Shown here: positions 1 to 64,000 of the stretch, in pieces | How the letters are laid out: each line of letters opens with the position of its first letter | Numbering within the stretch: position 1 is the stretch's first letter | Virus record (IMG/VR): IMGVR_UViG_3300049793_000366 | Location: 1 to 64,000 of that record | Length of the DNA stretch: 64,000 bases | Direction: 5' to 3' (one strand) | The notes under the pieces: generated by a model | Seen by the model: only the letters and a program-made list of their open reading frames with translations | Told to the model about the DNA's origin: nothing | Database searches by the model: none | Program-made: the position numbers and the translations under genes

Positions 1-417
1 CTATTTGTTTTCTTTTTCTATCTGTAAAAGCCATTTCAAATCTTCTTTTACTTGTTTAGGGAACCATTTTACTAAATAATCTATATCTTCTAAACGCAGA
101 CCATAGTATCTAAGTAGCATCATTTTTTCCTTCTCACTAAATCCATCATCTTCGCTTTCTGTTGGTTTGTTTGTAGCTTTAGACCAGATCCATTTTGGAT
201 AAGGTTTATTATATAAAAAATAATACCAACAATCGAATGCTAATGATTTATCTATTTTCTTATGATTTAACTCACTCGCAAACTCAGGAAAACCTTTGGA
301 TAAATATCGATTAATTATGAAGAAGTATTTCTCTTTAAGAGCATCGCTTAAATCTGGAAATTTATTCTTATCCTTAATCAAGACGTTACAAACGTCAAAT
401 AATGTATCATTTATCAT
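1..417 (-). CDS. putative clamp loader small subunit (T4 gp62-like)
   Basis: FFIINRYLS..ASELN..DKSLAFD..KWIW..LLRYYG resembles the gp62 FMINRALS/ANEMN/YYG pattern; 138 aa. Confidence 0.5.
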   Translation of the reverse strand: MINDTLFDVCNVLIKDKNKFPDLSDALKEKYFFIINRYLSKGFPEFASELNHKKIDKSLAFDCWYYFLYNKPYPKWIWSKATNKPTESEDDGFSEKEKMMLLRYYGLRLEDIDYLVKWFPKQVKEDLKWLLQIEKENK

Positions 418-446
418 AACATTTTATTTTTTAATTTGTAAAAGTT

Positions 447-971
447 TTAACAGATTAACGAGTTTATACGCATATCTCTATATTCAGACATATCCAATAG
501 CTTAACAAAGTCTTCTGGGAATGCTGATATTATTTGAGCGCGAGTTAGTTCACCTGAGTATTTACCTGGTGTTTCATTCGCAGTAACATATTCACCATTG
601 TCTAATTTATATTCAAATCGATGACTTAATGCGTTGTAATAATACGGACTGTGTTCTACTTTAGAACGTATTGCGGGTAATTTATTAATCTCAGTGAGTA
701 TTTTGACCAAATTTTGACCAAGTTCCTTATGATTATGTGGATTTGGGTTTGATGAGCCATAACCATATGACATACCAGAAGTCATACTGGACATAGTAGG
801 ATTATGTATATTTTGTTGATTCGCCAAAGTCTCATAATATTCACAGTAACAAGCAAGTAGCTCTACTACTGTATTATTCTCTACACCTAATTGTGAACTT
901 AAAACTGGCTTCCACCTTTTAACGTGTTTAGCACAATCCTTTAAAATTAAATCCAATTGATTTTTTGTCAT
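447..971 (-). CDS. hypothetical protein with C-terminal RDMRINSL motif
   Basis: 174-aa ORF; carries the shared C-terminal motif. Confidence 0.7.
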   Translation of the reverse strand: MTKNQLDLILKDCAKHVKRWKPVLSSQLGVENNTVVELLACYCEYYETLANQQNIHNPTMSSMTSGMSYGYGSSNPNPHNHKELGQNLVKILTEINKLPAIRSKVEHSPYYYNALSHRFEYKLDNGEYVTANETPGKYSGELTRAQIISAFPEDFVKLLDMSEYRDMRINSLIC

Positions 972-1015
972 ATCAACATTTTTTTGTATTTTTATACAAA
1001 ATTTAATAAAAGTTT

Positions 1016-1675
1016 ATGAAACAGTACCCATCCATACCTTATTGGTCATCCGATTTACTCGGTGAGTCTTGTATTGCATTTGATAAGCTGGATGGATCTA
1101 ACATTCGCTGTGAATGGAGCAGAAAGCGTGGTTGGTATAAATTTGGCACCAGAACACAAATGATTGATGAACGAAATGAAAACTTCGGTGATGCTATACC
1201 ATTATTTCTTGATAAGTATGGTGATGATTTGGGTAGAGTTTTTCATGACAGACAATATAAATCAAAACCTAATTATGTCGCTTTCTTCGAATACTTAGGA
1301 CCTAATTCATTTGCTGGCCAGCATTCAATAACTGATAAAAAAGATGTTGTTCTTCTCGACATATCAGAATATAAACGTGGTTTAATACCACCAAAAGAAT
1401 TTGTTCAAAACTTCGGACATCTACATATTCCGAATATAATCTATCAGGGATATCTAAATCAACAATTTATCGATGATATTAAAAATGGGCAATACCCAGT
1501 AGATGAAGGTGTTATGTGCAAAGGTACTCGAAAAACCAAGGGTAGTGAGCTTATTTGGATTGCTAAAGTCAAAACAAAATCTTGGGTAGATAAAGTAAAA
1601 GCCAAGTATGGCGCAGAATGGACAAGGAAAGAACTTAATGGTGATAAAAATCTCATAGATTATTTTAATATATAA
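1016..1675 (+). CDS. ATP-dependent RNA ligase family protein
   Basis: Ligase motifs: I KLDGSN, III FFEYLG, IIIa LLDI, IV EGVMCK, V AKVK. Confidence 0.75.
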   Translation: MKQYPSIPYWSSDLLGESCIAFDKLDGSNIRCEWSRKRGWYKFGTRTQMIDERNENFGDAIPLFLDKYGDDLGRVFHDRQYKSKPNYVAFFEYLGPNSFAGQHSITDKKDVVLLDISEYKRGLIPPKEFVQNFGHLHIPNIIYQGYLNQQFIDDIKNGQYPVDEGVMCKGTRKTKGSELIWIAKVKTKSWVDKVKAKYGAEWTRKELNGDKNLIDYFNI

Positions 1676-1678
1676 TTT

Positions 1679-2035
1679 GTGATTCTGTTTAAGTGGTTAA
1701 ATGAGCAATATATACAACTTAGCTCTTATTTGCGTACTATACAAAAAGCCAAAACCAGTAGAATAGAAGTTGAAAGTGATGTCAAAGGTATCATTGATTT
1801 CTTTCACTACAATGGTGTATATAGCATAAGAGACTACCATGAGTTGAATGATTTAGAAAAATCATTCATAAAATCGATGCTTCGTACCAGAAGCAGACAG
1901 CATCAAATCGAAGTCGAGTTTCATTTAGAATTAGAACTTGCCAATAAGCAACAGTTGAAGCGTATGTTAAAAATGTACGAAGAAGAAGAGAATTATGAAA
2001 AGTGTTCTGTGATTAAGAAGAAGATTGATTCGTAA
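1679..2035 (+). CDS. hypothetical protein with C-terminal UVR (UvrB/C)-like motif
   Basis: Ends EEENYEKCSVIKKKI; start codon uncertain. Confidence 0.5.
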   Translation: MILFKWLNEQYIQLSSYLRTIQKAKTSRIEVESDVKGIIDFFHYNGVYSIRDYHELNDLEKSFIKSMLRTRSRQHQIEVEFHLELELANKQQLKRMLKMYEEEENYEKCSVIKKKIDS

Positions 2036-2480
2036 CATACTTTATGTTATAGAATATTTGAATTGGACATTTGTATTTCTTAAAATCTTTAAATTGAAGC
2101 ATATCAAAGTCAACACAATGATAGGGACCGAAATCATCTTCTCCTTTTAAATCTTGTTCATCGCAAAATTTGAAATCATATTTTAATGTAAACCTTACAA
2201 ACTCCTTTAATAAATAATCTCTTATAAAGAGTTTAGCCTCTTCGTAACTGGAATTATTATACATCGCTGTAATAGTTTCAATATCTGAATCATTCGGAAC
2301 AATTTCAGCACTTATTGTAAATACGTTACTTGGTTCATCAACTACATCGTAGTATACCTCTAATTCATTAACTTCATACGAACACTCTTCGAAATATAGA
2401 GATACCCATTCTTTAACTTTCTGTGTTGATAGAAATTCAGAATTCTCCGTAAGAAGCTTAAATGACTTTAAATATTTCAT
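2013..2480 (-). CDS. hypothetical protein, N-terminal MKYLKSF family
   Basis: MKYLKSFKLLTE; TAATATATA directly upstream. Confidence 0.7.
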   Translation of the reverse strand: MKYLKSFKLLTENSEFLSTQKVKEWVSLYFEECSYEVNELEVYYDVVDEPSNVFTISAEIVPNDSDIETITAMYNNSSYEEAKLFIRDYLLKEFVRFTLKYDFKFCDEQDLKGEDDFGPYHCVDFDMLQFKDFKKYKCPIQIFYNIKYVTNQSSS

Positions 2481-2484
2481 AAAT

Positions 2485-2528
2485 TATATATTAAAAATAA
2501 CCATACAAGATTTGGATTATAATATATA
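2485..2528. promoter_or_regulatory. back-to-back TAATATATA motifs (putative late promoters)
   Basis: Minus 2485-2493, plus 2520-2528. Confidence 0.6.
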
Positions 2529-2532
2529 CCTT

Positions 2533-3252
2533 ATGATTGAATTGAATAAGGTTTACCACGACGATTGTATAAATATTCTAAAGCAAATCAGCGATAAGTC
2601 AGTAGACTTAATACTTACAGACCCTCCGTATATAATTTCACGCAAGAGCAATTTCATTCACGCAACTGAGAATATAGATCCAGTAGTGGTTGGTAAGTTC
2701 TACAAACATTCAATCGATTTTGGTGATTGGGATAAAGAACAACTTAACATTGATGAATTGTTTGCCGAATTCAGTAGAATATTAAGACCCGGTGGAACAG
2801 TGATATGGTTCTATGATGCTTGGAAGATTGGTGAGATAAAGGATATAGCGGAAGGCTTAGACTTTAAGCAACCAAGAATATGTCAATGGGTTAAGAATAA
2901 TCCAGTACCAGTAAACTCTAAACACAATTACCTATCAAATGCTATTGAGTTCTTTGTAACATTTGTAAAGAGAGGTAAGCCAACATTTAATTCGCAATAT
3001 GATAATGGAATTTATAATTACCCAATCTATCACGCGAAAGATAGATTTCACCCAACTCAAAAGCCAATAGAATTATTTAAGGAATTGATTATAAAGCATA
3101 GTGATGAAAATATGATTGTACTTGATCCATTTGCGGGTTCTTCCACGACAGCCATTGCGGCTATGGAAACAAACAGACGATGGATTATGATTGAAAAAAA
3201 TATTGAATATTATGAGAAATCCATCGAAAGACTTAAGCTCGTATATCAGTAG
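2533..3252 (+). CDS. DNA N6-adenine/N4-cytosine methyltransferase (beta class)
   Basis: LTDPPY, HPTQKP, LDPFAGS in beta-class order; ATG 2533 preferred to TTG 2512. Confidence 0.9.
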   Translation: MIELNKVYHDDCINILKQISDKSVDLILTDPPYIISRKSNFIHATENIDPVVVGKFYKHSIDFGDWDKEQLNIDELFAEFSRILRPGGTVIWFYDAWKIGEIKDIAEGLDFKQPRICQWVKNNPVPVNSKHNYLSNAIEFFVTFVKRGKPTFNSQYDNGIYNYPIYHAKDRFHPTQKPIELFKELIIKHSDENMIVLDPFAGSSTTAIAAMETNRRWIMIEKNIEYYEKSIERLKLVYQ

Positions 3253-3412
3253 TATCGTAGATACAATAACAAAGGATGACCCTGTAAGAAAAAGGTGGTT
3301 TCCGGAATATCTCAAGATGAAGTATGTGGATAGATTATCTGCTGAAACATTAGAGGGATTCTGTTTCAGAATGGAGAGAGACAGAAAAATAGATTACATT
3401 ATTAATATATAA
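3212..3412 (+). CDS. small hypothetical protein with C-terminal RDRKIDYII motif
   Basis: Overlaps the methyltransferase end; shared C-terminal motif. Confidence 0.55.
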   Translation: MRNPSKDLSSYISSIVDTITKDDPVRKRWFPEYLKMKYVDRLSAETLEGFCFRMERDRKIDYIINI

Positions 3413-3415
3413 ATT

Positions 3416-4072
3416 ATGAAACATATTAGAACATTTGAAGAGTTAAACTTCGATACATACTACAATGCTGGTAAGAAGCTAAAAGACGAAGCTAAAGTAC
3501 CGGGCGGTAAAAGCTGGGAAAGAGATAAAACAAACACGCATTATAAAAGAGGTGCTGAAATACATAAATGGGCTTATACTAAAGAGTATAAAGATTTAGG
3601 TATTTTGGATGTTTATAGCAACAAAGGTGGTGGTAAAGCTGAGGCTATGATATCATCTTTACATATAGACCCTCTTAGTTTTTTTGAGAGTTTTATAGCT
3701 GAGGATGACCGTCCAGAGACAGGGTATATCACTATGTTTACTCAGGTATATAATATGAGTAGTGATGACGTTGAAGATTTATATTTTATAAACCTTCCAC
3801 TTAGATGGACTAACGATAAATTTCATGTAGATGGTGAACCAAACATAGACACAGATATGATAACATTGAAAGATAGACAATCAGCTATGAAGTTACGTAA
3901 GGCATTGAGTCTTGGGAATTGGATATCTGAGTTATCAAGCGATCCTAAGCTTGATAACTACGATGAGGATCTTGATATTAAGCACCAGTTTATGTTATAC
4001 TCTACACCAGATGAGTATGAAAAAATGATTAATGCATTCAAGAATATATCAGTAAATAAACTATATAAATAA
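3416..4072 (+). CDS. hypothetical protein, N-terminal MKHIRTFEE family
   Basis: N-terminal motif; TAATATATA at 3403. Confidence 0.7.
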   Translation: MKHIRTFEELNFDTYYNAGKKLKDEAKVPGGKSWERDKTNTHYKRGAEIHKWAYTKEYKDLGILDVYSNKGGGKAEAMISSLHIDPLSFFESFIAEDDRPETGYITMFTQVYNMSSDDVEDLYFINLPLRWTNDKFHVDGEPNIDTDMITLKDRQSAMKLRKALSLGNWISELSSDPKLDNYDEDLDIKHQFMLYSTPDEYEKMINAFKNISVNKLYK

Positions 4073-4074
4073 AT

Positions 4075-4362
4075 ATGAACTTTAGAAAAAGAACGAAAGA
4101 GGAAGTTGACTACGCAGTTGACGTTAAAAAAGATTTTACCGGAGGTTATGAATTCATGCCTTGGTTATTATGGATGAGACCTATGTACGTAGTTGGTATG
4201 TTTGGTAACCTAGCATTTGGTATAGCTGGGTGGAAAATAGGAATTGTTGAACAGGATCCTATCGGTTTTGCTGTTGGTGGATTTTTCACAGCCGCATCAA
4301 TATTAATATTCTTCTTACTTAGAAGAGATTTCAAAGAAGGAAAGCAAGGAAAAACAAGATAA
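4075..4362 (+). CDS. small membrane protein
   Basis: Two hydrophobic segments. Confidence 0.6.
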   Translation: MNFRKRTKEEVDYAVDVKKDFTGGYEFMPWLLWMRPMYVVGMFGNLAFGIAGWKIGIVEQDPIGFAVGGFFTAASILIFFLLRRDFKEGKQGKTR

Positions 4363-4363
4363 T

Positions 4364-4399
4364 AAAAAAAGCACTCAATCGAAATCGAGTGCTTTTTTT
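4364..4399. terminator. bidirectional intrinsic terminator
   Basis: AAAAAAAGCACTC..GAGTGCTTTTTT between convergent genes. Confidence 0.8.
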
Positions 4400-5165
4400 A
4401 TTTCCAAATACTTCCTAAATCAATCTTATTATTTATCTCCACTACTTTATTATTATTCTTAACTGAATATTTTGAGAAGCCTTTAAAGCGTTCAATTATA
4501 TTATTGATTCTTGCTTTTTCTGAATCATCCATATCATTATTAAATATCTCTATTAAATTATCAATCTCTGAAAAAGTCAACAATTTTTTATTACCCAAGA
4601 AGTACATAAAATTATAATCATATGTATTGTAAATCTGTGAATTTGGTGCCTGTGACTTTTCTATTAAATAGTGAGTCAATGAAGTTTCTATACCAATTGA
4701 TGGAATAGAATATCTATAACCTTCTATTGTAAATTCTTTAGTATCGATATTAAAACTATCTTTTAATAAATCAGTTAAATTGAAGTAATTGAATTTATCA
4801 GGTGTGAAATCTACAAACTCTTGCTTACCAGTTACATCATTATAATACTCAATCTTAATTGTCTTGTTTTGAGAATAAGATACTATTTGTAAGAATATGA
4901 ATACAACATCAATGCTCTTAATATCTTCAAATGTGTATTTTGATGGCATAGTAGTGTATTTCCTAACTATGTTTTTAACCAGACTCAAAACAACAGCTAT
5001 ATCATTGGTATATAGTTTTTCATATTCAAGAATATCCTCAACTGATGCCTTCTTAATCCATAACCTAAAATCAGCATTGTAGAATATACCCTGAGAAGGT
5101 AAGCTCTTTATCACTATTTCCTTTCGTTTCCTTATTCTATCAAGCCAGTCGAATATAACCTTCAT
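4398..5165 (-). CDS. baseplate hub/tail assembly protein (T4 gp26-like), paralog of 62130..63071
   Basis: LPSQGIFY..IKKASVEDI..IKSIDVVFIFLQI..YSIPSIG parallels LPLGMFY..VRAAQVKEI..VKDGDRIYLIFLI..IAPPTIG. Confidence 0.55.
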   Translation of the reverse strand: MKVIFDWLDRIRKRKEIVIKSLPSQGIFYNADFRLWIKKASVEDILEYEKLYTNDIAVVLSLVKNIVRKYTTMPSKYTFEDIKSIDVVFIFLQIVSYSQNKTIKIEYYNDVTGKQEFVDFTPDKFNYFNLTDLLKDSFNIDTKEFTIEGYRYSIPSIGIETSLTHYLIEKSQAPNSQIYNTYDYNFMYFLGNKKLLTFSEIDNLIEIFNNDMDDSEKARINNIIERFKGFSKYSVKNNNKVVEINNKIDLGSIWK

Positions 5166-5260
5166 TGAGAAATTTTTATTTCTTTATATATCCAAGAAAT
5201 TGCCTTTTGTTCACAGTCAAATTGTAAAAAACCTTAAATTTTAACTTAAACCGCTATAAT

Positions 5261-5292
5261 TTTGCCGATTTAGCATAAAGTTTGTATATTAG
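5261..5292 (+). promoter_or_regulatory. Bacteroidota-type promoter (variant)
   Basis: TTTG-N20-TATATTAG just before ORF 5298. Confidence 0.5.
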
Positions 5293-5297
5293 CATAT

Positions 5298-5774
5298 ATG
5301 AGTATGAACAGAAATAGGGAATATACTAAGGAATTAGCCCAGCGTATTAAGCTTCACTATGAGCATTCCGACTTCAGTAAAAAGTTTATAGAAACTTTAC
5401 TTGAGGATAGAAAATACTGCACTGATAGAATACTCAAAATAGCCAGCGAAGAGTTTAATCGAACACTTTCACATAAAGATGCAATCACGGTTCTACAATA
5501 TGTTCAATTAAATATACATAGACTTGCGGAAACAAGTGGTGTATATGCTGATAGTAGAACAATCGATGCTGTTATGTTTGGTGAACAAGAAGAAGAGATA
5601 AATTACACAAAATTAAACTTCGTACCATCTGCTAAAATCCTATATGATGAAGGATTTTATACAGAAAGCATGAAGCGTTATGGTAATAGTGGGTATATCG
5701 GTTATAACTTAGATTACATCGGTGTTAAAGTAGACCTAAGTGAAGATATTTTAGATTCAGCTCTTACTTATTAA
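5298..5774 (+). CDS. hypothetical protein
   Basis: 158-aa ORF with upstream promoter. Confidence 0.65.
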   Translation: MSMNRNREYTKELAQRIKLHYEHSDFSKKFIETLLEDRKYCTDRILKIASEEFNRTLSHKDAITVLQYVQLNIHRLAETSGVYADSRTIDAVMFGEQEEEINYTKLNFVPSAKILYDEGFYTESMKRYGNSGYIGYNLDYIGVKVDLSEDILDSALTY

Positions 5775-6792
5775 ACCTGTTATAGGCTTGTGTAGTAATC
5801 TGAACGAAGTTTGCATTGCCTTTGAACTCTTCAATCGTTCTGAATCCACAATAGCTCATGTTAGATTTTAAATAATCAGTGAAGTTTTCAACCCAAGAGT
5901 TAAGTGAGTATTCTACTCTATTATATTTAGTGATTCCCTCAGCAGTTTTCAAATCGTCTTTCTTCCAAGTCTTTTGAACTTCTTTAGTTGACATTCCTCT
6001 GTAATACTTATAAATATCTTCACCTAAAGAAAAGCGATTTAAAGCGTCTTCTGAGCCAATTTTGATATATTGCTCACCTACTTTAGTATAACTGTCTGAA
6101 ACGCTCTCTAAACACTTATTAAGTATACCACCAATCATAACTGCATCGGCACCTAAGCCAATTGCTTTTATTATATCAGAGAAGTTTCTAAATCCACCAT
6201 CAGCTATAATCTTAGTAGGATTAGTAAACTCTTTACTGATTACACCACATTCGAATATCAGTGATGCCATAGGGTAGTGAATTGCTACATTAGCTGACGT
6301 TGTGCAAGCAGAACCACCACCAATACCACAGCGCACCCAATCAACACCAATTTTACAAAATTCTCTGTATGTTTCTGGGTTAGCGATATTACCAACCATT
6401 AACTCAACATCGTATTCTTTTTTAATTCGAGAAGCTATATCAAATAACTTCTTCATATGCCCATTCGCGATATCAATAAGAACTTTTTTGGGTAATAATT
6501 TACCCGCTTCTACAATTTCGATTATCTCGTCTAAACCATATGCGTAAAATAAATGTGTATTGCTACCTGTGAAGTTGATACCTCTCGGTAGACAAATATT
6601 TATACCCTTTTCATAAAATTGATTAGCATTATCAGAGCCAATAACAGTGTCCATTGGTGCTGTGAAGAGTGGTAACATATTGATACCATTCTCTACTTTA
6701 AGTGTTGGGCTTACTTCTTTGCGACTATCTATATCACTAATTGTTGCCGGAACAATAGTAATATCGTTCCAATCGAATTTAACTTGACTCAT
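5764..6792 (-). CDS. IMP dehydrogenase/GMP reductase family enzyme (probably GMP reductase)
   Basis: TAPMDTV, DIANGH, GIGGGSACTT catalytic loop, IIADGG, YRGMST..AEG; no CBS domain and no flap RY dyad. Confidence 0.85.
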   Translation of the reverse strand: MSQVKFDWNDITIVPATISDIDSRKEVSPTLKVENGINMLPLFTAPMDTVIGSDNANQFYEKGINICLPRGINFTGSNTHLFYAYGLDEIIEIVEAGKLLPKKVLIDIANGHMKKLFDIASRIKKEYDVELMVGNIANPETYREFCKIGVDWVRCGIGGGSACTTSANVAIHYPMASLIFECGVISKEFTNPTKIIADGGFRNFSDIIKAIGLGADAVMIGGILNKCLESVSDSYTKVGEQYIKIGSEDALNRFSLGEDIYKYYRGMSTKEVQKTWKKDDLKTAEGITKYNRVEYSLNSWVENFTDYLKSNMSYCGFRTIEEFKGNANFVQITTQAYNRFNK

Positions 6793-6821
6793 TTATGTTA
6801 TTTCTTTTTAAGAGGATCCTG

Positions 6822-7085
6822 TTATGGATAGATTGTATAATCCTCTTCAATAGTTACTTCTGCGAATTTGTAACCATCATTTTTCTTAGCAACAAAAAAT
6901 AGTTCGACTGTCTTAAGCTTCAATTCATCAGAATCTTTACCTACTAAAAGAACGTTGAATTCTTTCTCCCACTTCTTACCTATATTATAGGCTTCTGACA
7001 ATTTTTCAATAGCCGTTCTTGATGATTTGTGTGAGTCATAATAAAGTCTTACACTTGCTTCGAATGTTCTGTTCTTAATTTCCAT
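6822..7085 (-). CDS. hypothetical protein
   Basis: 87-aa ORF in a minus-strand gene run. Confidence 0.6.
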   Translation of the reverse strand: MEIKNRTFEASVRLYYDSHKSSRTAIEKLSEAYNIGKKWEKEFNVLLVGKDSDELKLKTVELFFVAKKNDGYKFAEVTIEEDYTIYP

Positions 7086-7116
7086 GTTGGTTATATGAAT
7101 TTAGTAGAGTGAAAGT

Positions 7117-7425
7117 TTAATTAAATAGCCTGTTTATTTGCGTATCTCTGGCTGATTCTGTATCTAAAACATTAAATACGTGAGCATCAAGTTCATAGAA
7201 CATACCAGATTCATAGATTCTGAGCGTACCACGGTCATTTAACACAGATATAGAACTACCATTCAGTTTAATTATTTTGTATATCTTCCCAGGTGTTAAT
7301 GCCGCATTGGCATACGCTCCCCATCTTGGGTTATCAAACCTATAATAAGCATATCGGGATTCACTTGTAACCCTGGCTTGTTTTTTAATTTTAGCTTTAT
7401 CTACTTTTAATCCGTTAAACCACAT
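7117..7425 (-). CDS. hypothetical protein with C-terminal RDTQINRL motif
   Basis: LTPGKIYKI core plus shared C-terminal motif. Confidence 0.65.
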   Translation of the reverse strand: MWFNGLKVDKAKIKKQARVTSESRYAYYRFDNPRWGAYANAALTPGKIYKIIKLNGSSISVLNDRGTLRIYESGMFYELDAHVFNVLDTESARDTQINRLFN

Positions 7426-7427
7426 TT

Positions 7428-8918
7428 TTAATATAGCTGTTCAAATGTTTTTATTTCATTACTTGATACTCTTCGCACTACTTGTTTTTTATTTATGCTG
7501 TGTACCGTTTTTAATCCCATCGCGCCTGCTAAATGCATAACTGAATGAACTGTATTCTTGTGAAAGTTTTTAACTCTCTCTGACTTTCTAACTGGGTCAA
7601 GTGAGTTCCATTTATTTTTATTTTGTGTTGCTACACCAACTGGACATTCATCTGTATTACAAAGTCGTGCTTGAATACAACCCAATGATAACATAAACCC
7701 ACGAGCAGAGTTAACAAGAGACGCACCCATCGATAGGGCTTTCAATACATCAAAGGCATCAATCATTTTACCAGATGCTATGATTTTAATCTCATTTTTC
7801 TTACCATACATAATCATCAGTTTATCAACAATACTAAGCGCATCAATCAATGGTGTTCCAACATTATTTGTAAACTCTAAAGGCGCGGCTCCTGTGCCAC
7901 CCTCTGAACCATCTATTGTTATAAAGTCAGGACAAATATTTAATTTATTCATTGCGATAAATATATCCTCTAATTCAGATGCATTACCAACACATAGTTT
8001 AAATCCAACTGGTTTACCACCTGATAATTGTCTTAACTTCTCAATGAATAAAATTAAACCTTCGGAGTTGTTGAATGATGTATGATAAGGTGGTGAATCA
8101 ATTTGTATGAATGGTTCAACACCTCTGATGTTAGCAATCTCTGGTGTGTTCTTTTTTGCTGGTAAAACACCACCGTGTCCGGGTTTCGCACCTTGTGATA
8201 GCTTAAGTTCAATCATCTTCACCTCTGGTCTTGTTGCGTTCTTAGTAAACATATCGATGTCAAAGTATCTAACACCATTTATTGTTTTACCTGCGCCAAA
8301 ATAACCAGTACCTATTTGAAAGCATAAATCACCACCTTGTAAATGATATTCTGATATCCCACCTTCACCAGTATTATGGTAGAATCCACCCAATTTAGAA
8401 CCTTGATTTAATGATTTGATAGCTGTTGGTGATAAAGCACCATATGACATTGCTGAGATATTTAATATTGATGCGCTGTATGGTTGTTTACAGCGAGAGC
8501 CACCAATTAAAACTCGCGGTTCATCGGCTATCTTAGTAGGATATATTGAATGATTGACCCACTCAGTACCAACTTTCTTTAAATCATGTTGTGTACCGAA
8601 TGGTGTAGAATCTATCTCATTTTTAGAACGCTGATATACGACAGACCTCTGTTCTCTTGTGAACGGAGTTCCGTCGATATCTGTCTCAATAAAATATTGA
8701 AGTAATTTAGGTCTTAGTATTTCTGCGAACCATCTGCCTCGACCAATAATTGGATAATTTCTCCAAAGTGTGTGCTTTGTTTGTTTTACATCAAACAGTG
8801 CAATCACGGCTAACAAGAGAAATATAACGCCCAGTGATAGTAATGATACAGAGCTACTTGTGTAGCCAAAAAATGTAGTAGCGAGTGCTAATGCTAATAG
8901 TGTGTATGTAATTTTCAT
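7428..8918 (-). CDS. FMN-binding glutamate synthase family protein (YerD-like) with N-terminal membrane segment
   Basis: ISAMSYGALS, HNTGEGG, ELKLSQGAKPGHGG, DGSEGGTGAAP, Fe-S motif CIQARLCNTDECPVGVATQ. Confidence 0.92.
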   Translation of the reverse strand: MKITYTLLALALATTFFGYTSSSVSLLSLGVIFLLLAVIALFDVKQTKHTLWRNYPIIGRGRWFAEILRPKLLQYFIETDIDGTPFTREQRSVVYQRSKNEIDSTPFGTQHDLKKVGTEWVNHSIYPTKIADEPRVLIGGSRCKQPYSASILNISAMSYGALSPTAIKSLNQGSKLGGFYHNTGEGGISEYHLQGGDLCFQIGTGYFGAGKTINGVRYFDIDMFTKNATRPEVKMIELKLSQGAKPGHGGVLPAKKNTPEIANIRGVEPFIQIDSPPYHTSFNNSEGLILFIEKLRQLSGGKPVGFKLCVGNASELEDIFIAMNKLNICPDFITIDGSEGGTGAAPLEFTNNVGTPLIDALSIVDKLMIMYGKKNEIKIIASGKMIDAFDVLKALSMGASLVNSARGFMLSLGCIQARLCNTDECPVGVATQNKNKWNSLDPVRKSERVKNFHKNTVHSVMHLAGAMGLKTVHSINKKQVVRRVSSNEIKTFEQLY

Positions 8919-8935
8919 TTATGTGTAATATTGTC

Positions 8936-8967
8936 CAAATATACGGAACATAAATGAAAAATACAAA
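8936..8967 (-). promoter_or_regulatory. Bacteroidota primary-sigma promoter
   Basis: TTTG-N20-TATATTTG upstream of the glutamate-synthase-like gene. Confidence 0.75.
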
Positions 8968-8971
8968 TATT

Positions 8972-9100
8972 TTAGTGATTAACTAAAAGATATGAACCGA
9001 TTATGAAAGCACCTAATAATACAAGCCATCCAATTGGAATTGTTTCGCCTTTACTGTGGTCAACCACAAATAATTTACCGGCAAGTTTTAATTTTCTCAT
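8972..9100 (-). CDS. small membrane protein (42 aa, not in ORF track)
   Basis: MRKLKLAGKLFVVDHSKGETIPIGWLVLLGAFIIGSYLLVNH; fills a gap in the minus-strand run. Confidence 0.45.
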   Translation of the reverse strand: MRKLKLAGKLFVVDHSKGETIPIGWLVLLGAFIIGSYLLVNH

Positions 9101-9230
9101 CGAGGTTTAAATTTAATTGTTCATTATTACTTACAGCAAGAATTTCCTTTTCTTGTTTATCCTGTTTGAGATTTTCAACATATACCTTTAACTCACGCTC
9201 CCAAAAATCTCTTCTTTCTATATCATTCAT
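9075..9230 (-). CDS. small hypothetical protein (51 aa, not in ORF track)
   Basis: MNDIERRDFWERELKVYVENLKQ...; begins 5 nt after the stop of the preceding minus-strand gene. Confidence 0.5.
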   Translation of the reverse strand: MNDIERRDFWERELKVYVENLKQDKQEKEILAVSNNEQLNLNLDEKIKTCR

Positions 9231-9235
9231 ATACT

Positions 9236-9538
9236 TTAGTAGAATATATACCTATCATTTTCAGTGATACAGTATATAGACGTTGCGATTATTCTTACAT
9301 CACCTTGTGTCTCATCAACAATAAATCTCATCGCTCCATCGATTAAATCATTGTTAAGAATTTTAATTGGTAGATTATTCATACCATTTAAAATTGTCCA
9401 TATAATGTCACCCTTATCAATCGTGATTGAGTGTTTACCTGTTAATTTACCTTTGTCTCCTTCTTCGTAGTAGGATTTCTTAATAAACTCACGCAATGTT
9501 TCAGCGTTGTCAAATTCAATCTTTAATTCGTTTTTCAT
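9236..9538 (-). CDS. hypothetical protein
   Basis: 100-aa ORF. Confidence 0.6.
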   Translation of the reverse strand: MKNELKIEFDNAETLREFIKKSYYEEGDKGKLTGKHSITIDKGDIIWTILNGMNNLPIKILNNDLIDGAMRFIVDETQGDVRIIATSIYCITENDRYIFY

Positions 9539-9580
9539 AGTAGTATGTTTATTAGTTCATACTTTCTATAATCTAAACAA

Positions 9581-9904
9581 TTAAAAGTTGTTAGAAATCT
9601 TCCTATCCCTCATTTCTGATATTGCTTCATTCAATAATTCCTGTAATGTATCAGCAGATGTACTCCAATGTGAGTTACTATCAACCTCTATAAAAAAATC
9701 ATCAATGAACGAATCAAGTTTAAAATATTTACCATAGTTCTCAACAAGCCAAATCAATTTCTCTTTAGACTTTATATAATCCTTTGATACGCTACTTAAA
9801 TGAACATCATTTTTAACGGTACAACATTGTCCAAATATATGAGTACGCAATTCATCTTTGATGTATTTAGCCGCTTCTGGTGTGTGTTCGAGAGTTTCTA
9901 ACAT
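9581..9904 (-). CDS. hypothetical protein with C-terminal RDRKISN motif
   Basis: ATG 9904 overlaps the upstream gene end; shared C-terminal motif. Confidence 0.6.
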   Translation of the reverse strand: MLETLEHTPEAAKYIKDELRTHIFGQCCTVKNDVHLSSVSKDYIKSKEKLIWLVENYGKYFKLDSFIDDFFIEVDSNSHWSTSADTLQELLNEAISEMRDRKISNNF

Positions 9905-10410
9905 TCTAAATATTTTAAAATTGATTCCCAATCTGGAAATCTACCAGTACCGAAATGTATATGTTCTCCTTTAAACTCAGTAACACCATATTTTGTCCTA
10001 TCATCAATCAATGCTTTTCCGGCGAATAAGCTTTTGTCATTTGATAATATCAATCTTTTATAAGCAACATCACCAAGGTATTTCTCAACCCATAATCGCT
10101 TATCAATGTAGCATGATGGATTTTCCCAAGATGGTGCTGATAGAATATAGACTTCGTATTTAGCAGCTAATCGATGAAATGCTTCTACTGCTCCTTTTAT
10201 TGGCGGAACATCTGCGTAGAAGCCAGGTGTGTGATAAAATTTTTTATCGAATAATGTTTTCGTATCAATTCCTAATTTAGTTGACCATTCAGACATCCTA
10301 ACCTCAAGGTCAACTATTACTCCGTCCATATCGACAAATAATAATTCTTTTGGATTTTCTAAGTAACCATAAACTGGATCTCTTTCGGAGTTTCCGTGTT
10401 GTTCTTTCAT
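9898..10410 (-). CDS. 5'(3')-deoxyribonucleotidase (NT5C, HAD family)
   Basis: FVDMDGVIVD, ILSAP, DKRLWVEKYLG, LIDD. Confidence 0.88.
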   Translation of the reverse strand: MKEQHGNSERDPVYGYLENPKELLFVDMDGVIVDLEVRMSEWSTKLGIDTKTLFDKKFYHTPGFYADVPPIKGAVEAFHRLAAKYEVYILSAPSWENPSCYIDKRLWVEKYLGDVAYKRLILSNDKSLFAGKALIDDRTKYGVTEFKGEHIHFGTGRFPDWESILKYLEC

Positions 10411-10709
10411 ACTAATGTACTAATTTTTTTGTGCCGAGCTATTTGCTTCTCGGTTAAGTTCGAATCACAGAAATGAATGTCCGCCTCTTTAGCTGTGAAG
10501 TAATATAATTTAATCGGTAGTCTATGATTCCACCAATCATAAAATCTCTTATCATATCTTTCAACTTCTATTGAAAAGCCAAACCCAGTTTTGCGAGTAC
10601 CGTGTAACAACGTTAAGTCACCACAACCTTTTATTCGATAAGTTTTACCTTCTTCGATAAAGCCGCGGGATTTAATGCAATATAGTTCTGTGCCTATTTC
10701 TAATTCCAT
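10407..10709 (-). CDS. hypothetical protein with C-terminal RHKKISTL motif
   Basis: GTELYCIK..EGKTY core plus shared C-terminal motif. Confidence 0.65.
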   Translation of the reverse strand: MELEIGTELYCIKSRGFIEEGKTYRIKGCGDLTLLHGTRKTGFGFSIEVERYDKRFYDWWNHRLPIKLYYFTAKEADIHFCDSNLTEKQIARHKKISTLV

Positions 10710-10937
10710 TTAAAATTCTACTGGTCTGAGTATGAATAACTTATCAAGTGTTACTTCATCTGTTTTTTCTAATACTTTAGAAACAATAAACTCATCGATG
10801 ATATTGATGTCTTCGTCGGTGTTGATACCTTGTATTGTTTTTGAAATAGCAGTTCCGAGATTGGGGAACTTTGGGTCATATTTACTCATTATCTCAAAAA
10901 GCTCACCCTTATTACTGTTGTTGAAGTTTAGTATCAT
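10710..10937 (-). CDS. hypothetical protein
   Basis: 75 aa; TATATTTG -7 element at 10958-10965. Confidence 0.6.
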   Translation of the reverse strand: MILNFNNSNKGELFEIMSKYDPKFPNLGTAISKTIQGINTDEDINIIDEFIVSKVLEKTDEVTLDKLFILRPVEF

Positions 10938-10983
10938 ATTTTATCGTATCTTATAAACAAATATAAGGATAAAATCCGAACTT

Positions 10984-11625
10984 TTAGCTCCTACGATTAA
11001 ATCTTTTCAACGTTTTTTTGAACAATGTTGATTTTTTGTAAATCTCATCATTCAAGTGTAGCGGAGAAGTAGAAAGGTATGCTTGTGATTCATCAATATG
11101 AACTTTGTCCGGATATCCAGCATCAGATAGATATTCTTTCAATAATGCTTTACTCTGATGTGTGAAAGAGTCCCATATTTTATTAACCTCTTCCTTATAT
11201 TCAGTATTTATGTAATATAATCCATGTGCTACTTCATGTTCGAGTGTTTTATCATCATCTTCCTTTATACCAATCAAATAAAAGTCACCATCACCGTGAA
11301 TCATACGAGCTTCATCATATATGTCAAACATTCTCGTATCGTGTTGATTTAAATCAAGAATTCCAATTCTCTTTACTTCTTCAATAACGGTTGATGGTAT
11401 ATTGAAACCAGTCCAGTCTTCGTGATATGAAAATGCACCATTGTCGCAAACTTCTTTAACGTACCAATCCATGTATTGAACTATCGTGAACTGTTTACCT
11501 CTTATTTGGTCACTATTAGATTCGTAGAATTCTTGATATCGTAAGAACGTCATTGCTAAATCATATGACTCTTCAAATTGAACCAGATAGATACCATCTA
11601 AATATTTGCTGAGTTTATACATCAC
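10984..11625 (-). CDS. putative zincin-like metallopeptidase
   Basis: HEVAH (HExxH) followed by DESQAY. Confidence 0.5.
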   Translation of the reverse strand: MMYKLSKYLDGIYLVQFEESYDLAMTFLRYQEFYESNSDQIRGKQFTIVQYMDWYVKEVCDNGAFSYHEDWTGFNIPSTVIEEVKRIGILDLNQHDTRMFDIYDEARMIHGDGDFYLIGIKEDDDKTLEHEVAHGLYYINTEYKEEVNKIWDSFTHQSKALLKEYLSDAGYPDKVHIDESQAYLSTSPLHLNDEIYKKSTLFKKTLKRFNRRS

Positions 11626-11999
11626 TCTCCAAGAGCTTCTATTTTAATATCTCTTCTTATTTGTTTCAGTATTGTTTTCATTTCGGTTGAGATGTAATCA
11701 GAAGCATAAAATAATTGATATACATCATCATGGTTTGTCTCTGATATACTCATAGACATATTTCTATGTTCAGAGTTAATAGTCATTGTTATCTCAAACG
11801 CATAACCAAGTGTTGCCTTAGCTGGTAGAAACTGTGTATCAATCTTTTCAACTGAAATTGGCGACTCATCAAATATTTGCTCAGATGTATCATACAATAA
11901 TATTCGAGCCTCTGTTGAGGCAAGTATACCAGTCTCTTTCTCAATGAGAACAGCATAATAAGTAGCATTTTTATAAACCAACTTATTGTTTATTAACAT
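11622..11999 (-). CDS. hypothetical protein with C-terminal RDIKIEAL motif
   Basis: Shared C-terminal motif. Confidence 0.65.
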   Translation of the reverse strand: MLINNKLVYKNATYYAVLIEKETGILASTEARILLYDTSEQIFDESPISVEKIDTQFLPAKATLGYAFEITMTINSEHRNMSMSISETNHDDVYQLFYASDYISTEMKTILKQIRRDIKIEALGE

Positions 12000-13507
12000 T
12001 AGTCTTTAGTTGCGATTATCAGTCGCTTACCATTTTGTTGTCTTTTAAAAATGTGGATTGGAAAGCCCCATAAGTATTTAACATATGGTAAAACTTTATC
12101 AACCTCTTTCATATTTAAATCCTTATTATCTGTTGGTATATATTCAAGAGTCAGTGACCTTGTACCGTAGACATCAACATCGAATACTTGAATATCTGGT
12201 ACATATCTGGATCTTGAGTAGTGAGCAGATAAAGCTTCTCTTACTCTTTTGTAACCAGTTTCGTTATGAATAGCAGATACCACATAGTTTTCCTCATTAG
12301 CTGCTTCATCATCTATTAAGAATAACTTCATATCTCGCATAACCTTTGGTGAAAGGTATTGTAAAACAAAAGATTCATCTTTGAAATTATTCATAGCAAA
12401 GTGAACTTCATCTAACCAATCCTTACCGATAAGATTTGGAAACCATTTCTTATCTTCTTCTGTTGGATTTTCACAAATACGTTTAATATCCTGTAACATA
12501 TTGAATCCTAAAGTATATGGATTTAATCCTGAGTAGTACTTAGAATCAAATGCTGGTTGTGATAATACGTTTGAATGATGATGAAAAAATTCAATCATAA
12601 CACCTTCGTCTAAATAACCATCGTCAAACATTTTATTCATTATGTGATAGTGAACAAATGATGCACACCCTTCATTCAAAACTTTTGTTTGACCTTGTGG
12701 GTAGAAATATTGGCTTATCTTTCTTACGATTCTTACAATTTCTCTCTGCCAAGCTTTAAGTGTTGGTGAATTCTTTTCGATGAAGTATAAAATATTTTCC
12801 TCTGGTTGTTCAGGGAATCTACTTTTACTCATTCTTTCTTTCTTTTTACTATTATCTGGTAGAGTTCTCCAAATATCAGAGAAATTAATTCTATCGTCTT
12901 CAATAGTCTTCTGAAGTCTTTCATTTTCTTCTTTAGGCGATAGCTTACGTGGTTTCTTATACTTATCTACACCATAGTTCATAAGTGCGTGACAAGCATC
13001 CAGAGTAGCTTCAACTTCTTCATAACCATATCTTTCTTCACACTTATTAATGAAGTCTTTTGCGAAAACTAAATAGTCAATTATAGAATCTGCTTGAGTC
13101 CATAATTTAAACATATAATTATTTTTAAAGAAATGATTATGACCATAATTGGCATGAGCTAATACGAGCAACATTAAGCAAGTCGTATTTTCTTCCATGT
13201 TATATGAGATACAAGGATTAGAATTAATAACTAATTCATAAGCTAATCCCATTTGACCTCTTTTATATTTATTCTGATTTATAACGAAGTCTTTACCGAA
13301 TTTCCAGTGATTGTATTGAAGAGGTAATCCAATTAATGAATACGCATCTAACATTTGTTCAGCAGTAACAATTTCGAATTGATTCGGGTAAGTATCGAGC
13401 TTAAGATAATCCTTAGCAATCTTTGATATTATCTTATCTGCTTCCTCTACTGTTTCTATGCTCCATTCGGGAGTAGAAAACATTTTCTTAAGTTCCTTCT
13501 TTGTCAT
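11999..13507 (-). CDS. spoVR: SpoVR/YcgB family protein
   Basis: LDTYPNQFE, YNHWKFGK, LAYELVINSNPCISY, HANYGHNHFFKNN, QYFYPQGQTKVLNEG, NPYTLGF. Confidence 0.92.
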   Translation of the reverse strand: MTKKELKKMFSTPEWSIETVEEADKIISKIAKDYLKLDTYPNQFEIVTAEQMLDAYSLIGLPLQYNHWKFGKDFVINQNKYKRGQMGLAYELVINSNPCISYNMEENTTCLMLLVLAHANYGHNHFFKNNYMFKLWTQADSIIDYLVFAKDFINKCEERYGYEEVEATLDACHALMNYGVDKYKKPRKLSPKEENERLQKTIEDDRINFSDIWRTLPDNSKKKERMSKSRFPEQPEENILYFIEKNSPTLKAWQREIVRIVRKISQYFYPQGQTKVLNEGCASFVHYHIMNKMFDDGYLDEGVMIEFFHHHSNVLSQPAFDSKYYSGLNPYTLGFNMLQDIKRICENPTEEDKKWFPNLIGKDWLDEVHFAMNNFKDESFVLQYLSPKVMRDMKLFLIDDEAANEENYVVSAIHNETGYKRVREALSAHYSRSRYVPDIQVFDVDVYGTRSLTLEYIPTDNKDLNMKEVDKVLPYVKYLWGFPIHIFKRQQNGKRLIIATKD

Positions 13508-13552
13508 TATTGATTGCTTATTTTAGTGCTAATAGAATAGCTATGTATTTTA

Positions 13553-13888
13553 TTAGAAATAAATTGAAAAAGTTGAGAGTGTTTTTACTTTCAATTCATC
13601 TGGTAAGAAATCTCCAACTCTCTGAACCTTATCTTCGCCGATTAATTCATCAAGTTTTTGTTCTCTAACCCTTTCTGGTGAGTTCATATACCAATCATAC
13701 CAATAATCACTACTGTATGGTTGACACATTGCACAATTGCAATAATCATAGTCTCTTTCATCTTGTTCTATACACCAATAGCATCCGTCAGCGCAGATAG
13801 AACCACAATAAGCACAACCGTGTCTTAGTTCCTTATCGATTCTTTCTTCTTCTTTTTCTACTTTTGTTTTATTTTTACTAAGTGACAT
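13553..13888 (-). CDS. Cys-rich hypothetical protein with REQKLDEL motif
   Basis: CAYC..C..CYWC..CNCAMC suggests metal binding. Confidence 0.55.
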   Translation of the reverse strand: MSLSKNKTKVEKEEERIDKELRHGCAYCGSICADGCYWCIEQDERDYDYCNCAMCQPYSSDYWYDWYMNSPERVREQKLDELIGEDKVQRVGDFLPDELKVKTLSTFSIYF

Positions 13889-13930
13889 AATTGTATATAT
13901 CATTGGATAAAACTAGTTGATATCCAAAAT

Positions 13931-13963
13931 AAAAAAATCCCGATGAAATATCACCGGGATTTT
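13931..13963 (-). terminator. intrinsic terminator after gltX
   Basis: AAAAAAATCCCG..CGGGATTTTT hairpin. Confidence 0.75.
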
Positions 13964-13983
13964 TATTTAACATTTATGACTTA

Positions 13984-15510
13984 TTATAGACAGTTTTTTA
14001 TTCTATCACTTGTTTGATTACTACCTATAATGAACATAGTAGAAATCAAATCTGGTCCAGGAATACCACCCGTTACAGCAATTCTAAGTGAAGGCATTAC
14101 TTTACCCATCTTTATACCGCTTGATTCACATGAGTTATAAATAGCATTTTTAATACTATCAATATCCCAATCAATGGTTCCGAAATCTATTTTAGAAAAA
14201 ACAGTTTTGAAATCATCACTTATTGATTTCTTATCTGCTAAGTCAATAGCATCGTTACTGAAAAATAATCTCGCAGTTGGTAATAGGTCAATCATAAATG
14301 TTGCTCTTTCTTTACAGATAGTAGCAATCATAGAAGTCTCAACTGAACCATATTCAAACTTATCAGATCCATCGATATTATCTTTGATGTACTTAATAAG
14401 CACATCATCTGGAAGCAATCTTAGATAGTGAGAGTTGAACGAATCTGCTTTCTTGTGGTCAAACTTAGCACCGTGATGAACACATCCTGATAAACTAAAT
14501 TTATCAATAAGTGTATTCATATCCATAAACTCAACATCATCACCCGGATTCCAACCAAGTAGTGCTAAGAAGTTAATGAACGCATGAGGGTCATATCCTT
14601 TTTCTTTCCAACCAGTAACGGTTGTAACATCACCTTTATCATCGCTAACATCACAAGTCAATGGGAATACAGAGAAGCCATATTTATCAGCCATACGCTT
14701 TGATAACTTACCTTTACCATCTGGGTTTAATAGAAGTGATAAGTGAGCAAACTTAGGTGGTGTCCAACCAAAAGCATCATATAAAAGTACGTGAATTGGT
14801 GTTGACGGTAACCACTCTTCACCGCGAATAACGTGTGTGATTTCCATCGTGTGGTCGTCTACTACGTTAGCAAAGTGATATGTTGGAATACCATCTGATT
14901 TAATCAATACTTTATCATCAACTTCGTTTGTACTAATGGTGATGTCGCCACGAATTTCATCGTTGAATGTTACATCAATATTCGCATCAACTTTGAAACG
15001 AACAACATAAGTAGCACCAGAAGCTATTAAAGCATCAACTTCGTCTTTTGATAATGTTAATGAATTCTTACCATACATACGGGTTTTGAATCCGTATGAA
15101 GCCGGGAATCTATTTTCTTTACCGTCTTTAATAACAACGGCGGCAAAACGTTCAGCGAGTGCATCGATTTCATCTTTGCTATCAAACGCAATATAGGCTT
15201 TACCATTCGCGATTAATTCATCAACGAGTGGTTTATAAACATCAAGCCTTTCGGTTTGTCTGTAAGAGCCATATTTTGGATTTGGGTTCCACGGTGATTC
15301 ATCAGGTGTGATACCTACCCAATCAAGAGATTTTTTAATGTAGTCTTCTGCCCACGGTACAAAGCGTGTTCTATCAGTATCTTCGATCCTTAGGATGAAT
15401 GTACCATTGTTCTTTTTAGCAAAGAGATAGTTGAATAGTGCTGTGCGTAAACCGCCTAAGTGTAAAGGCCCTGTGGGTGATGGTGCAAAACGAACTCGAA
15501 TATTTGACAT
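13984..15510 (-). CDS. gltX: glutamate--tRNA ligase
   Basis: RFAPSPTGPLHLGG (HIGH), RIEDTD, PTYHFANVVDDH, HVIRGEEWLPST, KLSKR. Confidence 0.97.
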   Translation of the reverse strand: MSNIRVRFAPSPTGPLHLGGLRTALFNYLFAKKNNGTFILRIEDTDRTRFVPWAEDYIKKSLDWVGITPDESPWNPNPKYGSYRQTERLDVYKPLVDELIANGKAYIAFDSKDEIDALAERFAAVVIKDGKENRFPASYGFKTRMYGKNSLTLSKDEVDALIASGATYVVRFKVDANIDVTFNDEIRGDITISTNEVDDKVLIKSDGIPTYHFANVVDDHTMEITHVIRGEEWLPSTPIHVLLYDAFGWTPPKFAHLSLLLNPDGKGKLSKRMADKYGFSVFPLTCDVSDDKGDVTTVTGWKEKGYDPHAFINFLALLGWNPGDDVEFMDMNTLIDKFSLSGCVHHGAKFDHKKADSFNSHYLRLLPDDVLIKYIKDNIDGSDKFEYGSVETSMIATICKERATFMIDLLPTARLFFSNDAIDLADKKSISDDFKTVFSKIDFGTIDWDIDSIKNAIYNSCESSGIKMGKVMPSLRIAVTGGIPGPDLISTMFIIGSNQTSDRIKNCL

Positions 15511-15528
15511 ATTTTTTTAGATTTAATA

Positions 15529-15560
15529 CAAATGTAATACAATCCTTTAAAATATGCAAA
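15529..15560 (-). promoter_or_regulatory. Bacteroidota primary-sigma promoter of gltX
   Basis: TTTG-N20-TACATTTG. Confidence 0.75.
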
Positions 15561-15573
15561 TATTCGGACGTTT

Positions 15574-15969
15574 TTATTTGCTGTTTTCAGCAAATTTATC
15601 AAGATATTTTTTCTCTAACTTAGTCAAAGAGTCAATACCTTTTTTACCAATTTTATCCAATAGTTTATCACATTTTTCTTGTGATACTGCTTCGATAGAA
15701 TCAGTAGATAAGTTTGGTAATTTCAATAGTTCGTCACCGAAGTCTTCGGTAATTTCAACGTGCTTACGATTCTTCTTAGTAGTATAAGCTACTATAAGTC
15801 CTGTTCTTTTATCAATAAAAACTTTAACAAACCCACACTTCTTACTCGCTTTCAAAATTTCAATCGATAGTTCCTCTGAGACTCCTACTGACGTAGCAGC
15901 TTCAAGGGCTTCTGGTAATCTTTCATAGTTAAACTTTGTTAGGTCAATGGCTACGCAATTTTGAAACAT
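15574..15969 (-). CDS. hypothetical protein with C-terminal DUF6576-like motif
   Basis: DKLLDKIGKKGIDSLTKLEKKYL; TAAATTTG element at 16000-16007. Confidence 0.6.
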   Translation of the reverse strand: MFQNCVAIDLTKFNYERLPEALEAATSVGVSEELSIEILKASKKCGFVKVFIDKRTGLIVAYTTKKNRKHVEITEDFGDELLKLPNLSTDSIEAVSQEKCDKLLDKIGKKGIDSLTKLEKKYLDKFAENSK

Positions 15970-16097
15970 AGAGTTGTTTTTTTATGGGTTAGTGAATTAC
16001 AAATTTACAAGTTAACATTATACTAAAAATTATTCTTCTTAACTTTTACTAACAGCGATGAAGAAGATATCAACATCGCTGCTATTAAAGTTGAAAT

Positions 16098-16928
16098 TTA
16101 TTTTGCTCTAAAAGTTTCGTACTGAATTTGTCCGTTTTTGTAGAAGAATCTTAACCATCTTCCACCTAATGATGGCGGTGCAAATCCTTTCATGTTTTCC
16201 CACTGACCATTTGTTGAGTCTTTGTAAGTTCCCAACTGAAGGTGTTCTTGTTCGTAAATAACTTGATTACCTTGGTCATTAAGTTTCATTCTTGGACGTG
16301 ATAAAGCAAACTCGGTGTGAATGTGACCCGATACTAAAATATCAGCATCAATAAAATCTTGTCTACGTGCTGTTGATAACACACCTCTTGTTACTGGAGA
16401 GTTACCACCTGAACCGTGAGTGTAGTACATAGTTTTTGCTACTCTAGATCCACCAGCTTCGTGTTCGAATTGGAATCTAATCCAACCAGTGTATTTTCCT
16501 TTGATGATATTTGGATTAACTTTCTCAATTAATCTATCAGTCAAATTAATTTCCTGACGATTTTGAATACTGATTTCGTGGTTACCCTCAGCAATCATAA
16601 TGATATTATCTTTATACTTTTGTAAGTATGAAGCCGCATCATTTACAACAGCATCGAAATAACTACCTTTACAATACTCTGGTCTGATGTCTGATTTCCC
16701 AGAACGTGGGTCATACTTACCACCCATTACATCGAAGAAATCACCGAAGTCTAAAATACCGGCTCCTTTTTCAAGTGCTTCATCGTGGTGTATCTTTAGC
16801 ATACCCCTTTCACATTTTTTATTATCGTAATGTACGTCTGAGTGCAATAAGAACCACTGCTCCCAATCTTTTTGATAGGTCATTCTAATAACCACACAAT
16901 CATTTTTAATTTCGGTTTTGTAAGCCAT
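16098..16928 (-). CDS. calcineurin-like metallophosphoesterase
   Basis: SDVH, GDFFD, GNHE, THG, GHIH; likely start MAYKTE at 16928 after CAATATATA. Confidence 0.85.
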   Translation of the reverse strand: MAYKTEIKNDCVVIRMTYQKDWEQWFLLHSDVHYDNKKCERGMLKIHHDEALEKGAGILDFGDFFDVMGGKYDPRSGKSDIRPEYCKGSYFDAVVNDAASYLQKYKDNIIMIAEGNHEISIQNRQEINLTDRLIEKVNPNIIKGKYTGWIRFQFEHEAGGSRVAKTMYYTHGSGGNSPVTRGVLSTARRQDFIDADILVSGHIHTEFALSRPRMKLNDQGNQVIYEQEHLQLGTYKDSTNGQWENMKGFAPPSLGGRWLRFFYKNGQIQYETFRAK

Positions 16929-17331
16929 CTTGGATTGTTTTGTTTTGTACTGTATATATTGAATCCTGATGGTGTTTACTTGAAAGATATTATTTTGTGA
17001 AATTATTCGACCAAAGCTGTTTTTTTGTAGACGGACTTCATTTTCTTTACTACCAAAATTGTAGAAACTTTTCCACGGATTATACCCTGGTAAAGTGGTA
17101 TGAGTATTTTGATAATTAGTGAAGTTCATTCCGTAAAGAGTTGTGTGTCAGTGTGTTACTTATCGATGTACGGATGGTATATTATTTGAGAGACCAGAAA
17201 TACTCGAATTGTGTGAGCAAAAATAACTCTTTTTATGTAACATTTTCTACAATGTTCATTAATCTTTTCAACACTCATTTGTTAATAATGCGAAAAAGTC
17301 GATTCACCGAACCTCTGAAAGCCTTTATCGA

Positions 17332-17628
17332 CTAGCGATTCGATGGCATATCCATGCGAATTTCTATCTGAATATTTAATTGGTCGTCAACATTAACGCT
17401 TTTAACCTCTCTGTTGGTTAGTCTATCGCCTGGTTTAGGAGCAAATCTATACTGATTATTAGTACTTTGTGTATTTAAATAGCTTTTAATCTGGTCTTCT
17501 TCATCAATAAAGGGATTCTGATTGGCACCATTTTTTGTAAGGTACTCTTGAATTACTTCGTTGGGATTATTTACAACCTTGTCTTCTATGTGTTGGTCTT
17601 CTATGACTCTTATTTGAACGTTACTCAT
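17332..17628 (-). CDS. hypothetical protein
   Basis: 98-aa ORF downstream of the endolysin. Confidence 0.6.
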   Translation of the reverse strand: MSNVQIRVIEDQHIEDKVVNNPNEVIQEYLTKNGANQNPFIDEEDQIKSYLNTQSTNNQYRFAPKPGDRLTNREVKSVNVDDQLNIQIEIRMDMPSNR

Positions 17629-17643
17629 AATTAAAAATTATTT

Positions 17644-18210
17644 TTAAGCTACTAAATCATTTCCTTCACCAGGAACGACTTTACCGAATACAGCTTTTGC
17701 TTTCACTAAATATTTCTTTCTATCATCGAAGCCATTTAACCCACCATTAACAAGCTTAGTTATTTTGGTAACATCATCTAAGTCAGCATACTTATTTAGA
17801 TTTCTCTTATTCCAAAACCATCCTGCTGAGATAATTCCCCACTGATGATTTTCTAATAATAAAGGTTGATTTACGAAATCAACACCAAGGTCTTTAGTTA
17901 AAGATGCGTAGTTTGCTCTTCCTGTGATTTGAATAACACCTCTTCCTTTAAATCGGACACCATCACCAGGATTAACATTACCTAAATCTTTTCTACCTTC
18001 GTATGCTGTACCAGAAGCAAGCTCTCTGAAGTAAATAAATGAACCTGACTCATGTAACACTTGTGCTAAAAAGTGACACACACGCAATGTGGTGTTTATC
18101 TGATACTTTTCTAAGCACTCGTTAAGAGGACCAACTAATTCAGTTAGTAATGTAACGTTTTTGGTAGATGCTATTGCTTTTAATTGCTCAAGTGTTATAT
18201 ATGTTTTCAT
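17644..18210 (-). CDS. glycoside hydrolase family 19 endolysin
   Basis: FLAQVLHESG..RE, YEGRKDLGN, GRGVIQITGRANY, AGWFW, TKLVNGGLNG. Confidence 0.9.
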   Translation of the reverse strand: MKTYITLEQLKAIASTKNVTLLTELVGPLNECLEKYQINTTLRVCHFLAQVLHESGSFIYFRELASGTAYEGRKDLGNVNPGDGVRFKGRGVIQITGRANYASLTKDLGVDFVNQPLLLENHQWGIISAGWFWNKRNLNKYADLDDVTKITKLVNGGLNGFDDRKKYLVKAKAVFGKVVPGEGNDLVA

Positions 18211-18263
18211 TGTAATACATAGTTTTTTTATATATTAAAATGAAAACAGGGATTTGTGCTAAT

Positions 18264-18291
18264 AAAAAATCCAGCAATTATGCTGGATTTT
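18264..18291 (-). terminator. intrinsic terminator
   Basis: AAAAAATCCAGCA-ATTA-TGCTGGATTTT. Confidence 0.75.
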
Positions 18292-18296
18292 AAGGC

Positions 18297-18452
18297 TTAT
18301 TGGGATTCTTTACCTGATTGGTAAATTGTGTTTATCAACGTGACCAACTTTTTCTGTTCAGTTTTGTTGAGCGATGTGTTAATTAAAAATAAGTCTAACT
18401 TCTTTTTAATTTCTGCTGGTATATCAGCGTTTAACTCTTTTGTTGCTTCCAT
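18297..18452 (-). CDS. small hypothetical protein (51 aa, not in ORF track)
   Basis: MEATKELNADIPAEIKKKLDLFL...; lies between a gene and a terminator. Confidence 0.55.
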   Translation of the reverse strand: MEATKELNADIPAEIKKKLDLFLINTSLNKTEQKKLVTLINTIYQSGKESQ

Positions 18453-18457
18453 GTTTG

Positions 18458-18961
18458 TTATTTTAAAATGTTATCAATCCTGAGTTCTCTCATTTCATCT
18501 TTGGTTAATACCTTATTGAGTACATCACTGAGTATATATGGATTGAAGAATTCAATTATCGTATTGGTGCTATCGCCTTCTCTATCAAATAAGAATATAT
18601 TAACAATGCCATTTTTGGCTAATTCGATCCTAATTCGCGCCTTTTCTCGCTCAAGTGAATAAAACTTATTCAATGCTAAGTCATTATTATAAGGTGAAGC
18701 TTCAAAGCCGAGTTCATATAGTTTATTAATAATAAAACCTCTTCTCTCTTCTTGTGATTCACTCTTAGTATAAGTATCGTAGTAAATATTAAGACTTGGG
18801 TAATGTCTAATCGTATCTACTCCAATTACCAACCAATCAATTATGTCATTAGTCTCGCTCATATTAAGCGTAGCAAAAGAGTTTGAGTTAACTACACACT
18901 GATGTATGTTAGTTTTCTCATATTTACTTTCAGCTTCTAATATTGCGTAACCTAATTGCAT
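18458..18961 (-). CDS. hypothetical protein with C-terminal RELRIDNIL motif
   Basis: Shared C-terminal motif. Confidence 0.65.
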   Translation of the reverse strand: MQLGYAILEAESKYEKTNIHQCVVNSNSFATLNMSETNDIIDWLVIGVDTIRHYPSLNIYYDTYTKSESQEERRGFIINKLYELGFEASPYNNDLALNKFYSLEREKARIRIELAKNGIVNIFLFDREGDSTNTIIEFFNPYILSDVLNKVLTKDEMRELRIDNILK

Positions 18962-19203
18962 TAGATATAATAGTTTGAATCGTGGTCTAGTATCTTATTC
19001 TTCTCTTTCAAAAGTGCTGAACATTTTTCATACTCTTCGCGCTCTTGGAAATAATCTATAATCAAATCGATATAATCAGTCGTATATGTTTCCATTAGTG
19101 GATTATGTCTCAACCCCTTTTTAATTCTTTCGTAGTCTTCTTGCATTACGTAATCAAGGTTTTCTTGTATTATAGCAGACATTATCTGACTCTTGTTGTT
19201 CAT
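18961..19203 (-). CDS. small protein with UVR-like motif
   Basis: IDYFQEREEYEKCSALL. Confidence 0.55.
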   Translation of the reverse strand: MNNKSQIMSAIIQENLDYVMQEDYERIKKGLRHNPLMETYTTDYIDLIIDYFQEREEYEKCSALLKEKNKILDHDSNYYI

Positions 19204-19205
19204 TG

Positions 19206-20408
19206 TTAGTTCTTATTTTCATAGATTGACTTCCTAACATCCAACATTAATTCGCCAACTAATTCGTGGTGAACTTCATCTGGGATATCGGCATTATCAA
19301 ATGCTTGGTCAATTTCTTTTATTTTCACTTCTGCTTCATTAATAAGAGTTTGTAAATCAACTTGTCCCTTTCTTATAGAAATTAAATATTGAGCATCCGG
19401 TCTTCTAACAATAACACCTTTCCCATCAGCTATCTCTTTAGCCATATTCAAAAGTCTTTGACAGTGTAACATATTCTTACCGTCTATTTTTTGACCATGT
19501 GCTTCAACATCTACCCAACGAGCATCGTTTTTGTTTTTCAACCAATCTTGATAAGACCTGTAATCATCGCAGTGCTGTGAATAACCATCCCTATTATATG
19601 AGATATAACCCAGAAATCCATCAGTATCTTTTGGTATAGAAGAAAGTCGTATTGTATTCGAATCTTCAAATGCAATACCCTTATATCCTTTACCTGGAGA
19701 CAGTTTGAATCCGTTCAAAGTAAGTAGGTTTGAAAGTTTAAATATAAACTTTGTTACTTTTCTCGCTCTTAATGATATCTTCTCAGAATGTAATGCAACT
19801 GAGTCATAATCATAAAACATAGAATAAACATCCCTTGCGTGTGGAAGAGCAGCTAAGCCACAAAACATTTGGTCAAGACCTCTATCTGTTAGATATTTAT
19901 TTAACGGAATAGATTTTTCACCAGCGAAAAAATATGCGAAGTCAATTGGATGTTTCCTTTCAACTTTACCCTTTTCCCAGTTTACTTTTTTATTCTGACC
20001 CTTTGCTTTAGAAATTTGTTGTCTCGCATAACCACCAAAACTCTGCTTACATTTTTTTGTAATGAATTTGTCTTTTTCTTTTAAAATTAATTCAAAAGCT
20101 GGGTGCTTATAGATTATACAATCTTCTGGTGTGTTTAACAGCTCAATCATTGTAGGATTGGCGGTTGCCAGTAATTCTAAGAATCTTTTCAATTCATAGA
20201 AAACTGTATCGTTCTTATCATCATTGACCTGCTCTTTATAATTATTACTTAGGATATCATCTTGACTTTGTATGTAAACACCAGCATAATCTTCATCAGA
20301 AGATGCAATATTTGTCCCATACGCATGAGAACCCCTTAGTGTAATAAACAGAGGGATGGCGTTTGGACAACGCTGGTGTATAAAGTCTTTGAAGTATTCT
20401 AATTTCAT
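19206..20408 (-). CDS. Pol-beta superfamily nucleotidyltransferase (RlaP/NrdC.11-like)
   Basis: GSHAYGTN..SDEDYAG, ANPTMIELL, FGGYA..Q, DGKNMLHCQRLL. Confidence 0.85.
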   Translation of the reverse strand: MKLEYFKDFIHQRCPNAIPLFITLRGSHAYGTNIASSDEDYAGVYIQSQDDILSNNYKEQVNDDKNDTVFYELKRFLELLATANPTMIELLNTPEDCIIYKHPAFELILKEKDKFITKKCKQSFGGYARQQISKAKGQNKKVNWEKGKVERKHPIDFAYFFAGEKSIPLNKYLTDRGLDQMFCGLAALPHARDVYSMFYDYDSVALHSEKISLRARKVTKFIFKLSNLLTLNGFKLSPGKGYKGIAFEDSNTIRLSSIPKDTDGFLGYISYNRDGYSQHCDDYRSYQDWLKNKNDARWVDVEAHGQKIDGKNMLHCQRLLNMAKEIADGKGVIVRRPDAQYLISIRKGQVDLQTLINEAEVKIKEIDQAFDNADIPDEVHHELVGELMLDVRKSIYENKN

Positions 20409-20548
20409 AATTTTCGTAAAGATACAAATTGTCCATTAATGAACAACACTTTTATAATTATTTTCACAAAAGGTTTACACACAAAGGAAAAAAAATTGAA
20501 ATCCACTGGTTTAAATAAGAGTTGAGTGAATTAGTAAAAATATAATTT

Positions 20549-20557
20549 TAATATATA
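20549..20557 (+). promoter_or_regulatory. putative late promoter of the fibre cluster
   Basis: TAATATATA. Confidence 0.6.
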
Positions 20558-20580
20558 CTCTAAAAACAGGATTAAAAGGT

Positions 20581-21486
20581 ATGCCTAATACATATAGCTT
20601 TTTCGGATCAGCAACGTACTCAACAACTACTGCTACACTAGACGAGTTAATGGCAAATTTGCCAGATAACAACGCTAACTTAATTGATCCAAAAGATTTA
20701 AGAGATACTGCTTTCACATTATGGGATAGAATCGATATATTATCCGCTTCTGTTTCAGCGGGTGGCTCCTTTTCTGCTGAGTACTTAAGACCAACGCCTA
20801 CCGCAATAGCAGTTGGCGGAGCATCTATTGGTACTACATTTAGCGGAACTGTTCAAGATGCTTTGGATAAAATATTATACCCATACATAGGACCAGATTG
20901 TTCTTTATCAGGTGGTGGTAATAGAGAATTCGGTTCAACTACCTCAGTTACATTAACTTGGTCAGTTACCAAAAATTCCAATCCAATTGCGACAATCACA
21001 GTTGATGGTAATCCTATTTTTCCAACAGGAAACAATCAATCTGGCGCTCAAGGTGCTACTGCTACTGCTAACGTTAATACAACATTCAATATGTCAACAA
21101 CTGACGGTACATCATCAGATAGCGCGAGTACAACAGTTACTTGGTTGAACAGAAGATATTGGGGTATATTCCCAACATTCACAGCGTTGAATAGCGCACA
21201 AGTACTTGGTTTAACTGGTGCTGGTTTAGGTACGGGTAATGAGTTGTCTTCAACAAGAGTTCAAACAAGAAACGGTATTAATGGCGGAGGTAACTACATT
21301 GTATTTGCTTGGCCAACAACATTCGGTACACCAACATTTATTATAAATGGTTTACCTAACTCAGCATGGACTAAAATAAATAATTCATTCTCATTTACTA
21401 ATGCGAATGGGTATGTAAATAATTATGATGTTTGGATTTCTAACACGATTCAAAACTCACCAATAACAACGTTTCAAATTAATTAA
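20581..21486 (+). CDS. virion structural protein (fibre/appendage)
   Basis: Thr/Gly/Ser-rich, beta-rich; first gene of a co-oriented cluster behind TAATATATA. Confidence 0.65.
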   Translation: MPNTYSFFGSATYSTTTATLDELMANLPDNNANLIDPKDLRDTAFTLWDRIDILSASVSAGGSFSAEYLRPTPTAIAVGGASIGTTFSGTVQDALDKILYPYIGPDCSLSGGGNREFGSTTSVTLTWSVTKNSNPIATITVDGNPIFPTGNNQSGAQGATATANVNTTFNMSTTDGTSSDSASTTVTWLNRRYWGIFPTFTALNSAQVLGLTGAGLGTGNELSSTRVQTRNGINGGGNYIVFAWPTTFGTPTFIINGLPNSAWTKINNSFSFTNANGYVNNYDVWISNTIQNSPITTFQIN

Positions 21487-21491
21487 GCAAT

Positions 21492-23423
21492 ATGTCACAG
21501 AATATAGGTACATTAATAACCGCTCCAATTAGACCAAACGATTCATTAGATCCAATCGCATCAGCGTATTCAAATGAGTTACTTGGTGGTTTGCATTCTG
21601 TTACGTCAAGTTCAGACCGTGATGCTATCATGTCAGTTAGAAGAACTTGGGGTATGATGTGTTATGTAGTCAATGATGATACAACGTATCAATTAACTTA
21701 TAACTATGTTGATAATACATTAACTAATAATAATAACTGGAAAGAATTCACTGGTGGTTCTGGTGGCGCGGCTTCAACTGAGTGGTTGGATTCTGCTATA
21801 TCTGCTACATATACAGCTCCACCAGCAACATATTCAGTTGGTGATAGATATTTAATAATAGGAGCAGGAAGTGGTGCTTGGTCTGGTAATACAGATAAGG
21901 TAACTGAATATAAATCTTCACCATCTCTTGGTTGGTATTATACTGAGCCAACTGATAACACAGCACTAAGAATTGATAATCAAGATAATGCTGTTTATAG
22001 ATATGAAGGTGTTTATCCTTCTGGCCAATGGGCTGCTGATAGAGCAAATCAAATTCTTTATGTTACGACTACTACATCTGATGCTATGGCATACAGTGGT
22101 ACTGTTTTACCTGTGTTAAATTATTACACAAAAGATACGATATACTTAGTACAACCAATACTTACAAACGTTGGTCCTGTTACGATAGATGTCAATGCTC
22201 TTGGTGCGGTTAATGTTAAGAAAGATAATGGTTCAGGTAGCTTAGTTGACTTAGATGCTGGTGAATTTAAATCTGGTATAATTTATAACTTAACATTTGA
22301 TGGATCTTACTTTCAAGCACAGATAGCACCTAATACGTTACCTGCACCTGATAAGTTTACGATTAGTGCGTTGGGTACTAACTCATATGTTGGTACAGCA
22401 TCACCTACACTTGGTACATATTCTGCTGGTCATATTTATTTAGTTGATTTTGAATATTCAAATACCAGCTCAGTAGTCAGTTTAGACATCGATTCTTTGG
22501 GTCCAATTGACTTAATTAAATTTGATGAAACAGGTCCTGTTCCACTAGTAGCAGATGATTTGGAACCTGGTCAGATATATTATTTAGTTTATGATGGTAG
22601 TAACTTCCAAGTTAATACGAGTGACCCAGCAGCGGCTCCTGTATCATATACAAACTTAGCACCAGTTCCAACTACAATGGGTGGAATTTCTGCTGGTACA
22701 ACATTTAGTAATACATCAATGCAACAGATGTGGACAATGTTATTATACCCATATCAAGTAGCTAACTTCACCGGTTTTTCAATCGGTGGTGCGGCTCCTG
22801 CTACATTTGAAGTTGGATATACAATATCAGCGGGTACATATTCGTTCGTATGGTCAGAGTCTTATCCAGCTAACGTTACTAACTCTATTACACTTAGAGA
22901 TATATCAAGTAGTAAAATTTTATTAACTGGTACAGCTAATGATTTCAATGCTGCTATTGGTATTACATATTCAATTCGTAAAACTGTTGCTACATCTCAT
23001 GTGTGGAGAGTATCTGGTACTAGAACAAACGGAACACCTATTTCGAGAGATGTATCATCATCTTGGAGATGGAGACTATTCTATGGTGCTACAACATCTA
23101 CATCACCAACAGCGAGTGGTGTACAAAGTTTATCAAATCAGTCATTAGCAACAACATTTGCTGGTACTTATAACTTCACTAATGGTGGTTATAAATATGT
23201 GGGATATCCAAGTGCGTTTGGTAATGTAACATTATTTAAAGATTTCAATACAAATTTATCTATTGCTATGGCTGATGCGTCTGATGGTTACACATCAGTT
23301 CAACCAAATGGATTAAATTATAAATCAGTGAACATAACAAACGTACACGGTGTTACAACTGGGTATAAGTTGTTTAGAACAAAAAATATATTAGGTGGTA
23401 CTATTAGTATAGTAGTGTCATAA
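21492..23423 (+). CDS. modular tail fibre/appendage protein with DUF2793-like domain
   Basis: YLIIGAGSGAWSG..GWYY segment; duplicated LDIDSLG..L.A..L..G.IY.L.YDG..FQ module. Confidence 0.65.
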   Translation: MSQNIGTLITAPIRPNDSLDPIASAYSNELLGGLHSVTSSSDRDAIMSVRRTWGMMCYVVNDDTTYQLTYNYVDNTLTNNNNWKEFTGGSGGAASTEWLDSAISATYTAPPATYSVGDRYLIIGAGSGAWSGNTDKVTEYKSSPSLGWYYTEPTDNTALRIDNQDNAVYRYEGVYPSGQWAADRANQILYVTTTTSDAMAYSGTVLPVLNYYTKDTIYLVQPILTNVGPVTIDVNALGAVNVKKDNGSGSLVDLDAGEFKSGIIYNLTFDGSYFQAQIAPNTLPAPDKFTISALGTNSYVGTASPTLGTYSAGHIYLVDFEYSNTSSVVSLDIDSLGPIDLIKFDETGPVPLVADDLEPGQIYYLVYDGSNFQVNTSDPAAAPVSYTNLAPVPTTMGGISAGTTFSNTSMQQMWTMLLYPYQVANFTGFSIGGAAPATFEVGYTISAGTYSFVWSESYPANVTNSITLRDISSSKILLTGTANDFNAAIGITYSIRKTVATSHVWRVSGTRTNGTPISRDVSSSWRWRLFYGATTSTSPTASGVQSLSNQSLATTFAGTYNFTNGGYKYVGYPSAFGNVTLFKDFNTNLSIAMADASDGYTSVQPNGLNYKSVNITNVHGVTTGYKLFRTKNILGGTISIVVS

Positions 23424-23439
23424 AAATAAAGGTTAAAGA

Positions 23440-24147
23440 ATGGCTCAAATACCGGGAAGTATACCAATTACAGGTCTCTTAGCAACGACTGACTCAACTG
23501 ATAACTATGCTATCATTGATCCTCAATATGGTATTGATGGTTTAAGAAACGTTGCCACACAGGCTGACCGAAATAATATCTCTCTTCTTAGAAGAAGGGA
23601 AGGTATGATTGTTGGTACACTTGATGATGGTTCTTATTGGAGGCTTACTGCTTCAACAGGAAGCAATACGTGGGCATTGGGTTCAGCTAGTAACTGGGAG
23701 CTATGGACTGTAGCTGGTGGTAGTGGTAATGCTTCACAGAATAAATATTATATTGCGCCGAGTGATACCGTTATCGTTGCTACATATTCACAATACTGGA
23801 TATATGGTAACTTAACCATTGATGGTGTATTGGAAAATTATGGACAAGTAGTTATAGCAAACGGTATTATGGATTTAAGTGGCGGTGGAACATTTTCTAA
23901 TAGTGGTACATTATTATTTGAGACTCTTAGTGTTGGTGATAATATGACTAAATACTCAGCTACATTTTCATCAAGTGCTAACACACCTTTTACGATTTCA
24001 CATAATTTAAATACATTAGACTTTGTAGCATCTGTTAGAGAAGGTACAAATTTAATAAATGTAGATATCAATATTGTTGATAATAATAGTATAGAAGTGA
24101 CTTCTTCACAGAATGTAACTGCTAGGATAAACATAATTGGACTATAA
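23440..24147 (+). CDS. virion structural protein (fibre module)
   Basis: Shares modules with 21492 and 24147. Confidence 0.65.
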   Translation: MAQIPGSIPITGLLATTDSTDNYAIIDPQYGIDGLRNVATQADRNNISLLRRREGMIVGTLDDGSYWRLTASTGSNTWALGSASNWELWTVAGGSGNASQNKYYIAPSDTVIVATYSQYWIYGNLTIDGVLENYGQVVIANGIMDLSGGGTFSNSGTLLFETLSVGDNMTKYSATFSSSANTPFTISHNLNTLDFVASVREGTNLINVDINIVDNNSIEVTSSQNVTARINIIGL

Positions 24148-24725
24148 TGGCAAGTAATAAAATATACAACATACAAGATTGGGCTAATGTAGGTTCGGTT
24201 AGTGTACCAGGGGCTTCTTCATCTAAGATTTATCCTAAGGTAGACGGTTGGTACGTTATGAATTCTGGTGGAGTGGAAAGTAAACTTGCTACATCAGGTG
24301 ATACAAGCGATATTCAGAATAAGTATTATATAGAGCCTACTGAATTTGTTAGCGTTGCTACATATTCACAATATTTAGTATATGGTGACCTTAAGGTAGA
24401 TGGTATACTTGAGAACTTTGGTCAAGTAGTTATTTTAAACGGTACTTTAGATTTAACTGGTGGTGGAACATTTTCTAATAGTGGTACATTGTTGTTAAAA
24501 ACATTACAAACTGATTCTGAAAAGAAATATTCAGCAACGTTTTCATCAACTGCTAATACACCATTTACTATTACACATAATTTAAATACATACAGCTTTG
24601 TTCATTCATTCAGGTCTGGTTTAAATATAATATCAGCACAGGTTAATATAGTTGACACAAATAGTATTACGGTAACCACAACACAAAACGTAACGAATGT
24701 TGAAATAAATATAATTGGCATATAA
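24147..24725 (+). CDS. virion structural protein (fibre module)
   Basis: Shares modules with 23440 and 24725. Confidence 0.65.
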   Translation: MASNKIYNIQDWANVGSVSVPGASSSKIYPKVDGWYVMNSGGVESKLATSGDTSDIQNKYYIEPTEFVSVATYSQYLVYGDLKVDGILENFGQVVILNGTLDLTGGGTFSNSGTLLLKTLQTDSEKKYSATFSSTANTPFTITHNLNTYSFVHSFRSGLNIISAQVNIVDTNSITVTTTQNVTNVEINIIGI

Positions 24726-25219
24726 TGGATAACATGATATATCATATACCTGATTGGGCAAATATAAGCACTGTAAGTAATCCAACAGCATCATCATCTA
24801 AGATTTATCCTAAATCCGATGGGTGGTATGTTATGGATGATACTGGTACTGAGAAGAATATTGTAGTGGGAACTGGTACTTTAAATTACCTACCTAAATT
24901 CGCCAGTGGTGGATTATCAGATAGTGTAATATCAGATGATGGTACTAATGTTAATATTTCAATACTTTCAGGAACAGGCGACAGAATGGTTGAATCTGAT
25001 TCAAGTGGTACTATTACCGCGAGTAGAAGTGTTATAAATACATTTGGTATACCAAATACCGAGAAGTTGAAACTTGAAAATCCAAGTAATTGGGATGTAA
25101 ATGGTGAATACATAGGTACTGCTATTACAGGTACATACCAAGGTCAGAAACACTATGATGATAATTATCTATACGAGGCTGTTGCTAATGATTTTTTCAT
25201 AAGATTAATAAGAGGATAA
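24725..25219 (+). CDS. virion structural protein (fibre module)
   Basis: GTGTLNYLPKF..LSDSVI.DDGTNV fibre-type segment. Confidence 0.65.
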   Translation: MDNMIYHIPDWANISTVSNPTASSSKIYPKSDGWYVMDDTGTEKNIVVGTGTLNYLPKFASGGLSDSVISDDGTNVNISILSGTGDRMVESDSSGTITASRSVINTFGIPNTEKLKLENPSNWDVNGEYIGTAITGTYQGQKHYDDNYLYEAVANDFFIRLIRG

Positions 25220-25223
25220 TAAT

Positions 25224-26612
25224 ATGTCATATAACGGGAATATACTACAAAGTGTCGGTACACCAGATGAAAGAATCATAGCTTATGGTGCTTCATTTGA
25301 TAGTACTAACTGTGGATTATTTAAAGGTTCTGTTGATTATGATTTTAATCTTAGTACTCCTGTAGATTCTTTCTATCTAGTAACTCCATATACATCTGAT
25401 TTCGATTTATCAGTTAATAACTTTTCAATAGAGGCATATTTTAATGCTAATAGTTTCACCAATGATATGGCAATTTTAGCTAAAGATACATATGGTTCTA
25501 ATTTCGATTGGACTATTATAATAGTTAATAATACTACATTGAGAATGGCGACATACGCCACATCACAAAATCTATACGTTACCGTTCCACCTATGAATGT
25601 AGGTCAATGGTATCACGTTAAATTTCAACGTGTAGCTGGAGTAAATACATTCTATTTAGATGGTGTGTCTTATGGTAGTAATTCGATGCTTATATCTAAC
25701 AGTAGCCAAGTAAATATAACAATAGGGTGTACATCTTATAATAATCCAGGTTTACACTTTGATGGTTATTTAGATAAGATAAAGATAATTAATAACGGAA
25801 TAACTGTTTTAAATTTAGAATTTGAGTCTATTGACACAGGTAATTTAACAATAACAGATGCTACCGGAAAAGTATTTGAAATACTACCTGAGCCTATCGA
25901 TATACCAAAATATATCTTAGATGTAAATGACATCGTAAGGTCAAGTTTAGTTTTAGAATTAGATCCAGTGAGTATAAACACATATACTAGAAGCGGCACT
26001 ACCGTTAGTAATATAGTAGATGAAAACGAAACTGGGTCTTTAGACGGAGCAACATGGAATAGCACAACTGGTGTTATTGATTTAGATGGTGTTGATGATA
26101 AAATAGAATTCTCAACAGTTGGAACTGGTTTTAATCCAGATGGATTAGCCAACTATTCAATACAAGTTTGTATTAATAACACTACTGATACTGGTGGCAT
26201 CATTAACATATATGACTACCCTAATCCATCAGGTAATGGAATAGAAATGGAATTGTTTGGTGGAGTTATCTATGTAGCTTTTACTACAAGTGACTATGGT
26301 TATTTTAACTATGGTGCCACTGGTCAATGGGTTAATATTTGCTTCACATATGATGGCGCAGAAAGTGGTGATTCAAATATTTTAAAATTATACATCGATG
26401 GTGTAGAAGTTGCGGGAAGTTATAGTGGAACATTACCATCAACAATTGATAACTCAACAAATCTACCAATGATTATTGGCCTATTGCGTCCAGGTGCGAG
26501 TTCATTCAGATATCTACAAGGTTCATTTGGACATGGTTTAATATATTCGAAAACATTATCATCAGAAGAAGTAATGCAAAACTATAAAGTAACAAAGACT
26601 AATTTTTTATGA
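25224..26612 (+). CDS. LamG/concanavalin A-like lectin domain fibre protein (two domains)
   Basis: FSIEAYF, GQWYHV..R..YLDG, FDGYLD; second domain GQWVNICFTYDG..LYIDG, YSKTLSSEEVMQNY. Confidence 0.8.
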   Translation: MSYNGNILQSVGTPDERIIAYGASFDSTNCGLFKGSVDYDFNLSTPVDSFYLVTPYTSDFDLSVNNFSIEAYFNANSFTNDMAILAKDTYGSNFDWTIIIVNNTTLRMATYATSQNLYVTVPPMNVGQWYHVKFQRVAGVNTFYLDGVSYGSNSMLISNSSQVNITIGCTSYNNPGLHFDGYLDKIKIINNGITVLNLEFESIDTGNLTITDATGKVFEILPEPIDIPKYILDVNDIVRSSLVLELDPVSINTYTRSGTTVSNIVDENETGSLDGATWNSTTGVIDLDGVDDKIEFSTVGTGFNPDGLANYSIQVCINNTTDTGGIINIYDYPNPSGNGIEMELFGGVIYVAFTTSDYGYFNYGATGQWVNICFTYDGAESGDSNILKLYIDGVEVAGSYSGTLPSTIDNSTNLPMIIGLLRPGASSFRYLQGSFGHGLIYSKTLSSEEVMQNYKVTKTNFL

Positions 26613-27730
26613 TATTAAGTAACATTGACATAATTCGAGATAATTTGGTTTTAAACTATGAAACCATAAATAGTAGGTCTTATCCCCGTGTAGGAACTTC
26701 TATTTATGATTTAACTACATATGGTCATACTGGAAGTCTTGTTAACGGAACATCATTTGATTCAACTGATGGTACTTTTGTATTTGATGGTGTTAATGAT
26801 TATATACAAGTCAACAACGATGGTGAAATTACACCTAGTAGTGTATCAATCGAAGTTTGGGTTTACCCTACTGGTTTAACTGCTACTACAAATCAAAATG
26901 TTTTTAGAAATGATGACAGCGGAACACCAAATCAAATGATTGCATTTCAAAATTCAGGAACTATTTTAAGCTTTGGATTAAATACAGAAACAACTGGTTA
27001 TTCAGAAATGGAACACACAATAAACCCAGCTACATATTCAAATACATGGATGCATATTGTTGGGACTTATGAAGATGGCTTAAAAAGACTTTATATAAAT
27101 GGTCAAAAGGTTGAAGAAGCAACGGTATTAAATGTTGGTAGTCCATACGGTACGTTATGGAATAGAGATGGTTGGAATGATTTAAGTGATTATAATACTA
27201 CGAGGGTTTATACTGATTGGCAATTAACATCTGGTTCCAACCCACCATCAATGGTTGGTGAAGAATGGGTTATGTTTGATTACATTAATAATAAATACTA
27301 TAAAATTATGTTCACTTCATGGACTGCTGGTAATTCCGGTGGTGGATTTGCTTATGAAAGACAAGAAATATTATCATCTGTTTCATTTGGTACTCTTGTG
27401 TCATTTAGTAAGCCTAATTATGCTACTGGTACGGTGGATAATATAGATACTGGTTTAACGATTAAAAGAAATAATAATCAAGGTATTTATAATTCAGCAT
27501 CCGAAGTAGGATATGTTGCTTATTATTCAGTTGGTCATTATGTTTATGGGTCTGGTTCTGCTGGTGATGCGGTATATGATGATACTAATGATTTATCTAT
27601 TGGAACTTGGATAAGCAATATAAGTGAAAGTTTTACTGGAAAGATTGGAGCGATACGAATATATAATACATCATTACAACCAGAAGGAGTATTGCAGAAT
27701 TATAATGCAAATAAAAATAATTATTCATAA
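26609..27730 (+). CDS. LamG domain protein with an inserted domain
   Basis: FDGVNDY, SIEVWVYP, WMHIVGTY..LYING, FTGKIGAIRIYN..QNYNA. Confidence 0.8.
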   Translation: MILSNIDIIRDNLVLNYETINSRSYPRVGTSIYDLTTYGHTGSLVNGTSFDSTDGTFVFDGVNDYIQVNNDGEITPSSVSIEVWVYPTGLTATTNQNVFRNDDSGTPNQMIAFQNSGTILSFGLNTETTGYSEMEHTINPATYSNTWMHIVGTYEDGLKRLYINGQKVEEATVLNVGSPYGTLWNRDGWNDLSDYNTTRVYTDWQLTSGSNPPSMVGEEWVMFDYINNKYYKIMFTSWTAGNSGGGFAYERQEILSSVSFGTLVSFSKPNYATGTVDNIDTGLTIKRNNNQGIYNSASEVGYVAYYSVGHYVYGSGSAGDAVYDDTNDLSIGTWISNISESFTGKIGAIRIYNTSLQPEGVLQNYNANKNNYS

Positions 27731-27732
27731 AG

Positions 27733-28011
27733 ATGTCATTCATTCAAAACATAGACGCATCCAGAATTAAAGGCATTGATGCTTTAATAACTTTAGGTAA
27801 AACACAATCAAGCGGTGTTACATTTAGTGCATCTGTTACTAATACAATTACACACAATCTTAATAGCACAGGTATTGTTGTTCAGATGTGGGATGTATCA
27901 ACAGGTGAAGCTATTTATGGAACACTAGATAACAGAACTTTAACAACAGTTGATATAACACTTTCGGCTACATTTAGCTCACCTGGTGTTGATATAATCA
28001 TTATTGGATAA
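27733..28011 (+). CDS. small virion structural protein
   Basis: TITHNLNS module shared with 23440 and 24147. Confidence 0.6.
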   Translation: MSFIQNIDASRIKGIDALITLGKTQSSGVTFSASVTNTITHNLNSTGIVVQMWDVSTGEAIYGTLDNRTLTTVDITLSATFSSPGVDIIIIG

Positions 28012-28126
28012 ACTTTATTTTTAAACTTAATATATAATTGAATAGAAACCCTTTTGTGTAGTTGATTTGTGTGGTGGGTTAAAAATAAACAGTATATGGA
28101 TTCCTCGGATACCGATAAACAATTAA

Positions 28127-28399
28127 ATGAAAATGAGCAAACAAAGACTAGCAACAATATGTCTAATGTTGGGGATGTTTTTCAACCCCTTTGGCTTCGA
28201 TGCAGTACAGGTGATGTTAATAAATTCAACTGGCAGTTATTGGAAAGCCAATTTAGTATTGTATTGCCTTGCGGGATTCTGTTTTGGGCTGTACTTCTTA
28301 TTTTCGGGTAATAATCCATTCACATCAATCAAGAATATTCTTTCAGATTTGTGGTTAAAGAGAAAAAGAAAATCTAAACTAAATAGTCTATTTAAGTGA
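28127..28399 (+). CDS. small two-TM membrane protein (holin-like candidate)
   Basis: Two hydrophobic helices, basic C-terminal tail, TAATATATA at 28028. Confidence 0.5.
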   Translation: MKMSKQRLATICLMLGMFFNPFGFDAVQVMLINSTGSYWKANLVLYCLAGFCFGLYFLFSGNNPFTSIKNILSDLWLKRKRKSKLNSLFK

Positions 28400-28702
28400 G
28401 CTTAGAATTTCATCGAATGTAGCTGGTGTTAAATCTTCAATCTGTGATATAACTGGCTCACACTGTCTTTCTCTACATAATTGTAAATACTTAGCAACTA
28501 ATTCTTTTACTTCATCATTGTCGTAAAACTCACCAGTTAATTCAGAAAATAAAAATGACGTATCACCCTTATCTATTGTTGGTGGTATATTATCATATCC
28601 GTAGTTAACACCACCTAATCCAAATGCTGGTGCGCCTGAGCCACCAGAGAATCCATGTGTTAATGATGTTTCGAATACTTCAAATGATTTTAAATACTTC
28701 AT
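28388..28702 (-). CDS. hypothetical protein, N-terminal MKYLKSFE family
   Basis: MKYLKSFEVFE; TAATATATA 4 nt upstream of the ATG. Confidence 0.7.
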   Translation of the reverse strand: MKYLKSFEVFETSLTHGFSGGSGAPAFGLGGVNYGYDNIPPTIDKGDTSFLFSELTGEFYDNDEVKELVAKYLQLCRERQCEPVISQIEDLTPATFDEILSSLK

Positions 28703-28745
28703 TGTCTATATATTAAACAAACAATTTAATTTAACTATAACATCT

Positions 28746-29396
28746 ATGTTCAGTTACTATGGCTCAAAGAGCAAAATTGTGGATCACTACCCAAGTCCTA
28801 AACACGATACAATCGTTGAGCCGTTTGCTGGCTCAGCCAGATATGCGTTAAAATATTGGGAAAAAGATGTAGTTCTCATAGAGAAATTCGACAAGGTATT
28901 TAAGATTTGGAAATATTTACAGAGCGCATCAACAGATGATATCTTAAAACTTCCGGTATTAGAAGTTGGTCAAACATTAAATGACTTTCAACTACTTTGT
29001 GATGAAGAAAGATGGTTAATCGGATATCACCTTAGAAGAGGTTGTGCGAGACCATCATTATCAAGTGGTGATAGATGCTCTTGGGATAAAGATAAAGTGA
29101 GAATCGCGAATGATTTACATAAGATAAAACATTGGGATATTAAATTCGGTGATTTCTTCGAGCAAGATATTATACCAAATGCTACCTATTTCATTGATCC
29201 ACCATATACTGTTCAGAAACATAAATATAATCATCATAAGATTGATTATGACAGACTAAAAGGAGTTATTGATACGATAGATAGCCAAGTTATTGTATGT
29301 GGTAATTCAGATGATAAATGGCTTGAATTTGTACCATTAAAGAAGATGTTTGGTAATAAGAAGAGCCATATAGAATGTATATGGACTAAGAACTAG
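28746..29396 (+). CDS. DNA adenine methyltransferase (D12/Dam-like)
   Basis: FSYYGSK, EPFAGSA, FIDPPY. Confidence 0.85.
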   Translation: MFSYYGSKSKIVDHYPSPKHDTIVEPFAGSARYALKYWEKDVVLIEKFDKVFKIWKYLQSASTDDILKLPVLEVGQTLNDFQLLCDEERWLIGYHLRRGCARPSLSSGDRCSWDKDKVRIANDLHKIKHWDIKFGDFFEQDIIPNATYFIDPPYTVQKHKYNHHKIDYDRLKGVIDTIDSQVIVCGNSDDKWLEFVPLKKMFGNKKSHIECIWTKN

Positions 29397-30115
29397 CTTC
29401 GATAAATTCCTAATTTACTGAATATTTCTTTTCGAGTATAAGTTATACCGTTATATGTTAGTGTAAAGTCTTTTGGGTCTTCTAATTTAAGTTTCTCACC
29501 ATCTATAAGAACAGTTAACCAAGGATTATCACCAGCCATTTTCCATTTTAATAATGGTGCTTCAATATTAACATCTTTGTATATAACATCAGATTTTTTA
29601 ATATTGTCAACGAATTCCTTTCCAAAGTCTATCATCCTTTGTCCACCAGAATCTAAGAACATTTGCTTGTAATCAATAGCATTGTCGTTCTTTAGCTTCT
29701 TTAGTTCATCCGATTTCTGTTTTACTAATTCATCTGAGTCTTCTTTTGTAATAAGTTTGTAGAATTCTACTAAATCCCATTTATCAGTTTCTTTATCATA
29801 GATACCCTTTGCCCAAGCATCTTTTATACCTTCTTGTTTTGTTTTACAATGAAATCTTCCTTGTGCAAAGAAATTCCAATGGTCAGATATACGAATAGTG
29901 CCATCATGTGTTAAATTCCAACCTTTCTTCTTACTGTAAAATGAATTAGAGATAGGACTTTTGAATACGAATTCCCAATCTAATATTTCTCGCGTAGCTT
30001 CAACAGGGAAATTATTAAAAAATCCACTACTAACCCATTTCATCAATAAATGCTTAGGAATAGGTTCACCATTTTTGAATTTGGCTTCTGTTATAAACTC
30101 TAAATATTTTAGCAT
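29393..30115 (-). CDS. hypothetical protein, N-terminal MLKYLEFITE
   Basis: N-terminus close to T4 CTS MKTYQEFIAE; contains IRISDHWNF. Confidence 0.65.
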   Translation of the reverse strand: MLKYLEFITEAKFKNGEPIPKHLLMKWVSSGFFNNFPVEATREILDWEFVFKSPISNSFYSKKKGWNLTHDGTIRISDHWNFFAQGRFHCKTKQEGIKDAWAKGIYDKETDKWDLVEFYKLITKEDSDELVKQKSDELKKLKNDNAIDYKQMFLDSGGQRMIDFGKEFVDNIKKSDVIYKDVNIEAPLLKWKMAGDNPWLTVLIDGEKLKLEDPKDFTLTYNGITYTRKEIFSKLGIYRS

Positions 30116-30597
30116 TAATCCCCTTTAACTGGTATTTTTTCAAAATATTCGCTATGTGGCTCAAGTGACCACTTATTATTTCCTTTATTGAAAAGGTTAT
30201 ATAAATATTTATCATCAAGTAAATACTTTTCACCTTTATCTAAGGTAAGTTCTACTGTTTCGGAATCCCAATTCATTTTCTGATTAACTATCTTCAAACC
30301 AATTGGTCCATTTCTATCAACCATATTACAGATAATAATAGCACCGTTGTCAATTAATTCCTGAATCTTTTCTGCTACTGACTGCTTCGATAAGAGAACA
30401 TAATCTTGAACATCCCTGTCCTTTAATGTGTTATAAAGATCCAGAAAACTCTGTTCTTTATCAGTTAATATATTACCGGCAGAAATCTTATCAAGAATTC
30501 TGTTGAGTTCCGCTTCCTTAACTGATTCGTTTAAGAATACGTGGCGCAGCCATCCTTTGAAGTTCATAATGTGCGATGTTTTTTGATTGTTACTCAT
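30115..30597 (-). CDS. hypothetical protein with DUF6576-like segment
   Basis: ELNRILDKISAGNILTDKEQSFL; TAATATATA upstream. Confidence 0.6.
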   Translation of the reverse strand: MSNNQKTSHIMNFKGWLRHVFLNESVKEAELNRILDKISAGNILTDKEQSFLDLYNTLKDRDVQDYVLLSKQSVAEKIQELIDNGAIIICNMVDRNGPIGLKIVNQKMNWDSETVELTLDKGEKYLLDDKYLYNLFNKGNNKWSLEPHSEYFEKIPVKGD

Positions 30598-30601
30598 AAA
30601 G

Positions 30602-30634
30602 TATATATTAAAAGAGCAAAGTATTTAATATATA
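30602..30634. promoter_or_regulatory. back-to-back TAATATATA motifs
   Basis: Minus 30602-30610, plus 30626-30634. Confidence 0.6.
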
Positions 30635-30706
30635 CCTTATATAATAAACTCTACAATTTGATGGACAAGTTAAGCATAATTTATAAGGAACCAAAATAAA
30701 TTTAAT

Positions 30707-33700
30707 ATGGATAAAAAGAGTATAGACGCACTTTCAAATCTATCCGATGCGATTGACCAATTGAGTCAGGCTATCATCGATGCCAAGCAAAAGCCTGGTA
30801 ACGCTGGTAATCCATTAACTCAAGCGGTTGACTTGGTTAATCAGTTAAAAGAAATAAACCAGAGTTTATCAGAGATTAAGGATGATAATAAGAAGATGAT
30901 GTCCAAACAAGACGAAATTCTTAAGCTCTCTAAAGAAATAAAAAACAGCAAAGAGAATAACAATGTGTTCTCACAAGCTGGTGACAATAAGCAAAAGATA
31001 AAAGATGGTGTTTCATCCATCGTAGTTATAGCAGTTGGTGTTCTTGCCATTGGTATGGCTTTCAAATTAATAGGTAAGGTAGACTTTCTATCAGTAGTTG
31101 CTTTGGGTCTTGCTATTCCATTAATAGCACTTGCTTTCAGTGAGGTTATTAAAGCGAAGATAACAATAAAAGATGCGCTACAAGCTAGTGGTGCTTTAGT
31201 CATCATATCAGCTGCTATTGCTTTAGCTTCGATGGCATTGTCATATGTACAAACATTATCATTTACACAATTAGTAACTACTATTGGAATTGGTTTTGCG
31301 TTCTCATTATTATCAGAGTCAATTGGTGACTTATCCAGAAGTGTAGCTAAAGCATCTATTAAAGGTTTATTAATTATGCCATTTGTTTTAGTAGCGGCTT
31401 CAACTGCTATCATGGCATCTTCATGGATTTTAAAAGCTGTTCAACCAGTTGGGTTCTTCCAATTGCTTACTACTATTGGTATTGCGGCGGCTTTCGTTGT
31501 TCTGAGTTATGGTATTGGTAAATTAGCACATAGTCTAAAGGATGTTAGTATTAAAGGTGTAATATTATTACCTCTTGTATTGGTAACAACAGCATTCGCA
31601 ATATTAGGAGCATCATATTTATTAAAAGATGTTCAACCAGTTGGATTCTACCAGTTGCTTACTACTATTGGTATAGCCGCGGCATTCACTGTATTAAGTT
31701 ATGGTATAGGCAAACTTGCTAGTAGCTTGAAAGACGTTAGTATAAAGGGTGTAATATTATTACCTCTTGTATTGGTAACAACAGCAATGGCTATATTGGG
31801 TGCCTCGTATTTCTTAAAAGATGTTCAACCAGTTGGGTTAGTTCAGTTGTTGACATCAATAGGTATAGCCGCAGTATTTGTTGTTATATCGTTTGGGTTA
31901 GGCTTATTAGTTAAAGCTATGTCTAAGATTGATTGGGCTGATATATTGAAGTTACCATTAATGATGATAACAATCTCTGGTGCTATATGGGCATCATCAC
32001 ATATTTTAAAAGACACAGCAGTAATTCCATTTAGTAACTTATTTAATATTGTTCTATTTAGTATAACATTAACAATAGCTACAATAGCTGTTGGTGCCGC
32101 GATGTGGATTTTTGATAAGATGGGCTTATCAATATCAAATGCTATAAAGGGTGGATTGGTAGTAGTATTAGTTGCTCTTACAATCATGGCGGCATCACAA
32201 ATATTATCGATGGGTGATTATACTAACTTCCCAAGTATTGATTGGGCATTAGGTACAGGATTATCAATTGTTGCCTTCGGGTTATCAATGGCTGTATTAG
32301 GTTTTATTGCTATATCTGGTGTTGGTGCTGTTGCTCTTTTGGCTGGTGCTGTTGCTGTCTTAGGTGTAGCCGCTACAATAGTTGGTGTAGCCGAGATTCT
32401 TAATATGGGTAACTTTAAAAACTTCCCATCAGTTGCTTGGTCAACAAGTGTTGGTCTATCAATGACAGCATTCGCATTGGGTATGACTTTATTAGGTGGT
32501 ATCATAGTAGGTACATTTGGTCTTGGTGGTATTATGTTAGCGGCTGGTTCGAATGCGATGCTCACAGTAGCTCAAACAATCGTTGATGTTGGTGCTATTA
32601 TAGCTGGTGGTAAGTTTACTGGTGGTCCTAGTAAAGAATGGGCAGAGGGCATAGGATTAGCTCTGGGAGCATTTTCTCCAGTGTATGGATATCTAATGCA
32701 ATCACAAGTTATGAGTATATTTGGCGGTGATGCTATGAGTGGTGAAGAATATGGTCAAGTAATGGTTGATATAGCACAATCGATAATTAAAGTGGCTGGT
32801 GTTTTCAATGCGGCTGGTGTTAGTGTTTGGGCAAATGCTCCAACTAAAGAATGGGCAGAAGGAGTTGGTATGGCAATTGGAGCATTTGCTCCTGTTTATT
32901 CAGCTTTGGATAAAGGATTAGGTGATAGGTTGATGGATATGTTTATGGGAGAAACCGATAAGGCAAAACAGATGAGTGATGCTATGGTTACTATCGCTAA
33001 AGCAATCATTGACGTAGCTGCTATATTCGCGGCATCAACACAACAATATAAAGGAGGTCCGTCAAAAGAATGGGGTGAGGGAGTTGGTTCCGCTATTTCA
33101 GGATTCGCAGTAGCGTATGCCGCATTAGAAGAAGCTGACTTAGAGGACTCTGATGATATATTAGAATATGACGGAGCATTGAATGAAATTGTTAACTCAA
33201 TTATTAAGGTAGCTCGTAAGTTTAATGTTGCTGGTGATATATTCAAAACAAGTGTAAATAAATCATTCTTTGAAAATATAGCTGGAAACATAGAATCTTA
33301 TTTAGATTTAATTGATGATGTTTCGGTTGGATCTTCTGTAAGTACAATGGTTCTTAATAACATCGTTGACCAAATTATATTAATAGCTAAGAAGTTTAAC
33401 TCACTTGGTGACAACTTCAATGTTTCTATACCTAAATCATTCTTTGATAGCGTAGCCGCTAACGTAAAAGCATACATAGCAATTACTGATTCAATTCCTA
33501 TGTCAAGTGGATTATTCGGTGGTTCTAAGCTTAAAAATATAATTAGTGATATAGCTCTTATGGCTGTTGCTTATAAGAAATTAGCTAAATCAATCGGTGA
33601 GGTTGGTAGTAACTTAACTCAATTGGGTGAAGAGCAATTTAATAATTTAAAATATCTAACTGCTAACATAGCAATGTTATCACTTGGTGATCCTGACCAG

Positions 33701-34006
33701 TTAGAAGCTAATATTGATTTATTAGAAGAGAAGTCAGAAACTCTTGCTGAGACATTCCAAAAAATGTCTGAAGAGTTAGCTAAACAGAATGATATCTCAT
33801 TATCATCATCTACTGATATTAAAGCAAGCACATCCGTTAAGACTGGTACCGCTAATAAAGTTACTAAAACTAACGATGATTTATATAGCGCACTTCAACA
33901 AATAGATGCTAAATTGGCTACAATAGCTTCTAGTGCTAATAATTTAGCGAGCTATGTTGATGAACTTAGAGGTAAAACTAAACCAACAATTACTAATAAA
34001 CGATAA
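30707..34006 (+). CDS. tape-measure-like protein with many hydrophobic helical repeats
   Basis: 1099 aa; coiled-coil ends, 64-aa hydrophobic repeats, three P[ST]KEW.EG.G repeats; TAATATATA upstream. Confidence 0.6.
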   Translation: MDKKSIDALSNLSDAIDQLSQAIIDAKQKPGNAGNPLTQAVDLVNQLKEINQSLSEIKDDNKKMMSKQDEILKLSKEIKNSKENNNVFSQAGDNKQKIKDGVSSIVVIAVGVLAIGMAFKLIGKVDFLSVVALGLAIPLIALAFSEVIKAKITIKDALQASGALVIISAAIALASMALSYVQTLSFTQLVTTIGIGFAFSLLSESIGDLSRSVAKASIKGLLIMPFVLVAASTAIMASSWILKAVQPVGFFQLLTTIGIAAAFVVLSYGIGKLAHSLKDVSIKGVILLPLVLVTTAFAILGASYLLKDVQPVGFYQLLTTIGIAAAFTVLSYGIGKLASSLKDVSIKGVILLPLVLVTTAMAILGASYFLKDVQPVGLVQLLTSIGIAAVFVVISFGLGLLVKAMSKIDWADILKLPLMMITISGAIWASSHILKDTAVIPFSNLFNIVLFSITLTIATIAVGAAMWIFDKMGLSISNAIKGGLVVVLVALTIMAASQILSMGDYTNFPSIDWALGTGLSIVAFGLSMAVLGFIAISGVGAVALLAGAVAVLGVAATIVGVAEILNMGNFKNFPSVAWSTSVGLSMTAFALGMTLLGGIIVGTFGLGGIMLAAGSNAMLTVAQTIVDVGAIIAGGKFTGGPSKEWAEGIGLALGAFSPVYGYLMQSQVMSIFGGDAMSGEEYGQVMVDIAQSIIKVAGVFNAAGVSVWANAPTKEWAEGVGMAIGAFAPVYSALDKGLGDRLMDMFMGETDKAKQMSDAMVTIAKAIIDVAAIFAASTQQYKGGPSKEWGEGVGSAISGFAVAYAALEEADLEDSDDILEYDGALNEIVNSIIKVARKFNVAGDIFKTSVNKSFFENIAGNIESYLDLIDDVSVGSSVSTMVLNNIVDQIILIAKKFNSLGDNFNVSIPKSFFDSVAANVKAYIAITDSIPMSSGLFGGSKLKNIISDIALMAVAYKKLAKSIGEVGSNLTQLGEEQFNNLKYLTANIAMLSLGDPDQLEANIDLLEEKSETLAETFQKMSEELAKQNDISLSSSTDIKASTSVKTGTANKVTKTNDDLYSALQQIDAKLATIASSANNLASYVDELRGKTKPTITNKR
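31350..31920 (+). repeat. 192-nt coding tandem repeat (about 3 copies)
   Basis: GTTCAACCAGTTGG at 31439, 31631 and 31823; spacing is exactly 192 nt. Confidence 0.85.
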
Positions 34007-34045
34007 ATAGATGCATCAAATCTAATTTATTTAATATAATCATTT

Positions 34046-34462
34046 ATGAAAATATCATTATGGAAAAAAATAAAGCTATACTTTGTCTATAAAAAGATTG
34101 TAAAGCAAGCGTCTTTTCTTTTACAGAATGAGACAAACCTTAGACTGGATAAAGTCGGTAGACTATATACAGTGTTGAATGTAAATGTTGAAGATATTAA
34201 GAACTACGGTCCTAAATTATCAGCACAGATTATTCAAAAATATGTAAATGATTACATAGCAACAGTCGATAAAGCATTCTTTCAAATCGGATTAACTGAG
34301 TTAGTTGGATTATTAGACATCAAAAAACTTGATGAAACTAACTATCTTATTATATTCGGTTACTCATTCTTGAATACTAAAAGAATTGCCAATATCATAT
34401 TAACTGTTGGTATAACAGCCATCCTGGCTATTTTATATTTACTTTTTTTTAAATTTCTTTAA
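34046..34462 (+). CDS. membrane-anchored hypothetical protein
   Basis: C-terminal hydrophobic helix. Confidence 0.65.
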   Translation: MKISLWKKIKLYFVYKKIVKQASFLLQNETNLRLDKVGRLYTVLNVNVEDIKNYGPKLSAQIIQKYVNDYIATVDKAFFQIGLTELVGLLDIKKLDETNYLIIFGYSFLNTKRIANIILTVGITAILAILYLLFFKFL

Positions 34463-34510
34463 ACTTACATCCCAGATAGGATATAACTTAAAAATTAAAA
34501 CTTAAAAACA

Positions 34511-34942
34511 ATGGATAAATTTTATGACCTGTCACAGGACAGTATCGACCAATTCTATGACGTTTTCAATAAGAAAGCTTTTCCGGTTAACGTAGGATTC
34601 TCTTTCACGGGCAATAGTAAACAGAAAAAGGCAATCGCAATAGCGAAAATACCAGACCAATACGCATTTAAAATGCAAAAGGAATTATTGGTATCAATGA
34701 ATGAAGACTTAATGAATAAGTTTGATGATACAGCTCTTCAAATTTTAATCGAACAAGAAATCGACAAGTTAACAATTAATGCTGGTGATGGTAAAATCAA
34801 AATGGTTAAACCAGATATTTCTACATTCTCTGCTCTTATTAATAAATACGGTATTGAAGAAGTTAGTAGAGCTAACCAAGTTGAATTATTAAGTGTTCAA
34901 CAGAAAGAAGACCAAGATTCGGATGACGAATTTATTGTTTAA
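34511..34942 (+). CDS. phage metallopeptidase-like protein with degenerate active site
   Basis: ILIEQEIDKL..KPDISTFSALINKYG matches the pattern L.DHEL.H..HD.EEF..IV.RYG without the His residues. Confidence 0.4.
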   Translation: MDKFYDLSQDSIDQFYDVFNKKAFPVNVGFSFTGNSKQKKAIAIAKIPDQYAFKMQKELLVSMNEDLMNKFDDTALQILIEQEIDKLTINAGDGKIKMVKPDISTFSALINKYGIEEVSRANQVELLSVQQKEDQDSDDEFIV

Positions 34943-35016
34943 AAGTTGTAAACAAATTAATTATTAAATATAAAAGATAATCTAAACCAAAAGGTTAAAT
35001 AAAATCAAAAAAATAA

Positions 35017-35709
35017 ATGGATAATCAAATTCAAACACACACTGTTAAGCCAGAAGTATCATCTATTATTAACGGGACAACAGTAAGATTCATTTCTACT
35101 GAGTCAGAAGTTAACTTAGATAACAAGCTTAAAGCTATCGAAGATTACATGGCATCTAACAATGCTCGTGGTAAATCAGAAGAAGAGAAGAACAAAGCGT
35201 ATGGTGAAGCACAAAAGTTTCACAAAGAATACTTACACGAGTTCTTAGATACGAAGTATAACTTCTATTTAAATCGCGTTCAGTATAACTTCCTTACTGA
35301 TTTATTACTTTCTAAATTAGAATATGATGTAAATACAGTATTCATCGCAATCGAATTAAGTAATTTACTTGGTTCAATGAAAAACACTGGAAAATATACA
35401 AATGACAAAGAAGTAATTTCTTACGAGATTAATGCTACTGAGTTAACGTATATCTATCACTTAATCGCTAAACATACAGTAAAAGGCTTATCAAAACAAG
35501 CTTATACATTTGCTGAAATTCTTAGCAAGATTGGTGAACTTAGCAAGATTTTCAACTATTATGAAACTGCTAACAAGAATTCAGTTGATGATATCAGTCA
35601 TTGGGTTTACTCATTTGATGAGTCAATTCAGATTGAAGGACAAACACTTGAGCCTACTGAGACTTCTGAAAAGAAATCTAAGTCAAAGAAAAAAGAAGCG
35701 GCTGAGTAA
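35017..35709 (+). CDS. hypothetical protein
   Basis: 230-aa ORF followed by a terminator. Confidence 0.7.
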   Translation: MDNQIQTHTVKPEVSSIINGTTVRFISTESEVNLDNKLKAIEDYMASNNARGKSEEEKNKAYGEAQKFHKEYLHEFLDTKYNFYLNRVQYNFLTDLLLSKLEYDVNTVFIAIELSNLLGSMKNTGKYTNDKEVISYEINATELTYIYHLIAKHTVKGLSKQAYTFAEILSKIGELSKIFNYYETANKNSVDDISHWVYSFDESIQIEGQTLEPTETSEKKSKSKKKEAAE

Positions 35710-35728
35710 TCAGATTATTCTTTAAATT

Positions 35729-35762
35729 AAAAGCCCTCAATTATAAAATTGAGGGCTTTTTT
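35729..35762. terminator. bidirectional intrinsic terminator
   Basis: AAAAGCCCTCAATT..AATTGAGGGCTTTT. Confidence 0.8.
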
Positions 35763-35763
35763 A

Positions 35764-37749
35764 TTAGTCTAATGGTGGTAACTCGATGTCTCCACCGCCA
35801 CCTCCACCACCACCGGATGCGTAGTATGCCACAGTTGTGTATTTACTTTCAACCATCCAATCAATGTTAGTAGATGCTATACCTTTAACAGAAACTTTAA
35901 CAACTTTCGCTGTATTATCAACTGTATAAGAAGCCGAACAACCAGACATAGAACCATCAAAGTGATAAAGAGTTAATGATACTGGTTTAGGATTTGTAAT
36001 AGAGTTTAAAGCAACATCATATCTTGCTACACCTTCTCCTTGTGCTATGTATGCTAATCCGTTTGAAGATACACCCATTATCTGAACGTTAAACTTATAT
36101 ACAACACCAGATACTCCAGTAGGTGGATATAAACCAAATTTCTCAGACACACCATCACAGAATATTTCAGTTAATGTTGCATTAGACGTTGTACCATGAT
36201 GTGTTACGAATCCATATTGATTTCCAATACGAGGACCTCTTGACCATTCTGCGTGTCTATTTGAAGCCGCTAAACCACCAGCGTGTGAGTAGCTAGAGTT
36301 TGCGTGTGCGCTACCTTCTGCGTGAGAAGCCATACCAGCAGCGATAGAAAATGCACCTTCTGCGTGAGAATAAGTAGCACTTGCTGTCGTATAATAACCC
36401 TGTACGTGTGATGCTACACCAACTGCATTTGCTCTAAGACCTTCTGCGTGAGAATAATCACCAGTAGCTAAATTTAAAAATCCTTCAACGTGTGTTGATA
36501 CTCCACCACTCACGTTACTTACACCCTCAACGTGTGAGTATGAACCAGATGCTATATTAAGATAACCTTCTGCGTGAGAACCCAAACCTGAGGCAATATT
36601 ATAACGACCTTCTGCGTGAGATGCTAAATTACTCGCTGTTGTACCACTACCTTCTGCGTGAGAAGATGTACCAGTAGAAAATGTGTTATCACCTTCTGAA
36701 TATGAATAGTTACCTGATGCTACTGTTGTATTACCAGAGGCATGAGAAGCGGAACCAGATGCTACGTTACCATATCCCTCAACGTGAGAGTTAGCACCAT
36801 CAGCAGAGTTATTATGTCCTTCTGAATGTGAGTTAGCAGCACTGGCTGTTGTGCCACTACCTTCTGCGTGAGAGTTTATACCATCAGCAATTGTTGAATT
36901 ACCTTCGCTATGTGAGTTATTACCATTCGCAGTAGTACTTAAACCTTCTGAATGTGAGTTATCTCCGTTAGCTGTTGTTAATGAACCTTCTGAGTGTGAA
37001 TTATCACCATCAGCAGTTGTTATGTTACCCTCTGAGTGAGAGCTAATACCATTAGCAGTAGTTGTATTACCTTCGCTATGTGAATAGTTACCTATTGCTT
37101 TTGTGCTTACACCTTCTGAGTGAGCTGAGTTACCAGAAGCAATAGTTAATGAACCCTCTGAGTGAGCGCCATTATTAGTAGCTGATGTACCAAATCCCTC
37201 AGCGTGTGAAAAATGTCCACTCGCTGTTGTACCACTACCTTCTGAATGTGATGCTGTTGCTGATGAATATGTACTTAAACCTTCTGCGTGAGAACCCACC
37301 CCAGTTGATTTAGTATAAACACCCTCTGAGTGTCCACCACTACCACTTGCTGTTGTACCAAGTCCTGTTGCTTGTGCGGCATATCCACTCGCTTTTGTAT
37401 TATATCCAGAAGCCATTGCGCTTTCACCAGAAGCATTTGCTGAATTACCGTGTGCGAATGACGCTGCTCCGGTAGCTGATACGATAATACCACTCGCAAA
37501 TGAATAAGATCCTGATGCGTTATTTGTTTCACCTATTGAAAATGAGTAAACCCCATTATCAGCAATAATAGAACGTGTACCTATGGTACCTTTGTCTATG
37601 AAGGCAGTATAGATAACATCTCTGAAATCCTTAGCCGTGATATCCCCTGTTACGTTATCTTTCAATACGTATAACATTGATGAAAGTGAGGTGTCTGGGC
37701 TTTGACCCAGTGGAGATGATCCTAAATAAGTACTTGTTGTCCCTGCCAT
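35764..37749 (-). CDS. tail fibre/adhesin with YadA-head-like beta-roll repeats
   Basis: About 29 copies of the 14-aa unit SH[AS]EGxxTxAxGxx. Confidence 0.8.
   Translation of the reverse strand: MAGTTSTYLGSSPLGQSPDTSLSSMLYVLKDNVTGDITAKDFRDVIYTAFIDKGTIGTRSIIADNGVYSFSIGETNNASGSYSFASGIIVSATGAASFAHGNSANASGESAMASGYNTKASGYAAQATGLGTTASGSGGHSEGVYTKSTGVGSHAEGLSTYSSATASHSEGSGTTASGHFSHAEGFGTSATNNGAHSEGSLTIASGNSAHSEGVSTKAIGNYSHSEGNTTTANGISSHSEGNITTADGDNSHSEGSLTTANGDNSHSEGLSTTANGNNSHSEGNSTIADGINSHAEGSGTTASAANSHSEGHNNSADGANSHVEGYGNVASGSASHASGNTTVASGNYSYSEGDNTFSTGTSSHAEGSGTTASNLASHAEGRYNIASGLGSHAEGYLNIASGSYSHVEGVSNVSGGVSTHVEGFLNLATGDYSHAEGLRANAVGVASHVQGYYTTASATYSHAEGAFSIAAGMASHAEGSAHANSSYSHAGGLAASNRHAEWSRGPRIGNQYGFVTHHGTTSNATLTEIFCDGVSEKFGLYPPTGVSGVVYKFNVQIMGVSSNGLAYIAQGEGVARYDVALNSITNPKPVSLTLYHFDGSMSGCSASYTVDNTAKVVKVSVKGIASTNIDWMVESKYTTVAYYASGGGGGGGGDIELPPLD
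36280..37530 (-). repeat. 42-nt coding tandem repeat
   Basis: ACCTTCTGCGTGAGA-type units recur with 42-nt period and encode SHAEG repeats. Confidence 0.85.
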
Positions 37750-37769
37750 GATTTTATATATTTAATTTT

Positions 37770-40700
37770 TTAACTAAAAGACGAACTAAACGCCGAACTA
37801 TATGCTGTATTTAAGTTTGTAACAACTACTGTTGGTGCAACCTGAGTCGTATCAATATTTTCAACAATTAAGTTATTCGGTGGTCTTAATTCATAATTTT
37901 TCTTTGATGTATATATCTGTCCATAGCCGTTATCTGAGGTTACTTCCACAAGAATGTATGGGTCGATTAATGTATCTACTGTAAAATGATATTGAGTTAA
38001 GTCACCACCAACTCTATATTCATTGAATGTTTGAACTGGACTTAGATTAATTTCTCTCCATTCAGTTATATTAAACCACTCATTCGTAGCTGAATATGGA
38101 ACACCAGTTAAGTATGAAGCCGTACCAGAAGATGTAGCTGACATTGTAGCTGATGAAGTAAACCCATATTCATAAACATTACTATTGTAGCTAACAAGCT
38201 GACCAAGTAAATAAGCTCTATCTGGTCTCCATTCCTGAATACCTTCGTGCTTTTTAGGATTGATTGTTCTATTTGGTACTGCTGATGAACCTGTTGCTGA
38301 TTCATATAATTTACCCAAGTATTGAATTCTTGAACCAACTGTATAATTTTCAAATGGTAACCACTCTTTATAAGTTTGGTATGTTCTGATATTTACATTG
38401 AAGTAGTCAGGCATATCACTCATAGTAGCTGATTTGAAATCAATTGCAACATTGAATACTGATGAACCAGAGTTAATAGGCATCACATATGCTTCATTGA
38501 TATCGAAGTCAACTGGTACCATACTCTGTTTAACGTTGAATATAGCTATATCATTATTTCTATGAGTTATCGTTTTTTCACCAACGAAATCAGTTCTACC
38601 AGTAATGTCTAATATCTTATGAGAGATTGGAATGACATTTCTCTGTAACCATCTCTTCAATCCAAGTAATTTAATAACTACTTCATCAATGGAATACATA
38701 AGTATGTAATTACCTTCTTTATCCGTAATATGGTACGTCAAATTAAATAAATTTGTACCATCAAAATTTGGATTAGGTAATGTATGTGATAGGAAATCCT
38801 TAGGAGTCCAGCCCTCAACAGTATTATCAAATATATCAGGAATTTCAACCTTGAAAAGTTTCCCATTGTTGATTGACCTTTTATTTACGTTTCTATAATA
38901 CTCATATAATTCTAAATCATTATAACCAAAGAAGTTTATGGCATTTATGATAGCTTTATAAGAACCAACATAAGGGAAAATGTCATGACGAGTCATTAAC
39001 ATCTCTTTTCTCTTTTTATTTAAATAGTTCCAATCAACACCTTGTTCATTGATATCATATTCCTTGAAGATGAATACATCCTGTGATGTGACATTCTTAC
39101 CAACATTCGTTAATTCGATATCATAACGAACATCTTCAATCTCTGTTTGACCAATCACATTGAATCTCGCAATCTCTCTATCCATTACCGTTATTGTAGT
39201 CTTTAGATAAGCTGTCTTACCAACAACTGGGTAATCATCTACAATTGTTTTCTCTGGTACTAAATCAGAACCACCTTCAAATGGTAATAACACAAGTATT
39301 CTTGTATAGATTTGGTCAATGATAAATTGTTTACCATTATTAAATGATATGAACTGTTTCTTTACATTAGTAGTATCTTTTAAACTAACTTTAATACGTT
39401 GACCCTTTTGTAATCCATTACCAGTAAACACCTCCAATGAATTCACATCTAAGTAGATATAAGAATATGTAAGACCACTATTTGCGTCAAACGATGATGT
39501 AAATGTTAAAGTATTATTGGAAACATTATCTGATGTTATATCAAGAACGATATTCTCAACCTTCATTAATTGTAATGTAGATTGGTAAACACCTTCATCT
39601 AATGAATTAAATCCAACGAAAAGCTCTAACGGCTCTGGCATGAATGAAACATTCTCAGTAGAGTCTATGTAATCTAACTCGTAAGTTATTTCATCAAAAA
39701 CAGTTTGTTGATATTCAGGTAATGCTACCTTATTAATATCTTTATTTGGTGAGTTAATTAATGAAATTTTTGTAAGTGGTTTAGGTCCAACATAAGCATA
39801 TGAACCAGTTATTGGTAATTGAGTACCAGAGAAGTCATAAATAAACATATCTGGTTTTGTATCATCAACCCATTTCCACTTGTAGCTAACTTGACTATCA
39901 CCTTCGAAATTCTCTCTTGGTCTTCTTAAGTATTCACGAGTTTTAATCCAGAAATTTTGTTTCTGAACGTAGTTTGGATCTAATGTACCATACATATTAC
40001 CAGCATTAGCAGTAGCATAATTACCTGGTAGAAGAGTAATAGTTGAACCAAGAGTAACAGATACTTCCGAAATTTGGTCTGTTGCTGGCATTATACCCCA
40101 CATACTTCTTCTGCGCGGGTTATAGATAATCTTGCTCATAACATCCGGAACAAGAATTGTTTGCTTAATCTGACCTACGATTGGGTCGATAACTAAAACG
40201 TTATTCGTACCTTGACACGCCATATAAATATCAGTATCATACTGATTAACTTCTAATGGTCCCCAGTTACCCATCAACATCGTGTAATTTAAATTACCAG
40301 ATTGGTCAAATGAATAATAGTTGTTATTATCACCAGATTGATATAGATTCGTAGTATATGGATTTACCACCATCGAATTATTAGTACCCGATGCTGGTAA
40401 TAAAGAAGATATTGAACCAGAGATTATTCGGAATGTATTATTATCAAATCCGTAAATATAATTACCTAAATCATCAAAGTATAATTGATGTTTTAAGTTT
40501 GGTACTGAGTAACTTGCTTGTATTGCTCTTGTCGCACCATCAATTTGTAATAATGTATTAGTATCAGTTGTGACATACACATCATTATCAAACGTATTGA
40601 ATTGTAACTTATAAGTATTACCACTACCGAATCCAAGTGTCTGAACTACTGGTCCCATTGAGTTTCCTGATGTCCAGAAGTTTAATCCTTGGTAGTTACT

Positions 40701-43493
40701 ATATGATACCCATATATCACCATTACTTTCGTTGATAGATAAGTCAAAAGCAATTCTACCAGAAGGTAAGTTTATAGTAGTTATAATTGTATTTAAAATA
40801 GGGTCTATACAGAACAATTGTGTCTGAGTTAAAGCATATAAATAATTATTAATAGGATTAAATCCTAATGATACAGATTGTGTATTACCACCTAAGTTAA
40901 TAACACTTATTTGTGCGCCATTGTTAGCATCGATAACTGTTATGTTATCACCCAACGCGAATATAGATTGAGATAAATGTACATATTCAATGTCAACCAT
41001 ATTATCTTGACCCACATAAGTGTAAGTATTGTATGTATTTAATGAGTTATAGTTAATGCTGAATGAACTTGTTCCAAACGCACCAATCATATAAGGACCA
41101 GCAGTTCCAGAAATAACTGGAATGATAGGACAACCAGTTTGACCAAATCCAGCATTGAACGCTAACGTAAAGAATGCTGATGTCAAACAAGCCTCATCAG
41201 TTGTTCCCCAAAACGGACCTTGATAACTAAGAGAGAATCTGAATGGATCTAAGTATGTAATATTGTACTGTTGATTCTGTACCTGATGTACTGTATTTTG
41301 TACAGATACTAACATACCCGTAGCGAAACCAGCTTCTTCTAAAGAAACAGTACCGTATGACGATGATGTACCACTTATTATAACTTCGTTAGAAGTAATT
41401 AACGAACCATTATTACCCTTGAATTGTTTAAGTATTGAAACTGATTTCTGACCAGGTAAAAATGCTTTACCCAATTTGATGTCTAAGTTTACTCTTTGAT
41501 GCATACTATTAACATCAAACTCTAATGTGTTGTTTATATTAATTACACGTATTTGAAAATCTCTTAACTCATCAGCATATTCATCAACCCAATCAGCTAA
41601 TGTTTGAGCTATTGTACCGTTGAATAACTTAGTATAAGTTCTGTTATTTACAGTGATAGTAACGAAGTTACCCATGTCATAGAAAATAACTTTAGTATGT
41701 GGGATATCAAAATCTGCCGTTGTACCAACTTCAACTGAGAAGTCAAATGGTACGTTAGGATATTCAGTTCTTAAATTAATTGTGTTGTAATAAATCGATG
41801 GAACTGAACCAATGTATGTTAAATCTGCGATTATACCCAATGATACCAATCTTGAGAAATATGATGTATACCAATTTCTTAAGGTCTTATCTATTGTACG
41901 AGCCATATCAACGTTGACACCAATGTAAACCCATTCGATGTCCATATCGTATACCATACCATTTATTCTTACGATAATACCAAATTCATCAATATCAGTG
42001 AATATTATATCATAGTCAAAATTCTCAGATTTATTCTTATTTAATTCAGTTGTTAGTTCTTCTTTAACAGTTGTAAATTTTTCATAGTGTAGAGATGGTA
42101 TTGTCTTATCAACTAAACTAGGTCCGAATAAGTATTTAACTTCTGCGTATTTAGATGGGTAATGTAGTTTCGAAACAAGTTCATTAGTAGTCTCATCGTA
42201 GAATAAATCTATATTGAAAATACTGAAATCAGCCTTGAATTTCTCAGCAGCACCAGCTAAAGTATAAGCAGTAGATGATGTACCTGATGATGTACCACTT
42301 GTTGAAACAGTAGCAACGTGTGTGAAGAACAGATGATTACTTGTAAGGTATACATCAGTGTTCAATAATGTTTCATTGATTAATGGTTGTTCTATTGGTA
42401 AATATGTAGGTGCTGACCAACGTGTAGTATCTAAAGGAGATACAGTTAAGCCAACGCTTTGTGTATATGCTTGAATACACTGGAATATTTTATTATTAAA
42501 TAATACTTGTGATTGTGTAGCATAGTAATTAGGCGCACCAAATGGAGCAATAGCCGCTACTTTATAGAAATTAGTATTGGATATTGATGATGGTACTTTA
42601 AACTCAACACCTGGCTTTAAATAGCTTGGTATAGTCGATGAAAATCCGATTATATTAGAAGTTGAATTGAATACTAAACCACCAGTATATACTTTTGGTA
42701 AATCAGTGAATAACAATAATTCAATTGCTATATCATCCGATGATACAGTTGTTCCCTTTGTTCTATATTGATTATAAATTTTATCATATGAGTCCTTATT
42801 CTCAACAGACACAACCTTTTCATTGTACGTTGTATTAATAAGAGATAACTTCTTTCCATTATAAAGCTTATCATAGAAAGTAGGCTCAGACCAGAAAGAT
42901 ATTAAGTTAGTAAATGTTACCGATTCAATATAATCATAAACACCAACAGCATTTACACCACTGATTGATATATTTTGAAACGATGATGTTGCAGAATAAG
43001 ATGCGTTCCATGTTGTTTCGAATGTAGCATTATCCACATTTGAAATAATCATAATTGCTCCTTTTTTAGTATTAACTACTGTGAAGCATTCATTTGGATT
43101 ACCAAATTCAAATATATTCTGATTGAATTTTACTTGAGACCCAATTGGGTATTTAGTTTCGAAGTCAAAACCATATATCCATTTAGAATAGAATGATGGG
43201 TCTGGATTTGTAGGTTCAATCTTTGTTACAGACTGTGTAGTATAGTTATTACCATAGAAGTTAAATCCATATTCATTGAATAATTGATATTTATCTAATT
43301 GTAAGTCACCTGGTATTTCATAATCAAATGCTGGGATTTTCTCAAACATATATAGACCAATGGTCTTGAATGTATCAGATGAATTTTCGTGAAATATAAC
43401 ATTCCCTTCGAATCTTTCCGCTGGTTCATTGTACGCGAAGTTCATATAATCACCTTCTTTGTTAAACCAGATTAAATTTTTATGTTGACTCAT
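37770..43493 (-). CDS. large baseplate/structural protein with beta-propeller and CBM-like repeats
   Basis: 1907 aa; YVTN-like NPINNYLY/NPYTTNLY repeats; W....Y..G..[IV].Y....YE modules; GSYKAIINAINFFGY wedge-like segment; TAATATATA upstream. Confidence 0.65.
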   Translation of the reverse strand: MSQHKNLIWFNKEGDYMNFAYNEPAERFEGNVIFHENSSDTFKTIGLYMFEKIPAFDYEIPGDLQLDKYQLFNEYGFNFYGNNYTTQSVTKIEPTNPDPSFYSKWIYGFDFETKYPIGSQVKFNQNIFEFGNPNECFTVVNTKKGAIMIISNVDNATFETTWNASYSATSSFQNISISGVNAVGVYDYIESVTFTNLISFWSEPTFYDKLYNGKKLSLINTTYNEKVVSVENKDSYDKIYNQYRTKGTTVSSDDIAIELLLFTDLPKVYTGGLVFNSTSNIIGFSSTIPSYLKPGVEFKVPSSISNTNFYKVAAIAPFGAPNYYATQSQVLFNNKIFQCIQAYTQSVGLTVSPLDTTRWSAPTYLPIEQPLINETLLNTDVYLTSNHLFFTHVATVSTSGTSSGTSSTAYTLAGAAEKFKADFSIFNIDLFYDETTNELVSKLHYPSKYAEVKYLFGPSLVDKTIPSLHYEKFTTVKEELTTELNKNKSENFDYDIIFTDIDEFGIIVRINGMVYDMDIEWVYIGVNVDMARTIDKTLRNWYTSYFSRLVSLGIIADLTYIGSVPSIYYNTINLRTEYPNVPFDFSVEVGTTADFDIPHTKVIFYDMGNFVTITVNNRTYTKLFNGTIAQTLADWVDEYADELRDFQIRVININNTLEFDVNSMHQRVNLDIKLGKAFLPGQKSVSILKQFKGNNGSLITSNEVIISGTSSSYGTVSLEEAGFATGMLVSVQNTVHQVQNQQYNITYLDPFRFSLSYQGPFWGTTDEACLTSAFFTLAFNAGFGQTGCPIIPVISGTAGPYMIGAFGTSSFSINYNSLNTYNTYTYVGQDNMVDIEYVHLSQSIFALGDNITVIDANNGAQISVINLGGNTQSVSLGFNPINNYLYALTQTQLFCIDPILNTIITTINLPSGRIAFDLSINESNGDIWVSYSNYQGLNFWTSGNSMGPVVQTLGFGSGNTYKLQFNTFDNDVYVTTDTNTLLQIDGATRAIQASYSVPNLKHQLYFDDLGNYIYGFDNNTFRIISGSISSLLPASGTNNSMVVNPYTTNLYQSGDNNNYYSFDQSGNLNYTMLMGNWGPLEVNQYDTDIYMACQGTNNVLVIDPIVGQIKQTILVPDVMSKIIYNPRRRSMWGIMPATDQISEVSVTLGSTITLLPGNYATANAGNMYGTLDPNYVQKQNFWIKTREYLRRPRENFEGDSQVSYKWKWVDDTKPDMFIYDFSGTQLPITGSYAYVGPKPLTKISLINSPNKDINKVALPEYQQTVFDEITYELDYIDSTENVSFMPEPLELFVGFNSLDEGVYQSTLQLMKVENIVLDITSDNVSNNTLTFTSSFDANSGLTYSYIYLDVNSLEVFTGNGLQKGQRIKVSLKDTTNVKKQFISFNNGKQFIIDQIYTRILVLLPFEGGSDLVPEKTIVDDYPVVGKTAYLKTTITVMDREIARFNVIGQTEIEDVRYDIELTNVGKNVTSQDVFIFKEYDINEQGVDWNYLNKKRKEMLMTRHDIFPYVGSYKAIINAINFFGYNDLELYEYYRNVNKRSINNGKLFKVEIPDIFDNTVEGWTPKDFLSHTLPNPNFDGTNLFNLTYHITDKEGNYILMYSIDEVVIKLLGLKRWLQRNVIPISHKILDITGRTDFVGEKTITHRNNDIAIFNVKQSMVPVDFDINEAYVMPINSGSSVFNVAIDFKSATMSDMPDYFNVNIRTYQTYKEWLPFENYTVGSRIQYLGKLYESATGSSAVPNRTINPKKHEGIQEWRPDRAYLLGQLVSYNSNVYEYGFTSSATMSATSSGTASYLTGVPYSATNEWFNITEWREINLSPVQTFNEYRVGGDLTQYHFTVDTLIDPYILVEVTSDNGYGQIYTSKKNYELRPPNNLIVENIDTTQVAPTVVVTNLNTAYSSAFSSSFS

Positions 43494-43519
43494 CTCTGTT
43501 CCCGATTCTGAATTTTATG

Positions 43520-43555
43520 TATATATTATTTGTTAGCCGTTACATTTAATATATA
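43520..43555. promoter_or_regulatory. back-to-back TAATATATA motifs
   Basis: Minus 43520-43528, plus 43547-43555. Confidence 0.6.
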
Positions 43556-43560
43556 AACAC

Positions 43561-43950
43561 ATGAGATTCTTAAAGAAATTTAAAGAGGTATTTAAAAAAC
43601 CAGAAGATAAGAAGGAGACAAATGAAATTTTGCTCAAAAAGCTAGAATCCGAGGTAGATGTTTACTTTCAAGGATTGATTGACGAGAGTGAATTATGGGA
43701 AAAGGAAGTTGAATATAGTTTCATAACTGGTATACAAACATTACAAATTGCTTTCAGATTCAATGAAGAAGATAAAGCTGTTATGAGAAATAATATGGTT
43801 TCTCTAAAAAAGGAAGCAAAAAGATGTTGTTCAGTACTTATGAGTGACCATCCATATATAAAATTTGAAATATATGCTGGGCCAGATATATCAATAGCTT
43901 TTGATGAGCTACAAATACACATAACAATAGAGAATGAAAGGACTAATTAA
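43561..43950 (+). CDS. hypothetical protein, N-terminal MRFLKKFKE
   Basis: N-terminal motif; TAATATATA at 43547. Confidence 0.7.
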   Translation: MRFLKKFKEVFKKPEDKKETNEILLKKLESEVDVYFQGLIDESELWEKEVEYSFITGIQTLQIAFRFNEEDKAVMRNNMVSLKKEAKRCCSVLMSDHPYIKFEIYAGPDISIAFDELQIHITIENERTN

Positions 43951-44377
43951 GAAATTCAATGACTATATAAAGTCTATAAATCCGGAAGAAAAAGAACCTA
44001 TTGACCCAAGAACTTTAAAATTGGAAGACATCAATAGACATTTTCAACTACTATGTGATACAGCATCAAATATTAGATTTAGTGAAAATGATTCATTCAG
44101 CATACCAACTCTACAAGGGCATCTTGGATATCCATGTATTGCTGTTGTGTATGAATTCACAGGGGAAGAAGTAGATGAGTTCGATTCGTGTGCTAAATAT
44201 GCAAATAGAGCATCAAATATATTTGAAAAGGAAACAGAATTTACAGTATATGTAGAAGAAGGAACTATAAATGATTATGTATATGGTTTGGATAATAATC
44301 CAGTAGAAAAGGTTATTGGTAAAACCATTATAATTAAAATCTTTAATAAAAAAATACCAAATGTACGTGCGAGATAG
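43934..44377 (+). CDS. hypothetical protein, N-terminal MKGLIKKFND
   Basis: N-terminal motif. Confidence 0.65.
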   Translation: MKGLIKKFNDYIKSINPEEKEPIDPRTLKLEDINRHFQLLCDTASNIRFSENDSFSIPTLQGHLGYPCIAVVYEFTGEEVDEFDSCAKYANRASNIFEKETEFTVYVEEGTINDYVYGLDNNPVEKVIGKTIIIKIFNKKIPNVRAR

Positions 44378-44780
44378 TAGGAATATTAAAAAATTCGTAG
44401 ATTATTACAAGAATGATAAGAATATATCAGGTGATGATAATAGGAAGCTAGTCAAATATGTAGACGAGAATATGATGTTTGACTTCAAAGACAATGATAT
44501 CGAATATAGTATATATGGTCACTACGACTTTAACTACGGTAGTTATCAGGGTTTAGTTGTTCAAATATTCAGACATAGTAATAGTGATTCAGAACTTGGT
44601 GCTTGCTTCAATGGTAAGGAAAATTGCGTAATCTATGATGATGCGTGTCCATTATATCCATATATACTTAAGCTACACCAAAAGGTAAATACTCTTATTA
44701 AGACTGAGCTTCATGTTGAGTCAGACACAACAGTAGTTACTATTACTTTTAGTTTTCTGGATGGCAAAATTAATATATAA
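44361..44780 (+). CDS. hypothetical protein (RNIKKFVDY near N-terminus)
   Basis: Variant of the N-terminal motif. Confidence 0.65.
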   Translation: MYVRDSRNIKKFVDYYKNDKNISGDDNRKLVKYVDENMMFDFKDNDIEYSIYGHYDFNYGSYQGLVVQIFRHSNSDSELGACFNGKENCVIYDDACPLYPYILKLHQKVNTLIKTELHVESDTTVVTITFSFLDGKINI

Positions 44781-44798
44781 CAAAAATAAAGCATCTGA

Positions 44799-46202
44799 AT
44801 GAAAAAGTGGATTAAATCTTTCGAATCATTTAAGCAAACATATGAGGCATTTTCATCGAGAGATAAAGAAGCCGCAATTGTTCAGGTATTATCCTACATC
44901 AAGAATAATACAGAGATTGACTTCTACCCATACGGTGAACATTTCAACATAGAAAAAGGTCCCAGAAGCTTTCAAGGTGAACTATATTTATCAATAATGT
45001 CTGAGAAAGCTATACGCTTTAACTGGGCTATTGATTCAACTCGCTCAGAGATACATTCTATTGATTTATGGAGTAACTTTAGCTTTGATTCTAATCCTGA
45101 TTATACATTAGAATTGAATGGTAATTCAATTATACAAGTACTTAAACAAGTATTCACATTCTACATTAGTCCGGAAGATTCTTTAGCGAAAGCAAAATAC
45201 GAACAAGAATTAGAATTACAAGAAGGTAAGTTAAATGAAGAAATTCTTAGAAAAGCATTAGATGATGAAAAGGCAAGATTGTCTAAAATGTCAAATGCTG
45301 AAGCTATTGAAAAGCAGAAGAAACTTATTAGTACCATCGAAGCACATTTGGCTGACCCTGAGTTTACAACAACTTATACAATTGAAGAAGCTGAGGTAGA
45401 AGCTAAGAAGGATCCTAAAATGGATGTATTCAAAACAATTGAATTAAATACAATTCAGGTTGCTCGTGGTAGGTCAAATTCATTGATTATAACAGGACAA
45501 GCCGGTATCGGTAAGACTAATACTGTAACTGAGACTTTGAGTAGTATTGGTTTAAGACAAGGTACTGCTTACTTTAAAGCAACTGGTGATATTTCAACAC
45601 CAGGATTATATGAGATTTTATTCAAATATCGTAAACGTTTAATATTATTCGATGATTGTGATGCGGTTTTTAATGACCCTGATTCAGTGAATATGTTAAA
45701 GGGTGCTTTAGATACTTATGAAAAAAGAACCGTAACAAATCTTAAAAAGGGTTCATCATACTATGATGCCGAAGGAAAAGATGATATGGAGTTAGATGAA
45801 ATATATGACAAAGACGGTAAGCTACCAAAAAGCTTTATCTTTCAGGGTCAAATTATTTTCGTGTCTAATTTACCAGAAAATAAATTTGATGCTGCTATCA
45901 TTTCACGTTCATTACACGTAGATGTGACTTTATCAAGAGAAGAAGTAATTAAACGAATAAGACAAATTATGGTTAGAATTTCACCAGAAGTTGAACCAGT
46001 TAAAAGAGAAGAAGCTTTCGCATATTTATTAGAGATAACAGCTAATTATCCTACTAAATTTGATTTGAACATCAGAACATTAATACACACTATTAATCTT
46101 CGTTCAAGTCCGGAAAATGAAGAAATCATCACAGTGGCAGATGTTTCGATGCCTGCATGGAGATGGTTGGTTAAACAATACCTCATTAAGGATAAAAAAT
46201 AA
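44799..46202 (+). CDS. AAA+ ATPase with N-terminal MKKWIKSFESF leader
   Basis: Walker A GQAGIGKT, Walker B LILFDDCD, IIFVSN sensor, AIISRS Arg finger. Confidence 0.8.
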   Translation: MKKWIKSFESFKQTYEAFSSRDKEAAIVQVLSYIKNNTEIDFYPYGEHFNIEKGPRSFQGELYLSIMSEKAIRFNWAIDSTRSEIHSIDLWSNFSFDSNPDYTLELNGNSIIQVLKQVFTFYISPEDSLAKAKYEQELELQEGKLNEEILRKALDDEKARLSKMSNAEAIEKQKKLISTIEAHLADPEFTTTYTIEEAEVEAKKDPKMDVFKTIELNTIQVARGRSNSLIITGQAGIGKTNTVTETLSSIGLRQGTAYFKATGDISTPGLYEILFKYRKRLILFDDCDAVFNDPDSVNMLKGALDTYEKRTVTNLKKGSSYYDAEGKDDMELDEIYDKDGKLPKSFIFQGQIIFVSNLPENKFDAAIISRSLHVDVTLSREEVIKRIRQIMVRISPEVEPVKREEAFAYLLEITANYPTKFDLNIRTLIHTINLRSSPENEEIITVADVSMPAWRWLVKQYLIKDKK

Positions 46203-46213
46203 CACACTATGTA

Positions 46214-46357
46214 ATGAAAAAACAAGCAAGCAATGCCACCTCAAGTGGACTTTCTAAACCGAAAATTAAAAGAAGTGGTATTCATTCTAAGAAGAAACAC
46301 TCTGCTAGTAAAAGGTCTAAGAATTACAAAAAGAAGTATAGAGGACAAGGTAGATAA
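46214..46357 (+). CDS. small, very basic protein (47 aa, not in ORF track)
   Basis: MKKQASNATSSGLSKPKIKRSGIHSKKKHSASKRSKNYKKKYRGQGR. Confidence 0.7.
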   Translation: MKKQASNATSSGLSKPKIKRSGIHSKKKHSASKRSKNYKKKYRGQGR

Positions 46358-46375
46358 TCTTGTCACAATAATAGC

Positions 46376-48112
46376 ATGAAATACATAAGAAGCAGACAAA
46401 CCCATTTGACATTGGAAGAAGCAAAGCTTCGTGATGTTTTACTTGAACCACAAAAGAGGCGAGTTGCCGCAGTTTGGGGTGATAAGTATTTAGATTATGA
46501 AGAGATTGAACCTACTAAAAAGATAACACAGGGTAAATGGAAGCTATCTGATGAAGATAGAGATAAGGCTATTAATGAGTTTTTCGCAACAGATTATAAA
46601 TGGGTAATGGATTCATTGAATTCACTTCCTGATGAGTTTGTGACGGCGGCACAGAAATGCTTATCACCGGATAATAGAACAGTTGAGTCTTGGATGCTTA
46701 GTAGATTAAAAAAAGCATTCAATACAAGCGAATTCAATATTCGAAGACTAAGTATTTCACAATTATCAAGTTTTAATTTTCCAATATTTGCGTTGATTAG
46801 TGCTTCTGAAACAAAAGCAGATTCAAAAATTGTAAGAGATGAAGCCGGAAAGCCAATAAAAGATGAAGCTGGTAATATGATGCGCGAACCTAAAGAGGTT
46901 GGTGAAATTGTACGTTCTGGTAATTTTGGTAATATCAACACATTCATAAATTCTTACAATGCGGCTTTCCCATCTAAGAAGATAAGCGAAGACTTATTTA
47001 CTAATGAGAATTTTGCAAATATTGTTAATATGGTTAATGATAATCCTGATGTAATGGATTTTGATTTATTTGGAAATCACGACATATACTTGATGATTGA
47101 GCATAACGCTGTTCATATTATGAATATGTCAGTGTCTAAGTTTTATAAATCATGTCAGGAGTTATACTTCGGTGGTGGTCACGGTACTGAATATATGATT
47201 AACTTACTAATGAATGTATTTGACCCAAATACAATTCCTGCTTTTTTAGTTTTTGATACACCATATTATAACGTATCACAAGGTGGTGGTGAAAAAGAAA
47301 AATTATCTGATGTTCTACCACTATGTAGAAGATTAATTAGGTCAATTGAAGGATTTGATTGTGAATATGATGATAAGTCTGAGCCAGTATTATTTTTTGA
47401 TAAATGTTATCCTGAAAGAATGTCTGATGTCGCACAAGATATCATTGAGAAATACAGTCATAATTTTAGAACAGAACAAGGTATTAGAAGTTACATATTA
47501 GCACCAGATATTGATATGTCTGATGCTGATTCTATGAGCGACCCTTATATGGATCACTTATCTATAACTAAAAAACAGAGAATTGGTAGAAATACTAAAT
47601 GTATTTATTTAAGCAGAAACATTGATTGGCGTAATGTTATCATTACACCAAATACGGTAGTTAAGGAAATCATTGTTGAAACAACAAAGTTACCGTCTAA
47701 TTTCTTCGAACATAATATAAAATCAGATTGGGTTAAGTTTAAATACTTAAAGATAGATGACTTCACTCCATTTAAAAACTTACTAACTGATTCAATAGCA
47801 TTTTATCAATGTAATTTGAATAGTGATTTTATATCACAGTTAAAAGAAGCTTGTCCAAATATTAAAAAATTATCACTGGGTTCAGTTGATGCTAATATTA
47901 AAAATTTAAGCATCTTAGAAAATATAGAAGAATTAGAATTAATTTATTCTCTGTCTCGTAGAGATAAAATAGAAGAGTACATTGGTGGATTAAATAATTT
48001 AAAGAAACTAACATTATCAGGTGATTTAACAAAGAATCCATCTAATGTTGAGTATATTTCACGATTAAGAAAAAGTGAAGTAATAGTAGAATTAAAGGGA
48101 TTGGTTATATAA
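46376..48112 (+). CDS. hypothetical protein with C-terminal leucine-rich repeats
   Basis: MKYIRS..LEE start; CPNIKKLSL, LENIEELEL, LNNLKKLTL. Confidence 0.65.
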   Translation: MKYIRSRQTHLTLEEAKLRDVLLEPQKRRVAAVWGDKYLDYEEIEPTKKITQGKWKLSDEDRDKAINEFFATDYKWVMDSLNSLPDEFVTAAQKCLSPDNRTVESWMLSRLKKAFNTSEFNIRRLSISQLSSFNFPIFALISASETKADSKIVRDEAGKPIKDEAGNMMREPKEVGEIVRSGNFGNINTFINSYNAAFPSKKISEDLFTNENFANIVNMVNDNPDVMDFDLFGNHDIYLMIEHNAVHIMNMSVSKFYKSCQELYFGGGHGTEYMINLLMNVFDPNTIPAFLVFDTPYYNVSQGGGEKEKLSDVLPLCRRLIRSIEGFDCEYDDKSEPVLFFDKCYPERMSDVAQDIIEKYSHNFRTEQGIRSYILAPDIDMSDADSMSDPYMDHLSITKKQRIGRNTKCIYLSRNIDWRNVIITPNTVVKEIIVETTKLPSNFFEHNIKSDWVKFKYLKIDDFTPFKNLLTDSIAFYQCNLNSDFISQLKEACPNIKKLSLGSVDANIKNLSILENIEELELIYSLSRRDKIEEYIGGLNNLKKLTLSGDLTKNPSNVEYISRLRKSEVIVELKGLVI

Positions 48113-48113
48113 T

Positions 48114-49772
48114 ATGAGAAAATTACTTTTATATGAAGCTTTCACAGCTAAGTCTATTGTTAAAACAATAGGATTTTTGAAAAAGAATGTCGGAGACGAA
48201 GGTACTCAAGAATTCATATCAGCACTAAAAGATATGAGAACTGCGTTTGATATATCAATCGATAAGATTGATGACCAATACATGGATTACATGGGTAAGA
48301 AAGATGCTTTAGCTATATCCGGAAAAACAGATGACCCAGAGGATAAAGAAGGTATTTTTTGTTTAAAGTTTTGGTTCTCAACTGAACTTGGATTTTTGGG
48401 ATATACTGGAACTGGTAATACTGAATTTAAATTTAATGATCCAGAACTTATTATTAGATTAAAACAAAATGGTATTCCAACACCATCTATATTAGAAAGC
48501 ATTGGTATAAAGAGTGGTGTTGTTACGCCATTGGGTGATGATGACGATATGTTTCAGGATTTAAAAACCGGAGATACAATAGTTGGTTACTTCGATGAAG
48601 ATAGAAAAGATAGTAGATTCTCTAAAGCTACTATATTTGTTGATAAAAGACATGATGATAGAATATTTGTATATGCTATACAAGATGTAACAGATGGTAA
48701 TACACCTGAGAATGAGGGTTGGGAGCAATACGGTAGCTATGGTCACGTCATATACACTTATAATAGAGGTAAAAGAGATGATTGTAGAGATATTTGTTTA
48801 TACACTAATGATGATAGTCCTTTAAAATTAGGAAATGAAATATTAGGTGACGATGCTAATAATCCACTTAAGCATAACCTACCATTTGATAAATATAAAC
48901 ACATAACAGATTGGAATGTAGAAAGCCATAGAAGTATGAGTACTGCTAAATTAAAAAAGGCTGACTTCGCTATTATACTTTATGTAAATGACTTGAAGAA
49001 GTCTGATTTAGTAAAGCCAAGCACGGTAATGAGTTATAGAGAAAAGTCAAAAGAAGGTGCATCAAGACTATTAACAAATGATGAGTATAGAGCAATTAAT
49101 TTACAGAGATATGTTGAGCATATTGCTAAGTCTATTGGTATATCAGCAAAAGATATTAATTTTAAAAATTTAGAAAAATTACCAAAAAGTTTATTAGCTG
49201 GTAAATTTGCTTTAGTAGCATTAAAAGGAACTGACGTAATACGTAAGTTAAATTCATTTATTGATTCTACTAATAACTTATTCAAAACGTATAAAGCATA
49301 CCAAGAAAGTGGTGGAGAAGTAGATTTGGATTATTACTTTGATGATTTCAAAAGACTTTACTTTAGTGTTATGAGAGATAATAATCATCATAGATATGAT
49401 GTCAATTACAACGAATGTATTAGAGTATTAGATGAGTCGGGTCATCGTAATACCGAAAGAGTAAAAGGATTATTAGCTAAGATAATTAGCATTGGTGAAA
49501 TGATACAACAATATATTGGTAGCGAACCAATAACAACACCAACACATCTTAAGATGCTTAAATTTAAGTTGGATAACATCAGAGATGTATCAACAACAGA
49601 TGAGTTTGGTATTGATGGTAGATTAGACTATTGGATAGACCATTTACATTATGCTGATTCAGATAGTCCAGTTTCGGATGCTGAACGCTTATTAAATCAC
49701 AGTGATGAGCAACTACAAACATATGAAGAGAATTTAGATAATTTATCTACATACATTCGTAGTTTAACTTAA
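48114..49772 (+). CDS. hypothetical protein, N-terminal MRKLLLYEAF
   Basis: 552-aa ORF; variant of the N-terminal motif. Confidence 0.7.
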   Translation: MRKLLLYEAFTAKSIVKTIGFLKKNVGDEGTQEFISALKDMRTAFDISIDKIDDQYMDYMGKKDALAISGKTDDPEDKEGIFCLKFWFSTELGFLGYTGTGNTEFKFNDPELIIRLKQNGIPTPSILESIGIKSGVVTPLGDDDDMFQDLKTGDTIVGYFDEDRKDSRFSKATIFVDKRHDDRIFVYAIQDVTDGNTPENEGWEQYGSYGHVIYTYNRGKRDDCRDICLYTNDDSPLKLGNEILGDDANNPLKHNLPFDKYKHITDWNVESHRSMSTAKLKKADFAIILYVNDLKKSDLVKPSTVMSYREKSKEGASRLLTNDEYRAINLQRYVEHIAKSIGISAKDINFKNLEKLPKSLLAGKFALVALKGTDVIRKLNSFIDSTNNLFKTYKAYQESGGEVDLDYYFDDFKRLYFSVMRDNNHHRYDVNYNECIRVLDESGHRNTERVKGLLAKIISIGEMIQQYIGSEPITTPTHLKMLKFKLDNIRDVSTTDEFGIDGRLDYWIDHLHYADSDSPVSDAERLLNHSDEQLQTYEENLDNLSTYIRSLT

Positions 49773-50884
49773 TCTTCCTTTTTGAATTTATAATTTGTAT
49801 TGTAAATATCAATGATGTGTTCATATTCACCCAATACACCTAATTTGGTTTTATCCGCATCATATGTTTGTTGCTGAATGTAATCTTTAATCATTGATTC
49901 AAATTCAAAGTTTGTTTCAGTTGTGAATTCTGTTTCACGTAATCCCTTTTCGACATCGGTTTCAACTTGCTTTGCTTCATTGATATCATCGATGTATTCT
50001 ACTGATGAAAATCCACCAGTTTCAAGAATTTTCTCAAGTTTTCGTCTAAGCTTACGGTTACCAATTAATAAAGAGTTAGAAATATATAAATCTATATAAT
50101 TATTAGTATTGATAACTCCCAAATCTTCTACATCCATCTCTGTTAATATTGATAGCTTTTCAAATCGAGGTGATAATGTATTAGGAATAAACTTCTCACT
50201 CATATCATCAAAATCCAATATGAATATACCCTTCTGGTTACTCATATCATTTCTATCCATCTCATAAGGAGAACCGACGAAGGTAAAGTTAGCACTTCTT
50301 TGTACTAAGTGAATATGCCCTGAGTACACTTTCTTGAAACCACCAAATTCAACAACTTCTATTTTATCTCTATTTTTATGAGCTACTGATTTAAGATGTA
50401 ATCTTGCGCCATTCAAATCAGAGTGACAGAATAAGTAATCACAACCACTATACTTACGCAATAGTGCTATTTGCTCATTCTTATGTTCAACCCAAGGCAT
50501 CATTAGAACATCCCTGTTATCGAATCTTACTTTAGTAGTAGTTTCATATAGTGTTATGTTTGGAATGAATTTAATAGACTTTGGTGAGTTTATATCATTG
50601 GTTGATTTATTTGAAATGTCGTGGTTACCAATCAACATATGAACTGGTAAGATTTGACCAATCTCTTCGAATAAGTCGATAACGGTGGATATTACTTCTA
50701 CCGGAATCTGATTTCTATTATCGAATAAGTCACCACAGTGTATTACGATATCACCCGGTAATGATTCTTTTTTTAAAAGAGGAATAAAAAATTCCTTAAA
50801 GTATTTTACCATCATTTTAAGCCATTTATCCGAGTTTATGGGATAAACACCAAAGTGGGTATCAGAAATTACAAATGCTCTCAT
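49769..50884 (-). CDS. recombination endonuclease (T4 gp47/SbcD/Mre11 family)
   Basis: ISDTHFG, GDLFDNR, GNHD, MMPW, SGHIH, VGSPY. Confidence 0.9.
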   Translation of the reverse strand: MRAFVISDTHFGVYPINSDKWLKMMVKYFKEFFIPLLKKESLPGDIVIHCGDLFDNRNQIPVEVISTVIDLFEEIGQILPVHMLIGNHDISNKSTNDINSPKSIKFIPNITLYETTTKVRFDNRDVLMMPWVEHKNEQIALLRKYSGCDYLFCHSDLNGARLHLKSVAHKNRDKIEVVEFGGFKKVYSGHIHLVQRSANFTFVGSPYEMDRNDMSNQKGIFILDFDDMSEKFIPNTLSPRFEKLSILTEMDVEDLGVINTNNYIDLYISNSLLIGNRKLRRKLEKILETGGFSSVEYIDDINEAKQVETDVEKGLRETEFTTETNFEFESMIKDYIQQQTYDADKTKLGVLGEYEHIIDIYNTNYKFKKED

Positions 50885-50946
50885 TTAATTAAAAAGTTCT
50901 TTTGTTATTGTATTGATAATCCACGCATTTGTTTAATATATAACAC

Positions 50947-51171
50947 ATGAAGAAGCACAGATATACCGGAGAATTTGTCATACTCAAAAGAGACCTGAGA
51001 AAGGTCACAATTGACAAAATAAGCGTAGATGGAGATAGCTACTTCATATCATATTTTACAGAATATAATAAGGTCACTTATGAAATAATAACTGAATCGG
51101 ACATATTAACAGAAGAAGAATATGATAAAATAAAGGATAGGACGAATAAAATTAATAGATTATTCGAATAA
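50947..51171 (+). CDS. hypothetical protein with C-terminal RTNKINRL motif
   Basis: Shared C-terminal motif; TAATATATA at 50934. Confidence 0.65.
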   Translation: MKKHRYTGEFVILKRDLRKVTIDKISVDGDSYFISYFTEYNKVTYEIITESDILTEEEYDKIKDRTNKINRLFE

Positions 51172-51172
51172 T

Positions 51173-51204
51173 TTTGGTCACATATAAACTTTTGTTTATA
51201 TTTG
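51173..51204 (+). promoter_or_regulatory. Bacteroidota primary-sigma promoter
   Basis: TTTG-N20-TATATTTG. Confidence 0.7.
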
Positions 51205-51210
51205 TGTATT

Positions 51211-51543
51211 ATGTCAATGAAAATAGCACTATCTGGTAAATTCTCATGTTATGAGTTAATCTGTGACGATGATGGATTGATTAGGTGTCATAACTTAAAG
51301 GATGATACTACTCAAACATTATGTACATTTGATCCTACATATTTGAGTATTAGATTTAAGTCTGAGCGTTACAAAAACTTAAGAAAGTGGATGGACCGTA
51401 AAGTAAGAATACTTTATGAGTTAAATAAATCACGCCGCTCTTCTTACTCAATGACATCTGGTGAGAAAACCAGGATAATCAATGAGTTCTATTCTACTCT
51501 TAAAACAGAGGTTAGAGAGTTCAAATTGAAAGACTTAGAATAA
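51211..51543 (+). CDS. hypothetical protein with C-terminal REFKLKDL motif
   Basis: Shared C-terminal motif. Confidence 0.6.
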   Translation: MSMKIALSGKFSCYELICDDDGLIRCHNLKDDTTQTLCTFDPTYLSIRFKSERYKNLRKWMDRKVRILYELNKSRRSSYSMTSGEKTRIINEFYSTLKTEVREFKLKDLE

Positions 51544-51545
51544 AA

Positions 51546-51577
51546 TTTGCTTATTCTGAATTAATTACATATATTTG
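51546..51577 (+). promoter_or_regulatory. Bacteroidota primary-sigma promoter of the ileS leader
   Basis: TTTG-N20-TATATTTG. Confidence 0.75.
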
Positions 51578-51618
51578 TAGTCAAGAAAACAAATGAAATA
51601 AATTTCAATATATACAGT

Positions 51619-51681
51619 ATGAACTTTAACAGTATTATAATTATTCGTAAATCAACTCCTTGGTATAAACCAATTGGATAA
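51619..51681 (+). CDS. Ile-rich attenuator leader peptide MNFNSIIIIRKSTPWYKPIG
   Basis: Four consecutive Ile codons (ATT ATA ATT ATT) upstream of a terminator and ileS. Confidence 0.8.
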   Translation: MNFNSIIIIRKSTPWYKPIG

Positions 51682-51702
51682 CGAATAGTTATTACCCAAC
51701 TG

Positions 51703-51737
51703 AAAAGCCCAAGGACATTAAGCCTTGGGCTTTTTTT
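51703..51737 (+). terminator. attenuator terminator in the ileS leader
   Basis: AAAAGCCCAAGG-ACATTAAG-CCTTGGGCTTTTTTT; the 5' arm can alternatively pair with TCCTTGG at 51657-51663. Confidence 0.85.
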
Positions 51738-51774
51738 ATTGCAAAAAATCTAAAAACAAAATAAACTTAAAAAT

Positions 51775-54003
51775 ATGAAAGAGAAAAACCTAAATATGCC
51801 TCAAACAGACTTCACACAGAGGTCAGAGTCATTGAAACGAGAACCAGAATTACTTAAACTCTGGAATGAGCTTGATGTACTTAAGCTTAGAAATGAATTA
51901 AATAGTGATACATTCACTTTACACGATGGACCGCCGTATGCTAACGGTGATGTTCACGTTGGTCACGTACTTAATAAAGTATTAAAAGATATGGTTGTTA
52001 AGTATCAACTAATGAGTGGTAAGAAAGTCAATTTCAGACCAGGATTTGACTGTCATGGTTTACCAACTGAATTAGCTGTTCTCAAAAAGCATGGCAAACT
52101 TGATGTGTCTGAACTGAGAGTTAAATGTAAAGAGTGGGCAACTGAGTATTCAGATAAGCAACGCGAATCATTTAAATCATTGGGTGTTTTCGCTGAATGG
52201 GATAACCCGTATTACACGATGTCACCTGAGTTCGAAGTTGGACAGCTTAAAGTATTATATAAGCTCTTAAACGATGGATTGATGTATCTTGATAGTAGAC
52301 CTGTGTATTACTCACCATCATCAAGAACTGTTTTAGCCGAATCAGAGCTTGAATATAAAAACAGAAAAGACAAATCTGCCTATTTCACCTTGGATGCCGA
52401 AGATGGTAGATTATTATTGGTTTGGACTACACAACCTTGGACAGCGTTAGGTAACGTAGCTGTTTGTGTTAATAACAGACTGACGTATGTAACAGTTGAA
52501 CAAGATTCTAAACTATATGTTGTTGCTAAGGATTTAGCTCACGTATTGAGTGGTGTTGTTGTAGATGAATATAGTGGTGAGAGTCTTGTTGGTCTTAAGT
52601 ATCACAATAAACTAACTAATACAGAGGGTGTTGTTGTGTCTGATAAATTCGTTAAGTCAAATAGTGGTACTGGTTTAGTACACTTATGTCCAGCACATGG
52701 TGAGGATGACTTCGATGTGTGTCAGAAACATAATCTATCATGTGATGATTTGACTGATTCTGGTGGTAAACTTCTTCTGAATGGGTTATTCTGTTTAGAC
52801 CAAGGTTCAGAGTCAGTTCTTGATATGATGAAAGAAAATGGTATGTTATATTCAACGTCTGAATATGAACACTCTTATCCACATGACTGGCGAACAAACG
52901 GACCTGTTTATTTTAAGCTAACTGAGCAATTCTTCCTTGATTTGGCTGAGTTAAAAGAGAAAGTATTAGCTGTCCTACCTACTGTTGATTTCACAGAAGA
53001 GCGTTGGAAAAACAGATTAACGAATATGTTGAATTTAAGAGACCGTTGGTGTTTATCGCGTCAAAGAAAATGGGGATTCCCTTTAGCTGTATTTCTTAAA
53101 GACGGTAAGCCATTTACGCATCCAGAATTAGAAGCTCACTTATTTGAGTTGTTTAAGCAGAATGGCTCTGATGTTTGGTTTAACTCAACAGAAGATGAAT
53201 TATTACCTGAGCAATTTAAGAATACTGGTTTAGTTAAGTGTGATTATACATTAGATGTGTGGTTTGATTCTGGTGTTAGTTGGTATTCAGTTGTGGGTGG
53301 TCAATCAGATGTTTACTTCGAAGGTTCAGACCAACACAGAGGTTGGTTTCAGTCTTCATTACTAACATCAGTAGCAATGACTGGTGAAGCACCTTACAAA
53401 AAAGTACTTACACACGGATTTGTATTGGATGATAAGGGAAGAAAGATGTCTAAATCATTAGGTAATGTTGTAGAACCAAAGACTGTTCAACAAAAGTATA
53501 ATACTGATGTGCTTAGATTGTGGGCGGCTGTTGTTAACTATGGTGATGATGCACAATTAGGTGATGGTGTGTTGAAGAGCTGTTCTGAATATTATTTCAA
53601 ATTTAGAAATACGCTTAAATATTTACTTGGTAATATGTATGGGTATGATTTTAGAGAGGTACAGCTAAATGAAAAAGATAGACTGGCTCTTACTCGATGT
53701 GATGCTATGTATAATAATTGTTTAAAGTCATATTCCGAGTATAACTTCAGAAAAGTATTTGAAGAATTAATGTCGTGGGTTTCAGAATTTTCAAGTCAGT
53801 ACTTAGACAATCAAACAAAATCCTTTTTATATGAATATGATGTTAATTCCGATGAACGTCAACAATGTCAATATGTTCTTAGGTATGCATTAGAGCGTTT
53901 TATGAAAGTACTTGCTCCTATGTGTTCATTTTTAGCAGAAGACGCTTATCAACATTATGAGTTCAAACAAGATGTTTCTGTATTTATGGAAAAAATGGAA
54001 TAA
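51775..54003 (+). CDS. ileS: isoleucine--tRNA ligase (type 1), C-terminally shortened
   Basis: HDGPPYANG, HVGH, PGFDCHGLP, WTTQPWT, GTGLVH.CPAHG.DD, WCLSRQRKWG, EGSDQHRGWFQSSL, KMSKSLGN. Confidence 0.95.
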   Translation: MKEKNLNMPQTDFTQRSESLKREPELLKLWNELDVLKLRNELNSDTFTLHDGPPYANGDVHVGHVLNKVLKDMVVKYQLMSGKKVNFRPGFDCHGLPTELAVLKKHGKLDVSELRVKCKEWATEYSDKQRESFKSLGVFAEWDNPYYTMSPEFEVGQLKVLYKLLNDGLMYLDSRPVYYSPSSRTVLAESELEYKNRKDKSAYFTLDAEDGRLLLVWTTQPWTALGNVAVCVNNRLTYVTVEQDSKLYVVAKDLAHVLSGVVVDEYSGESLVGLKYHNKLTNTEGVVVSDKFVKSNSGTGLVHLCPAHGEDDFDVCQKHNLSCDDLTDSGGKLLLNGLFCLDQGSESVLDMMKENGMLYSTSEYEHSYPHDWRTNGPVYFKLTEQFFLDLAELKEKVLAVLPTVDFTEERWKNRLTNMLNLRDRWCLSRQRKWGFPLAVFLKDGKPFTHPELEAHLFELFKQNGSDVWFNSTEDELLPEQFKNTGLVKCDYTLDVWFDSGVSWYSVVGGQSDVYFEGSDQHRGWFQSSLLTSVAMTGEAPYKKVLTHGFVLDDKGRKMSKSLGNVVEPKTVQQKYNTDVLRLWAAVVNYGDDAQLGDGVLKSCSEYYFKFRNTLKYLLGNMYGYDFREVQLNEKDRLALTRCDAMYNNCLKSYSEYNFRKVFEELMSWVSEFSSQYLDNQTKSFLYEYDVNSDERQQCQYVLRYALERFMKVLAPMCSFLAEDAYQHYEFKQDVSVFMEKME

Positions 54004-54042
54004 AAAGTTAATATATAATTATAATAAAAATATTATAAATAC

Positions 54043-54471
54043 ATGAAGCATATAAAAACATTTGAACAATATTCACCAGCAACCGAAGTGAATGAAGAAC
54101 TATTTGGTAAATTATTACAAGGTGGTAAAGACTTCATCATCGATGGTAAATCGTTAGCAGAACTTAAAACTAAATATGCTAATGTAGTTAAAGATGGTCA
54201 GGTTATTTCTAAAGCTAAAGAACAACCACTTGTTACTATTGAAGAAGGTAAACCATTAAGAGGTAACCCACCTACGATGGCTCGTATTAAAGAACTTAAA
54301 GCAAAATATAACATGGATGATGCACAAGCTTTAGAAGCGACATTAAAGATTTACGATTGGAATGGTAACATTTTAATGGATGGTGAGAAGTCAACATTTG
54401 ACACTAACACTAAGAAGTTCACAGTTATTCAAGCTAAAAGCACAAGAGGAACAGGTTTTAACGTAAGTTAA
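54043..54471 (+). CDS. hypothetical protein, N-terminal MKHIKTFE family
   Basis: MKHIKTFEQY..EVNEE; TAATATATA at 54009. Confidence 0.7.
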   Translation: MKHIKTFEQYSPATEVNEELFGKLLQGGKDFIIDGKSLAELKTKYANVVKDGQVISKAKEQPLVTIEEGKPLRGNPPTMARIKELKAKYNMDDAQALEATLKIYDWNGNILMDGEKSTFDTNTKKFTVIQAKSTRGTGFNVS

Positions 54472-54947
54472 ACAATATAAAACTTTATTTGAAAATTACA
54501 GAAGCCGACCATACGATATCCGTACTGGTCGTTTTCTGTATATTGGTTAAACCCCTTCCATTCAATGATGTTATTCTTATATTCAGCGGGGTTATATGAA
54601 TTTTGTATTGTATCATTTATTTTAAACTCATACTGAGTCTTAAATCCGTCTTTTTCTAAAAACTTTCTTCTTCTATCTAATAATGTTTTGATAGTATCGA
54701 ATTCTTTTTTAGCATCATCTTCTGGTATTCTTCTTTTACAAACAATTAATAAATATCCTGCTCCTTTTTCTGGAATCAACTGATATCCTTCTTCTGCTAA
54801 TGGGAAAAATAATTCATGTTCTATTTGCTTTACGTCAGTCATGTTTCTAATCATGCGTCTTAAAGCATTGTGCAATTCGTCAAGAACACCACCTATTTTA
54901 TTGTAGTACTTATCATCAAATGATTCGAATGTTTCTAAATTTCTCAT
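54468..54947 (-). CDS. hypothetical protein, N-terminal MRNLETFESF
   Basis: N-terminal motif. Confidence 0.7.
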   Translation of the reverse strand: MRNLETFESFDDKYYNKIGGVLDELHNALRRMIRNMTDVKQIEHELFFPLAEEGYQLIPEKGAGYLLIVCKRRIPEDDAKKEFDTIKTLLDRRRKFLEKDGFKTQYEFKINDTIQNSYNPAEYKNNIIEWKGFNQYTENDQYGYRMVGFCNFQIKFYIV

Positions 54948-55696
54948 TCTACTAATTTTGGCATTGTATCTATTCGAGATTCTGCTAAATCCAATAGTTT
55001 TTCTTTATATGTGTTTAATGTTTGTAAATTACTTTCCGTTAACTCTTTTCTATTTAACATTGGTTCTAAATCCGGGTAATGTTTGATTATACCAGACTTT
55101 GTATAAGAATCTGGTTCATTACCATCGATTAGAGAAAAGAATTGACCAAACTGAAAAGCCATTACTTTATAGATATCTTTAATAGACTCTTTCTTTCCTG
55201 GAAAGTCAGTCATAGTTACGAAATCAATCTGTCTTATTACAGGAAGTTTTAATCTTAAATCGCCGCGCAATGCTGGTTTAACTACTGTTCTAAGATGAGA
55301 ACGAGAATAGAATGATAAGATACCTCTACACACTCTTAATAACTTTTGATTAGTGTCTCTTTGTACTACTGATTTTATTTGGTTATCAAAATATTGTTTG
55401 TGATTATCATAAGTATAATACAAAGCATTATTTACCTCATCAGCAGTGCCTTTGAATACTTTAACAATATGACCATTCTCAAGAACAGCTAAATTGCAGT
55501 TTAAAACCTTATCAGATAAAAGATTAGATAATTCAGCATTATAATGTTTACATATGTTATGAGCCGCATCAATATTTTGAGGAATATCATCAACAAATAT
55601 CATTACGTCATAGTCTTGACTATTCTCAGATCCAAAGATTTGAAAAACATAGTCTATATTTTCAGCCATTTCATTGAACTTTTTAAGATATTTCAT
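54944..55696 (-). CDS. putative Pol-beta-fold nucleotidyltransferase with MKYLKKFNE leader
   Basis: IFGSENSQDYDVMIFV fits hG[S]xxxxDxDhhh. Confidence 0.55.
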   Translation of the reverse strand: MKYLKKFNEMAENIDYVFQIFGSENSQDYDVMIFVDDIPQNIDAAHNICKHYNAELSNLLSDKVLNCNLAVLENGHIVKVFKGTADEVNNALYYTYDNHKQYFDNQIKSVVQRDTNQKLLRVCRGILSFYSRSHLRTVVKPALRGDLRLKLPVIRQIDFVTMTDFPGKKESIKDIYKVMAFQFGQFFSLIDGNEPDSYTKSGIIKHYPDLEPMLNRKELTESNLQTLNTYKEKLLDLAESRIDTMPKLVE

Positions 55697-56075
55697 TAAT
55701 GAGTAGTTTTATGTCAATTGTTTTAAATCTAAATAAAATTGATGTATAAGGACCCGTTAAATATTCAGAATTACCCTCTGTTAATTCTAACTCATATTTC
55801 TTAGCAAATTTAGTCAATTTATTTCTAATATCCTCAATTAATGGATCATTTATTATAAATTTAAAGTCATAGCAAATGTTACCGTATGAATCTTTAGCTA
55901 CTCTATCTTCATCTAAACCAGGATAGGGTTTTTTATATATAAATTGTACTTGTTCATCAGCGTCATATTCCTCAAACTCAATGTATAAAAGCCTTTCAAG
56001 TGAACCTTTAGCTACTGAAAAATCTGAAAATGTTACTTGATTTTCATTTATAAATTCGGAGTAGTTCTTCTTCAT
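55683..56075 (-). CDS. hypothetical protein, N-terminal MKKNYSEFINE
   Basis: CTS-like N-terminus; TTTATATATA upstream. Confidence 0.7.
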   Translation of the reverse strand: MKKNYSEFINENQVTFSDFSVAKGSLERLLYIEFEEYDADEQVQFIYKKPYPGLDEDRVAKDSYGNICYDFKFIINDPLIEDIRNKLTKFAKKYELELTEGNSEYLTGPYTSILFRFKTIDIKLLINEIS

Positions 56076-56111
56076 GTTGTATATATAAAGAAGAATTCTC
56101 GTTTTTTTATT

Positions 56112-56120
56112 TAATATATA
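56112..56120 (+). promoter_or_regulatory. putative late promoter of the tail tube gene
   Basis: TAATATATA. Confidence 0.6.
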
Positions 56121-56197
56121 CTAAAGAGTTAATGCCCAGAATAGGTTGGAACATAAGCTTGATAAATATATAGAGTAATAAAAATAATATAGAAGAT

Positions 56198-56815
56198 ATG
56201 CCATTACCGCATTTTACAAACGTAACCAGTCATTTCGGTGATAACCAAGGTCCATTCGAAGCAGTGTACCCAGGGTTATTCGAGATATCATTTGTTTTGC
56301 CTGCTACATTAGTAGCTCAAAATAGAGATCCATTAATGTTGTTAGAAAACGCAACTAACATTTCAGGATTCGAGTTAACACCAACTATCAATGAGCAGTC
56401 TCAAAGATTCAAGTACTCTACTAGAGTTTACTTACCTCTTCCTGAGAAGACTCACACTACGTTTGATATTACATTCAACGTAAATGTGAATCACGCTGGT
56501 TCTATGTACACATGGAATACACTTAGGTCTTGGTATGACTTACTTTGGAATTCACAAGTAGGTACTAACTTCTACAAAAGAGATATGGTAGGTACTGTTA
56601 TCGTTAACCAACACGATAAGAAAGGTTTCATCATTAGAAGAATCACTTTCCACAATACTCAAATTAAAGGTATTGATGGTGCTGTATCTGAACTTGACTG
56701 GTCAAAAACTGGTGATATCGTAACTGGAACAAAGGCATCTTTCGTATGTGATTACTGGACTGATGAATGGATTGATCCAAACTACGCTCAAGTATTACCA
56801 CCATTATCGGTATAA
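56198..56815 (+). CDS. tail tube protein (T4 gp19-like)
   Basis: MPLPHF start, FEISF..P, ITFNVN, LRSWYDL..N, ELDW, F.CDYW; TAATATATA upstream. Confidence 0.7.
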   Translation: MPLPHFTNVTSHFGDNQGPFEAVYPGLFEISFVLPATLVAQNRDPLMLLENATNISGFELTPTINEQSQRFKYSTRVYLPLPEKTHTTFDITFNVNVNHAGSMYTWNTLRSWYDLLWNSQVGTNFYKRDMVGTVIVNQHDKKGFIIRRITFHNTQIKGIDGAVSELDWSKTGDIVTGTKASFVCDYWTDEWIDPNYAQVLPPLSV

Positions 56816-56862
56816 TTCTAAACTAAAGAAGCTAATATATGAAAAATATAAAATCAATAGAT

Positions 56863-57459
56863 ATGAAACATTTAAAGTCTTTTCAGATGTTTGAAAACGA
56901 AGGGCAAGTAGCCCCAGCAGAAGCTACAAAAGCACCTGCTGAAATGCCAGTTGACAGAGCGGCTGTTGAAGCTGTTGTTAAAAAGCAATCACCAGAGCAA
57001 TTACAACAATTTGTTAATGAGTTAGCACAGAAACTTGGTTTAAGTGTCGAACAACTTAAAGACGAAGAGTTGGTTAAGTCTAAATTGGCTGAATTGACAA
57101 AGAATGAATCTTTTGAAGTTGATGAGACAAATGAAGGTTTAAAAGATATGTTTGCTTCTTTAAAAGCTAAAGCTGCTAAAATACTTACTTGGGCTGGTTT
57201 AGGTACAGTGGCGGGTGGTCTTATTAATTTGGCAATTGATGCTGGATTTAACGAACACGCTATAAACGCGGCTGATTATACAGGTGCTACATTACACATG
57301 AGTAGTATGGCAATAGCTTCAATTATAGCTTTGGTAGCTGGTACTGCAATGACTGTTGTTGGTATGAAGAATCTACCAAAAACTGCGACAGCGGGTGCTG
57401 AGTTATCCGATGCTCAAAAAGCTCAAATAGCAAGAAGAAAAGCAAGATTTGGTAGATAA
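56863..57459 (+). CDS. membrane-segment protein with MKHLKSFQMFE leader
   Basis: Alternative start 56839 (MKNIKSID); acidic N-half with NES/NEG sites; two C-terminal hydrophobic helices. Confidence 0.7.
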   Translation: MKHLKSFQMFENEGQVAPAEATKAPAEMPVDRAAVEAVVKKQSPEQLQQFVNELAQKLGLSVEQLKDEELVKSKLAELTKNESFEVDETNEGLKDMFASLKAKAAKILTWAGLGTVAGGLINLAIDAGFNEHAINAADYTGATLHMSSMAIASIIALVAGTAMTVVGMKNLPKTATAGAELSDAQKAQIARRKARFGR

Positions 57460-57677
57460 TGAAACACTTACAATCATTTAACGAACATAACGCTACACCT
57501 GCAATCTACCACAGTAGAATTACAAAGGGTAAGACCAAAGTCTCTTATGATGATAAAAAGGGTGTTATAATTGACACTGATGTAGACTCAGAAAAAATAC
57601 TAAACGTACACATCAAATATGAAGATGGTACTGATGGATGGGAAGTCGCTGATGATACTAAGATGAAATACATTTAA
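57459..57677 (+). CDS. small protein, N-terminal MKHLQSFNE
   Basis: N-terminal motif. Confidence 0.7.
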   Translation: MKHLQSFNEHNATPAIYHSRITKGKTKVSYDDKKGVIIDTDVDSEKILNVHIKYEDGTDGWEVADDTKMKYI

Positions 57678-57678
57678 T

Positions 57679-57711
57679 AAAAACCCTCAAAAATCAATTT
57701 GAGGGTTTTTT
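57679..57711. terminator. bidirectional intrinsic terminator
   Basis: AAAACCCTCAAA..TTTGAGGGTTTT. Confidence 0.8.
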
Positions 57712-58072
57712 ATTTAGTTTCGAGTTTAATGCGCTTTATTTCGAGAATACATTCTAATGAATATCTTTCTTCTTCTGATTTAATTAAATCTTTCTCAGAT
57801 TTCTTATTATATTTAGTAAAGATGAATGCGTGAAATGCTACGTTTATAATTAATGCGATAGGGTGTGTTAAGTTCTCCCACTTAGCTCCACATAAATAAG
57901 CACTAAACATACCAAGACAAACACATAGAGTTGCAACTATGAAAGCAAATAATTTAGAATCTAAAAAAATAAGAGTCTTAAGTAATAAAATAGCTAAGTT
58001 TACTTCTTTCATAGATTTATCTCCAAACTCAGTTTGAATTTCTGCTAATATTGTAAGTTTATCTTTTCTCAT
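57710..58072 (-). CDS. membrane protein
   Basis: Two hydrophobic helices. Confidence 0.6.
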   Translation of the reverse strand: MRKDKLTILAEIQTEFGDKSMKEVNLAILLLKTLIFLDSKLFAFIVATLCVCLGMFSAYLCGAKWENLTHPIALIINVAFHAFIFTKYNKKSEKDLIKSEEERYSLECILEIKRIKLETK

Positions 58073-58101
58073 ATCTTTTTAGTTTAGAGTTATTGTGAAT
58101 A

Positions 58102-58133
58102 CAAATATATATTAAATAATCCGGATTTCCAAA
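58102..58133 (-). promoter_or_regulatory. Bacteroidota promoter overlapping a TAATATATA motif
   Basis: TTTG-N20-TATATTTG; TAATATATA at 58106-58114. Confidence 0.7.
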
Positions 58134-58217
58134 TTTTCATCCACTATTTTTGGACATTTTTTAAATTTTCTTCAATTTTACTATTAAATATACAACAAAA
58201 GTACCATAAAAGCAAGC

Positions 58218-58247
58218 AAAAAACCCAGTCTAAATAGACTGGGTTTC
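58218..58247 (-). terminator. intrinsic terminator
   Basis: AAACCCAGTCTA-AA-TAGACTGGGTTT. Confidence 0.75.
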
Positions 58248-58249
58248 AA

Positions 58250-59197
58250 TTAGTTAAGCTTAATACCCGTTACTGGGTCATAGTTTAAAATAAGAATTTC
58301 TAAACCTTTTGTTTGTTCTCCTTTATTTTCGTGATTATTACCACCTTGAGCAGAACTTCTGAATACTTCCTTTTCAGTCCAGTAGTATTTATCTCTTGGT
58401 AGAATTTCTTCAAGTAATGGGAAATAGTAATATGATAATGACCAACGACTCTTAGTAGTTTTCAATAACTCTAATAATCTTCTATGTGATTGAGGTCCAA
58501 ATACACCCTCAGCATCACAGCCATACCAAAATAATCTACGAGCATCATCTTCGCCTTTCTCTTCGTTAAATCTCGCATATGGAGGGTCTAAGTAGATATA
58601 AGTATCATCAGCATCATATTTAGTAATAAGCTCTTCAAAATCGATGTTATACCAATTGGTGATTGAATTAAGTTTGTCTGTGTATGTATTCTTTTTAAGT
58701 TTATTGATTAAAATCTCTAACTTAAGTTTGTCGTGAGATTTCTTATAACCATTGAAACCAGCACCGCGAGGATATACTGAATTATGAGCAGATGTAATTA
58801 AGAAAGCATACATAGCCGCTTTTTCAAAGTCACCAATCTCAAAGTCTGAATTATCTAAGAAGTCATTCTTAACATACTCTCTGTATATTGCTTTAAAGAA
58901 ATCCCATTTCTTTAAAGGGTCTGTTTCAGTAGTGAATAATACTGTTGATTTAAGTTTATCAATAGCATTAAGCATTTTCTCTGGTTCAGAGCAACATCTA
59001 TAAAGATTTACTTGATGCCTATTTTTATCATTGTAGACAACCGTATCAAATATAAGTGATGGGTCATCCATATATGTTCCCATTGAACCGCTAAATGGTT
59101 CGAGATATGTGTTTATACCACTTTTGGGTATTTTAGAGTTAATGAACTCAATAAAGGCGTTTGATGATTTACCACCGAAATAACTGATAACAGACAT
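58250..59197 (-). CDS. DNA adenine methyltransferase (Dam/D12 class)
   Basis: ISYFGGKS, EPFSGS, VYND, IYLDPPY. Confidence 0.88.
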   Translation of the reverse strand: MSVISYFGGKSSNAFIEFINSKIPKSGINTYLEPFSGSMGTYMDDPSLIFDTVVYNDKNRHQVNLYRCCSEPEKMLNAIDKLKSTVLFTTETDPLKKWDFFKAIYREYVKNDFLDNSDFEIGDFEKAAMYAFLITSAHNSVYPRGAGFNGYKKSHDKLKLEILINKLKKNTYTDKLNSITNWYNIDFEELITKYDADDTYIYLDPPYARFNEEKGEDDARRLFWYGCDAEGVFGPQSHRRLLELLKTTKSRWSLSYYYFPLLEEILPRDKYYWTEKEVFRSSAQGGNNHENKGEQTKGLEILILNYDPVTGIKLN

Positions 59198-59284
59198 TTT
59201 TCCATTGCTTATTTTTATAAGTCTTATAGAAGTTGTATTTCCAAAAGTTTAATATATACTAAAATTAAGTCCTGTAAGAACTGT

Positions 59285-59797
59285 ATGAAATACATTAAAA
59301 TGTTTGAAAATTACGATGAGCGATTTTCTAAAATAGAAAGAGTTTTGCGTAGTTTAAACTTTAGAAAGAATAGAGATCCTAAGCCTATACATATCGTTGG
59401 TGGTGGTAATGGTAGTGGTAAAATGCACTCAATTAAAACTGTATTAGACCAGATGGACGAGGAATATATTATAATAAATACAAACGAAGCTACACCAACA
59501 TCATTCTATATGACCTTATATGAGTATAGTGATAGTGATACTATCGTTGTTATTGATGAGATGTGTAATAATTCAAGCACTAATAATCAAGCAAGAATAA
59601 ACAAAACCATTGCTCAATTGTGTAAGGGTGAAATGATAACACATCCATATCCCAATGCTCCAAATCCACCTAATACTATATTACAATTTGAATTTAAAGG
59701 AAGAGTAATATTATCAACAGCAGATTTGACAAATACCAGAGATATTAGTGGACTATACGATAAAAATTTAAACACTATATTTTTGGGATTTAGTTAA
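59285..59797 (+). CDS. short degenerate AAA-like ATPase with MKYIKMFE leader
   Basis: GGNGSGKM Walker A variant, VVIDE, FEFKGRVILST; resembles the 44799 protein. Confidence 0.55.
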   Translation: MKYIKMFENYDERFSKIERVLRSLNFRKNRDPKPIHIVGGGNGSGKMHSIKTVLDQMDEEYIIINTNEATPTSFYMTLYEYSDSDTIVVIDEMCNNSSTNNQARINKTIAQLCKGEMITHPYPNAPNPPNTILQFEFKGRVILSTADLTNTRDISGLYDKNLNTIFLGFS

Positions 59798-59800
59798 AGT

Positions 59801-59826
59801 AAAAAATCCAGTCATTGACTGGATTT
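59801..59826. terminator. bidirectional intrinsic terminator
   Basis: AAATCCAGTC-ATT-GACTGGATTT. Confidence 0.8.
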
Positions 59827-59827
59827 C

Positions 59828-59954
59828 TGGTCTCATTTATCACCGTAACTCGTAAGCAAGAAGACCAATTCTCTTACTCACCACCTAATGAACAACAGAT
59901 ATTAATCTGAGCCCCATCTTTCCGATGGCATGATAAAGTGTATCTCTCGATACA
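59828..59954 (-). ncRNA. putative structured ncRNA downstream of tmRNA
   Basis: GAGA-tetraloop hairpin; closing stem TTTATCAT/GTGATAAA enclosing three hairpins; possible TGGTCT/AGACCA pseudoknot. Confidence 0.5.
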
Positions 59955-59955
59955 G

Positions 59956-60348
59956 GGTGGAGAAGACGGGAATCGAACCCGTGTCCAATGATATCAGTGA
60001 ACTACTTTCTACAAGTTTATTTTAGTTTTCTAACTAAACCAAATAATCAATTTTTTTAACGACTAAAGAGATAATATGTCGCCGATTCAGTTATATACCA
60101 CTTGTGTCGAGAACTGTGGTTCCGAAGATTTTGTCGATTTTAAGCAATCTCAAGTTCTTCAACTTGAGTAGCAGTAGTCTTAGACTTTGCTAATACACTT
60201 AAAATATCGGATAACGATCCGACTTCGTTTGTAATTACGTTGCCGTTTACAGATTTTATCTACTAATTTATTAATCGCACGTTTTATTAGACAAAGCGAT
60301 ACTTGCTTATAACTCTCATCTCATCACCGTCGAAGCCTTAACTTCCCC
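59956..60348 (-). ncRNA. ssrA: tmRNA
   Basis: 5' GGGGAAG pairs with 3' CTTCTCC-A giving G3:U; TTCGAC D-loop analogue; T arm ACGGG-TTCGATT-CCCGT; internal tag frame 60244-60140. Confidence 0.93.
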
Positions 60349-60368
60349 GTTTACTGATTAAAGTATGA

Positions 60369-60377
60369 TATATATTA
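60369..60377 (-). promoter_or_regulatory. putative late promoter of tmRNA
   Basis: TAATATATA 20 nt upstream of the tmRNA 5' end. Confidence 0.6.
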
Positions 60378-60411
60378 CAATGGAAAAGGAAAGTTTTTCT
60401 ATTTTGAATAT

Positions 60412-61143
60412 TTATTTTCTTAATTTATCTTGTTCATCCATTATTCTCAACATTTCTGGTTCATTACCAGCTTGAATAGCCTTTCTCAACTCTTTATTTA
60501 AGTCATCATATCTTTTATTATTAGCCCACTTTTGTAATTCACCTTCATCACTACCTAAGCCATATCCATACCTATATACTTGAATAACTAATAATAAAAG
60601 CTCTGGATATTCTTCATCTTCATGGTCTTCTATAAACTTTTTATAAATATTTCTATCATTTATTGATTGTTGTATATCTATACACGTAGCTAATACCGAT
60701 CCAGATTTTATCTCTGGCCCTTTATAGTTTAACTTCTTATCATCTATTTTATCAAAATTAGCCATCTTCATCATATCCGACATTAGCTCTTGAAAATCCA
60801 CTCTGAAATCTGAATTTGGATTTAATGGTTTATGATAACCAATACTATACCCAACATTAATTATGTATGCTACTAATTGCTGAGTGGATGATTTTGGTGT
60901 ATTAAATATCTCAGTATATGTAATATCACCGAAGTGTTCATCAATAATACTTTTTATTTTATTATCATCAAGATAATCTAATTGATAGTTTGTTGTTATT
61001 AGTTTAGTTATAACATTCACAAATTCTACTAAATGTTCCTTAGCATATTCAACGTCAGCTTGTGTACTAGCATTCATAGCCGCTATTTGTTTATCAAGCT
61101 CATCTCTATCAAAGCTTTCGTTAAATTTCTTAAGATATTTCAT
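60412..61143 (-). CDS. hypothetical protein, N-terminal MKYLKKFNES
   Basis: True start likely 61143; TAATATATA at 61149-61157. Confidence 0.7.
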   Translation of the reverse strand: MKYLKKFNESFDRDELDKQIAAMNASTQADVEYAKEHLVEFVNVITKLITTNYQLDYLDDNKIKSIIDEHFGDITYTEIFNTPKSSTQQLVAYIINVGYSIGYHKPLNPNSDFRVDFQELMSDMMKMANFDKIDDKKLNYKGPEIKSGSVLATCIDIQQSINDRNIYKKFIEDHEDEEYPELLLLVIQVYRYGYGLGSDEGELQKWANNKRYDDLNKELRKAIQAGNEPEMLRIMDEQDKLRK

Positions 61144-61156
61144 ATAATTATATATT

Positions 61157-61191
61157 AAAAAAGCCACTTAAATTTCTTTAAGTGGCTTTTT
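61157..61191 (-). terminator. intrinsic terminator
   Basis: AAAAAGCCACTTAAA..TTTAAGTGGCTTTTT. Confidence 0.8.
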
Positions 61192-61207
61192 AGAAAAAAC
61201 TAACAAA

Positions 61208-61912
61208 TTATTTAGACGTAGCATCCTTATCTTCATCAGATAGGAAATCCATTGACGCATAAGTATCATTAGCAATAGACGAAGCTCTCATAGAGAAAGA
61301 CTTAGACATACTCTTATATACTTTAGCATTAGATTCAACATCAGAACTAAATTGCATTACGTTGCTTACGTTGATACCATAGTTTCTTGCAGTCGATATA
61401 GAATCGATATTTGCTCCAACAAATGTAAATGTCCAACGCTCAGTTTTTTGTAATTCTTCAATCATTGATTTAACTTTACCACCATCGAATTCTCTTGATG
61501 CGTTCTCTTCACCATCAGTGATGATTACTACAACAGCAGATGCTTCACCAGTAGCGATTTTATCTTTAATTGTATCATTAAGTCTTGTAACACCAACACC
61601 AATAGCATCTAATAATGCTGTCATACCATTACAATTATAATTACTTGTAGTGATATGCTCTAATAAAGATGCACTTCTATCATTATATTCAATTGTTACG
61701 CTGTTATTGAAATGTAAGAAAGACATTGTATATTTTTGGTCAGGAAATTCCTTCTCCAATTGTTTAACGGTATCTATTTGTTCATTAACACCACTAATAG
61801 TGCTTTTTGATAAATGACCCATTGATGAACTACCATCTACGATAAGTAAATAGTGAGTTTCTTTCACTGCCATTTTAGTTCCTGTTTTGTCAATTACGAT
61901 TGCTTTGCTCAT
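61208..61912 (-). CDS. von Willebrand factor A (vWA) domain protein
   Basis: MIDAS DGSSSM, TALLDAIG, IITDGEENASRE, FVGAN. Confidence 0.88.
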   Translation of the reverse strand: MSKAIVIDKTGTKMAVKETHYLLIVDGSSSMGHLSKSTISGVNEQIDTVKQLEKEFPDQKYTMSFLHFNNSVTIEYNDRSASLLEHITTSNYNCNGMTALLDAIGVGVTRLNDTIKDKIATGEASAVVVIITDGEENASREFDGGKVKSMIEELQKTERWTFTFVGANIDSISTARNYGINVSNVMQFSSDVESNAKVYKSMSKSFSMRASSIANDTYASMDFLSDEDKDATSK

Positions 61913-61921
61913 ATTTTATAT

Positions 61922-62158
61922 TTATTTTTTAAATTTGCCCGCCATCGAGCTAAAATCCCTCATATATGAACTTGGATTCATATTAGGTTGATTTTTTTCT
62001 TGTTTATCTCTGTCCTTATTCTCTTCTTCTGTTAATTCATTTACCAATTTGACAACTTCTTCAAATTGCCAAAAAGGTAAATTATTAGCATCCGTCTCAG
62101 ACATATGATAGTGCTTACTAAGCAATAGTTTATTTTTTAATAAACTGGTCAAAGGCAT
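61922..62158 (-). CDS. small baseplate hub assembly protein
   Basis: LSKHYHMSETDANNLPFWQFE..L..EEENK resembles the short gene that follows gp26 in T4-like phages; ATG 62158 overlaps the upstream gene. Confidence 0.55.
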   Translation of the reverse strand: MPLTSLLKNKLLLSKHYHMSETDANNLPFWQFEEVVKLVNELTEEENKDRDKQEKNQPNMNPSSYMRDFSSMAGKFKK

Positions 62159-63071
62159 CTGGAAGAGAGAAAATAGCTGACGGTCCGTTGGGAAATACCA
62201 TATCAGTGTGGACCTCCTCGCCACACTGGGTACATTTCTTTTTTAAATTCTTAATACCAAACTGCATTTTATTAACAGCCGCATTTAAGAATTGGAAAGA
62301 AGGAATAGACATTTGTTGGAATTCTAATAACTTAGATTTAATACCATCAACTGTAATACCATTTCTACCAACTAATGTGAATGGAATAATTTTCAAGAAT
62401 GATAAGTTTGGTGTTTTCTTATCATTGTATTCCTTTACAATATATTCAGTGAATGACTTCTGTAACCCAATTGTTGGTGGTGCAATTTTAAACACAGAAC
62501 CTTCAACTGTTTCGAAGATAAATTGTTTTTCAATGCTATCGAAATACTTATCAAGTGCTTCCGGCATTAAATGATGTTCAAAGTTTTGACGCTTTAATTC
62601 AACTGATAATTCGCACCCACATTGACAAGTAGCATTTGTAGACAATATGTTACCAGCTTGGAATGTTAACTCACGAATTAAGAATATTAAGTATATTCTA
62701 TCACCATCTTTAACATCCATGTATGAACCAACTCTATCATCAACATACTTTACACGAACGCAAGCAGATAGCATATCATTCATTTTTTCAATCATATCAT
62801 AGAAGTTTTTATCATCTACCATTGAATATGCTTGAATTTCTTTTACCTGTGCCGCACGTACCATTATTTTAGTACCGTTTTGATAGAACATACCAAGCGG
62901 TAAATCTTTAGCATCAAACGCGAAATACTGTAAATCTGCTATACGACCAGTATCTTCTTGTTTTAGCCCTTTAATAGATTCCTCAAATTGTGGAACCTTT
63001 GTTTTATTTACGTCAGTTTCATCTAAATACTTTTTTAGAAATTCTTCTTCGTTAATCTGAGATTGTGTCAT
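62130..63071 (-). CDS. baseplate hub protein (T4 gp26-like)
   Basis: LPLGMFY, D..YLIFLIRELT, CQCG and CTQCG zinc knuckles; next to the tail sheath gene. Confidence 0.7.
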   Translation of the reverse strand: MTQSQINEEEFLKKYLDETDVNKTKVPQFEESIKGLKQEDTGRIADLQYFAFDAKDLPLGMFYQNGTKIMVRAAQVKEIQAYSMVDDKNFYDMIEKMNDMLSACVRVKYVDDRVGSYMDVKDGDRIYLIFLIRELTFQAGNILSTNATCQCGCELSVELKRQNFEHHLMPEALDKYFDSIEKQFIFETVEGSVFKIAPPTIGLQKSFTEYIVKEYNDKKTPNLSFLKIIPFTLVGRNGITVDGIKSKLLEFQQMSIPSFQFLNAAVNKMQFGIKNLKKKCTQCGEEVHTDMVFPNGPSAIFSLPDAFDQFIKK

Positions 63072-63155
63072 ATGACTTTATTATTTTTATCGATATCCTC
63101 TATTATAGAATTATATATTGGATTGTTTTCGATTCCCACCTCAATTGATGCAAAT

Positions 63156-63183
63156 AAAAAAGCCTTGATTTCTCAAGGCTTTT
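63156..63183 (-). terminator. intrinsic terminator after the sheath gene
   Basis: AAAGCCTTGA-TTTC-TCAAGGCTTT. Confidence 0.75.
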
Positions 63184-63204
63184 GAATTATTAGTTTTTAA
63201 GTGA

Positions 63205-64000
63205 TTATGGGTTTAAGAAACCACCTGACTGAATAGCACCAGTTCTAAGAACCGTAACGTTATTCACAATAACACCCATACCTTTTATCGGTTCAACATA
63301 AGTATCTAAGACACCAAATTGATTATCGATAATTTCAGAAGTATTATTTTCTTCGTCAATCTTATTGAAGAAATTAAATAAACCATTTCTGTTTACAAAT
63401 CTCTCGCAGATTGCGTCAGCTTTTAACTTAATCTCTGCTCTAACATCTGGAGTATTGTACTTCCATTGGTAGTTTAATAACATAGCAGCTATTTCTTTCT
63501 CAAGCTCAATTAGAACCTCTCTAACGTGAATGAATGATAAAGCTGACCTTAATAATGTCTGAGCAGTGTTTTCAGTTTCAATTACGAAACCTCTGTTCTT
63601 CTTAGACACGATTGGATTGGCGTGCATTCCATTCAAGTTTTCAATGTCTTCTGAGTTGAAATTCATCTCAAGAGCGCCGATACCAGTAACAACACCGTTA
63701 GTAACACCAGCCGCGATTGTCCAAGGCGTAACGTTAGTTTGATTGCTGTTAATCTTTCTCATATACGTTGTCGCAACGAATGATGCTGGTGGGAATTCAG
63801 TAGGTCTTCCATTATCGTTTATGATAACATAAGGAGCGAAATAACCAACTGTTGACACACCTGCTCCTTCTGCGAAAGAGTATAAGAATGCTGGGCTTGA
63901 CTCAGGATCTCCACCTAAAGCTATATAGCTTGTTTGTAGAACACCTTCTGTATTTACGAATGTAGGTGATGTAGAGTTCTTAAAGCTTCTCATAGAAGGC
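63205..64000 (-). CDS. tail sheath protein, C-terminal part (T4 gp18-like); extends beyond the window
   Basis: PPASFVA, PWTIAAG..G, ANPIV, SALSFIHVREVLI, DEENNT.EIIDN, YVEPIK. Confidence 0.88.
   Translation of the reverse strand, partial: PSMRSFKNSTSPTFVNTEGVLQTSYIALGGDPESSPAFLYSFAEGAGVSTVGYFAPYVIINDNGRPTEFPPASFVATTYMRKINSNQTNVTPWTIAAGVTNGVVTGIGALEMNFNSEDIENLNGMHANPIVSKKNRGFVIETENTAQTLLRSALSFIHVREVLIELEKEIAAMLLNYQWKYNTPDVRAEIKLKADAICERFVNRNGLFNFFNKIDEENNTSEIIDNQFGVLDTYVEPIKGMGVIVNNVTVLRTGAIQSGGFLNP

What the first reader, a model, noticed from the sequence alone, without database searches (positions are those of the whole stretch)
447..51543. Shared C-terminal R[DE]x[KR]Ixx[LI] motif on 10 unrelated small proteins
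Seen at or near the C-terminus: RDMRINSL (447), RDRKIDYI (3212), RDTQINRL (7117), RDRKISNN (9581), RHKKISTL (10407), RDIKIEAL (11622), REQKLDEL (13553, followed by a short tail), RELRIDNI (18458), RTNKINRL (50947), REFKLKDL (51211). The protein bodies show no evident mutual similarity, and none carries the N-terminal capsid-type peptide. Inference: a second portable address label, a short amphipathic helix docking accessory proteins on a common partner (protease adaptor, scaffold or replication compartment) or acting as a degron. I do not recognise a described function for it.
Basis: partly seen in the sequence, partly recalled or inferred. Interest (0 to 1): 0.78.

Follow-up and report, generated by a model that had tools for sequence, protein, structure and literature searches.

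The report
C-terminal address tag on megaphage proteins
About one in seven proteins of this soil megaphage and its relatives, otherwise unrelated to each other, end in the same short helix-forming peptide; it looks like a sorting or docking tag for proteins that do not go into the virus particle, and no such tag appears to have been described.

Summary
All ten sites exist. An eleventh carrier lies at 28127-28399.

A scoring matrix trained only on a related 642-kb phage (LR756502.1) ranks these sites as the top ten of 19,298 window positions. Shuffled proteins give 0.6 hits against 13 observed.

In LR756502.1, 147 of 995 ORFs (15%) carry the tail. In 53 further IMG/VR contigs, 257 of 1,051 do.

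- The signal acts on the protein, not the DNA: Arg codon usage matches the genome, and 141 of 151 DNA-matrix hits are in frame.
- The bodies are unrelated: 121 of 154 are singletons, and carriers include a riboflavin kinase.
- The tail survives body divergence in 37 of 41 homolog pairs.
- It is confined to one clade; equally AT-rich sister phages have none.

It almost never shares a protein with the N-terminal T4-CTS-like label (MK[HY][LI]K.[YF]). It also almost never follows the late-type promoter TAATATATA that precedes structural and N-label genes.

Best reading: a capped three-turn helix that docks non-virion accessory proteins on one shared receptor. The receptor and the outcome (localisation or degradation) are unknown.

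The parts
447..971 (-). Carrier gene, 174 aa. The tail helix plus end is encoded at 450-491, with the core RDMRINSL at 456-479. Arg is at -10.
   Evidence: matrix score 13.5 bits. The homolog in LR756502.1 (23% identity) keeps the tail as FRDKKIDKVLL.
3212..3412 (+). Carrier gene, 66 aa counted from the ATG at 3212. The tail is encoded at 3365-3409, with the core RDRKIDYI at 3377-3400. Arg is at -11. The extra end residues I-N-I are encoded by TTAATATATAA, the late-type promoter-like motif of the next gene (3416).
   Evidence: (13.0 bits).
7117..7425 (-). Carrier gene, 102 aa. The tail is encoded at 7120-7161, with the core RDTQINRL at 7126-7149. Arg is at -10. It belongs to the only sizeable carrier family (15 members).
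   Evidence: (10.7 bits). Homologs P0002-P0004 (42-60% identity) all keep the tail.
9581..9931 (-). Carrier gene, 116 aa. The tail is encoded at 9584-9622, with the core RDRKISNN at 9587-9610. Arg is at -9.
   Evidence: 13.0 bits. The LR756502.1 homolog at 26% identity keeps the tail as RQIRLNEIGV.
10407..10709 (-). Carrier gene, 100 aa. The tail is encoded at 10410-10448, with the core RHKKISTL at 10413-10436. Arg is at -9. Its stop codon overlaps the start of the next gene (GTATGA).
   Evidence: 13.3 bits.
11622..11999 (-). Carrier gene, 125 aa, directly downstream of the SpoVR-like gene. The tail is encoded at 11625-11666, with the core RDIKIEAL at 11631-11654. Arg is at -10. It is the best-scoring site in the window.
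   Evidence: 19.1 bits. Residues 100-125 of the Atlas model align with helical segments.
13553..13903 (-). 116-aa Cys-rich protein with the motif inside the protein. The core REQKLDEL is at 13643-13666 and Arg is at -37. A further 29 residues follow the motif.
   Evidence: 18.5 bits. It is the only strong site in the window that is not at the end.
18458..18961 (-). Carrier gene, 167 aa. The tail is encoded at 18461-18502, with the core RELRIDNI at 18467-18490. Arg is at -10.
   Evidence: 16.6 bits. The profile search links its body to LR756502.1 carrier 154507-155172, whose tail is RDIKIESIL.
28127..28399 (+). The tail is encoded at 28355-28396, with the core RKSKLNSL at 28367-28390. Arg is at -10. 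Position +1 is Lys rather than D/N/E. The gene converges on, and overlaps by 12 nt, the N-label gene 28388-28702.
   Evidence: 14.4 bits. Whether this ORF is a real gene was not tested.
50947..51171 (+). Carrier gene, 74 aa. The tail is encoded at 51127-51168, with the core RTNKINRL at 51139-51162. Arg is at -10. It is the one window carrier that has the late-type promoter-like motif, 13 nt upstream.
   Evidence: (11.6 bits).
51211..51543 (+). Carrier gene, 110 aa counted from the ATG at 51211 (the ORF opens at a TTG at 51202). The tail is encoded at 51502-51540, with the core REFKLKDL at 51514-51537. Arg is at -9.
   Evidence: 13.9 bits.

Best explanation
The last roughly 14 residues form a clade-specific short linear motif that acts on the protein, not the nucleic acid.

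**Consensus.** [K/hydrophobic]-[S/Q/D]-x-hydrophobic-R-[D/N/E]-x-K-[L/I]-[N/D/K]-[K/E]-[I/L]-[L/G]-x, followed by 0-6 further residues.

**Form.** It most likely folds as a capped three-turn helix. The conserved residues are the hydrophobic residue at -1, R0, K+3, L/I+4, I/L+7 and L/G+8. At 100 degrees per residue they fall on one face, with the invariant Arg in the middle of the apolar stripe.

**Proposed function.** The helix plugs into one shared receptor protein, either phage-encoded or from the presumably Bacteroidota host. This gives more than 100 unrelated, fast-evolving accessory proteins a common destination or handler.

**Relation to the other label.** It is the counterpart of the N-terminal T4-CTS-like label in the same genomes. 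N-label genes carry the late, structural-type promoter and are probably head cargo. C-tail genes lack that promoter, so their products are probably made earlier and act inside the infected cell.

**Shown.** Existence, fixed position, protein-level selection, portability, retention, clade restriction, exclusivity with the N-label, and a different promoter class.

**Inferred.** The helix, binding in trans, a single receptor, and the consequence. I favour localisation or recruitment over degradation, at roughly 2:1.
For: **Position and excess**
- Window.
- LR756502.1: 107 of 176 loose-pattern hits have Arg at -8 to -13 (5.2 expected), with the mode at -10.
- 147 of 995 ORFs are carriers by matrix, including 25-30% of ORFs of 60-150 aa.
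- In 53 further IMG/VR contigs, 257 of 1,051 distinct ORFs are carriers. Of these, 198 are independent of the search pattern.

**Protein level, not DNA**
- Synonymous codons vary.
- Arg codons are AGA 78, AGG 21 and CGN 8, against 75.6, 16.5 and 15 expected from the genome.
- 141 of 151 DNA-matrix hits are in frame 0 on the coding strand.

**Unrelated bodies**
- 108 of 118 are singletons by BLAST.
- 121 of 154 are singletons after iterative profile search, like the control set.
- Carriers include a riboflavin kinase, a BtpA-like protein and a DUF6011 protein.
- The body domain of 7117 also occurs as repeats in long proteins (their C-termini were not read).

**Retention**
- 37 of 41 homolog pairs found by body alone keep the tail, and 26 of 27 below 45% body identity do.
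- P0002-P0004 keep it.

**Logo consistent with a capped helix**
- No Pro or Gly from -4 to +7, S/D at -3, and Gly at +8 followed by Ile.
- The tail lies inside helix 155-173 of a model with pLDDT 84.

**Clade restriction with a composition control**
- Loci with a SpoVR-like protein at least 66% identical to the window's have 1-6 carriers each.
- 18 loci at 65% identity or less have none among 482 ORFs, including loci of 27-29% GC.

**Exclusivity with the N-label**
- Overlap is 0 of 75 against 147 (P=3.7e-6).
- Overlap is 1 in the independent set.

**Promoter class**
- [AT]AATATATA lies 8-45 nt upstream of 35 of 75 N-label genes, 148 of 773 other genes and 1 of 147 C-tail genes.
- In independent contigs the figures are 40.5%, 14.4% and 2.7% (P=1.6e-10).
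- In the window the motif precedes the endolysin, the tail-fibre block and the 1,907-aa protein. It is conserved at their LR756502.1 orthologs.
Against: - No receptor was found, and no complex prediction could be run.
- In the one confident model the tail helix has pLDDT 82-83. It may therefore pack on its own protein.
- The last 14 residues are on average no more identical between homologs than the bodies are (0.39 against 0.39). Selection therefore acts on about six positions only.
- Arg invariance is partly by construction, because the training set required Arg.
- The expression class is inferred from a promoter-like motif only. No RNA data exist.
- The TATATTT[AG] motif, enriched before C-tail genes in LR756502.1, was not replicated. 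'Early' is therefore not shown; only 'not late-type' is.
- One window carrier (50947) does have the late-type motif.
- ORFs come from a greedy longest-ORF caller, not a gene finder.
Confidence: 0.5

Rival explanations
1. The tail is a degron. It is recognised, directly or through an adaptor, by an AAA+ protease of the host or the phage. The non-virion accessory proteins would then be cleared together, for example at the switch to late development. Virion cargo (N-label) and large core enzymes would be spared.
For: - The tail is near the extreme C-end, followed by 1-8 variable residues.
- It is absent from N-label proteins.
- It is nearly absent from ORFs over 300 aa: 3 of 156.
- Its genes lack the late-type promoter.
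- It is portable across unrelated bodies.
- This reading shares the docking step with the best explanation and differs only in the outcome.
Against: - Known bacterial C-terminal degrons are read mainly from the last 3-5 residues and the carboxylate (ssrA LAA, MuA RRKKAI; from memory).
- Here the conserved residues sit 3-10 residues from an end of variable length and sequence.
- No protease or adaptor was identified.
- Tagging 15-25% of all ORFs for destruction has no precedent that I know of.
Confidence: 0.2
2. The tail is a capsid-interior or scaffold docking helix. C-tail proteins would bind the inside of the procapsid shell or its core and be packaged as a second class of head cargo. This would resemble encapsulin cargo peptides or the C-terminal helix of scaffolding proteins.
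For: - There are precedents for C-terminal peptides that bind HK97-fold shells: encapsulin cargo-loading peptides, and the P22 and 80alpha/SaPI1 scaffolding C-termini (from memory).
- Carriers are small and numerous, like the internal proteins of giant phages (PMC5694885).
- One window carrier (50947) has the late-type motif.
Against: - C-tail genes almost never follow the late-type promoter that precedes structural and N-label genes: 1 of 147, and 7 of 257.
- The genome already has a CTS-like label on at least 75 ORFs, and the two labels exclude each other.
- Carriers include metabolic enzymes.
- In the window they lie among tRNA-synthetase and metabolic genes, not structural ones.
Confidence: 0.1
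3. There is no external receptor. The tail would be a generic self-contained helix that stabilises or caps small, newly evolved proteins. Alternatively, the tails would bind each other and oligomerise the carriers.
For: - The tail helix is modelled with pLDDT 82-83 in one family.
- The motif has built-in capping residues.
- Carriers are mostly small orphan proteins with no detectable homologs.
Against: - One conserved face bearing an invariant Arg cannot pack in the same way on more than 100 unrelated folds.
- Sister clades with similar small orphan proteins and the same base composition lack it entirely.
- Strict exclusion from N-label proteins is not expected of a stability element.
- Eleven helical residues are too few for a stable coiled coil.
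Confidence: 0.08
4. The peptide is a by-product of a nucleic-acid signal at gene 3' ends. That signal would be a promoter, a translation-initiation region or a coupling element for the next gene.
For: - 84% of carriers are followed by a same-strand gene. For 68% of those the gap is 5 nt or less (48% for other small genes).
- A-ending codons are in mild excess in the tail: AAA 74 against 56, TTA 46 against 27, ATA 56 against 34. This fits the A-rich leaders without a Shine-Dalgarno sequence seen in this clade.
- The ending G-I-stop is often GGA ATA TGA, which overlaps the next ATG.
- In 3212-3412 the last three codons are the next gene's promoter-like motif.
Against: - The DNA matrix hits frame 0 of the coding strand in 141 of 151 cases. 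Only 10 hits are out of frame, antisense or intergenic.
- Register shifts are in whole codons.
- Arg codon usage equals the genome's.
- 16% of carriers have no same-strand downstream gene.
- Equally AT-rich relatives have no motif.
- Nucleic-acid constraints shape only the last few codons and the codon choice.
Confidence: 0.03
5. All carriers are diverged members of one protein family, and only the last helix is still recognisable.
For: - One real paralog family of 15 exists among the carriers, including 7117.
- Carrier genes cluster in arrays, which suggests duplication.
Against: - 121 of 154 bodies stay singletons after three rounds of profile search, no more connected than length-matched non-carriers.
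- Lengths range from about 44 to 622 aa.
- Some bodies are known, unrelated domains: riboflavin kinase, BtpA and DUF6011.
Confidence: 0.04

Closest known systems
T4 capsid-targeting sequence (CTS) of internal proteins and Alt (Mullaney and Black 1996, as summarised in PMC5694885)
   Same: A short terminal peptide, portable between unrelated proteins, that gives phage proteins a common destination. The same genomes carry a CTS-like N-terminal label, and the C-tail appears to be its counterpart.
   Different: - The CTS is N-terminal and is removed by the prohead protease. It belongs to late head proteins.
- The tail here is C-terminal and has a different sequence.
- The tail is excluded from N-label proteins, and its genes lack the late-type promoter.
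Encapsulin cargo-loading peptides and bacterial-microcompartment encapsulation peptides (from memory)
   Same: Short terminal peptides on unrelated cargo proteins that dock on one shell protein. Encapsulin peptides are C-terminal; the microcompartment ones are amphipathic helices.
   Different: - The sequence is different: there is no Gly/Ser/Leu-rich encapsulin consensus.
- There is no distinct linker before the tail.
- No shell gene has been linked to the carriers.
- The scale is far larger: 15-25% of ORFs rather than a few cargo enzymes.
C-terminal tethering and degradation tags of AAA+ proteases: the SspB ClpX-binding tail, ssrA, and the MuA C-terminus (from memory)
   Same: A variable body carries a short C-terminal peptide that docks on one machine. 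Basic and aliphatic residues matter, as in MuA RRKKAI.
   Different: - The conserved residues are not the last residues.
- The end is variable in length and sequence.
- No unfoldase has been identified.
Hub-binding C-terminal motifs: PIP box, T4 gp45 clamp-binding tails, and the ESCRT-III MIM1 helix that binds the Vps4 MIT domain (from memory)
   Same: - Many unrelated proteins reach one hub through a short motif near the C-end.
- The hydrophobic register [LI]+4, [IL]+7, [LG]+8 matches positions 4, 7 and 8 of a PIP box.
- [KR]-L-x-x-L resembles the R-L-x-x-L of MIM1.
   Different: - There is no aromatic pair and no Gln.
- There is an invariant Arg that those motifs lack.
- No carrier larger than 300 aa had a polymerase or other replisome domain.
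RxLR and PEXEL host-targeting motifs of oomycete and Plasmodium effectors (from memory)
   Same: Hundreds of small, fast-evolving, otherwise unrelated proteins, clustered in variable genome regions, share one short Arg-containing motif that sorts them.
   Different: Those motifs are N-terminal, eukaryotic and tied to secretion. This is an analogy of genome logic only.

Membership tests
T4-type capsid-targeting sequence | N-terminal propeptide of 10-20 residues | tested here: not met
   The motif lies 9-11 residues from the C-end.
T4-type capsid-targeting sequence | Carried by late-expressed head proteins | tested here: not met
   The late-type promoter-like motif precedes 1 of 147 and 7 of 257 C-tail genes, against 47% and 40% of N-label genes. 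This is a promoter inference only, with no expression data.
T4-type capsid-targeting sequence | Removed by the prohead protease at an [LI]-x-E site | not testable with these tools
   Glu at +6 after [LI]+4 occurs in only 31 of 147 tails. Cleavage cannot be tested here.
Encapsulin cargo-loading peptide | C-terminal position on unrelated cargo | tested here: met
Encapsulin cargo-loading peptide | Gly/Ser/Leu-rich consensus (recalled from memory) and binding to an HK97-fold shell | tested here: not met
   The logo is R-[DNE]-x-K-[LI]-x-x-[IL]-[LG], which does not match. Binding was not testable.
ssrA/MuA-type C-terminal degron | Recognition determinants in the last 3-5 residues and the free carboxylate | tested here: not met
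   The residues after +8 vary in number (1-8 after +7) and in identity.
SspB-type tethering tail | Short C-terminal peptide after a flexible linker that binds the N-domain of an AAA+ unfoldase | tested here: inconclusive
   A C-terminal peptide is present. There is no compositional linker upstream. No unfoldase was identified.
PIP box or sliding-clamp-binding motif | Q-x-x-[ILM]-x-x-[FY]-[FY], or for T4 an L-D-F-L-F-type aromatic plug | tested here: not met
   Only the aliphatic register fits. Positions +7 and +8 are I/L and L/G, with Phe at +8 in 4 of 147.
PIP box or sliding-clamp-binding motif | Present on the polymerase and other replisome proteins | tested here: inconclusive
   - Only 3 of 156 ORFs over 300 aa score as carriers.
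- The 622-aa one had no Pfam domain, the 301-aa one was BtpA-like, and the 360-aa one was not scanned.
- The polymerase itself was not located.
ESCRT-III MIM1 helix | (D/E)-x-x-L-x-x-R-L-x-x-L-(K/R) at the C-end, binding an MIT domain | tested here: not met
   Only the [KR]-L-x-x-L part matches. The invariant Arg sits four residues earlier. An MIT partner was not searched for.
Single paralogous protein family | Homology detectable over the body of the proteins | tested here: not met
   - 108 of 118 bodies are singletons by BLAST.
- 121 of 154 bodies are singletons by iterative profile search.
- Known unrelated domains occur in some carriers.

The most novel reading that the evidence does not exclude
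This clade of megaphages, which probably infect Bacteroidota, runs a proteome-scale sorting code with two orthogonal signal peptides. An N-terminal CTS-like label sends late proteins into the head. A C-terminal helix sends a second, larger set of earlier accessory proteins to a different dedicated receptor, such as an intracellular compartment, an export route or a dedicated unfoldase. That would be the first two-address protein-sorting system described in a bacteriophage, and the tail would be a ready-made targeting tag.
Probability: 0.3. Interest if true: 0.9.

Novelty: new variant of a known kind. Interest (0 to 1): 0.8.

Why it matters
**It groups the unknowns.** Most genes of huge phages are orphans with no handle for study. 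A shared tag on 15-25% of ORFs splits that dark matter into classes: head cargo, C-tail proteins and the rest. It also predicts that one receptor handles more than 100 proteins.

**It gives a direct route to experiments.** Finding that receptor would reveal how a megaphage organises or times its accessory proteins in the infected cell.

**It has practical uses.**
- The tag is a 14-residue candidate targeting or destabilising peptide for Bacteroidota.
- It helps gene calling: it marks true stop codons.
- It is a simple marker for this phage clade in metagenomes.

Tried and rejected
**Searches that found nothing useful**
- Pfam and PHROGs on all window carriers gave no significant family.
- The word-indexed protein search of 447-971 found only the protein itself.
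- Megablast of 9000-14000 against GenBank phages found nothing.
- A profile of the window tails against PDB sequences found nothing at E up to 10.
- The ESM Atlas search with the tail of 11622 gave only generic helical matches, all below the reliable score.
- Five literature searches found no description of the motif. The Nature 2020 huge-phage paper contains no occurrence of 'C-terminal'.
- Only one DNA run, from a soil metagenome and probably the source, holds the window. No listed RNA run was shown to hold it (a dedicated RNA search was not made).

**Structure prediction that did not help**
- AlphaFold on 18458-18961 without an alignment gave pLDDT 45 and is unusable.
- Foldseek of the good model (family A1) against PDB gave no hit at E of 0.001 or below.

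**Ideas tested and dropped**
- 'The tail is more conserved than the body': mean identity of the last 14 residues equals that of the bodies. I replaced this with the retention test.
- 'C-tail genes have their own early promoter TATATTT[AG], the Bacteroidetes -7 element': it was enriched in LR756502.1 but not in the independent contigs. It is kept only as a note.
- Shine-Dalgarno explanation of the G-I ending: rejected, because the clade does not use Shine-Dalgarno sequences.
- Membrane-anchoring helix: considered and rejected, because the invariant Arg lies in the centre of the apolar face and carriers are not enriched in transmembrane segments.

Full report
**What the window is.** The window is 32% GC and tightly packed with genes.
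- It encodes a GluRS/GlnRS-type and a second class-I tRNA synthetase, an IMPDH/GMP-reductase, a glutamate-synthase-domain protein, a SpoVR-like protein, a GH19 endolysin, tail-fibre-like proteins, a tail-sheath fragment and a 1,907-aa protein.
- Its own contig is IMGVR_UViG_3300049793_000366 (507,910 bp; L035). One of its proteins is also recorded on a 711,805-bp contig.
- The only run holding it is a soil metagenome.
- The nearest GenBank relatives are the uncultured 'huge phages' LR756502.1 (642 kb) and LR745206.1 (634 kb), at about 71% identity over the SpoVR-like protein.
- The 634-642-kb genomes of that study belong to the Mahaphage clade, predicted to infect Bacteroidetes (PMC7162821).

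**Check of the observation.**
- Nine have the Arg 9-11 residues from the C-end.
- The consensus in the title fits only four of the ten. A looser form, R-x-x-[KRQ]-[IL]-x-x-[LI], fits nine.
- The strict pattern occurs four times in 20,178 residues, and all four are at -10 or -11 (0.08 expected). The loose pattern has 9 of its 15 hits at -9 to -11 (0.3 expected).
- I then built a 12-column scoring matrix from a different genome only (LR756502.1) and scanned the window. Thirteen positions reach 10 bits against 0.6 in shuffled proteins, and ten of those are C-terminal.
- Among all 1,559 stop-to-stop frames in six frames, only 11 end with a score of 8 bits or more. Ten of them are these genes.

**It is a protein signal, not a DNA signal.**
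- In the window the conserved residues use different synonymous codons.
- In LR756502.1 the Arg codons at the invariant position match genome usage: AGA 78, AGG 21 and CGN 8, against 75.6, 16.5 and 15 expected.
- A DNA matrix of the 24 coding bases hits frame 0 of the coding strand in 141 of 151 cases. Only 10 hits are out of frame, antisense or intergenic.
- Shifts of the motif relative to the stop codon are in whole codons.
- Nucleic-acid constraints do leave marks on the last few codons. A-ending codons are in mild excess. This fits leaders that are 50-56% A and lack Shine-Dalgarno sequences in this clade.
- Carriers are often directly followed by the next gene. The ending G-I-stop is often GGA ATA TGA, overlapping the next ATG.
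- In 3212-3412 the final I-N-I is encoded by the promoter-like TTAATATATAA of gene 3416.

**It is not one family.**
- BLAST of the bodies without their tails leaves 108 of 118 carriers as singletons.
- Three rounds of profile search leave 121 of 154 as singletons. That is no more connected than a length-matched control. There is one real family of 15, which includes 7117.
- Some carriers in LR756502.1 have known, unrelated domains: riboflavin kinase (with an 86-residue extension ending in the tail), a BtpA-like domain, and DUF6011.
- The body domain of 7117 also occurs as repeats inside long proteins elsewhere; their C-termini were not read.

**Scale and distribution.**
- I fetched and joined the whole of LR756502.1.
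- 107 of its 176 loose-pattern hits have the Arg at -8 to -13 (5.2 expected), with a sharp mode at -10.
- By matrix, 147 of 995 ORFs (15%) are carriers, including 25-30% of ORFs of 60-150 aa. Only 3 of 156 ORFs over 300 aa are carriers.
- Carriers pile up in arrays at both ends of the record: 29 of 47 ORFs in the last 25 kb and 20 of 64 in the first.
- Around the SpoVR-like gene, 14 IMG/VR loci whose protein is at least 66% identical to the window's have 1-6 carriers each.
- Eighteen loci at 65% identity or less have none among 482 ORFs, and Ralstonia phage RsoM2USA has none either. Several of these loci are just as AT-rich, at 27-29% GC.
- A degenerate DNA pattern for one flavour of the tail pulled 69 stretches from 53 further IMG/VR contigs, up to 483 kb long. 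There, 257 of 1,051 distinct ORFs carry the tail, and 198 of those do not contain the search pattern.

**Anatomy (147 tails).** Positions are numbered from the invariant Arg as 0.

| Position | Residues |
|---|---|
| -4 | K or hydrophobic |
| -3 | S, Q or D |
| -1 | hydrophobic |
| 0 | R (all; partly by construction) |
| +1 | D 74, N 28, E 28 |
| +3 | K 109, R 13 |
| +4 | L 84, I 61 |
| +5 | N, D or K |
| +6 | K or E |
| +7 | I 91, L 50 |
| +8 | L 79, G 38, I 17 |

- After +7 come 1-8 residues, most often 2.
- Pro and Gly are absent from -4 to +7, and nothing is conserved upstream of -5.
- There are two flavours: ...L-G-I-stop, dominant in the arrays, and ...I-L-x-stop. The window has mostly the second.
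- S or D at -3 and Gly at +8 followed by Ile look like helix N- and C-caps. That is my reading of the logo.
- At 100 degrees per residue the conserved residues fall on one face, with the Arg in its centre. This is my calculation from the logo, not a tool result.
- In an AlphaFold model of one carrier family (pLDDT 84) the tail lies in helix 155-173.

**Retention.**
- I searched with bodies only and then looked at the homologs' ends. 37 of 41 homologous pairs keep the tail, and 26 of 27 below 45% body identity do.
- Window examples: 447 and 9581 have LR756502.1 homologs at 23-26% identity that keep the tail.
- 7117 has homologs at 42-60% identity in a library of 1.84 billion proteins, and they keep it too.
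- Averaged over all 14 tail residues, identity is no higher than in the bodies. Selection therefore acts on about six positions.

**The second label and the promoter classes.**
M-K-[HY]-[LI]-[KR]-x-[YF]-... starts at least 75 ORFs of LR756502.1 and 9 ORFs of the window.
- It resembles the T4 capsid-targeting propeptides, 10-20 residues long and removed by the prohead protease (PMC5694885). The T4 sequence itself I know only from memory.
- No ORF has both labels in the window or in LR756502.1 (P=3.7e-6). One of 1,051 has both in the independent contigs. Both labels occur in the same clade only.
- A promoter-like motif, [AT]AATATATA, lies 8-45 nt upstream of a same-strand start in 184 of its 286 occurrences. 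It precedes 47% of N-label genes, 19% of other genes and 1 of 147 C-tail genes.
- In the independent contigs the figures are 40.5%, 14.4% and 2.7% (P=1.6e-10 and 2.4e-8).
- In the window it precedes the endolysin, the tail-fibre block, the 661-aa and 1,907-aa proteins and the N-label genes. It does not precede the synthetase, SpoVR or metabolic genes. The same holds at the LR756502.1 orthologs.
- I read it as the late, structural promoter class, by analogy with the T4 late promoter TATAAATA (from memory).
- C-tail genes therefore belong to other transcription units. Only one window carrier, 50947, is an exception.

**Mechanism.**
- *Shown:* a positionally fixed, protein-level, portable and retained tail. 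It is restricted to one clade, excluded from probable head cargo and from nearly all large ORFs, and found on genes outside the late-type class.
- *Inferred:* a conserved face with a central Arg cannot pack in the same way on more than 100 unrelated bodies. It most likely binds one external receptor as a short capped helix.
- I commit to a docking or address tag for non-virion accessory proteins (0.5).
- Within that, I favour localisation or recruitment over timed degradation (0.2 as a separate rival). My reason is that the conserved residues are not the terminal ones.
- Capsid-interior docking (0.1) is disfavoured by the promoter data and by the coexisting CTS-like label.
- A self-stabilising or self-associating helix (0.08), a nucleic-acid by-product (0.03) and a single diverged family (0.04) are largely excluded by the controls above.

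**Comparison with known systems.**
- The tail works like the T4 CTS, encapsulin or microcompartment targeting peptides, the SspB tail, or hub-binding motifs such as PIP and MIM1.
- It meets the defining sequence or position features of none of them (see the membership table).
- I found no description of it in the searchable literature.

**Limits.**
- ORFs come from a greedy longest-ORF caller.
- Start codons, and hence the N-label counts and promoter distances, are approximate.
- There are no expression or proteomic data.
- No complex prediction was possible.
- The receptor is unknown.

Noticed in passing
window 2013-2480(-), 3416-4072(+), 28388-28702(-), 43561-43950(+), 54043-54471(+), 54944-55696(-), 56839-57459(+, from Met9), 59285-59797(+), 60412-61167(-, from Met9): - These ORFs carry an N-terminal label M-[KR]-[HYF]-[LI]-[KR]-x-[FY]-x-E/x-F, similar to T4 capsid-targeting propeptides. 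It often includes an I/L-x-E-type site (for example K-I-F-E-S in relatives).
- At least 75 ORFs in LR756502.1 carry it.
- It is never found together with the C-tail in the window or in LR756502.1.
   Followed up: partly
window, e.g. 1666(+), 2493(-), 3403(+), 18237(-), 20549(+), 28715(-), 30610(-), 37763(-), 43528(-), 43547(+), 44771(+), 50934(+), 54009(+), 56164(+), 59250(+): - The promoter-like motif [AT]AATATATA sits 13 nt or about 27-35 nt upstream of start codons.
- It precedes the endolysin, tail-fibre, large virion-type and N-label genes.
- It is conserved at the LR756502.1 orthologs.
- It is probably the late promoter of this clade.
   Followed up: partly
LR756502.1 (L003-L016), all gene starts: - There are no Shine-Dalgarno sequences: 6% of genes have an SD-like 4-mer, against 9% of random 17-mers.
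- Leaders are 50-56% A and 5-10% G from -20 to -5.
- This fits a Bacteroidota host, as predicted for these genomes in PMC7162821.
- TATATTT[AG], which resembles the Bacteroides -7 element TAnnTTTG, was enriched before C-tail genes in this genome but not in other contigs.
   Followed up: partly
window 13984-15510(-), 51775-54003(+), 5764-6792(-), 7428-8918(-), 11999-13507(-): The phage encodes a GluRS/GlnRS-type tRNA synthetase, a class-I (Ile/Leu/Val/Met-type) tRNA synthetase, an IMPDH/GMP-reductase, a glutamate-synthase-domain protein and a SpoVR-like protein. In relatives the SpoVR-like gene follows ORFs of about 640 aa and 420 aa (not identified here; possibly PrkA- and YeaH-like).
   Followed up: no
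window 3365-3415: The end of carrier 3212-3412 and the promoter-like motif of gene 3416 share the same bases (ATT ATT AAT ATA TAA ATT ATG). The unusually long ending I-I-N-I of this tail is dictated by the neighbour's regulatory sequence.
   Followed up: yes
window 7117-7425(-); proteins P0005-P0008, P0010: The body of carrier 7117 (about residues 14-100) matches a domain that occurs three or four times in long proteins (391-1,231 aa) from other metagenomes. P0009 (87 aa) is a short homolog without the tail.
   Followed up: partly
window 35764-37749(-) and 37770-43493(-): - The 661-aa protein has six repeated stretches matching phrog_25468 and a run of eight Gly near its end.
- Next to it lies a 1,907-aa protein with no family match.
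- Both are preceded by the late-type motif.
   Followed up: no
window 23440-24147(+), 24147-24725(+), 27733-28011(+): Three neighbouring ORFs in the tail-fibre block end alike (...ARINIIGL...VEINIIGI...VDIIIIG). This suggests paralogous fibre modules with a shared C-terminal strand.
   Followed up: no
window 13553-13903(-): This Cys-rich 116-aa protein sits between the tRNA-synthetase and SpoVR-like genes. It has a full-strength motif (18.5 bits) that is followed by 29 more residues. It may be a carrier that gained an extension or lost its stop codon.
   Followed up: no
L033 (IMGVR_UViG_3300017754_002918): In this locus the SpoVR-like protein is 65% identical to the window's, almost as close as in the motif-positive loci. 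Yet none of its 39 ORFs has either label. It marks the boundary of the clade and is the best contrast genome for finding the receptor.
   Followed up: no

What the first reader, a model, noticed from the sequence alone, without database searches (positions are those of the whole stretch)
1666..61157. TAATATATA: candidate late-promoter motif, often in back-to-back pairs
Seen about 20 times, almost always just upstream of a gene start. Plus strand: 1666, 2520, 3403, 20549, 28028, 30626, 43547, 44771, 50934, 54009, 56112, 59250. Minus strand: 2485, 18229, 28707, 30602, 43520, 58106, 60369, 61149. Variants occur before 37749, 56075, 63071 and 16928. It precedes fibres, tube, tape measure, baseplate, endolysin and tmRNA, often only 4-6 nt before the ATG. 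Known: T4 late promoters are a single TATAAATA box read by gp55. Inference: an analogous box for a phage sigma factor, producing nearly leaderless mRNAs.
Basis: partly seen in the sequence, partly recalled or inferred. Interest (0 to 1): 0.6.

Follow-up and report, generated by a model that had tools for sequence, protein, structure and literature searches.

The report
Megaphage late promoter box TAATATATA
A short DNA word, TAATATATA, marks about 120-180 probable late-gene promoters in a 508-kb uncultivated megaphage of Bacteroidota; the phage encodes a T4 gp55-like sigma factor to read it, and nearly half of the boxes sit so close to the start codon that the mRNAs should have no leader.

Summary
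All 20 sites exist (5.1 expected). The window is the first 64 kb of a 507,910-bp IMG/VR megaphage of the Lak/huge-phage clade. TAATATATA is the most frequent 9-mer of the genome: 117 copies, 99 of them wholly or partly intergenic, although only 8.4% of the genome is intergenic. In co-directional gaps 48 of 49 copies point at the downstream gene. There is no -35 element. The distance from box to ATG is bimodal: 4-6 nt, which equals the box-to-start spacing of Bacteroidota RNA polymerase and so predicts leaderless mRNA, or about 19-37 nt.

The box precedes the portal, prohead protease, major capsid, gp25-like baseplate, endolysin, fibre-like and sheath-operon genes and the tmRNA. It is kept upstream of orthologous head genes in three divergent relatives. 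A 121-aa gp55-like sigma is encoded at 89.6 kb; its best fold match is T4 gp55. No phage RNA polymerase, gp33 or sliding clamp was found.

Two further promoter classes fit a cascade: a host sigma-A type (TTTG..TAnnTTTG) and AAACTT-N13-17-TATAA[CT], which sits before replication genes and the gp55-like gene. No RNA data exist, so start sites and timing are untested. I rate it a new variant of a known kind.

The parts
1666..1674 (+). Class-B box, exact; GTG 1679 lies 4 nt downstream (ORF 1679-2035, doubtful gene)
2485..2493 (-). Class-B box, exact; ATG 2480 lies 4 nt downstream (leaderless; 155-aa protein starting MKYLKSF); divergent partner of 2520
2520..2528 (+). Class-B box, exact; ATG 2533 lies 4 nt downstream (leaderless; 239 aa)
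3403..3411 (+). Class-B box, exact; ATG 3416 lies 4 nt downstream (leaderless; 218 aa, MKHIRTF tag)
16953..16961 (-). Variant box TCAATATATA; ATG 16928 lies 24 nt downstream (exonuclease-like ORF 16098-17129, in frame)
18229..18237 (-). Class-B box, exact; ATG 18210 lies 18 nt downstream: endolysin 17644-18210
20549..20557 (+). Class-B box, exact; ATG 20581 lies 23 nt downstream: head of the 8-gene + strand operon 20581-28011, which has virion structural and tail-fibre PHROG hits
28028..28036 (+). Exact box with no called gene downstream (376-nt gap 28012-28387); overlaps a class-C-like AAACTT..TATAAT at 28010
28707..28715 (-). Class-B box, exact; ATG 28702 lies 4 nt downstream (leaderless; 104 aa, MKYLKSF tag)
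30602..30610 (-). Class-B box, exact; ATG 30597 lies 4 nt downstream (leaderless; 160 aa); divergent partner of 30626
30626..30634 (+). Class-B box, exact; ATG 30707 lies 72 nt downstream (1099-aa protein, no family hit)
37755..37763 (-). Variant box TAAATATATA; ATG 37749 lies 5 nt downstream (leaderless; 661 aa, phrog_25468)
43520..43528 (-). Class-B box, exact; ATG 43493 lies 26 nt downstream: 1907-aa fibre-like protein with a CBM5/12 domain; divergent partner of 43547
43547..43555 (+). Class-B box, exact; ATG 43561 lies 5 nt downstream (leaderless; 129 aa, MRFLKKF tag)
44771..44779 (+). Class-B box, exact; ATG 44799 lies 19 nt downstream (467 aa, phrog_1250)
50934..50942 (+). Class-B box, exact; ATG 50947 lies 4 nt downstream (leaderless; 74 aa)
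54009..54017 (+). Class-B box, exact; ATG 54043 lies 25 nt downstream (142 aa, MKHIKTF tag)
56080..56088 (-). Variant box TTTATATATA; ATG 56075 lies 4 nt downstream (leaderless; 130 aa)
56112..56120 (+). Class-B box, exact; ATG 56198 lies 77 nt downstream; a second variant box, TAAATATATA with its core at 56166, lies closer to that ATG
58106..58114 (-). Exact 9-mer embedded in a host-type class-A promoter TTTGGAAATCCGGATTATTTAATATATATTTG; ATG 58072 lies 33 nt from the 9-mer
59250..59258 (+). Class-B box, exact; ATG 59285 lies 26 nt downstream (170 aa, MKYIKMF tag)
60369..60377 (-). Class-B box, exact; 20 nt upstream of the 5' end of the tmRNA
59955..60348 (-). tmRNA gene, a non-coding target of a class-B box
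   Evidence: ARAGORN; Rfam RF00023, 83.6 bits
61149..61157 (-). Class-B box, exact; ATG 61143 lies 5 nt downstream (leaderless; 243 aa, MKYLKKF tag)
63112..63120 (-). Variant box CCAATATATA; ATG 63071 lies 40 nt downstream (313 aa, phrog_36717)
8936..8967 (-). Class-A host-type promoter TTTG-N-TCCGTATATTTG, 17 nt before ATG 8918 (operon 8918-5764, which includes a dehydrogenase). Shown for contrast; not a class-B site
51546..51577 (+). Class-A host-type promoter TTTG..TATATTTG upstream of the class-I tRNA synthetase gene 51775-54003. Shown for contrast
7090..7118 (-). Class-C promoter AAACTTT-N16-TATAAC, 4 nt before ATG 7085. Shown for contrast

Best explanation
TAATATATA (core ATATATA, fuller consensus tTTAATATATA[c/a]) is the -10-like box of the late promoters of this megaphage. 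I infer that host RNA polymerase core carries the phage's 121-aa gp55-like sigma, which has a sigma region-2 domain only, and that this sigma recognises the single box without any -35 contact, as T4 gp55 does with TATAAATA. The last eight bases, AATATATA, match the T4 box at six of eight positions. One of the two mismatches (-13, A for T) also occurs at nine T4 late promoters. The other is -9 (T for A). In T4 the -9 base is held by N13 and H95, and the residue aligned with H95 here is F75.

Transcription should start 4-5 nt after the box, as with Bacteroidota polymerase. In about 45% of the gene-associated sites (81 of 178) that start is the A of the ATG, giving leaderless mRNAs. In the rest a short leader without a Shine-Dalgarno sequence follows.

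The box belongs to a three-tier programme:
1. Host sigma-A promoters (TTTG-N19-21-TAnnTTTG), found before small-gene arrays and auxiliary genes.
2. A bipartite AAACTT-N13-17-TATAA[CT] class, found before DNA polymerase, helicase, topoisomerase and the gp55-like gene. Its likely reader is the phage's 206-aa sigma, which has regions 2 and 4.
3. The TAATATATA class, found before virion and lysis genes and N-terminally tagged proteins.

Shown here: the statistics, positions and orientation of the motif, its conservation in relatives, the gene content downstream, and the presence and fold of the sigma. Inferred: which sigma reads which class, the transcription start sites, the timing, and that the leaderless mRNAs are translated.
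For: Abundance and placement
- 20 sites in the window against 5.1 expected.
- 117 in the genome, the commonest 9-mer.
- 90 fully and 9 partly intergenic against 18 coding; about 50-fold in density. The core ATATATA is about 21-fold enriched.

Orientation
- 48 of 49 sites in co-directional gaps point at the downstream gene.
- 47 sites in 8.4 kb of divergent gaps against 2 in 7.4 kb of convergent gaps.

Architecture
- No conservation between -50 and -5, only T at -1 and -2.
- Sites with no nearby gene lack the flanking consensus.

Spacing
- Bimodal, 4-6 nt and about 19-37 nt.
- Flavobacterium promoters have 4-5 nt between the -7 box and the start; Bacteroides 5' UTRs peak at 23 nt (PMC6847099; PMC7366714).
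- The host-type and class-C promoters of the same genome show the same 4-nt leaderless register.
- 86 of 90 starts at this spacing are ATG.

A non-coding target
- The tmRNA has a box 20 nt upstream, which argues against a translation signal.

Downstream genes
- Portal, prohead protease and major capsid each have their own box.
- So do the gp25-like baseplate wedge, the endolysin, fibre-like proteins and the sheath operon.

Conservation
- All 12 upstream regions of portal, protease and capsid orthologues in this genome, LR745206, LR756504 and LR756501 keep ATATATA 13-32 nt before the start (measured from the end of the core) while the flanks diverge. The upstream region of the gp55-like gene lacks it in all five genomes examined, the fifth being Prevotella phage Lak-C1.
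- In 80 related IMG/VR loci (1.12 Mb) it is again the top 9-mer, with the same two spacings.

Reader
- gp55-like sigma.
- By the BLASTP alignment, four of the seven T4 DNA-pocket residues are identical and one is conservatively replaced.
- No RNA polymerase genes: PF00562, PF00623 and PF00940 all blank.

Partition of promoter classes
- Class A, about 24-fold intergenic density.
- Class C, 17 intergenic against 3 coding, with scrambled controls flat. It sits before DNA polymerase, helicase, topoisomerase II and gp55, and is conserved upstream of gp55 in relatives.
Against: - There are no RNA data. The only public run that holds this DNA is a soil metagenome, so no start site, timing or sigma dependence has been observed.
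- gp33 (phrog_254) and a sliding clamp (PF09116, PF02916, phrog_223, PF00712, PF00705) were not detected. The sigma is 64 residues shorter than T4 gp55 and lacks an equivalent of the helix-loop-helix segment described as critical in T4. The T4 activation mechanism therefore cannot simply be transferred.
- The box also heads units that are not obviously late: the tmRNA, the first tRNA cluster, and the operon that holds the 206-aa sigma.
- Many downstream genes have no known function, so 'late' rests on a minority of annotated genes.
- The T4 consensus TATAAATA itself is not notably enriched here (2.8-fold).
- In 40 kb each of two cultured Bacteroidota jumbo phages that carry a gp55-like gene, no dominant TATATA box was seen.
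- Gene starts come from my own ORF caller, not from curated annotation.
Confidence: 0.82

Rival explanations
1. The box is a real phage promoter, but it is read by something other than the gp55-like protein: the phage's 206-aa region-2 plus region-4 sigma, or host sigma-A re-targeted by an unknown phage appropriator.
For: The 206-aa sigma is a firm sigma-70 family member (Pfam r2 61 bits, r4_2 51.5 bits). The gp55-like protein lacks the T4 helix-loop-helix and the clamp partners. One exact 9-mer lies inside a host-type promoter (58106).
Against: A sigma with region 4 is expected to need a -35 element, and the box has none. A separate bipartite class, AAACTT..TATAA[CT], is there to serve it. 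The 206-aa sigma gene itself lies in an operon headed by a TAATATATA-type box. The box lacks the TTTG that is nearly invariant in host -7 elements (PMC6847099).
Confidence: 0.08
2. The box is a general or constitutive phage promoter rather than a late-specific one.
For: It precedes about 125 of the 320 genes that have an upstream gap of 25 nt or more. These include the tmRNA, a tRNA cluster, a methyltransferase-containing unit and many genes of unknown function.
Against: Every identified virion and lysis gene examined has it. The replication genes and the gp55-like gene carry class C instead, and the small-gene arrays and the tRNA synthetase carry class A. T4 also has late promoters in front of non-structural genes, by general knowledge of T4.
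Confidence: 0.07
3. The motif is a translation-initiation or mRNA element (an AT-rich ribosome landing site) rather than a promoter.
For: Bacteroidota lack Shine-Dalgarno sequences and use A/T-rich upstream regions (PMC6847099). The motif is often only 4-6 nt from the ATG.
Against: There are two discrete spacings, not one. It precedes the non-coding tmRNA. It is absent from most internal operon genes. Divergent gaps carry one copy per direction. The spacing equals the box-to-start distance of the polymerase.
Confidence: 0.02
4. The motif is a chance by-product of AT-rich, low-complexity intergenic DNA.
For: The genome is 33% G+C, and TATATA-like strings are common in AT-rich spacers.
Against: Other 9-mers of the same composition have a median of 41 copies against 117 and show no positional link to starts. 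The orientation bias is 48 to 1. Positions 4-9 tolerate no substitution. The core is conserved in orthologous spacers whose flanks have diverged.
Confidence: 0.01

Closest known systems
Bacteriophage T4 late promoters (8-bp TATA box, consensus TATAAATA by general knowledge) read by gp55 with gp33 and the gp45 sliding clamp
   Same: A single AT-rich -10-like box, no -35 conservation, either polarity, and dozens of copies in front of virion and lysis genes (PMC2988020). A gp55 homologue is encoded, with the same fold and most of the DNA-pocket residues. Six of eight box positions are identical. The sigma gene itself is driven by a different, earlier promoter class.
   Different: The box differs at -9 (T for A) and is fixed as an alternating TATATA. 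The sigma has 121 residues against 185, without the helix-loop-helix segment and without the T4-type acidic-hydrophobic C-terminus; it has its own conserved tail, ISLxSSNDGxGLHSL. gp33 and gp45 were not detectable. The host is Bacteroidota. Nearly half of the gene-associated sites are placed for leaderless mRNAs, which is not a feature of T4 late genes.
Bacteroidota housekeeping promoters (sigma-ABfr: -33 TTTG, -7 TAnnTTTG)
   Same: The same register: the box ends 4-5 nt before the presumed start. The same genome carries clear examples, including leaderless ones.
   Different: The TAATATATA box lacks the TTTG part and any -33 element. It also serves a different set of genes.
Leaderless-mRNA gene architecture (mycobacteria, Deinococcus, archaea, lambda cI)
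   Same: The -10 box sits immediately upstream of an ATG, with a strong preference for ATG (86 of 90).
   Different: Here it occurs in a phage of a phylum where only about 3.7% (Bacteroides) or 13% or fewer (Flavobacterium) of transcripts have leaders under 10 nt. It is tied to phage-specific promoter classes.
Phage sigma cascades such as Bacillus phage SPO1 (gp28, then gp33/34); comparison from general knowledge
   Same: Successive phage-encoded sigmas redirect the host core polymerase to middle and then late promoter classes.
   Different: The components are unrelated in sequence. The middle step here is only inferred from a promoter class and a 206-aa sigma gene.
Jumbo-phage promoters read by phage multisubunit RNA polymerases (phiKZ, AR9)
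   Same: Short AT-rich late promoter elements and short leaders in a very large phage genome (PMC5312081 was listed but not read).
   Different: No beta, beta-prime or T7-like polymerase genes were detected here, and a sigma-based system is present instead.

Membership tests
T4-type (gp55-dependent) late promoter | A single -10-like AT-rich box with no conserved -35 element | tested here: met
   Position-wise information over 117 sites: nothing above 0.3 bit between -50 and -3, only T at -1 and -2. T4 definition from PMC2988020.
T4-type (gp55-dependent) late promoter | Box sequence TATAAATA | tested here: not met
   The consensus here is TAATATATA. Its last eight bases match T4 at 6 of 8 positions. 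TATAAATA itself is only 2.8-fold enriched in intergenic DNA.
T4-type (gp55-dependent) late promoter | Precedes virion and lysis genes, in either orientation | tested here: met
   Portal, prohead protease, major capsid, gp25-like wedge, endolysin, fibre-like proteins, sheath operon. Both strands.
T4-type (gp55-dependent) late promoter | The genome encodes a gp55 homologue (sigma region-2 domain) | tested here: met
   phrog_234, E 1.4e-7. BLASTP to T4 gp55, E 1e-3. Profile to PDB, top hit 7d7c_F. Foldseek top hit 7d7c_F, TM 0.71.
T4-type (gp55-dependent) late promoter | gp55 helix-loop-helix segment and C-terminal sliding-clamp-binding epitope | tested here: not met
   The protein ends at residue 121. 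The model shows four helices (5-96) and then a low-confidence tail. The tail is conserved in the clade but unlike T4's. T4 features from PMC7892883 and PMC2988020.
T4-type (gp55-dependent) late promoter | gp33 co-activator encoded | tested here: not met
   phrog_254 (the family that T4 gp33 itself hits) finds nothing in the genome at E <= 10. A very divergent homologue cannot be excluded.
T4-type (gp55-dependent) late promoter | Sliding-clamp activator (gp45) encoded | tested here: inconclusive
   PF09116, PF02916, phrog_223, PF00712 and PF00705 are all blank. A gp44-like clamp loader is present, E 1.6e-57, so a divergent clamp is likely.
T4-type (gp55-dependent) late promoter | Transcripts start about 6 nt after the box, late in infection, and depend on gp55 | not testable with these tools
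   No RNA run holds this sequence.
Bacteroidota sigma-A promoter | -7 element TAnnTTTG, with or without -33 TTTG | tested here: not met
   The box has no TTTG and no -33 element. Genuine sigma-A-type promoters exist separately in the genome.
Leaderless mRNA genes | Start codon at the transcription start: ATG at the polymerase's box-to-start distance | tested here: met
   81 core sites have an ATG 3-7 nt after the box, with a mode at 4. The host spacing is 4-5 nt. 96% of starts at this spacing are ATG. This is geometry only.
Leaderless mRNA genes | Mapped 5' triphosphate end at the A of the AUG, and translation of that RNA | not testable with these tools
   No RNA or ribosome-profiling data.
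ECF-type or bipartite sigma promoter | -35 element with an AAC core at a fixed distance from the -10 element | tested here: not met
   Absent from TAATATATA sites. Present in the separate class AAACTT-N13-17-TATAA[CT].

The most novel reading that the evidence does not exclude
The Lak/huge-phage clade of Bacteroidota megaphages may run a T4-like early, middle and late programme with a minimal, region-2-only gp55 that works without gp33 or a recognisable clamp. It would make a large share of its late (and some early and middle) mRNAs leaderless, in a phylum where leaderless mRNAs are rare. The same late promoters would drive about 59 otherwise unrelated proteins that carry a common N-terminal tag, MK[HY][LI]KxF[EN]E, resembling the T4 capsid-targeting sequence. 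That would mean a very large set of proteins packaged in the head, and perhaps injected.
Probability: 0.4. Interest if true: 0.75.

Novelty: new variant of a known kind. Interest (0 to 1): 0.62.

Why it matters
Megaphages of the Lak/huge-phage clade are known only from metagenomes, and most of their genes have no known function. In the papers I could search, sigma factors in these phages are mentioned only in passing and no promoter analysis is given.

A promoter code that can be read from sequence gives three things:
- It sorts hundreds of unknown genes into likely temporal classes.
- It corrects start codons. Many longest-ORF starts lie upstream of the box.
- It extends the T4 gp55 late-transcription paradigm to a distant lineage and to Bacteroidota polymerase, with a natural minimal version of the sigma.

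The predicted wholesale use of leaderless mRNAs in a phylum without Shine-Dalgarno sequences is a testable statement about how these phages get their late proteins translated. The box together with the shared N-terminal tag marks a candidate set of capsid-internal proteins.

Tried and rejected
- RNA evidence. The look-up of sequencing runs returned one DNA run (soil metagenome, possibly the source sample) and no RNA run. I therefore did not use read laying, because contigs of a DNA run cannot show start sites.
- Near-identical phage records: none by megablast.
- T4 partners. gp33 (phrog_254), gp45 (PF09116, PF02916, phrog_223), bacterial beta clamp (PF00712) and PCNA (PF00705) were all blank. 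This says little about very divergent homologues.
- T4 prohead protease Pfam PF03420 was blank, and its control genomes did not ring either. The PHROG search later found a head maturation protease.
- Phage RNA polymerases PF00562, PF00623 and PF00940 were blank. The PF00940 control did not ring, so that one is weak.
- A single-sequence search of the sigma against PDB sequences missed gp55. The clade profile and the fold search found it.
- An upstream GGAAAAAA element seen about 27-30 nt before the box at head genes in four phages is only 3-4-fold enriched genome-wide. I dropped it as a general promoter element.
- Lak-C1 (26% G+C, other genetic code): TTAATATAT is the top 9-mer in 40 kb, but I could not show positional association with starts.
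- Cultured Bacteroidota jumbo phages pT24 and MA9V-1 show no dominant TATATA box in 40 kb each; inconclusive.
- Literature string search for TAATATATA with 'phage' and 'promoter': nothing relevant.
- The search for homologous proteins, the search of protein representatives and complex prediction were not used. The family scans settled the sigma, and no clamp partner was identified to test.

Full report
**What the window is.** The 64-kb window is the first eighth of a single 507,910-bp contig with 33% G+C. IMG/VR lists it as a virus record, and CheckV rates it 97% complete. It has no near-identical record among deposited phages. Its gp55-like protein is 80%, 78%, 62% and 48% identical to those of the 634-735-kb 'uncultured phage' genomes LR745206, LR756502, LR756504 and LR756501. 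It is 40% identical to those of the Prevotella Lak megaphages. More distant matches are in Sphingomonas phage PAU, Tenacibaculum phage pT24, Chryseobacterium phages MA9V, and cyanophage proteins annotated as late sigma factors. IMG/VR holds 241 stretches that encode a relative of this protein. The only public run holding the DNA is a soil metagenome.

**The observation.** Dinucleotide shuffles give 5.1 +/- 2.5, and none of 100 shuffles reaches 20.
- Genome-wide there are 117 copies, which makes it the most frequent 9-mer of the genome. The other 125 9-mers of the same composition have a median of 41 copies.
- I called 717 genes with a codon-usage ORF caller, covering 91.6% of the genome. Of the 117 copies, 90 are fully intergenic, 9 partly, and 18 inside called ORFs. 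That is about a 50-fold excess in density.
- Single-base variants show that positions 4-9 (TATATA) tolerate no change, while the first three positions do. The core ATATATA is about 21-fold enriched in intergenic DNA.
- Sites with a nearby gene share the longer consensus tTTAATATATA[c/a]. Sites with no gene nearby, half of them in coding sequence, show no flanking consensus and are probably chance copies.

**Position and orientation.** Of the 117 exact sites, 102 have a gene's ATG within 120 nt downstream on the same strand. Control 9-mers reach 13-24 such sites out of 34-77 copies.
- The distance from box end to ATG is bimodal. For exact sites, 31, 13 and 4 lie at 4, 5 and 6 nt, and a second group lies at about 19-37 nt. 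For the core, 81 sites lie at 3-7 nt and 97 at 15-40 nt.
- In gaps between co-directional genes, 48 of 49 copies point at the downstream gene.
- Divergent gaps hold 47 copies in 8.4 kb. Convergent gaps hold 2 in 7.4 kb.
- Back-to-back pairs occur at divergent gene pairs. A whole-genome scan lists 18 core pairs, two of which share a member; four are in the window.
- There is no conserved element between -50 and -5.

**Why the close spacing means leaderless.** The genome also carries promoters of the Bacteroidota housekeeping type.
- TTTG-N19-21-TAnnTTTG occurs 37 times in intergenic DNA against 16 in coding sequence, about a 24-fold excess in density. It often has the extended core TTTGGtAATCCGGAATATTATCCGTATATTTG.
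- Shine-Dalgarno-like words are not enriched before genes: 3.6% of genes against 5.0% of random windows. With the relatives' hosts, this places the host in Bacteroidota.
[quoted passage not shown] In Bacteroides thetaiotaomicron only about 3.7% of 5' UTRs are under 10 nt, and the commonest length is 23 nt (PMC7366714).
- The 4-5 nt gap here therefore puts the A of the ATG at +1. The second mode corresponds to leaders of roughly 15-30 nt.
- The host-type and class-C promoters of the same genome show the same 4-nt register in a subset. So this register is a property of the polymerase, not of one motif.
- Of the 90 start codons at this spacing, 86 are ATG.
- About 45% of the gene-associated boxes (81 of 178) are in the leaderless register, far above the host-phylum figures.

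**What lies downstream.**
- In the window: the endolysin (phrog_181, E 9e-61); a 1907-aa protein with a CBM5/12 domain; the operon 20581-28011, with virion structural and tail-fibre PHROG hits; the tmRNA; and many small proteins of unknown function.
- Just beyond the window, a boxed leaderless gene at 67570 heads the sheath operon.
- Elsewhere: the portal (phrog_213), the head maturation protease (phrog_207) and the major capsid protein (PF07068, phrog_138) each have their own box. The gp25-like baseplate wedge gene is leaderless behind a box.

**Conservation.** I compared orthologues of the portal, protease and capsid genes in LR745206, LR756504 and LR756501, which are 52-76% identical in protein. 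In all 12 upstream regions (this genome plus those three), an ATATATA core ends 13-32 nt before the start, while the flanks have diverged. The upstream region of the gp55-like gene lacks the core in all five genomes examined, the fifth being Prevotella phage Lak-C1. In 80 related IMG/VR loci (1.12 Mb, though these are orthologous regions and so not independent) TAATATATA is again the top 9-mer, with the same two spacings.

A 121-aa ORF at G000:89597-89962 lies next to a head-closure gene.
- It hits PHROG 234, 'late sigma transcription factor', at E 1.4e-7, and weakly hits Pfam Sigma70_r2.
- It aligns with T4 gp55 residues 10-120 at 23% identity, E 1e-3.
- A profile of the clade's proteins has T4 gp55 (7d7c_F) as its best hit among all PDB sequences, at E 0.035.
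- An AlphaFold model (pLDDT 77, four helices) has 7d7c_F as its best Foldseek match (E 2.3e-3, probability 1.0, TM 0.71). Sigma region-2 domains fill most of the rows below it.
- By the BLASTP alignment, the T4 residues that hold the flipped bases (N13, L54, R57, F86, H95, Y97, T99; PMC7892883) correspond to N5, T36, K39, F66, F75, Y77 and T79.
- If the boxes are aligned by their 3' ends, AATATATA differs from TATAAATA at -13 and at -9. A at -13 also occurs at nine T4 late promoters (PMC2988020). At -9 the T4 base is contacted by N13 and H95, and H95 is F here. This co-variation is an inference, not a test.
- The protein lacks the T4 helix-loop-helix region and ends in a different tail that is conserved across the clade.
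- gp33 and a sliding clamp were not found. A gp44-like clamp loader is present.
- No beta, beta-prime or T7-like polymerase was found.

**A third promoter class and the cascade.** AAACTT-N13-17-TATAA[CT] occurs 17 times in intergenic DNA against 3 in coding sequence, about a 46-fold excess in density. Scrambled -35 controls are flat.
- It sits before the N-terminal DNA polymerase B gene, a helicase, the topoisomerase II large subunit, an HNH endonuclease, an ATP-dependent protease and the gp55-like gene.
- The AAACTTT...TATAAC arrangement is conserved upstream of the gp55-like gene in many relatives.
- The genome encodes a 206-aa sigma with regions 2 and 4. That sigma is the natural candidate to read a bipartite promoter.
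- The class-A promoters concentrate in arrays of small genes at 280-507 kb. In the window they precede the tRNA synthetase and a dehydrogenase operon.
- The three classes therefore partition into small or auxiliary genes, replication genes plus the late sigma, and virion and lysis genes. This is the pattern of an early, middle and late programme. Which sigma reads which class is inferred.

**Rivals.**
- A translation signal is unlikely, given the two spacings, the tmRNA target and the polymerase-like register.
- Chance is excluded by the composition controls, the orientation bias and the conservation.
- Reading by the 206-aa sigma or by modified host sigma-A cannot be excluded, but it fits the missing -35 element poorly.
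- 'Late' could be wrong in the strict temporal sense, because the box also heads the tmRNA, one tRNA cluster and the operon holding the 206-aa sigma.

**Novelty and limits.** The kind of element, a gp55-type single-box late promoter, is textbook for T4. New here are the variant box, the minimal sigma without detectable gp33 or gp45, the Bacteroidota megaphage lineage, and the large share of leaderless units. In the searchable literature, the Lak paper mentions sigma factors only in passing and describes no promoters, and the phage G paper reports only generic promoter predictions.

Everything here is computed from sequence.

Noticed in passing
window 2480(-), 3416(+), 28702(-), 43561(+), 54043(+), 55696(-), 56863(+), 57459(+), 59285(+), 61143(-); 59 genes genome-wide: 59 proteins begin M-K-[HY]-[LI]-K-x-[FY]-[EN]-E-[FY]. 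Beyond residue 14 they fall into 54 BLAST-unrelated clusters, so this is a portable N-terminal tag. 38 of them have a TAATATATA-type box and none has a host-type promoter. The tag resembles the N-termini of the T4 internal proteins, MKTYQEFIAE and MKTFKEFTST, which carry the capsid-targeting sequence. A head maturation protease is encoded at G000:93393-95666. These may be proteins packaged in the head.
   Followed up: partly
window 8936-8967(-), 15529-15560(-), 51173-51204(+), 51546-51577(+), 58102-58133(-); G000 280-507 kb: Host-type Bacteroidota promoters TTTG-N19-21-TAnnTTTG, about 24-fold enriched in intergenic density. They often have a long conserved core, TTTGGtAATCCGGAATATTATCCGTATATTTG, and some are also in the leaderless register.
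   Followed up: partly
window 7090-7118(-), 28010-28038(+), 34461-34487(+); G000 89529, 102134, 105014, 344854, 373669, 442167: A third promoter class, AAACTT-N13-17-TATAA[CT] (17 intergenic against 3 coding). It sits before DNA polymerase, helicase, topoisomerase II, an HNH endonuclease, an ATP-dependent protease and the gp55-like gene, and is conserved upstream of the gp55-like gene in relatives. Its likely reader is the phage's 206-aa sigma at G000:112758-113378.
   Followed up: partly
window 28012-28387: A 376-nt stretch without a called gene, directly downstream of a boxed promoter. It could be a small RNA or a small protein. There is no Rfam match.
   Followed up: no
G000 319-432 kb; 121630-121702: About 61 tRNA genes lie in clusters. 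One ARAGORN call is a CTA-anticodon (amber-reading) 'tRNA-Pyl'. Several clusters are preceded by a hairpin followed by TTTTTTrTGCCTAAA, and the first cluster by an ATATATA box.
   Followed up: no
G000 102182-103699(+) and 274856-276301(-): The family-B DNA polymerase is split into two genes about 170 kb apart. The cultured relatives pT24 and MA9V-1 also have two polymerase genes, but these lie close together, next to the gp55-like gene.
   Followed up: no
window 51775-54003(+), 59955-60348(-), 19206-20408(-): Translation-related cargo in the window: a class-I aminoacyl-tRNA synthetase (PF00133, E 3e-110); a tmRNA with the unusual tag AKSKTTATQVEELEIA; and a nucleotidyltransferase (phrog_388).
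   Followed up: no
L003, L004, L005 and G000 90-97 kb: A GGAAAAAA-like A-tract lies about 27-30 nt upstream of the box at the portal, protease and capsid genes in four phages. Genome-wide it is only 3-4-fold enriched near boxes.
   Followed up: partly

Follow-up and report, generated by a model that had tools for sequence, protein, structure and literature searches.

Phage T4 loads its internal proteins IPI, IPII and IPIII into the head by means of a capsid targeting sequence (CTS), a 10-20-residue N-terminal peptide carried by small, hypervariable and otherwise unrelated proteins (PMC3012670, PMC5694885), and in the T-even phages these proteins are diverse while only the CTS is conserved (PMC3012670). 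The T4 peptide starts with M-K, followed by an aromatic residue and then Glu-Phe (MKTYQEFIAEA, MKTFKEF...), and it operates in a phage with a gp20 portal, a gp23 capsid protein and a gp21 protease that cuts after Glu. In the giant phages phiKZ, 201phi2-1 and SPN3US many head-internal ejection and inner-body proteins are likewise processed after Glu by a gp21-related protease, and their propeptides are thought to target proteins into the prohead (PMC5694885); those propeptides, however, are 80-160 residues long and share no single consensus, and about 8-19 proteins are processed out of about 50 known head proteins. In cellular systems, the cargo-loading peptides of encapsulins and the encapsulation peptides of bacterial microcompartments also sort diverse cargo into a protein shell through a short terminal peptide on a flexible linker, but the shell-protein context differs and the peptide is not removed by proteolysis; the likeness drawn here is one of mechanism only.

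Here we analysed a 64,000-nucleotide window (positions 1 to 64,000 of IMG/VR record IMGVR_UViG_3300049793_000366) from a ~712-kb Mahaphage-like megaphage, in which a first-pass annotation had noticed a shared N-terminal peptide on about 18 unrelated proteins and had proposed a portable tag for capsid loading. The dominant form of this tag has three residues more than the T4 CTS ([HY]-[LI]-K) and ends in N-E-S, F-E-S or K-I-F-E-S rather than F-I-A-E-A, and a single ten-residue consensus marks more than 100 genes in one genome, where T4 has about three. It further differs from the T4 system in that the protease is fused to the scaffold and many of the genes appear to be leaderless. A literature search found no paper that holds the motif.

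Results

The observation holds: all 18 coordinates are true ORF starts with the residues reported for them. Thirteen ORFs carry M-K-[HY]-[LI]-[KR]-x-[FY] with a Glu within positions 8-11, two carry a T4-like variant and three are doubtful. The features are as follows.

2013..2480 (-), tagged ORF, 155 aa, starting MKYLKSFKLL; TAATATATA motif 4 nt upstream.
3416..4072 (+), tagged ORF, 218 aa, starting MKHIRTFEEL; motif 4 nt upstream; first 22 residues resemble the conserved portal-adjacent tagged family of relatives.
28388..28702 (-), tagged ORF, 104 aa, starting MKYLKSFEVF and continuing into a Gly-rich linker; motif 4 nt upstream.
29393..30115 (-), ORF, 240 aa, with the T4-like variant MLKYLEFITEAK, 7/12 identical, in register, to T4 IPII/IPIII MKTYQEFIAEAR; second in a run behind the promoter at 30602-30610.
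43561..43950 (+), tagged ORF, 129 aa, starting MRFLKKFKEV; motif 5 nt upstream.
43934..44377 (+), tagged ORF, 147 aa, starting MKGLIKKFND, with the tag core shifted by one residue.
44361..44780 (+), doubtful member, 139 aa; RNIKKFVD begins at residue 7 and the core score is about 0.
44799..46202 (+), tagged ORF, 467 aa, starting MKKWIKSFESF; motif 19 nt upstream; P-loop/STAND-like region (phrog_1250); the only clearly tagged window gene with a homologue in the relative.
46376..48112 (+), doubtful member, 578 aa, starting MKYIRSRQTH; the homologue in the relative starts MKWILPRNRFINEA.
48114..49772 (+), doubtful member, 552 aa, starting MRKLLLYEAF; core score 5.6.
54043..54471 (+), tagged ORF, 142 aa, starting MKHIKTFEQY; motif 25 nt upstream.
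54468..54947 (-), tagged ORF, 159 aa, starting MRNLETFESF, inside a co-oriented run.
54944..55696 (-), tagged ORF, 250 aa, starting MKYLKKFNEM, inside a co-oriented run.
55683..56075 (-), ORF, 130 aa, with the T4-like variant MKKNYSEFINEN; a TTATATATA variant of the motif 4 nt upstream.
56863..57459 (+), tagged ORF, 198 aa, starting MKHLKSFQMF and continuing into a Pro/Ala-rich linker; one membrane-like hydrophobic segment.
57459..57677 (+), tagged ORF, 72 aa, starting MKHLQSFNEH.
59285..59797 (+), tagged ORF, 170 aa, starting MKYIKMFENY; motif 26 nt upstream.
60412..61143 (-), tagged ORF, 243 aa, starting MKYLKKFNES; best score in the window; motif 5 nt upstream.
1666..61157, twenty exact TAATATATA sites, read as the phage late promoter, starting at 1666+, 2485-, 2520+, 3403+, 18229-, 20549+, 28028+, 28707-, 30602-, 30626+, 43520-, 43547+, 44771+, 50934+, 54009+, 56112+, 58106-, 59250+, 60369- and 61149-.

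The frequency of the motif relative to chance had been set beforehand as a test, and a strict pattern, M[KR]x[LIV][KRQE]xF, gave 13 six-frame hits in the window, eleven of them at the starts of long ORFs, whereas an order-2 Markov model expected 0.57 with a maximum of 3. With a position matrix built from the window plus a related genome, 13 window ORFs pass. The ORFs at 30115- and 56075- fail that matrix, but they match a pattern taken from the real T4 IPII/IPIII N-terminus, [YF]xEF[IV]xE, and are the only two hits to it in the window, both of them at ORF starts. The proteins share no similarity beyond the tag (no blastp hit at E<0.01), and both synonymous codons are used at every tag position, so the peptide is what is conserved. 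The TAATATATA motif occurs 20 times against 5.1 expected and lies 4-5 nt before the ATG of five tagged ORFs and 19-26 nt before three more, while the other tagged ORFs lie in co-oriented runs. The functional labels of the first-pass annotation (ATPases, an NTase, an LRR protein and a membrane protein) are mostly unsupported: 44799+ has only sub-threshold AAA_16/nSTAND3 hits and a match to phrog_1250, 56863+ has one membrane-like segment, and no Pfam evidence was found for a nucleotidyltransferase or an LRR protein.

The scale is far larger than the 18 proteins first noticed. In a 642-kb relative, 111-131 of 919 genes (12-14%; 121-131 in one count) carry the tag, in 109 blastp clusters with lengths from 58 to 460 aa, against 0.14-0.25% of internal-Met controls. 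More than 120 viral contig stretches match in IMG/VR, a lower bound, whereas only 106 stretches match in 596 Gb of prokaryote genomes, fifty of them not at ORF starts and the multi-hit ones being AT-rich MAG contigs. The tag is thus largely confined to viral sequence in these scans.

Tagged proteins are small, soluble, domain-less and hypervariable ORFans, like the T-even internal proteins. Membrane-like segments occur in 4 of 121 tagged proteins against 84 of 704 untagged, and 1 of 15 tagged window genes is conserved in the relative against 33 of 60 untagged genes (p = 9e-4). In a conserved family of 53 members, residues 1-15 are nearly invariant while the rest is 38-66% identical, yet the tag lies outside the predicted fold (AF2 mean pLDDT 87, but below 50 for residues 1-9). 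A Glu is found within residues 4-13 in 97% of tags, the residue after it is Ser in 42% against a 7% background, and a polar, acidic linker follows. The tag does not have the hydrophobic core of 10-15 residues after a basic N-terminus of Sec or lipoprotein signal peptides: it is polar, with hydrophobic residues only at positions 1, 4, 7 and 10 and acidic residues at 8-11. Nor does it fit mobile promoter cassettes (T4 PeSL-like), which would show near-identical DNA repeats spanning promoter and gene start, as only the 9-nt promoter is shared at DNA level and the codons of the tag differ among copies.

The AATATATA motif precedes the portal, protease-scaffold, MCP, TerL and tail-fibre genes but not the replication genes (the gp43, gp44, gp46 or gp47 homologues), and we therefore read it, by promoter class only, as a late promoter. 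It precedes 61 of 121 tagged genes (50%) against 145 of 847 untagged genes (17%), a three-fold enrichment, whereas the host-type TAnnTTTG box precedes 7 of 121 tagged against 104 of 847 untagged genes. The late promoter also drives non-structural genes, such as the tmRNA and a methyltransferase; late timing alone does not imply packaging.

The window's own phage has a T4-type head module, with Portal_T4, Gp23 and a 757-aa protease-scaffold holding coiled-coil repeats (about 12 YSEY[IL]AENLDKNI repeats); in the relative, Portal_T4 scores 1.3e-57 and Gp23 3.7e-28. The Pfam Peptidase_S77 hit is only sub-threshold, but a 16-sequence profile of the protease domain hits the T4 prohead protease structure 5JBL at E 8.5e-5, hhalign against T4 gp21 gives 94% probability (E 1.4e-7), and the His and Ser motifs (GExxHP and VSSR) are conserved. 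The scaffold repeats and the MCP N-terminus carry [IL]-A-E and I-N-E. Conserved tagged genes lie next to the portal and the MCP in many relatives. No cultured member was found, and Tenacibaculum phage PTm1, the nearest cultured phage checked and a distant relative with the same head module, shows no tags in 25 kb.

Discussion

The proposal of the first-pass annotation, that the peptide is a capsid-targeting tag, is partly supported by our results. We consider a T4-type capsid-targeting propeptide, greatly expanded in number, to be the best explanation, with moderate confidence. In this view the tagged genes would be transcribed late, from the same [TA]AATATATA promoter class as the head genes and in many cases as leaderless or nearly leaderless transcripts; the flexible, basic-aromatic peptide M-K-[HY]-[LI]-K-x-[FY], which is not part of the protein's fold, would dock the new protein onto the scaffolding core of the assembling prohead; the gp21-family protease fused to that scaffold would cut after the conserved Glu at position 8, 9 or 11, often followed by Ser; and the mature soluble protein would stay in the head and enter the host with the DNA. 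Our data establish that the tag exists, is conserved at the peptide level and is largely confined to viral sequence in the scans made, that tagged genes share a promoter class with the head genes, and that the phage has a T4-type head module with a gp21-like protease; they also show a resemblance to the T4 CTS, limited to a short core, whereas docking, cleavage, encapsidation and injection are inferred from sequence alone.

Several features sit uneasily with this model. The core [KR]x[YF]xEF is enriched 30-fold at N-termini, but the dominant tag differs from the T4 CTS and T4 IP N-termini score negatively under the tag matrix, so the similarity lies in a short core and could be convergent. Only about 40-64% of tags contain a hydrophobic-x-Glu site ([ILVF]-x-E in 64%) like the [IL]-x-E sites of T4 and of this phage's own scaffold and MCP, and the common ...K-x-F-E-S form does not fit that rule. 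One tagged window protein has a membrane-like segment, and the distant relative PTm1, with the same head module, shows no tags in 25 kb. More than 100 cargo species per phage also has no precedent that we know of, T4 having a handful.

It is possible, although less likely, that the tag is a short docking motif for some other phage-specific late process, involving a phage chaperone, an unfoldase or protease that times protein turnover, or a protein compartment other than the capsid. A flexible peptide that lies outside the fold and is more conserved than the protein body is typical of any linear recognition motif, a share of 12-14% of genes is easier to reconcile with a general sorting or regulatory signal than with head cargo, and many tags lack a canonical [IL]-x-E site. 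Yet no candidate partner or compartment was identified, and the short-core resemblance to the T4 CTS, the T4-type head with a gp21-like protease and the tagged genes inside the head module all point to the head.

A translation feature, that is, an optimal 5' coding sequence or nascent peptide for initiation on leaderless late mRNAs, possibly with phage-modified ribosomes and without a targeting role, seems very unlikely. The promoter motif does end 4-8 nt before the ATG of most tagged genes that have it, which implies leaderless or near-leaderless mRNAs, and there is some codon bias (AAA is 86% at position 2, and C-ending His/Tyr codons are enriched at position 3). However, about 65 untagged genes have the same 4-8 nt arrangement with unrelated N-termini, half of the tagged genes have no promoter of their own and 11 have 18-26 nt leaders, synonymous sites vary at all positions with substitutions conservative by residue class (H/Y, L/I, K/R, F/Y), and the conserved Glu-Ser and following linker lie beyond any plausible initiation region.

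Least likely is a functionless by-product of gene shuffling through a promoter-plus-start-codon cassette, or the last trace of one ancient, fast-diverging paralogous family, since, although promoter and tag are often adjacent and could act as a recombination joint, although some tagged genes form paralogue clusters (of 21 and 7 members) and although tagged genes turn over quickly, DNA-level identity among copies is low, synonymous sites differ, there are 109 clusters with lengths from 58 to 460 aa, and the tag is under stronger constraint than the rest of the protein in the orthologous family described above, which a neutral remnant would not show.

A broader reading, which we offer only tentatively, is that megaphages of this clade use one universal ten-residue tag to load more than a hundred different, rapidly turning-over soluble proteins, about an eighth of their coding repertoire, into the capsid. 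If so, host takeover and counter-defence would be carried out largely by pre-made injected proteins rather than by early gene expression. To our knowledge, that would be the largest virion-delivered protein arsenal described for a virus, and it would also give a simple, portable packaging signal.

Occurrence of the shared peptide in the window

The window is 33% G+C, and the first-pass annotation, which had listed 18 otherwise unrelated ORFs beginning with a similar short peptide, was correct in its observation: all 18 are genuine ORF starts with the residues reported. A strict pattern, M[KR]x[LIV][KRQE]xF, occurs 13 times in the six-frame translation and eleven of these are at the first residues of long ORFs, whereas an order-2 Markov model of the window gives 0.57 on average and never more than 3. 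Beyond the peptide the proteins share nothing, since all-against-all blastp found no pair at E<0.01, and the codons underneath it differ from copy to copy (AAA/AAG, TAT/TAC, TTA/CTT/ATT/ATA, TTT/TTC). A position matrix built from the window and a related genome accepts 13 window ORFs. Two more, 30115- and 56075-, belong to a variant closer to the T4 sequence, and three (44361+, 46376+ and 48114+) are doubtful.

Related phages and the scale of tagging

Megablast of 24 kb of the window against GenBank phages found no match. A conserved SpoVR-like protein nevertheless links the window, at about 71% identity, to the uncultured huge phages LR756502 and LR745206, of 635-642 kb. One window protein is recorded on a contig of 711,805 bp, and part of the window lies on a 185-kb Logan contig. 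By major capsid protein (MCP) the nearest cultured phages infect Bacteroidota (Tenacibaculum PTm1, PTm5 and pT24, Chryseobacterium MA9V, Flavobacterium MaF61, and the Prevotella Lak phages), with Sphingomonas phage PAU also among them; all are at 25-30% identity, and those other than the Lak phages at 25-27%. The 25-kb head region of PTm1 has no tag, so that no virion proteome can be borrowed from it. Among more distant megaphages, the head regions of LR756504 and LR756500 showed no tags in 42 kb each, while LR756501 (735 kb) showed four diverged ones; within positions 38082-40891 of the stretch examined, its tags have a longer prefix, for example MEKFNNLKTYEEY and MEKFRKLKTFENY, and the tag therefore seems to evolve between clades.

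In the complete genome of LR756502 (hereafter the relative) we called 968 genes, of which 121 carry the tag in fixed register; 111-131 of 919 genes (12-14%) carry it when the core is allowed to slide, whereas only 0.14-0.25% of internal methionines used as controls score as tags. The tagged ORFs fall into 109 blastp clusters, the largest with 21 and 7 members, so paralogy among the tagged proteins was rejected here as in the window. The consensus is M-K-[HY]-[LI]-[KR]-x-[FY]-[NEK]-[E/I/L/S]-[F/S]-E.

A degenerate DNA pattern for one variant matched at least 120 stretches in IMG/VR, on contigs of 4 to 640 kb and 19 to 53% G+C; most are AT-rich (20-35%), and the few G+C-rich ones lack first-ATG tags. 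Their flanks hold further tagged ORFs that the pattern could not have selected. The same pattern found only 106 stretches in 596 Gb of bacterial and archaeal genomes, of which fifty are not at ORF starts. The 20 with several tags are AT-rich MAG contigs, with up to 10 tags per 8 kb, and are most likely mis-binned phage. For example, several contigs of one bacterial MAG (JALOAD01, 'Ca. Muiribacterium halophilum' bin; loci L135, L159, L172 and L195 of our scan) carry 6-10 tagged small ORFs per 6-8 kb at 26-27% G+C, most likely a huge-phage genome binned into a bacterial MAG. In these scans the tag is largely confined to viral sequence.

Selection on the peptide

Both synonymous codons are used at every tag position (Lys5 53:47, Glu9 63:37, Glu11 56:44), the only bias is at positions 2-3, and substitutions keep the residue class. 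One tagged family is conserved, a 157-aa protein with 53 homologues, in which residues 1-15 are nearly invariant while the rest is 38-66% identical. AlphaFold gives a confident predicted fold (mean pLDDT 87) but scores below 50 for residues 1-9; the most conserved segment is therefore not part of the predicted fold, as expected for a recognition peptide. A fold search with this model found no PDB match at E<0.1. After the tag comes a stretch that is poor in hydrophobic residues and rich in polar and acidic ones.

Promoter class and inferred timing

The motif TAATATATA occurs 20 times in the window against 5.1 expected. In the relative, AATATATA lies within 80 nt upstream of the portal, protease-scaffold, MCP, large terminase and tail-fibre genes and of the gene for a 1,891-aa protein, and the same holds for the portal, protease-scaffold and capsid genes of the window's own phage. 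It does not precede the homologues of T4 gp43, gp44, gp46 and gp47, and we therefore read it as the late promoter; it resembles the T4 late promoter TATAAATA. A phmmer search with T4 gp55 and gp33 found no homologue in the relative, so that a late sigma factor was not identified, although for such short and divergent proteins this does not show absence. The motif precedes 61 of 121 tagged genes against 145 of 847 untagged genes, while the host-type box TAnnTTTG precedes 7 of 121 tagged genes against 104 of 847 untagged genes.

In the relative, spacing from the motif to the ATG is bimodal, being 4-8 nt for most tagged genes and about 65 untagged genes, and 18-30 nt for the structural genes. In the window the motif ends only 4-5 nt before a start codon at 1666-1674, 2485-2493, 3403-3411, 28707-28715, 30602-30610, 43547-43555, 50934-50942 and 61149-61157, although one such ORF (1679+) would start with GTG. 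The short class implies leaderless or near-leaderless late mRNAs, which is an inference. Pairs of the motif also lie back to back on opposite strands, 15-25 nt apart, at 2485-2528, 30602-30634 and 43520-43555, forming divergent late-promoter pairs between oppositely oriented genes. Other features of the window are as follows:

11999-13507 (-), SpoVR-like protein (phrog_35217, 2.3e-172), shared with the huge phages, with Ralstonia phage RsoM2USA (54%) and, distantly, with Thermus phages
13984-15510 (-), Glu/Gln-tRNA-synthetase-like ORF
19206-20408 (-), nucleotidyltransferase (phrog_388, probably CCA-adding)
20581-28011 (+), co-oriented run of tail-fibre-like genes behind one late promoter, including internal paralogues (23440/24147/24725 and 25224/26609)
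37770-43493 (-), 1,907-aa protein with no family match (only a faint CBM_5_12 hit), 48% identical to the 1,891-aa protein of the relative, both with a late promoter; probably a large virion protein
49769-50884 (-), Mre11/SbcD-like nuclease homologous to T4 gp47 (7.4e-24)
51775-54003 (+), class I tRNA synthetase (Pfam tRNA-synt_1 and Anticodon_1)
59955-60348 (-), full-length tmRNA (Rfam RF00023, 83.6 bits), its tag peptide read by ARAGORN as AKSKTTATQVEELEIA, with a TAATATATA site about 20 nt upstream at 60369-60377

Judged by eye, the regions upstream of the three translation-related genes (13984-15510, 51775-54003 and 19206-20408) show host-type TAnnTTTG-like boxes and not the late motif. Besides the gp47 homologue in the window, there are gp43, gp44 and gp46 homologues in the relative, and the T4-like core therefore extends to replication and recombination genes.

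The head module

Searches with phmmer, using T4 proteins from NC_000866, found in the relative a gp17 terminase (4.5e-48), a gp20 portal (1.7e-27) and a gp18 sheath; the last ORF of the window is part of the sheath gene. Pfam gives Portal_T4 at 1.3e-57 and Gp23 at 3.7e-28. Between the portal and capsid genes lies a 699-aa protein (25272-27371 of L005, a stretch of the relative) whose first 160 residues match the T4 prohead protease: a profile of 16 sequences hits PDB 5JBL at 8.5e-5, hhalign against T4 gp21 gives 94% probability at E 1.4e-7, and the His and Ser motifs are kept. The rest holds about 14 tandem 13-residue repeats of YSEY[IL]AENLDKNI. Phage PTm1 has the same fusion, annotated as 'prohead core scaffolding protein and protease'. 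The window's own contig, followed beyond the window, holds the same set: terminase, Portal_T4, a 757-aa protease-scaffold with about 12 such repeats (12556-14829 of L328, a stretch of that contig outside the window) and Gp23. In the fusions of the relative and of the window's own phage an acidic Glu/Gly-rich stretch follows the repeats.

T4 gp23 loses 65 residues and IPI loses 19 (PMC5694885, PMC3012670). In the T4 sequences these sites read L-T-E/A and I-T-E/A (the slash marking the site), and the capsid targeting sequence (CTS) of IPII and IPIII ends I-A-E/A. The megaphage scaffold repeats ([IL]-A-E/N) and the invariant MCP segment WM.EYAE.HSINENAY carry the same kind of site.

Likeness of the tag to the T4 CTS

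The T4 N-termini are MKTYQEFIAEA (IPII, IPIII) and MKTFKEFTS... (IPI). The core [KR]x[YF]xEF is 30 times more frequent in the first ten residues of the relative's proteins than elsewhere. The pattern [YF]xEF[IV]xE occurs twice in the window's six frames, both times at ORF starts: 30115- MLKYLEFITEAK, which is 7/12 identical to T4 in register, and 56075- MKKNYSEFINEN. Hybrids such as MKNIKTYEDFVNEE join the two forms, and the dominant form reads as the T4 core with [HY]-[LI]-K inserted after M-K. The first Glu falls at position 8, 9 or 11 in 103 of 121 tags, and the next residue is Ser in 42%, against a 7% background.

Nature of the tagged proteins

The tagged proteins are small (median 157 aa) and mildly acidic (median pI 5.3), and rarely have a membrane-like segment (4 of 121, against 84 of 704). 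Pfam and PHROGs searches of the 18 window proteins, and Pfam searches of 20 tagged proteins of the relative, found almost nothing, the exceptions being one PPK2, one weak DHH domain and one STAND-like P-loop, so that function cannot be read from domains. They also turn over fast: one of 15 window genes has a homologue in the relative, against 33 of 60 untagged genes (p = 9e-4), and window protein 3416+ has only two relatives among 5.8 billion proteins. This matches the description of T-even internal proteins as a diverse set with only the CTS conserved (PMC3012670). In many relatives a tagged gene sits just before the portal gene and another just after the capsid gene.

Interpretation and significance

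The simplest reading is a T4-type capsid-targeting propeptide used on a genome-wide scale. The first-pass proposal that the peptide is a portable tag for loading proteins into the head is thus partly supported: the tag, the constraint on it, its association with the promoter class of the head genes and the presence of a T4-type head module come from the analysis itself, whereas every step from docking through cleavage and packaging to injection is inferred from sequence alone, without any virion data. Several points count against this reading, namely the number of cargo species, for which no precedent is known, the imperfect fit of many tags to an [IL]-x-E site, the possibility that a ten-residue likeness is convergent, and the absence of the tag from the 25 kb of PTm1. 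Full-text literature searches for tag strings found no paper in the collection searched that contains the motif, and searches combining huge phages with targeting found nothing relevant.

It may instead be that the peptide is another late sorting or regulatory signal, and this cannot be excluded. A translation feature is disfavoured because untagged leaderless genes exist, tags occur inside operons and the constraint is on the peptide. A recombination or paralogy remnant is disfavoured by the stronger constraint on the tag than on the protein body.

The CTS principle is established for a few internal proteins of T4, and the present reading would extend it to a genome-scale sorting system. It also suggests a minimal peptide for loading foreign proteins into very large capsids, and gives a simple sequence marker for finding such phages and their cargo in metagenomes. 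Huge phages are known almost only from metagenomes, and most of their genes have no assigned function. A single recognisable tag on 12-14% of their genes would give a first functional handle on more than a hundred 'dark' genes per genome, marking them as late-made proteins that are probably packaged and injected, and so as prime candidates for anti-defence and host-takeover factors.
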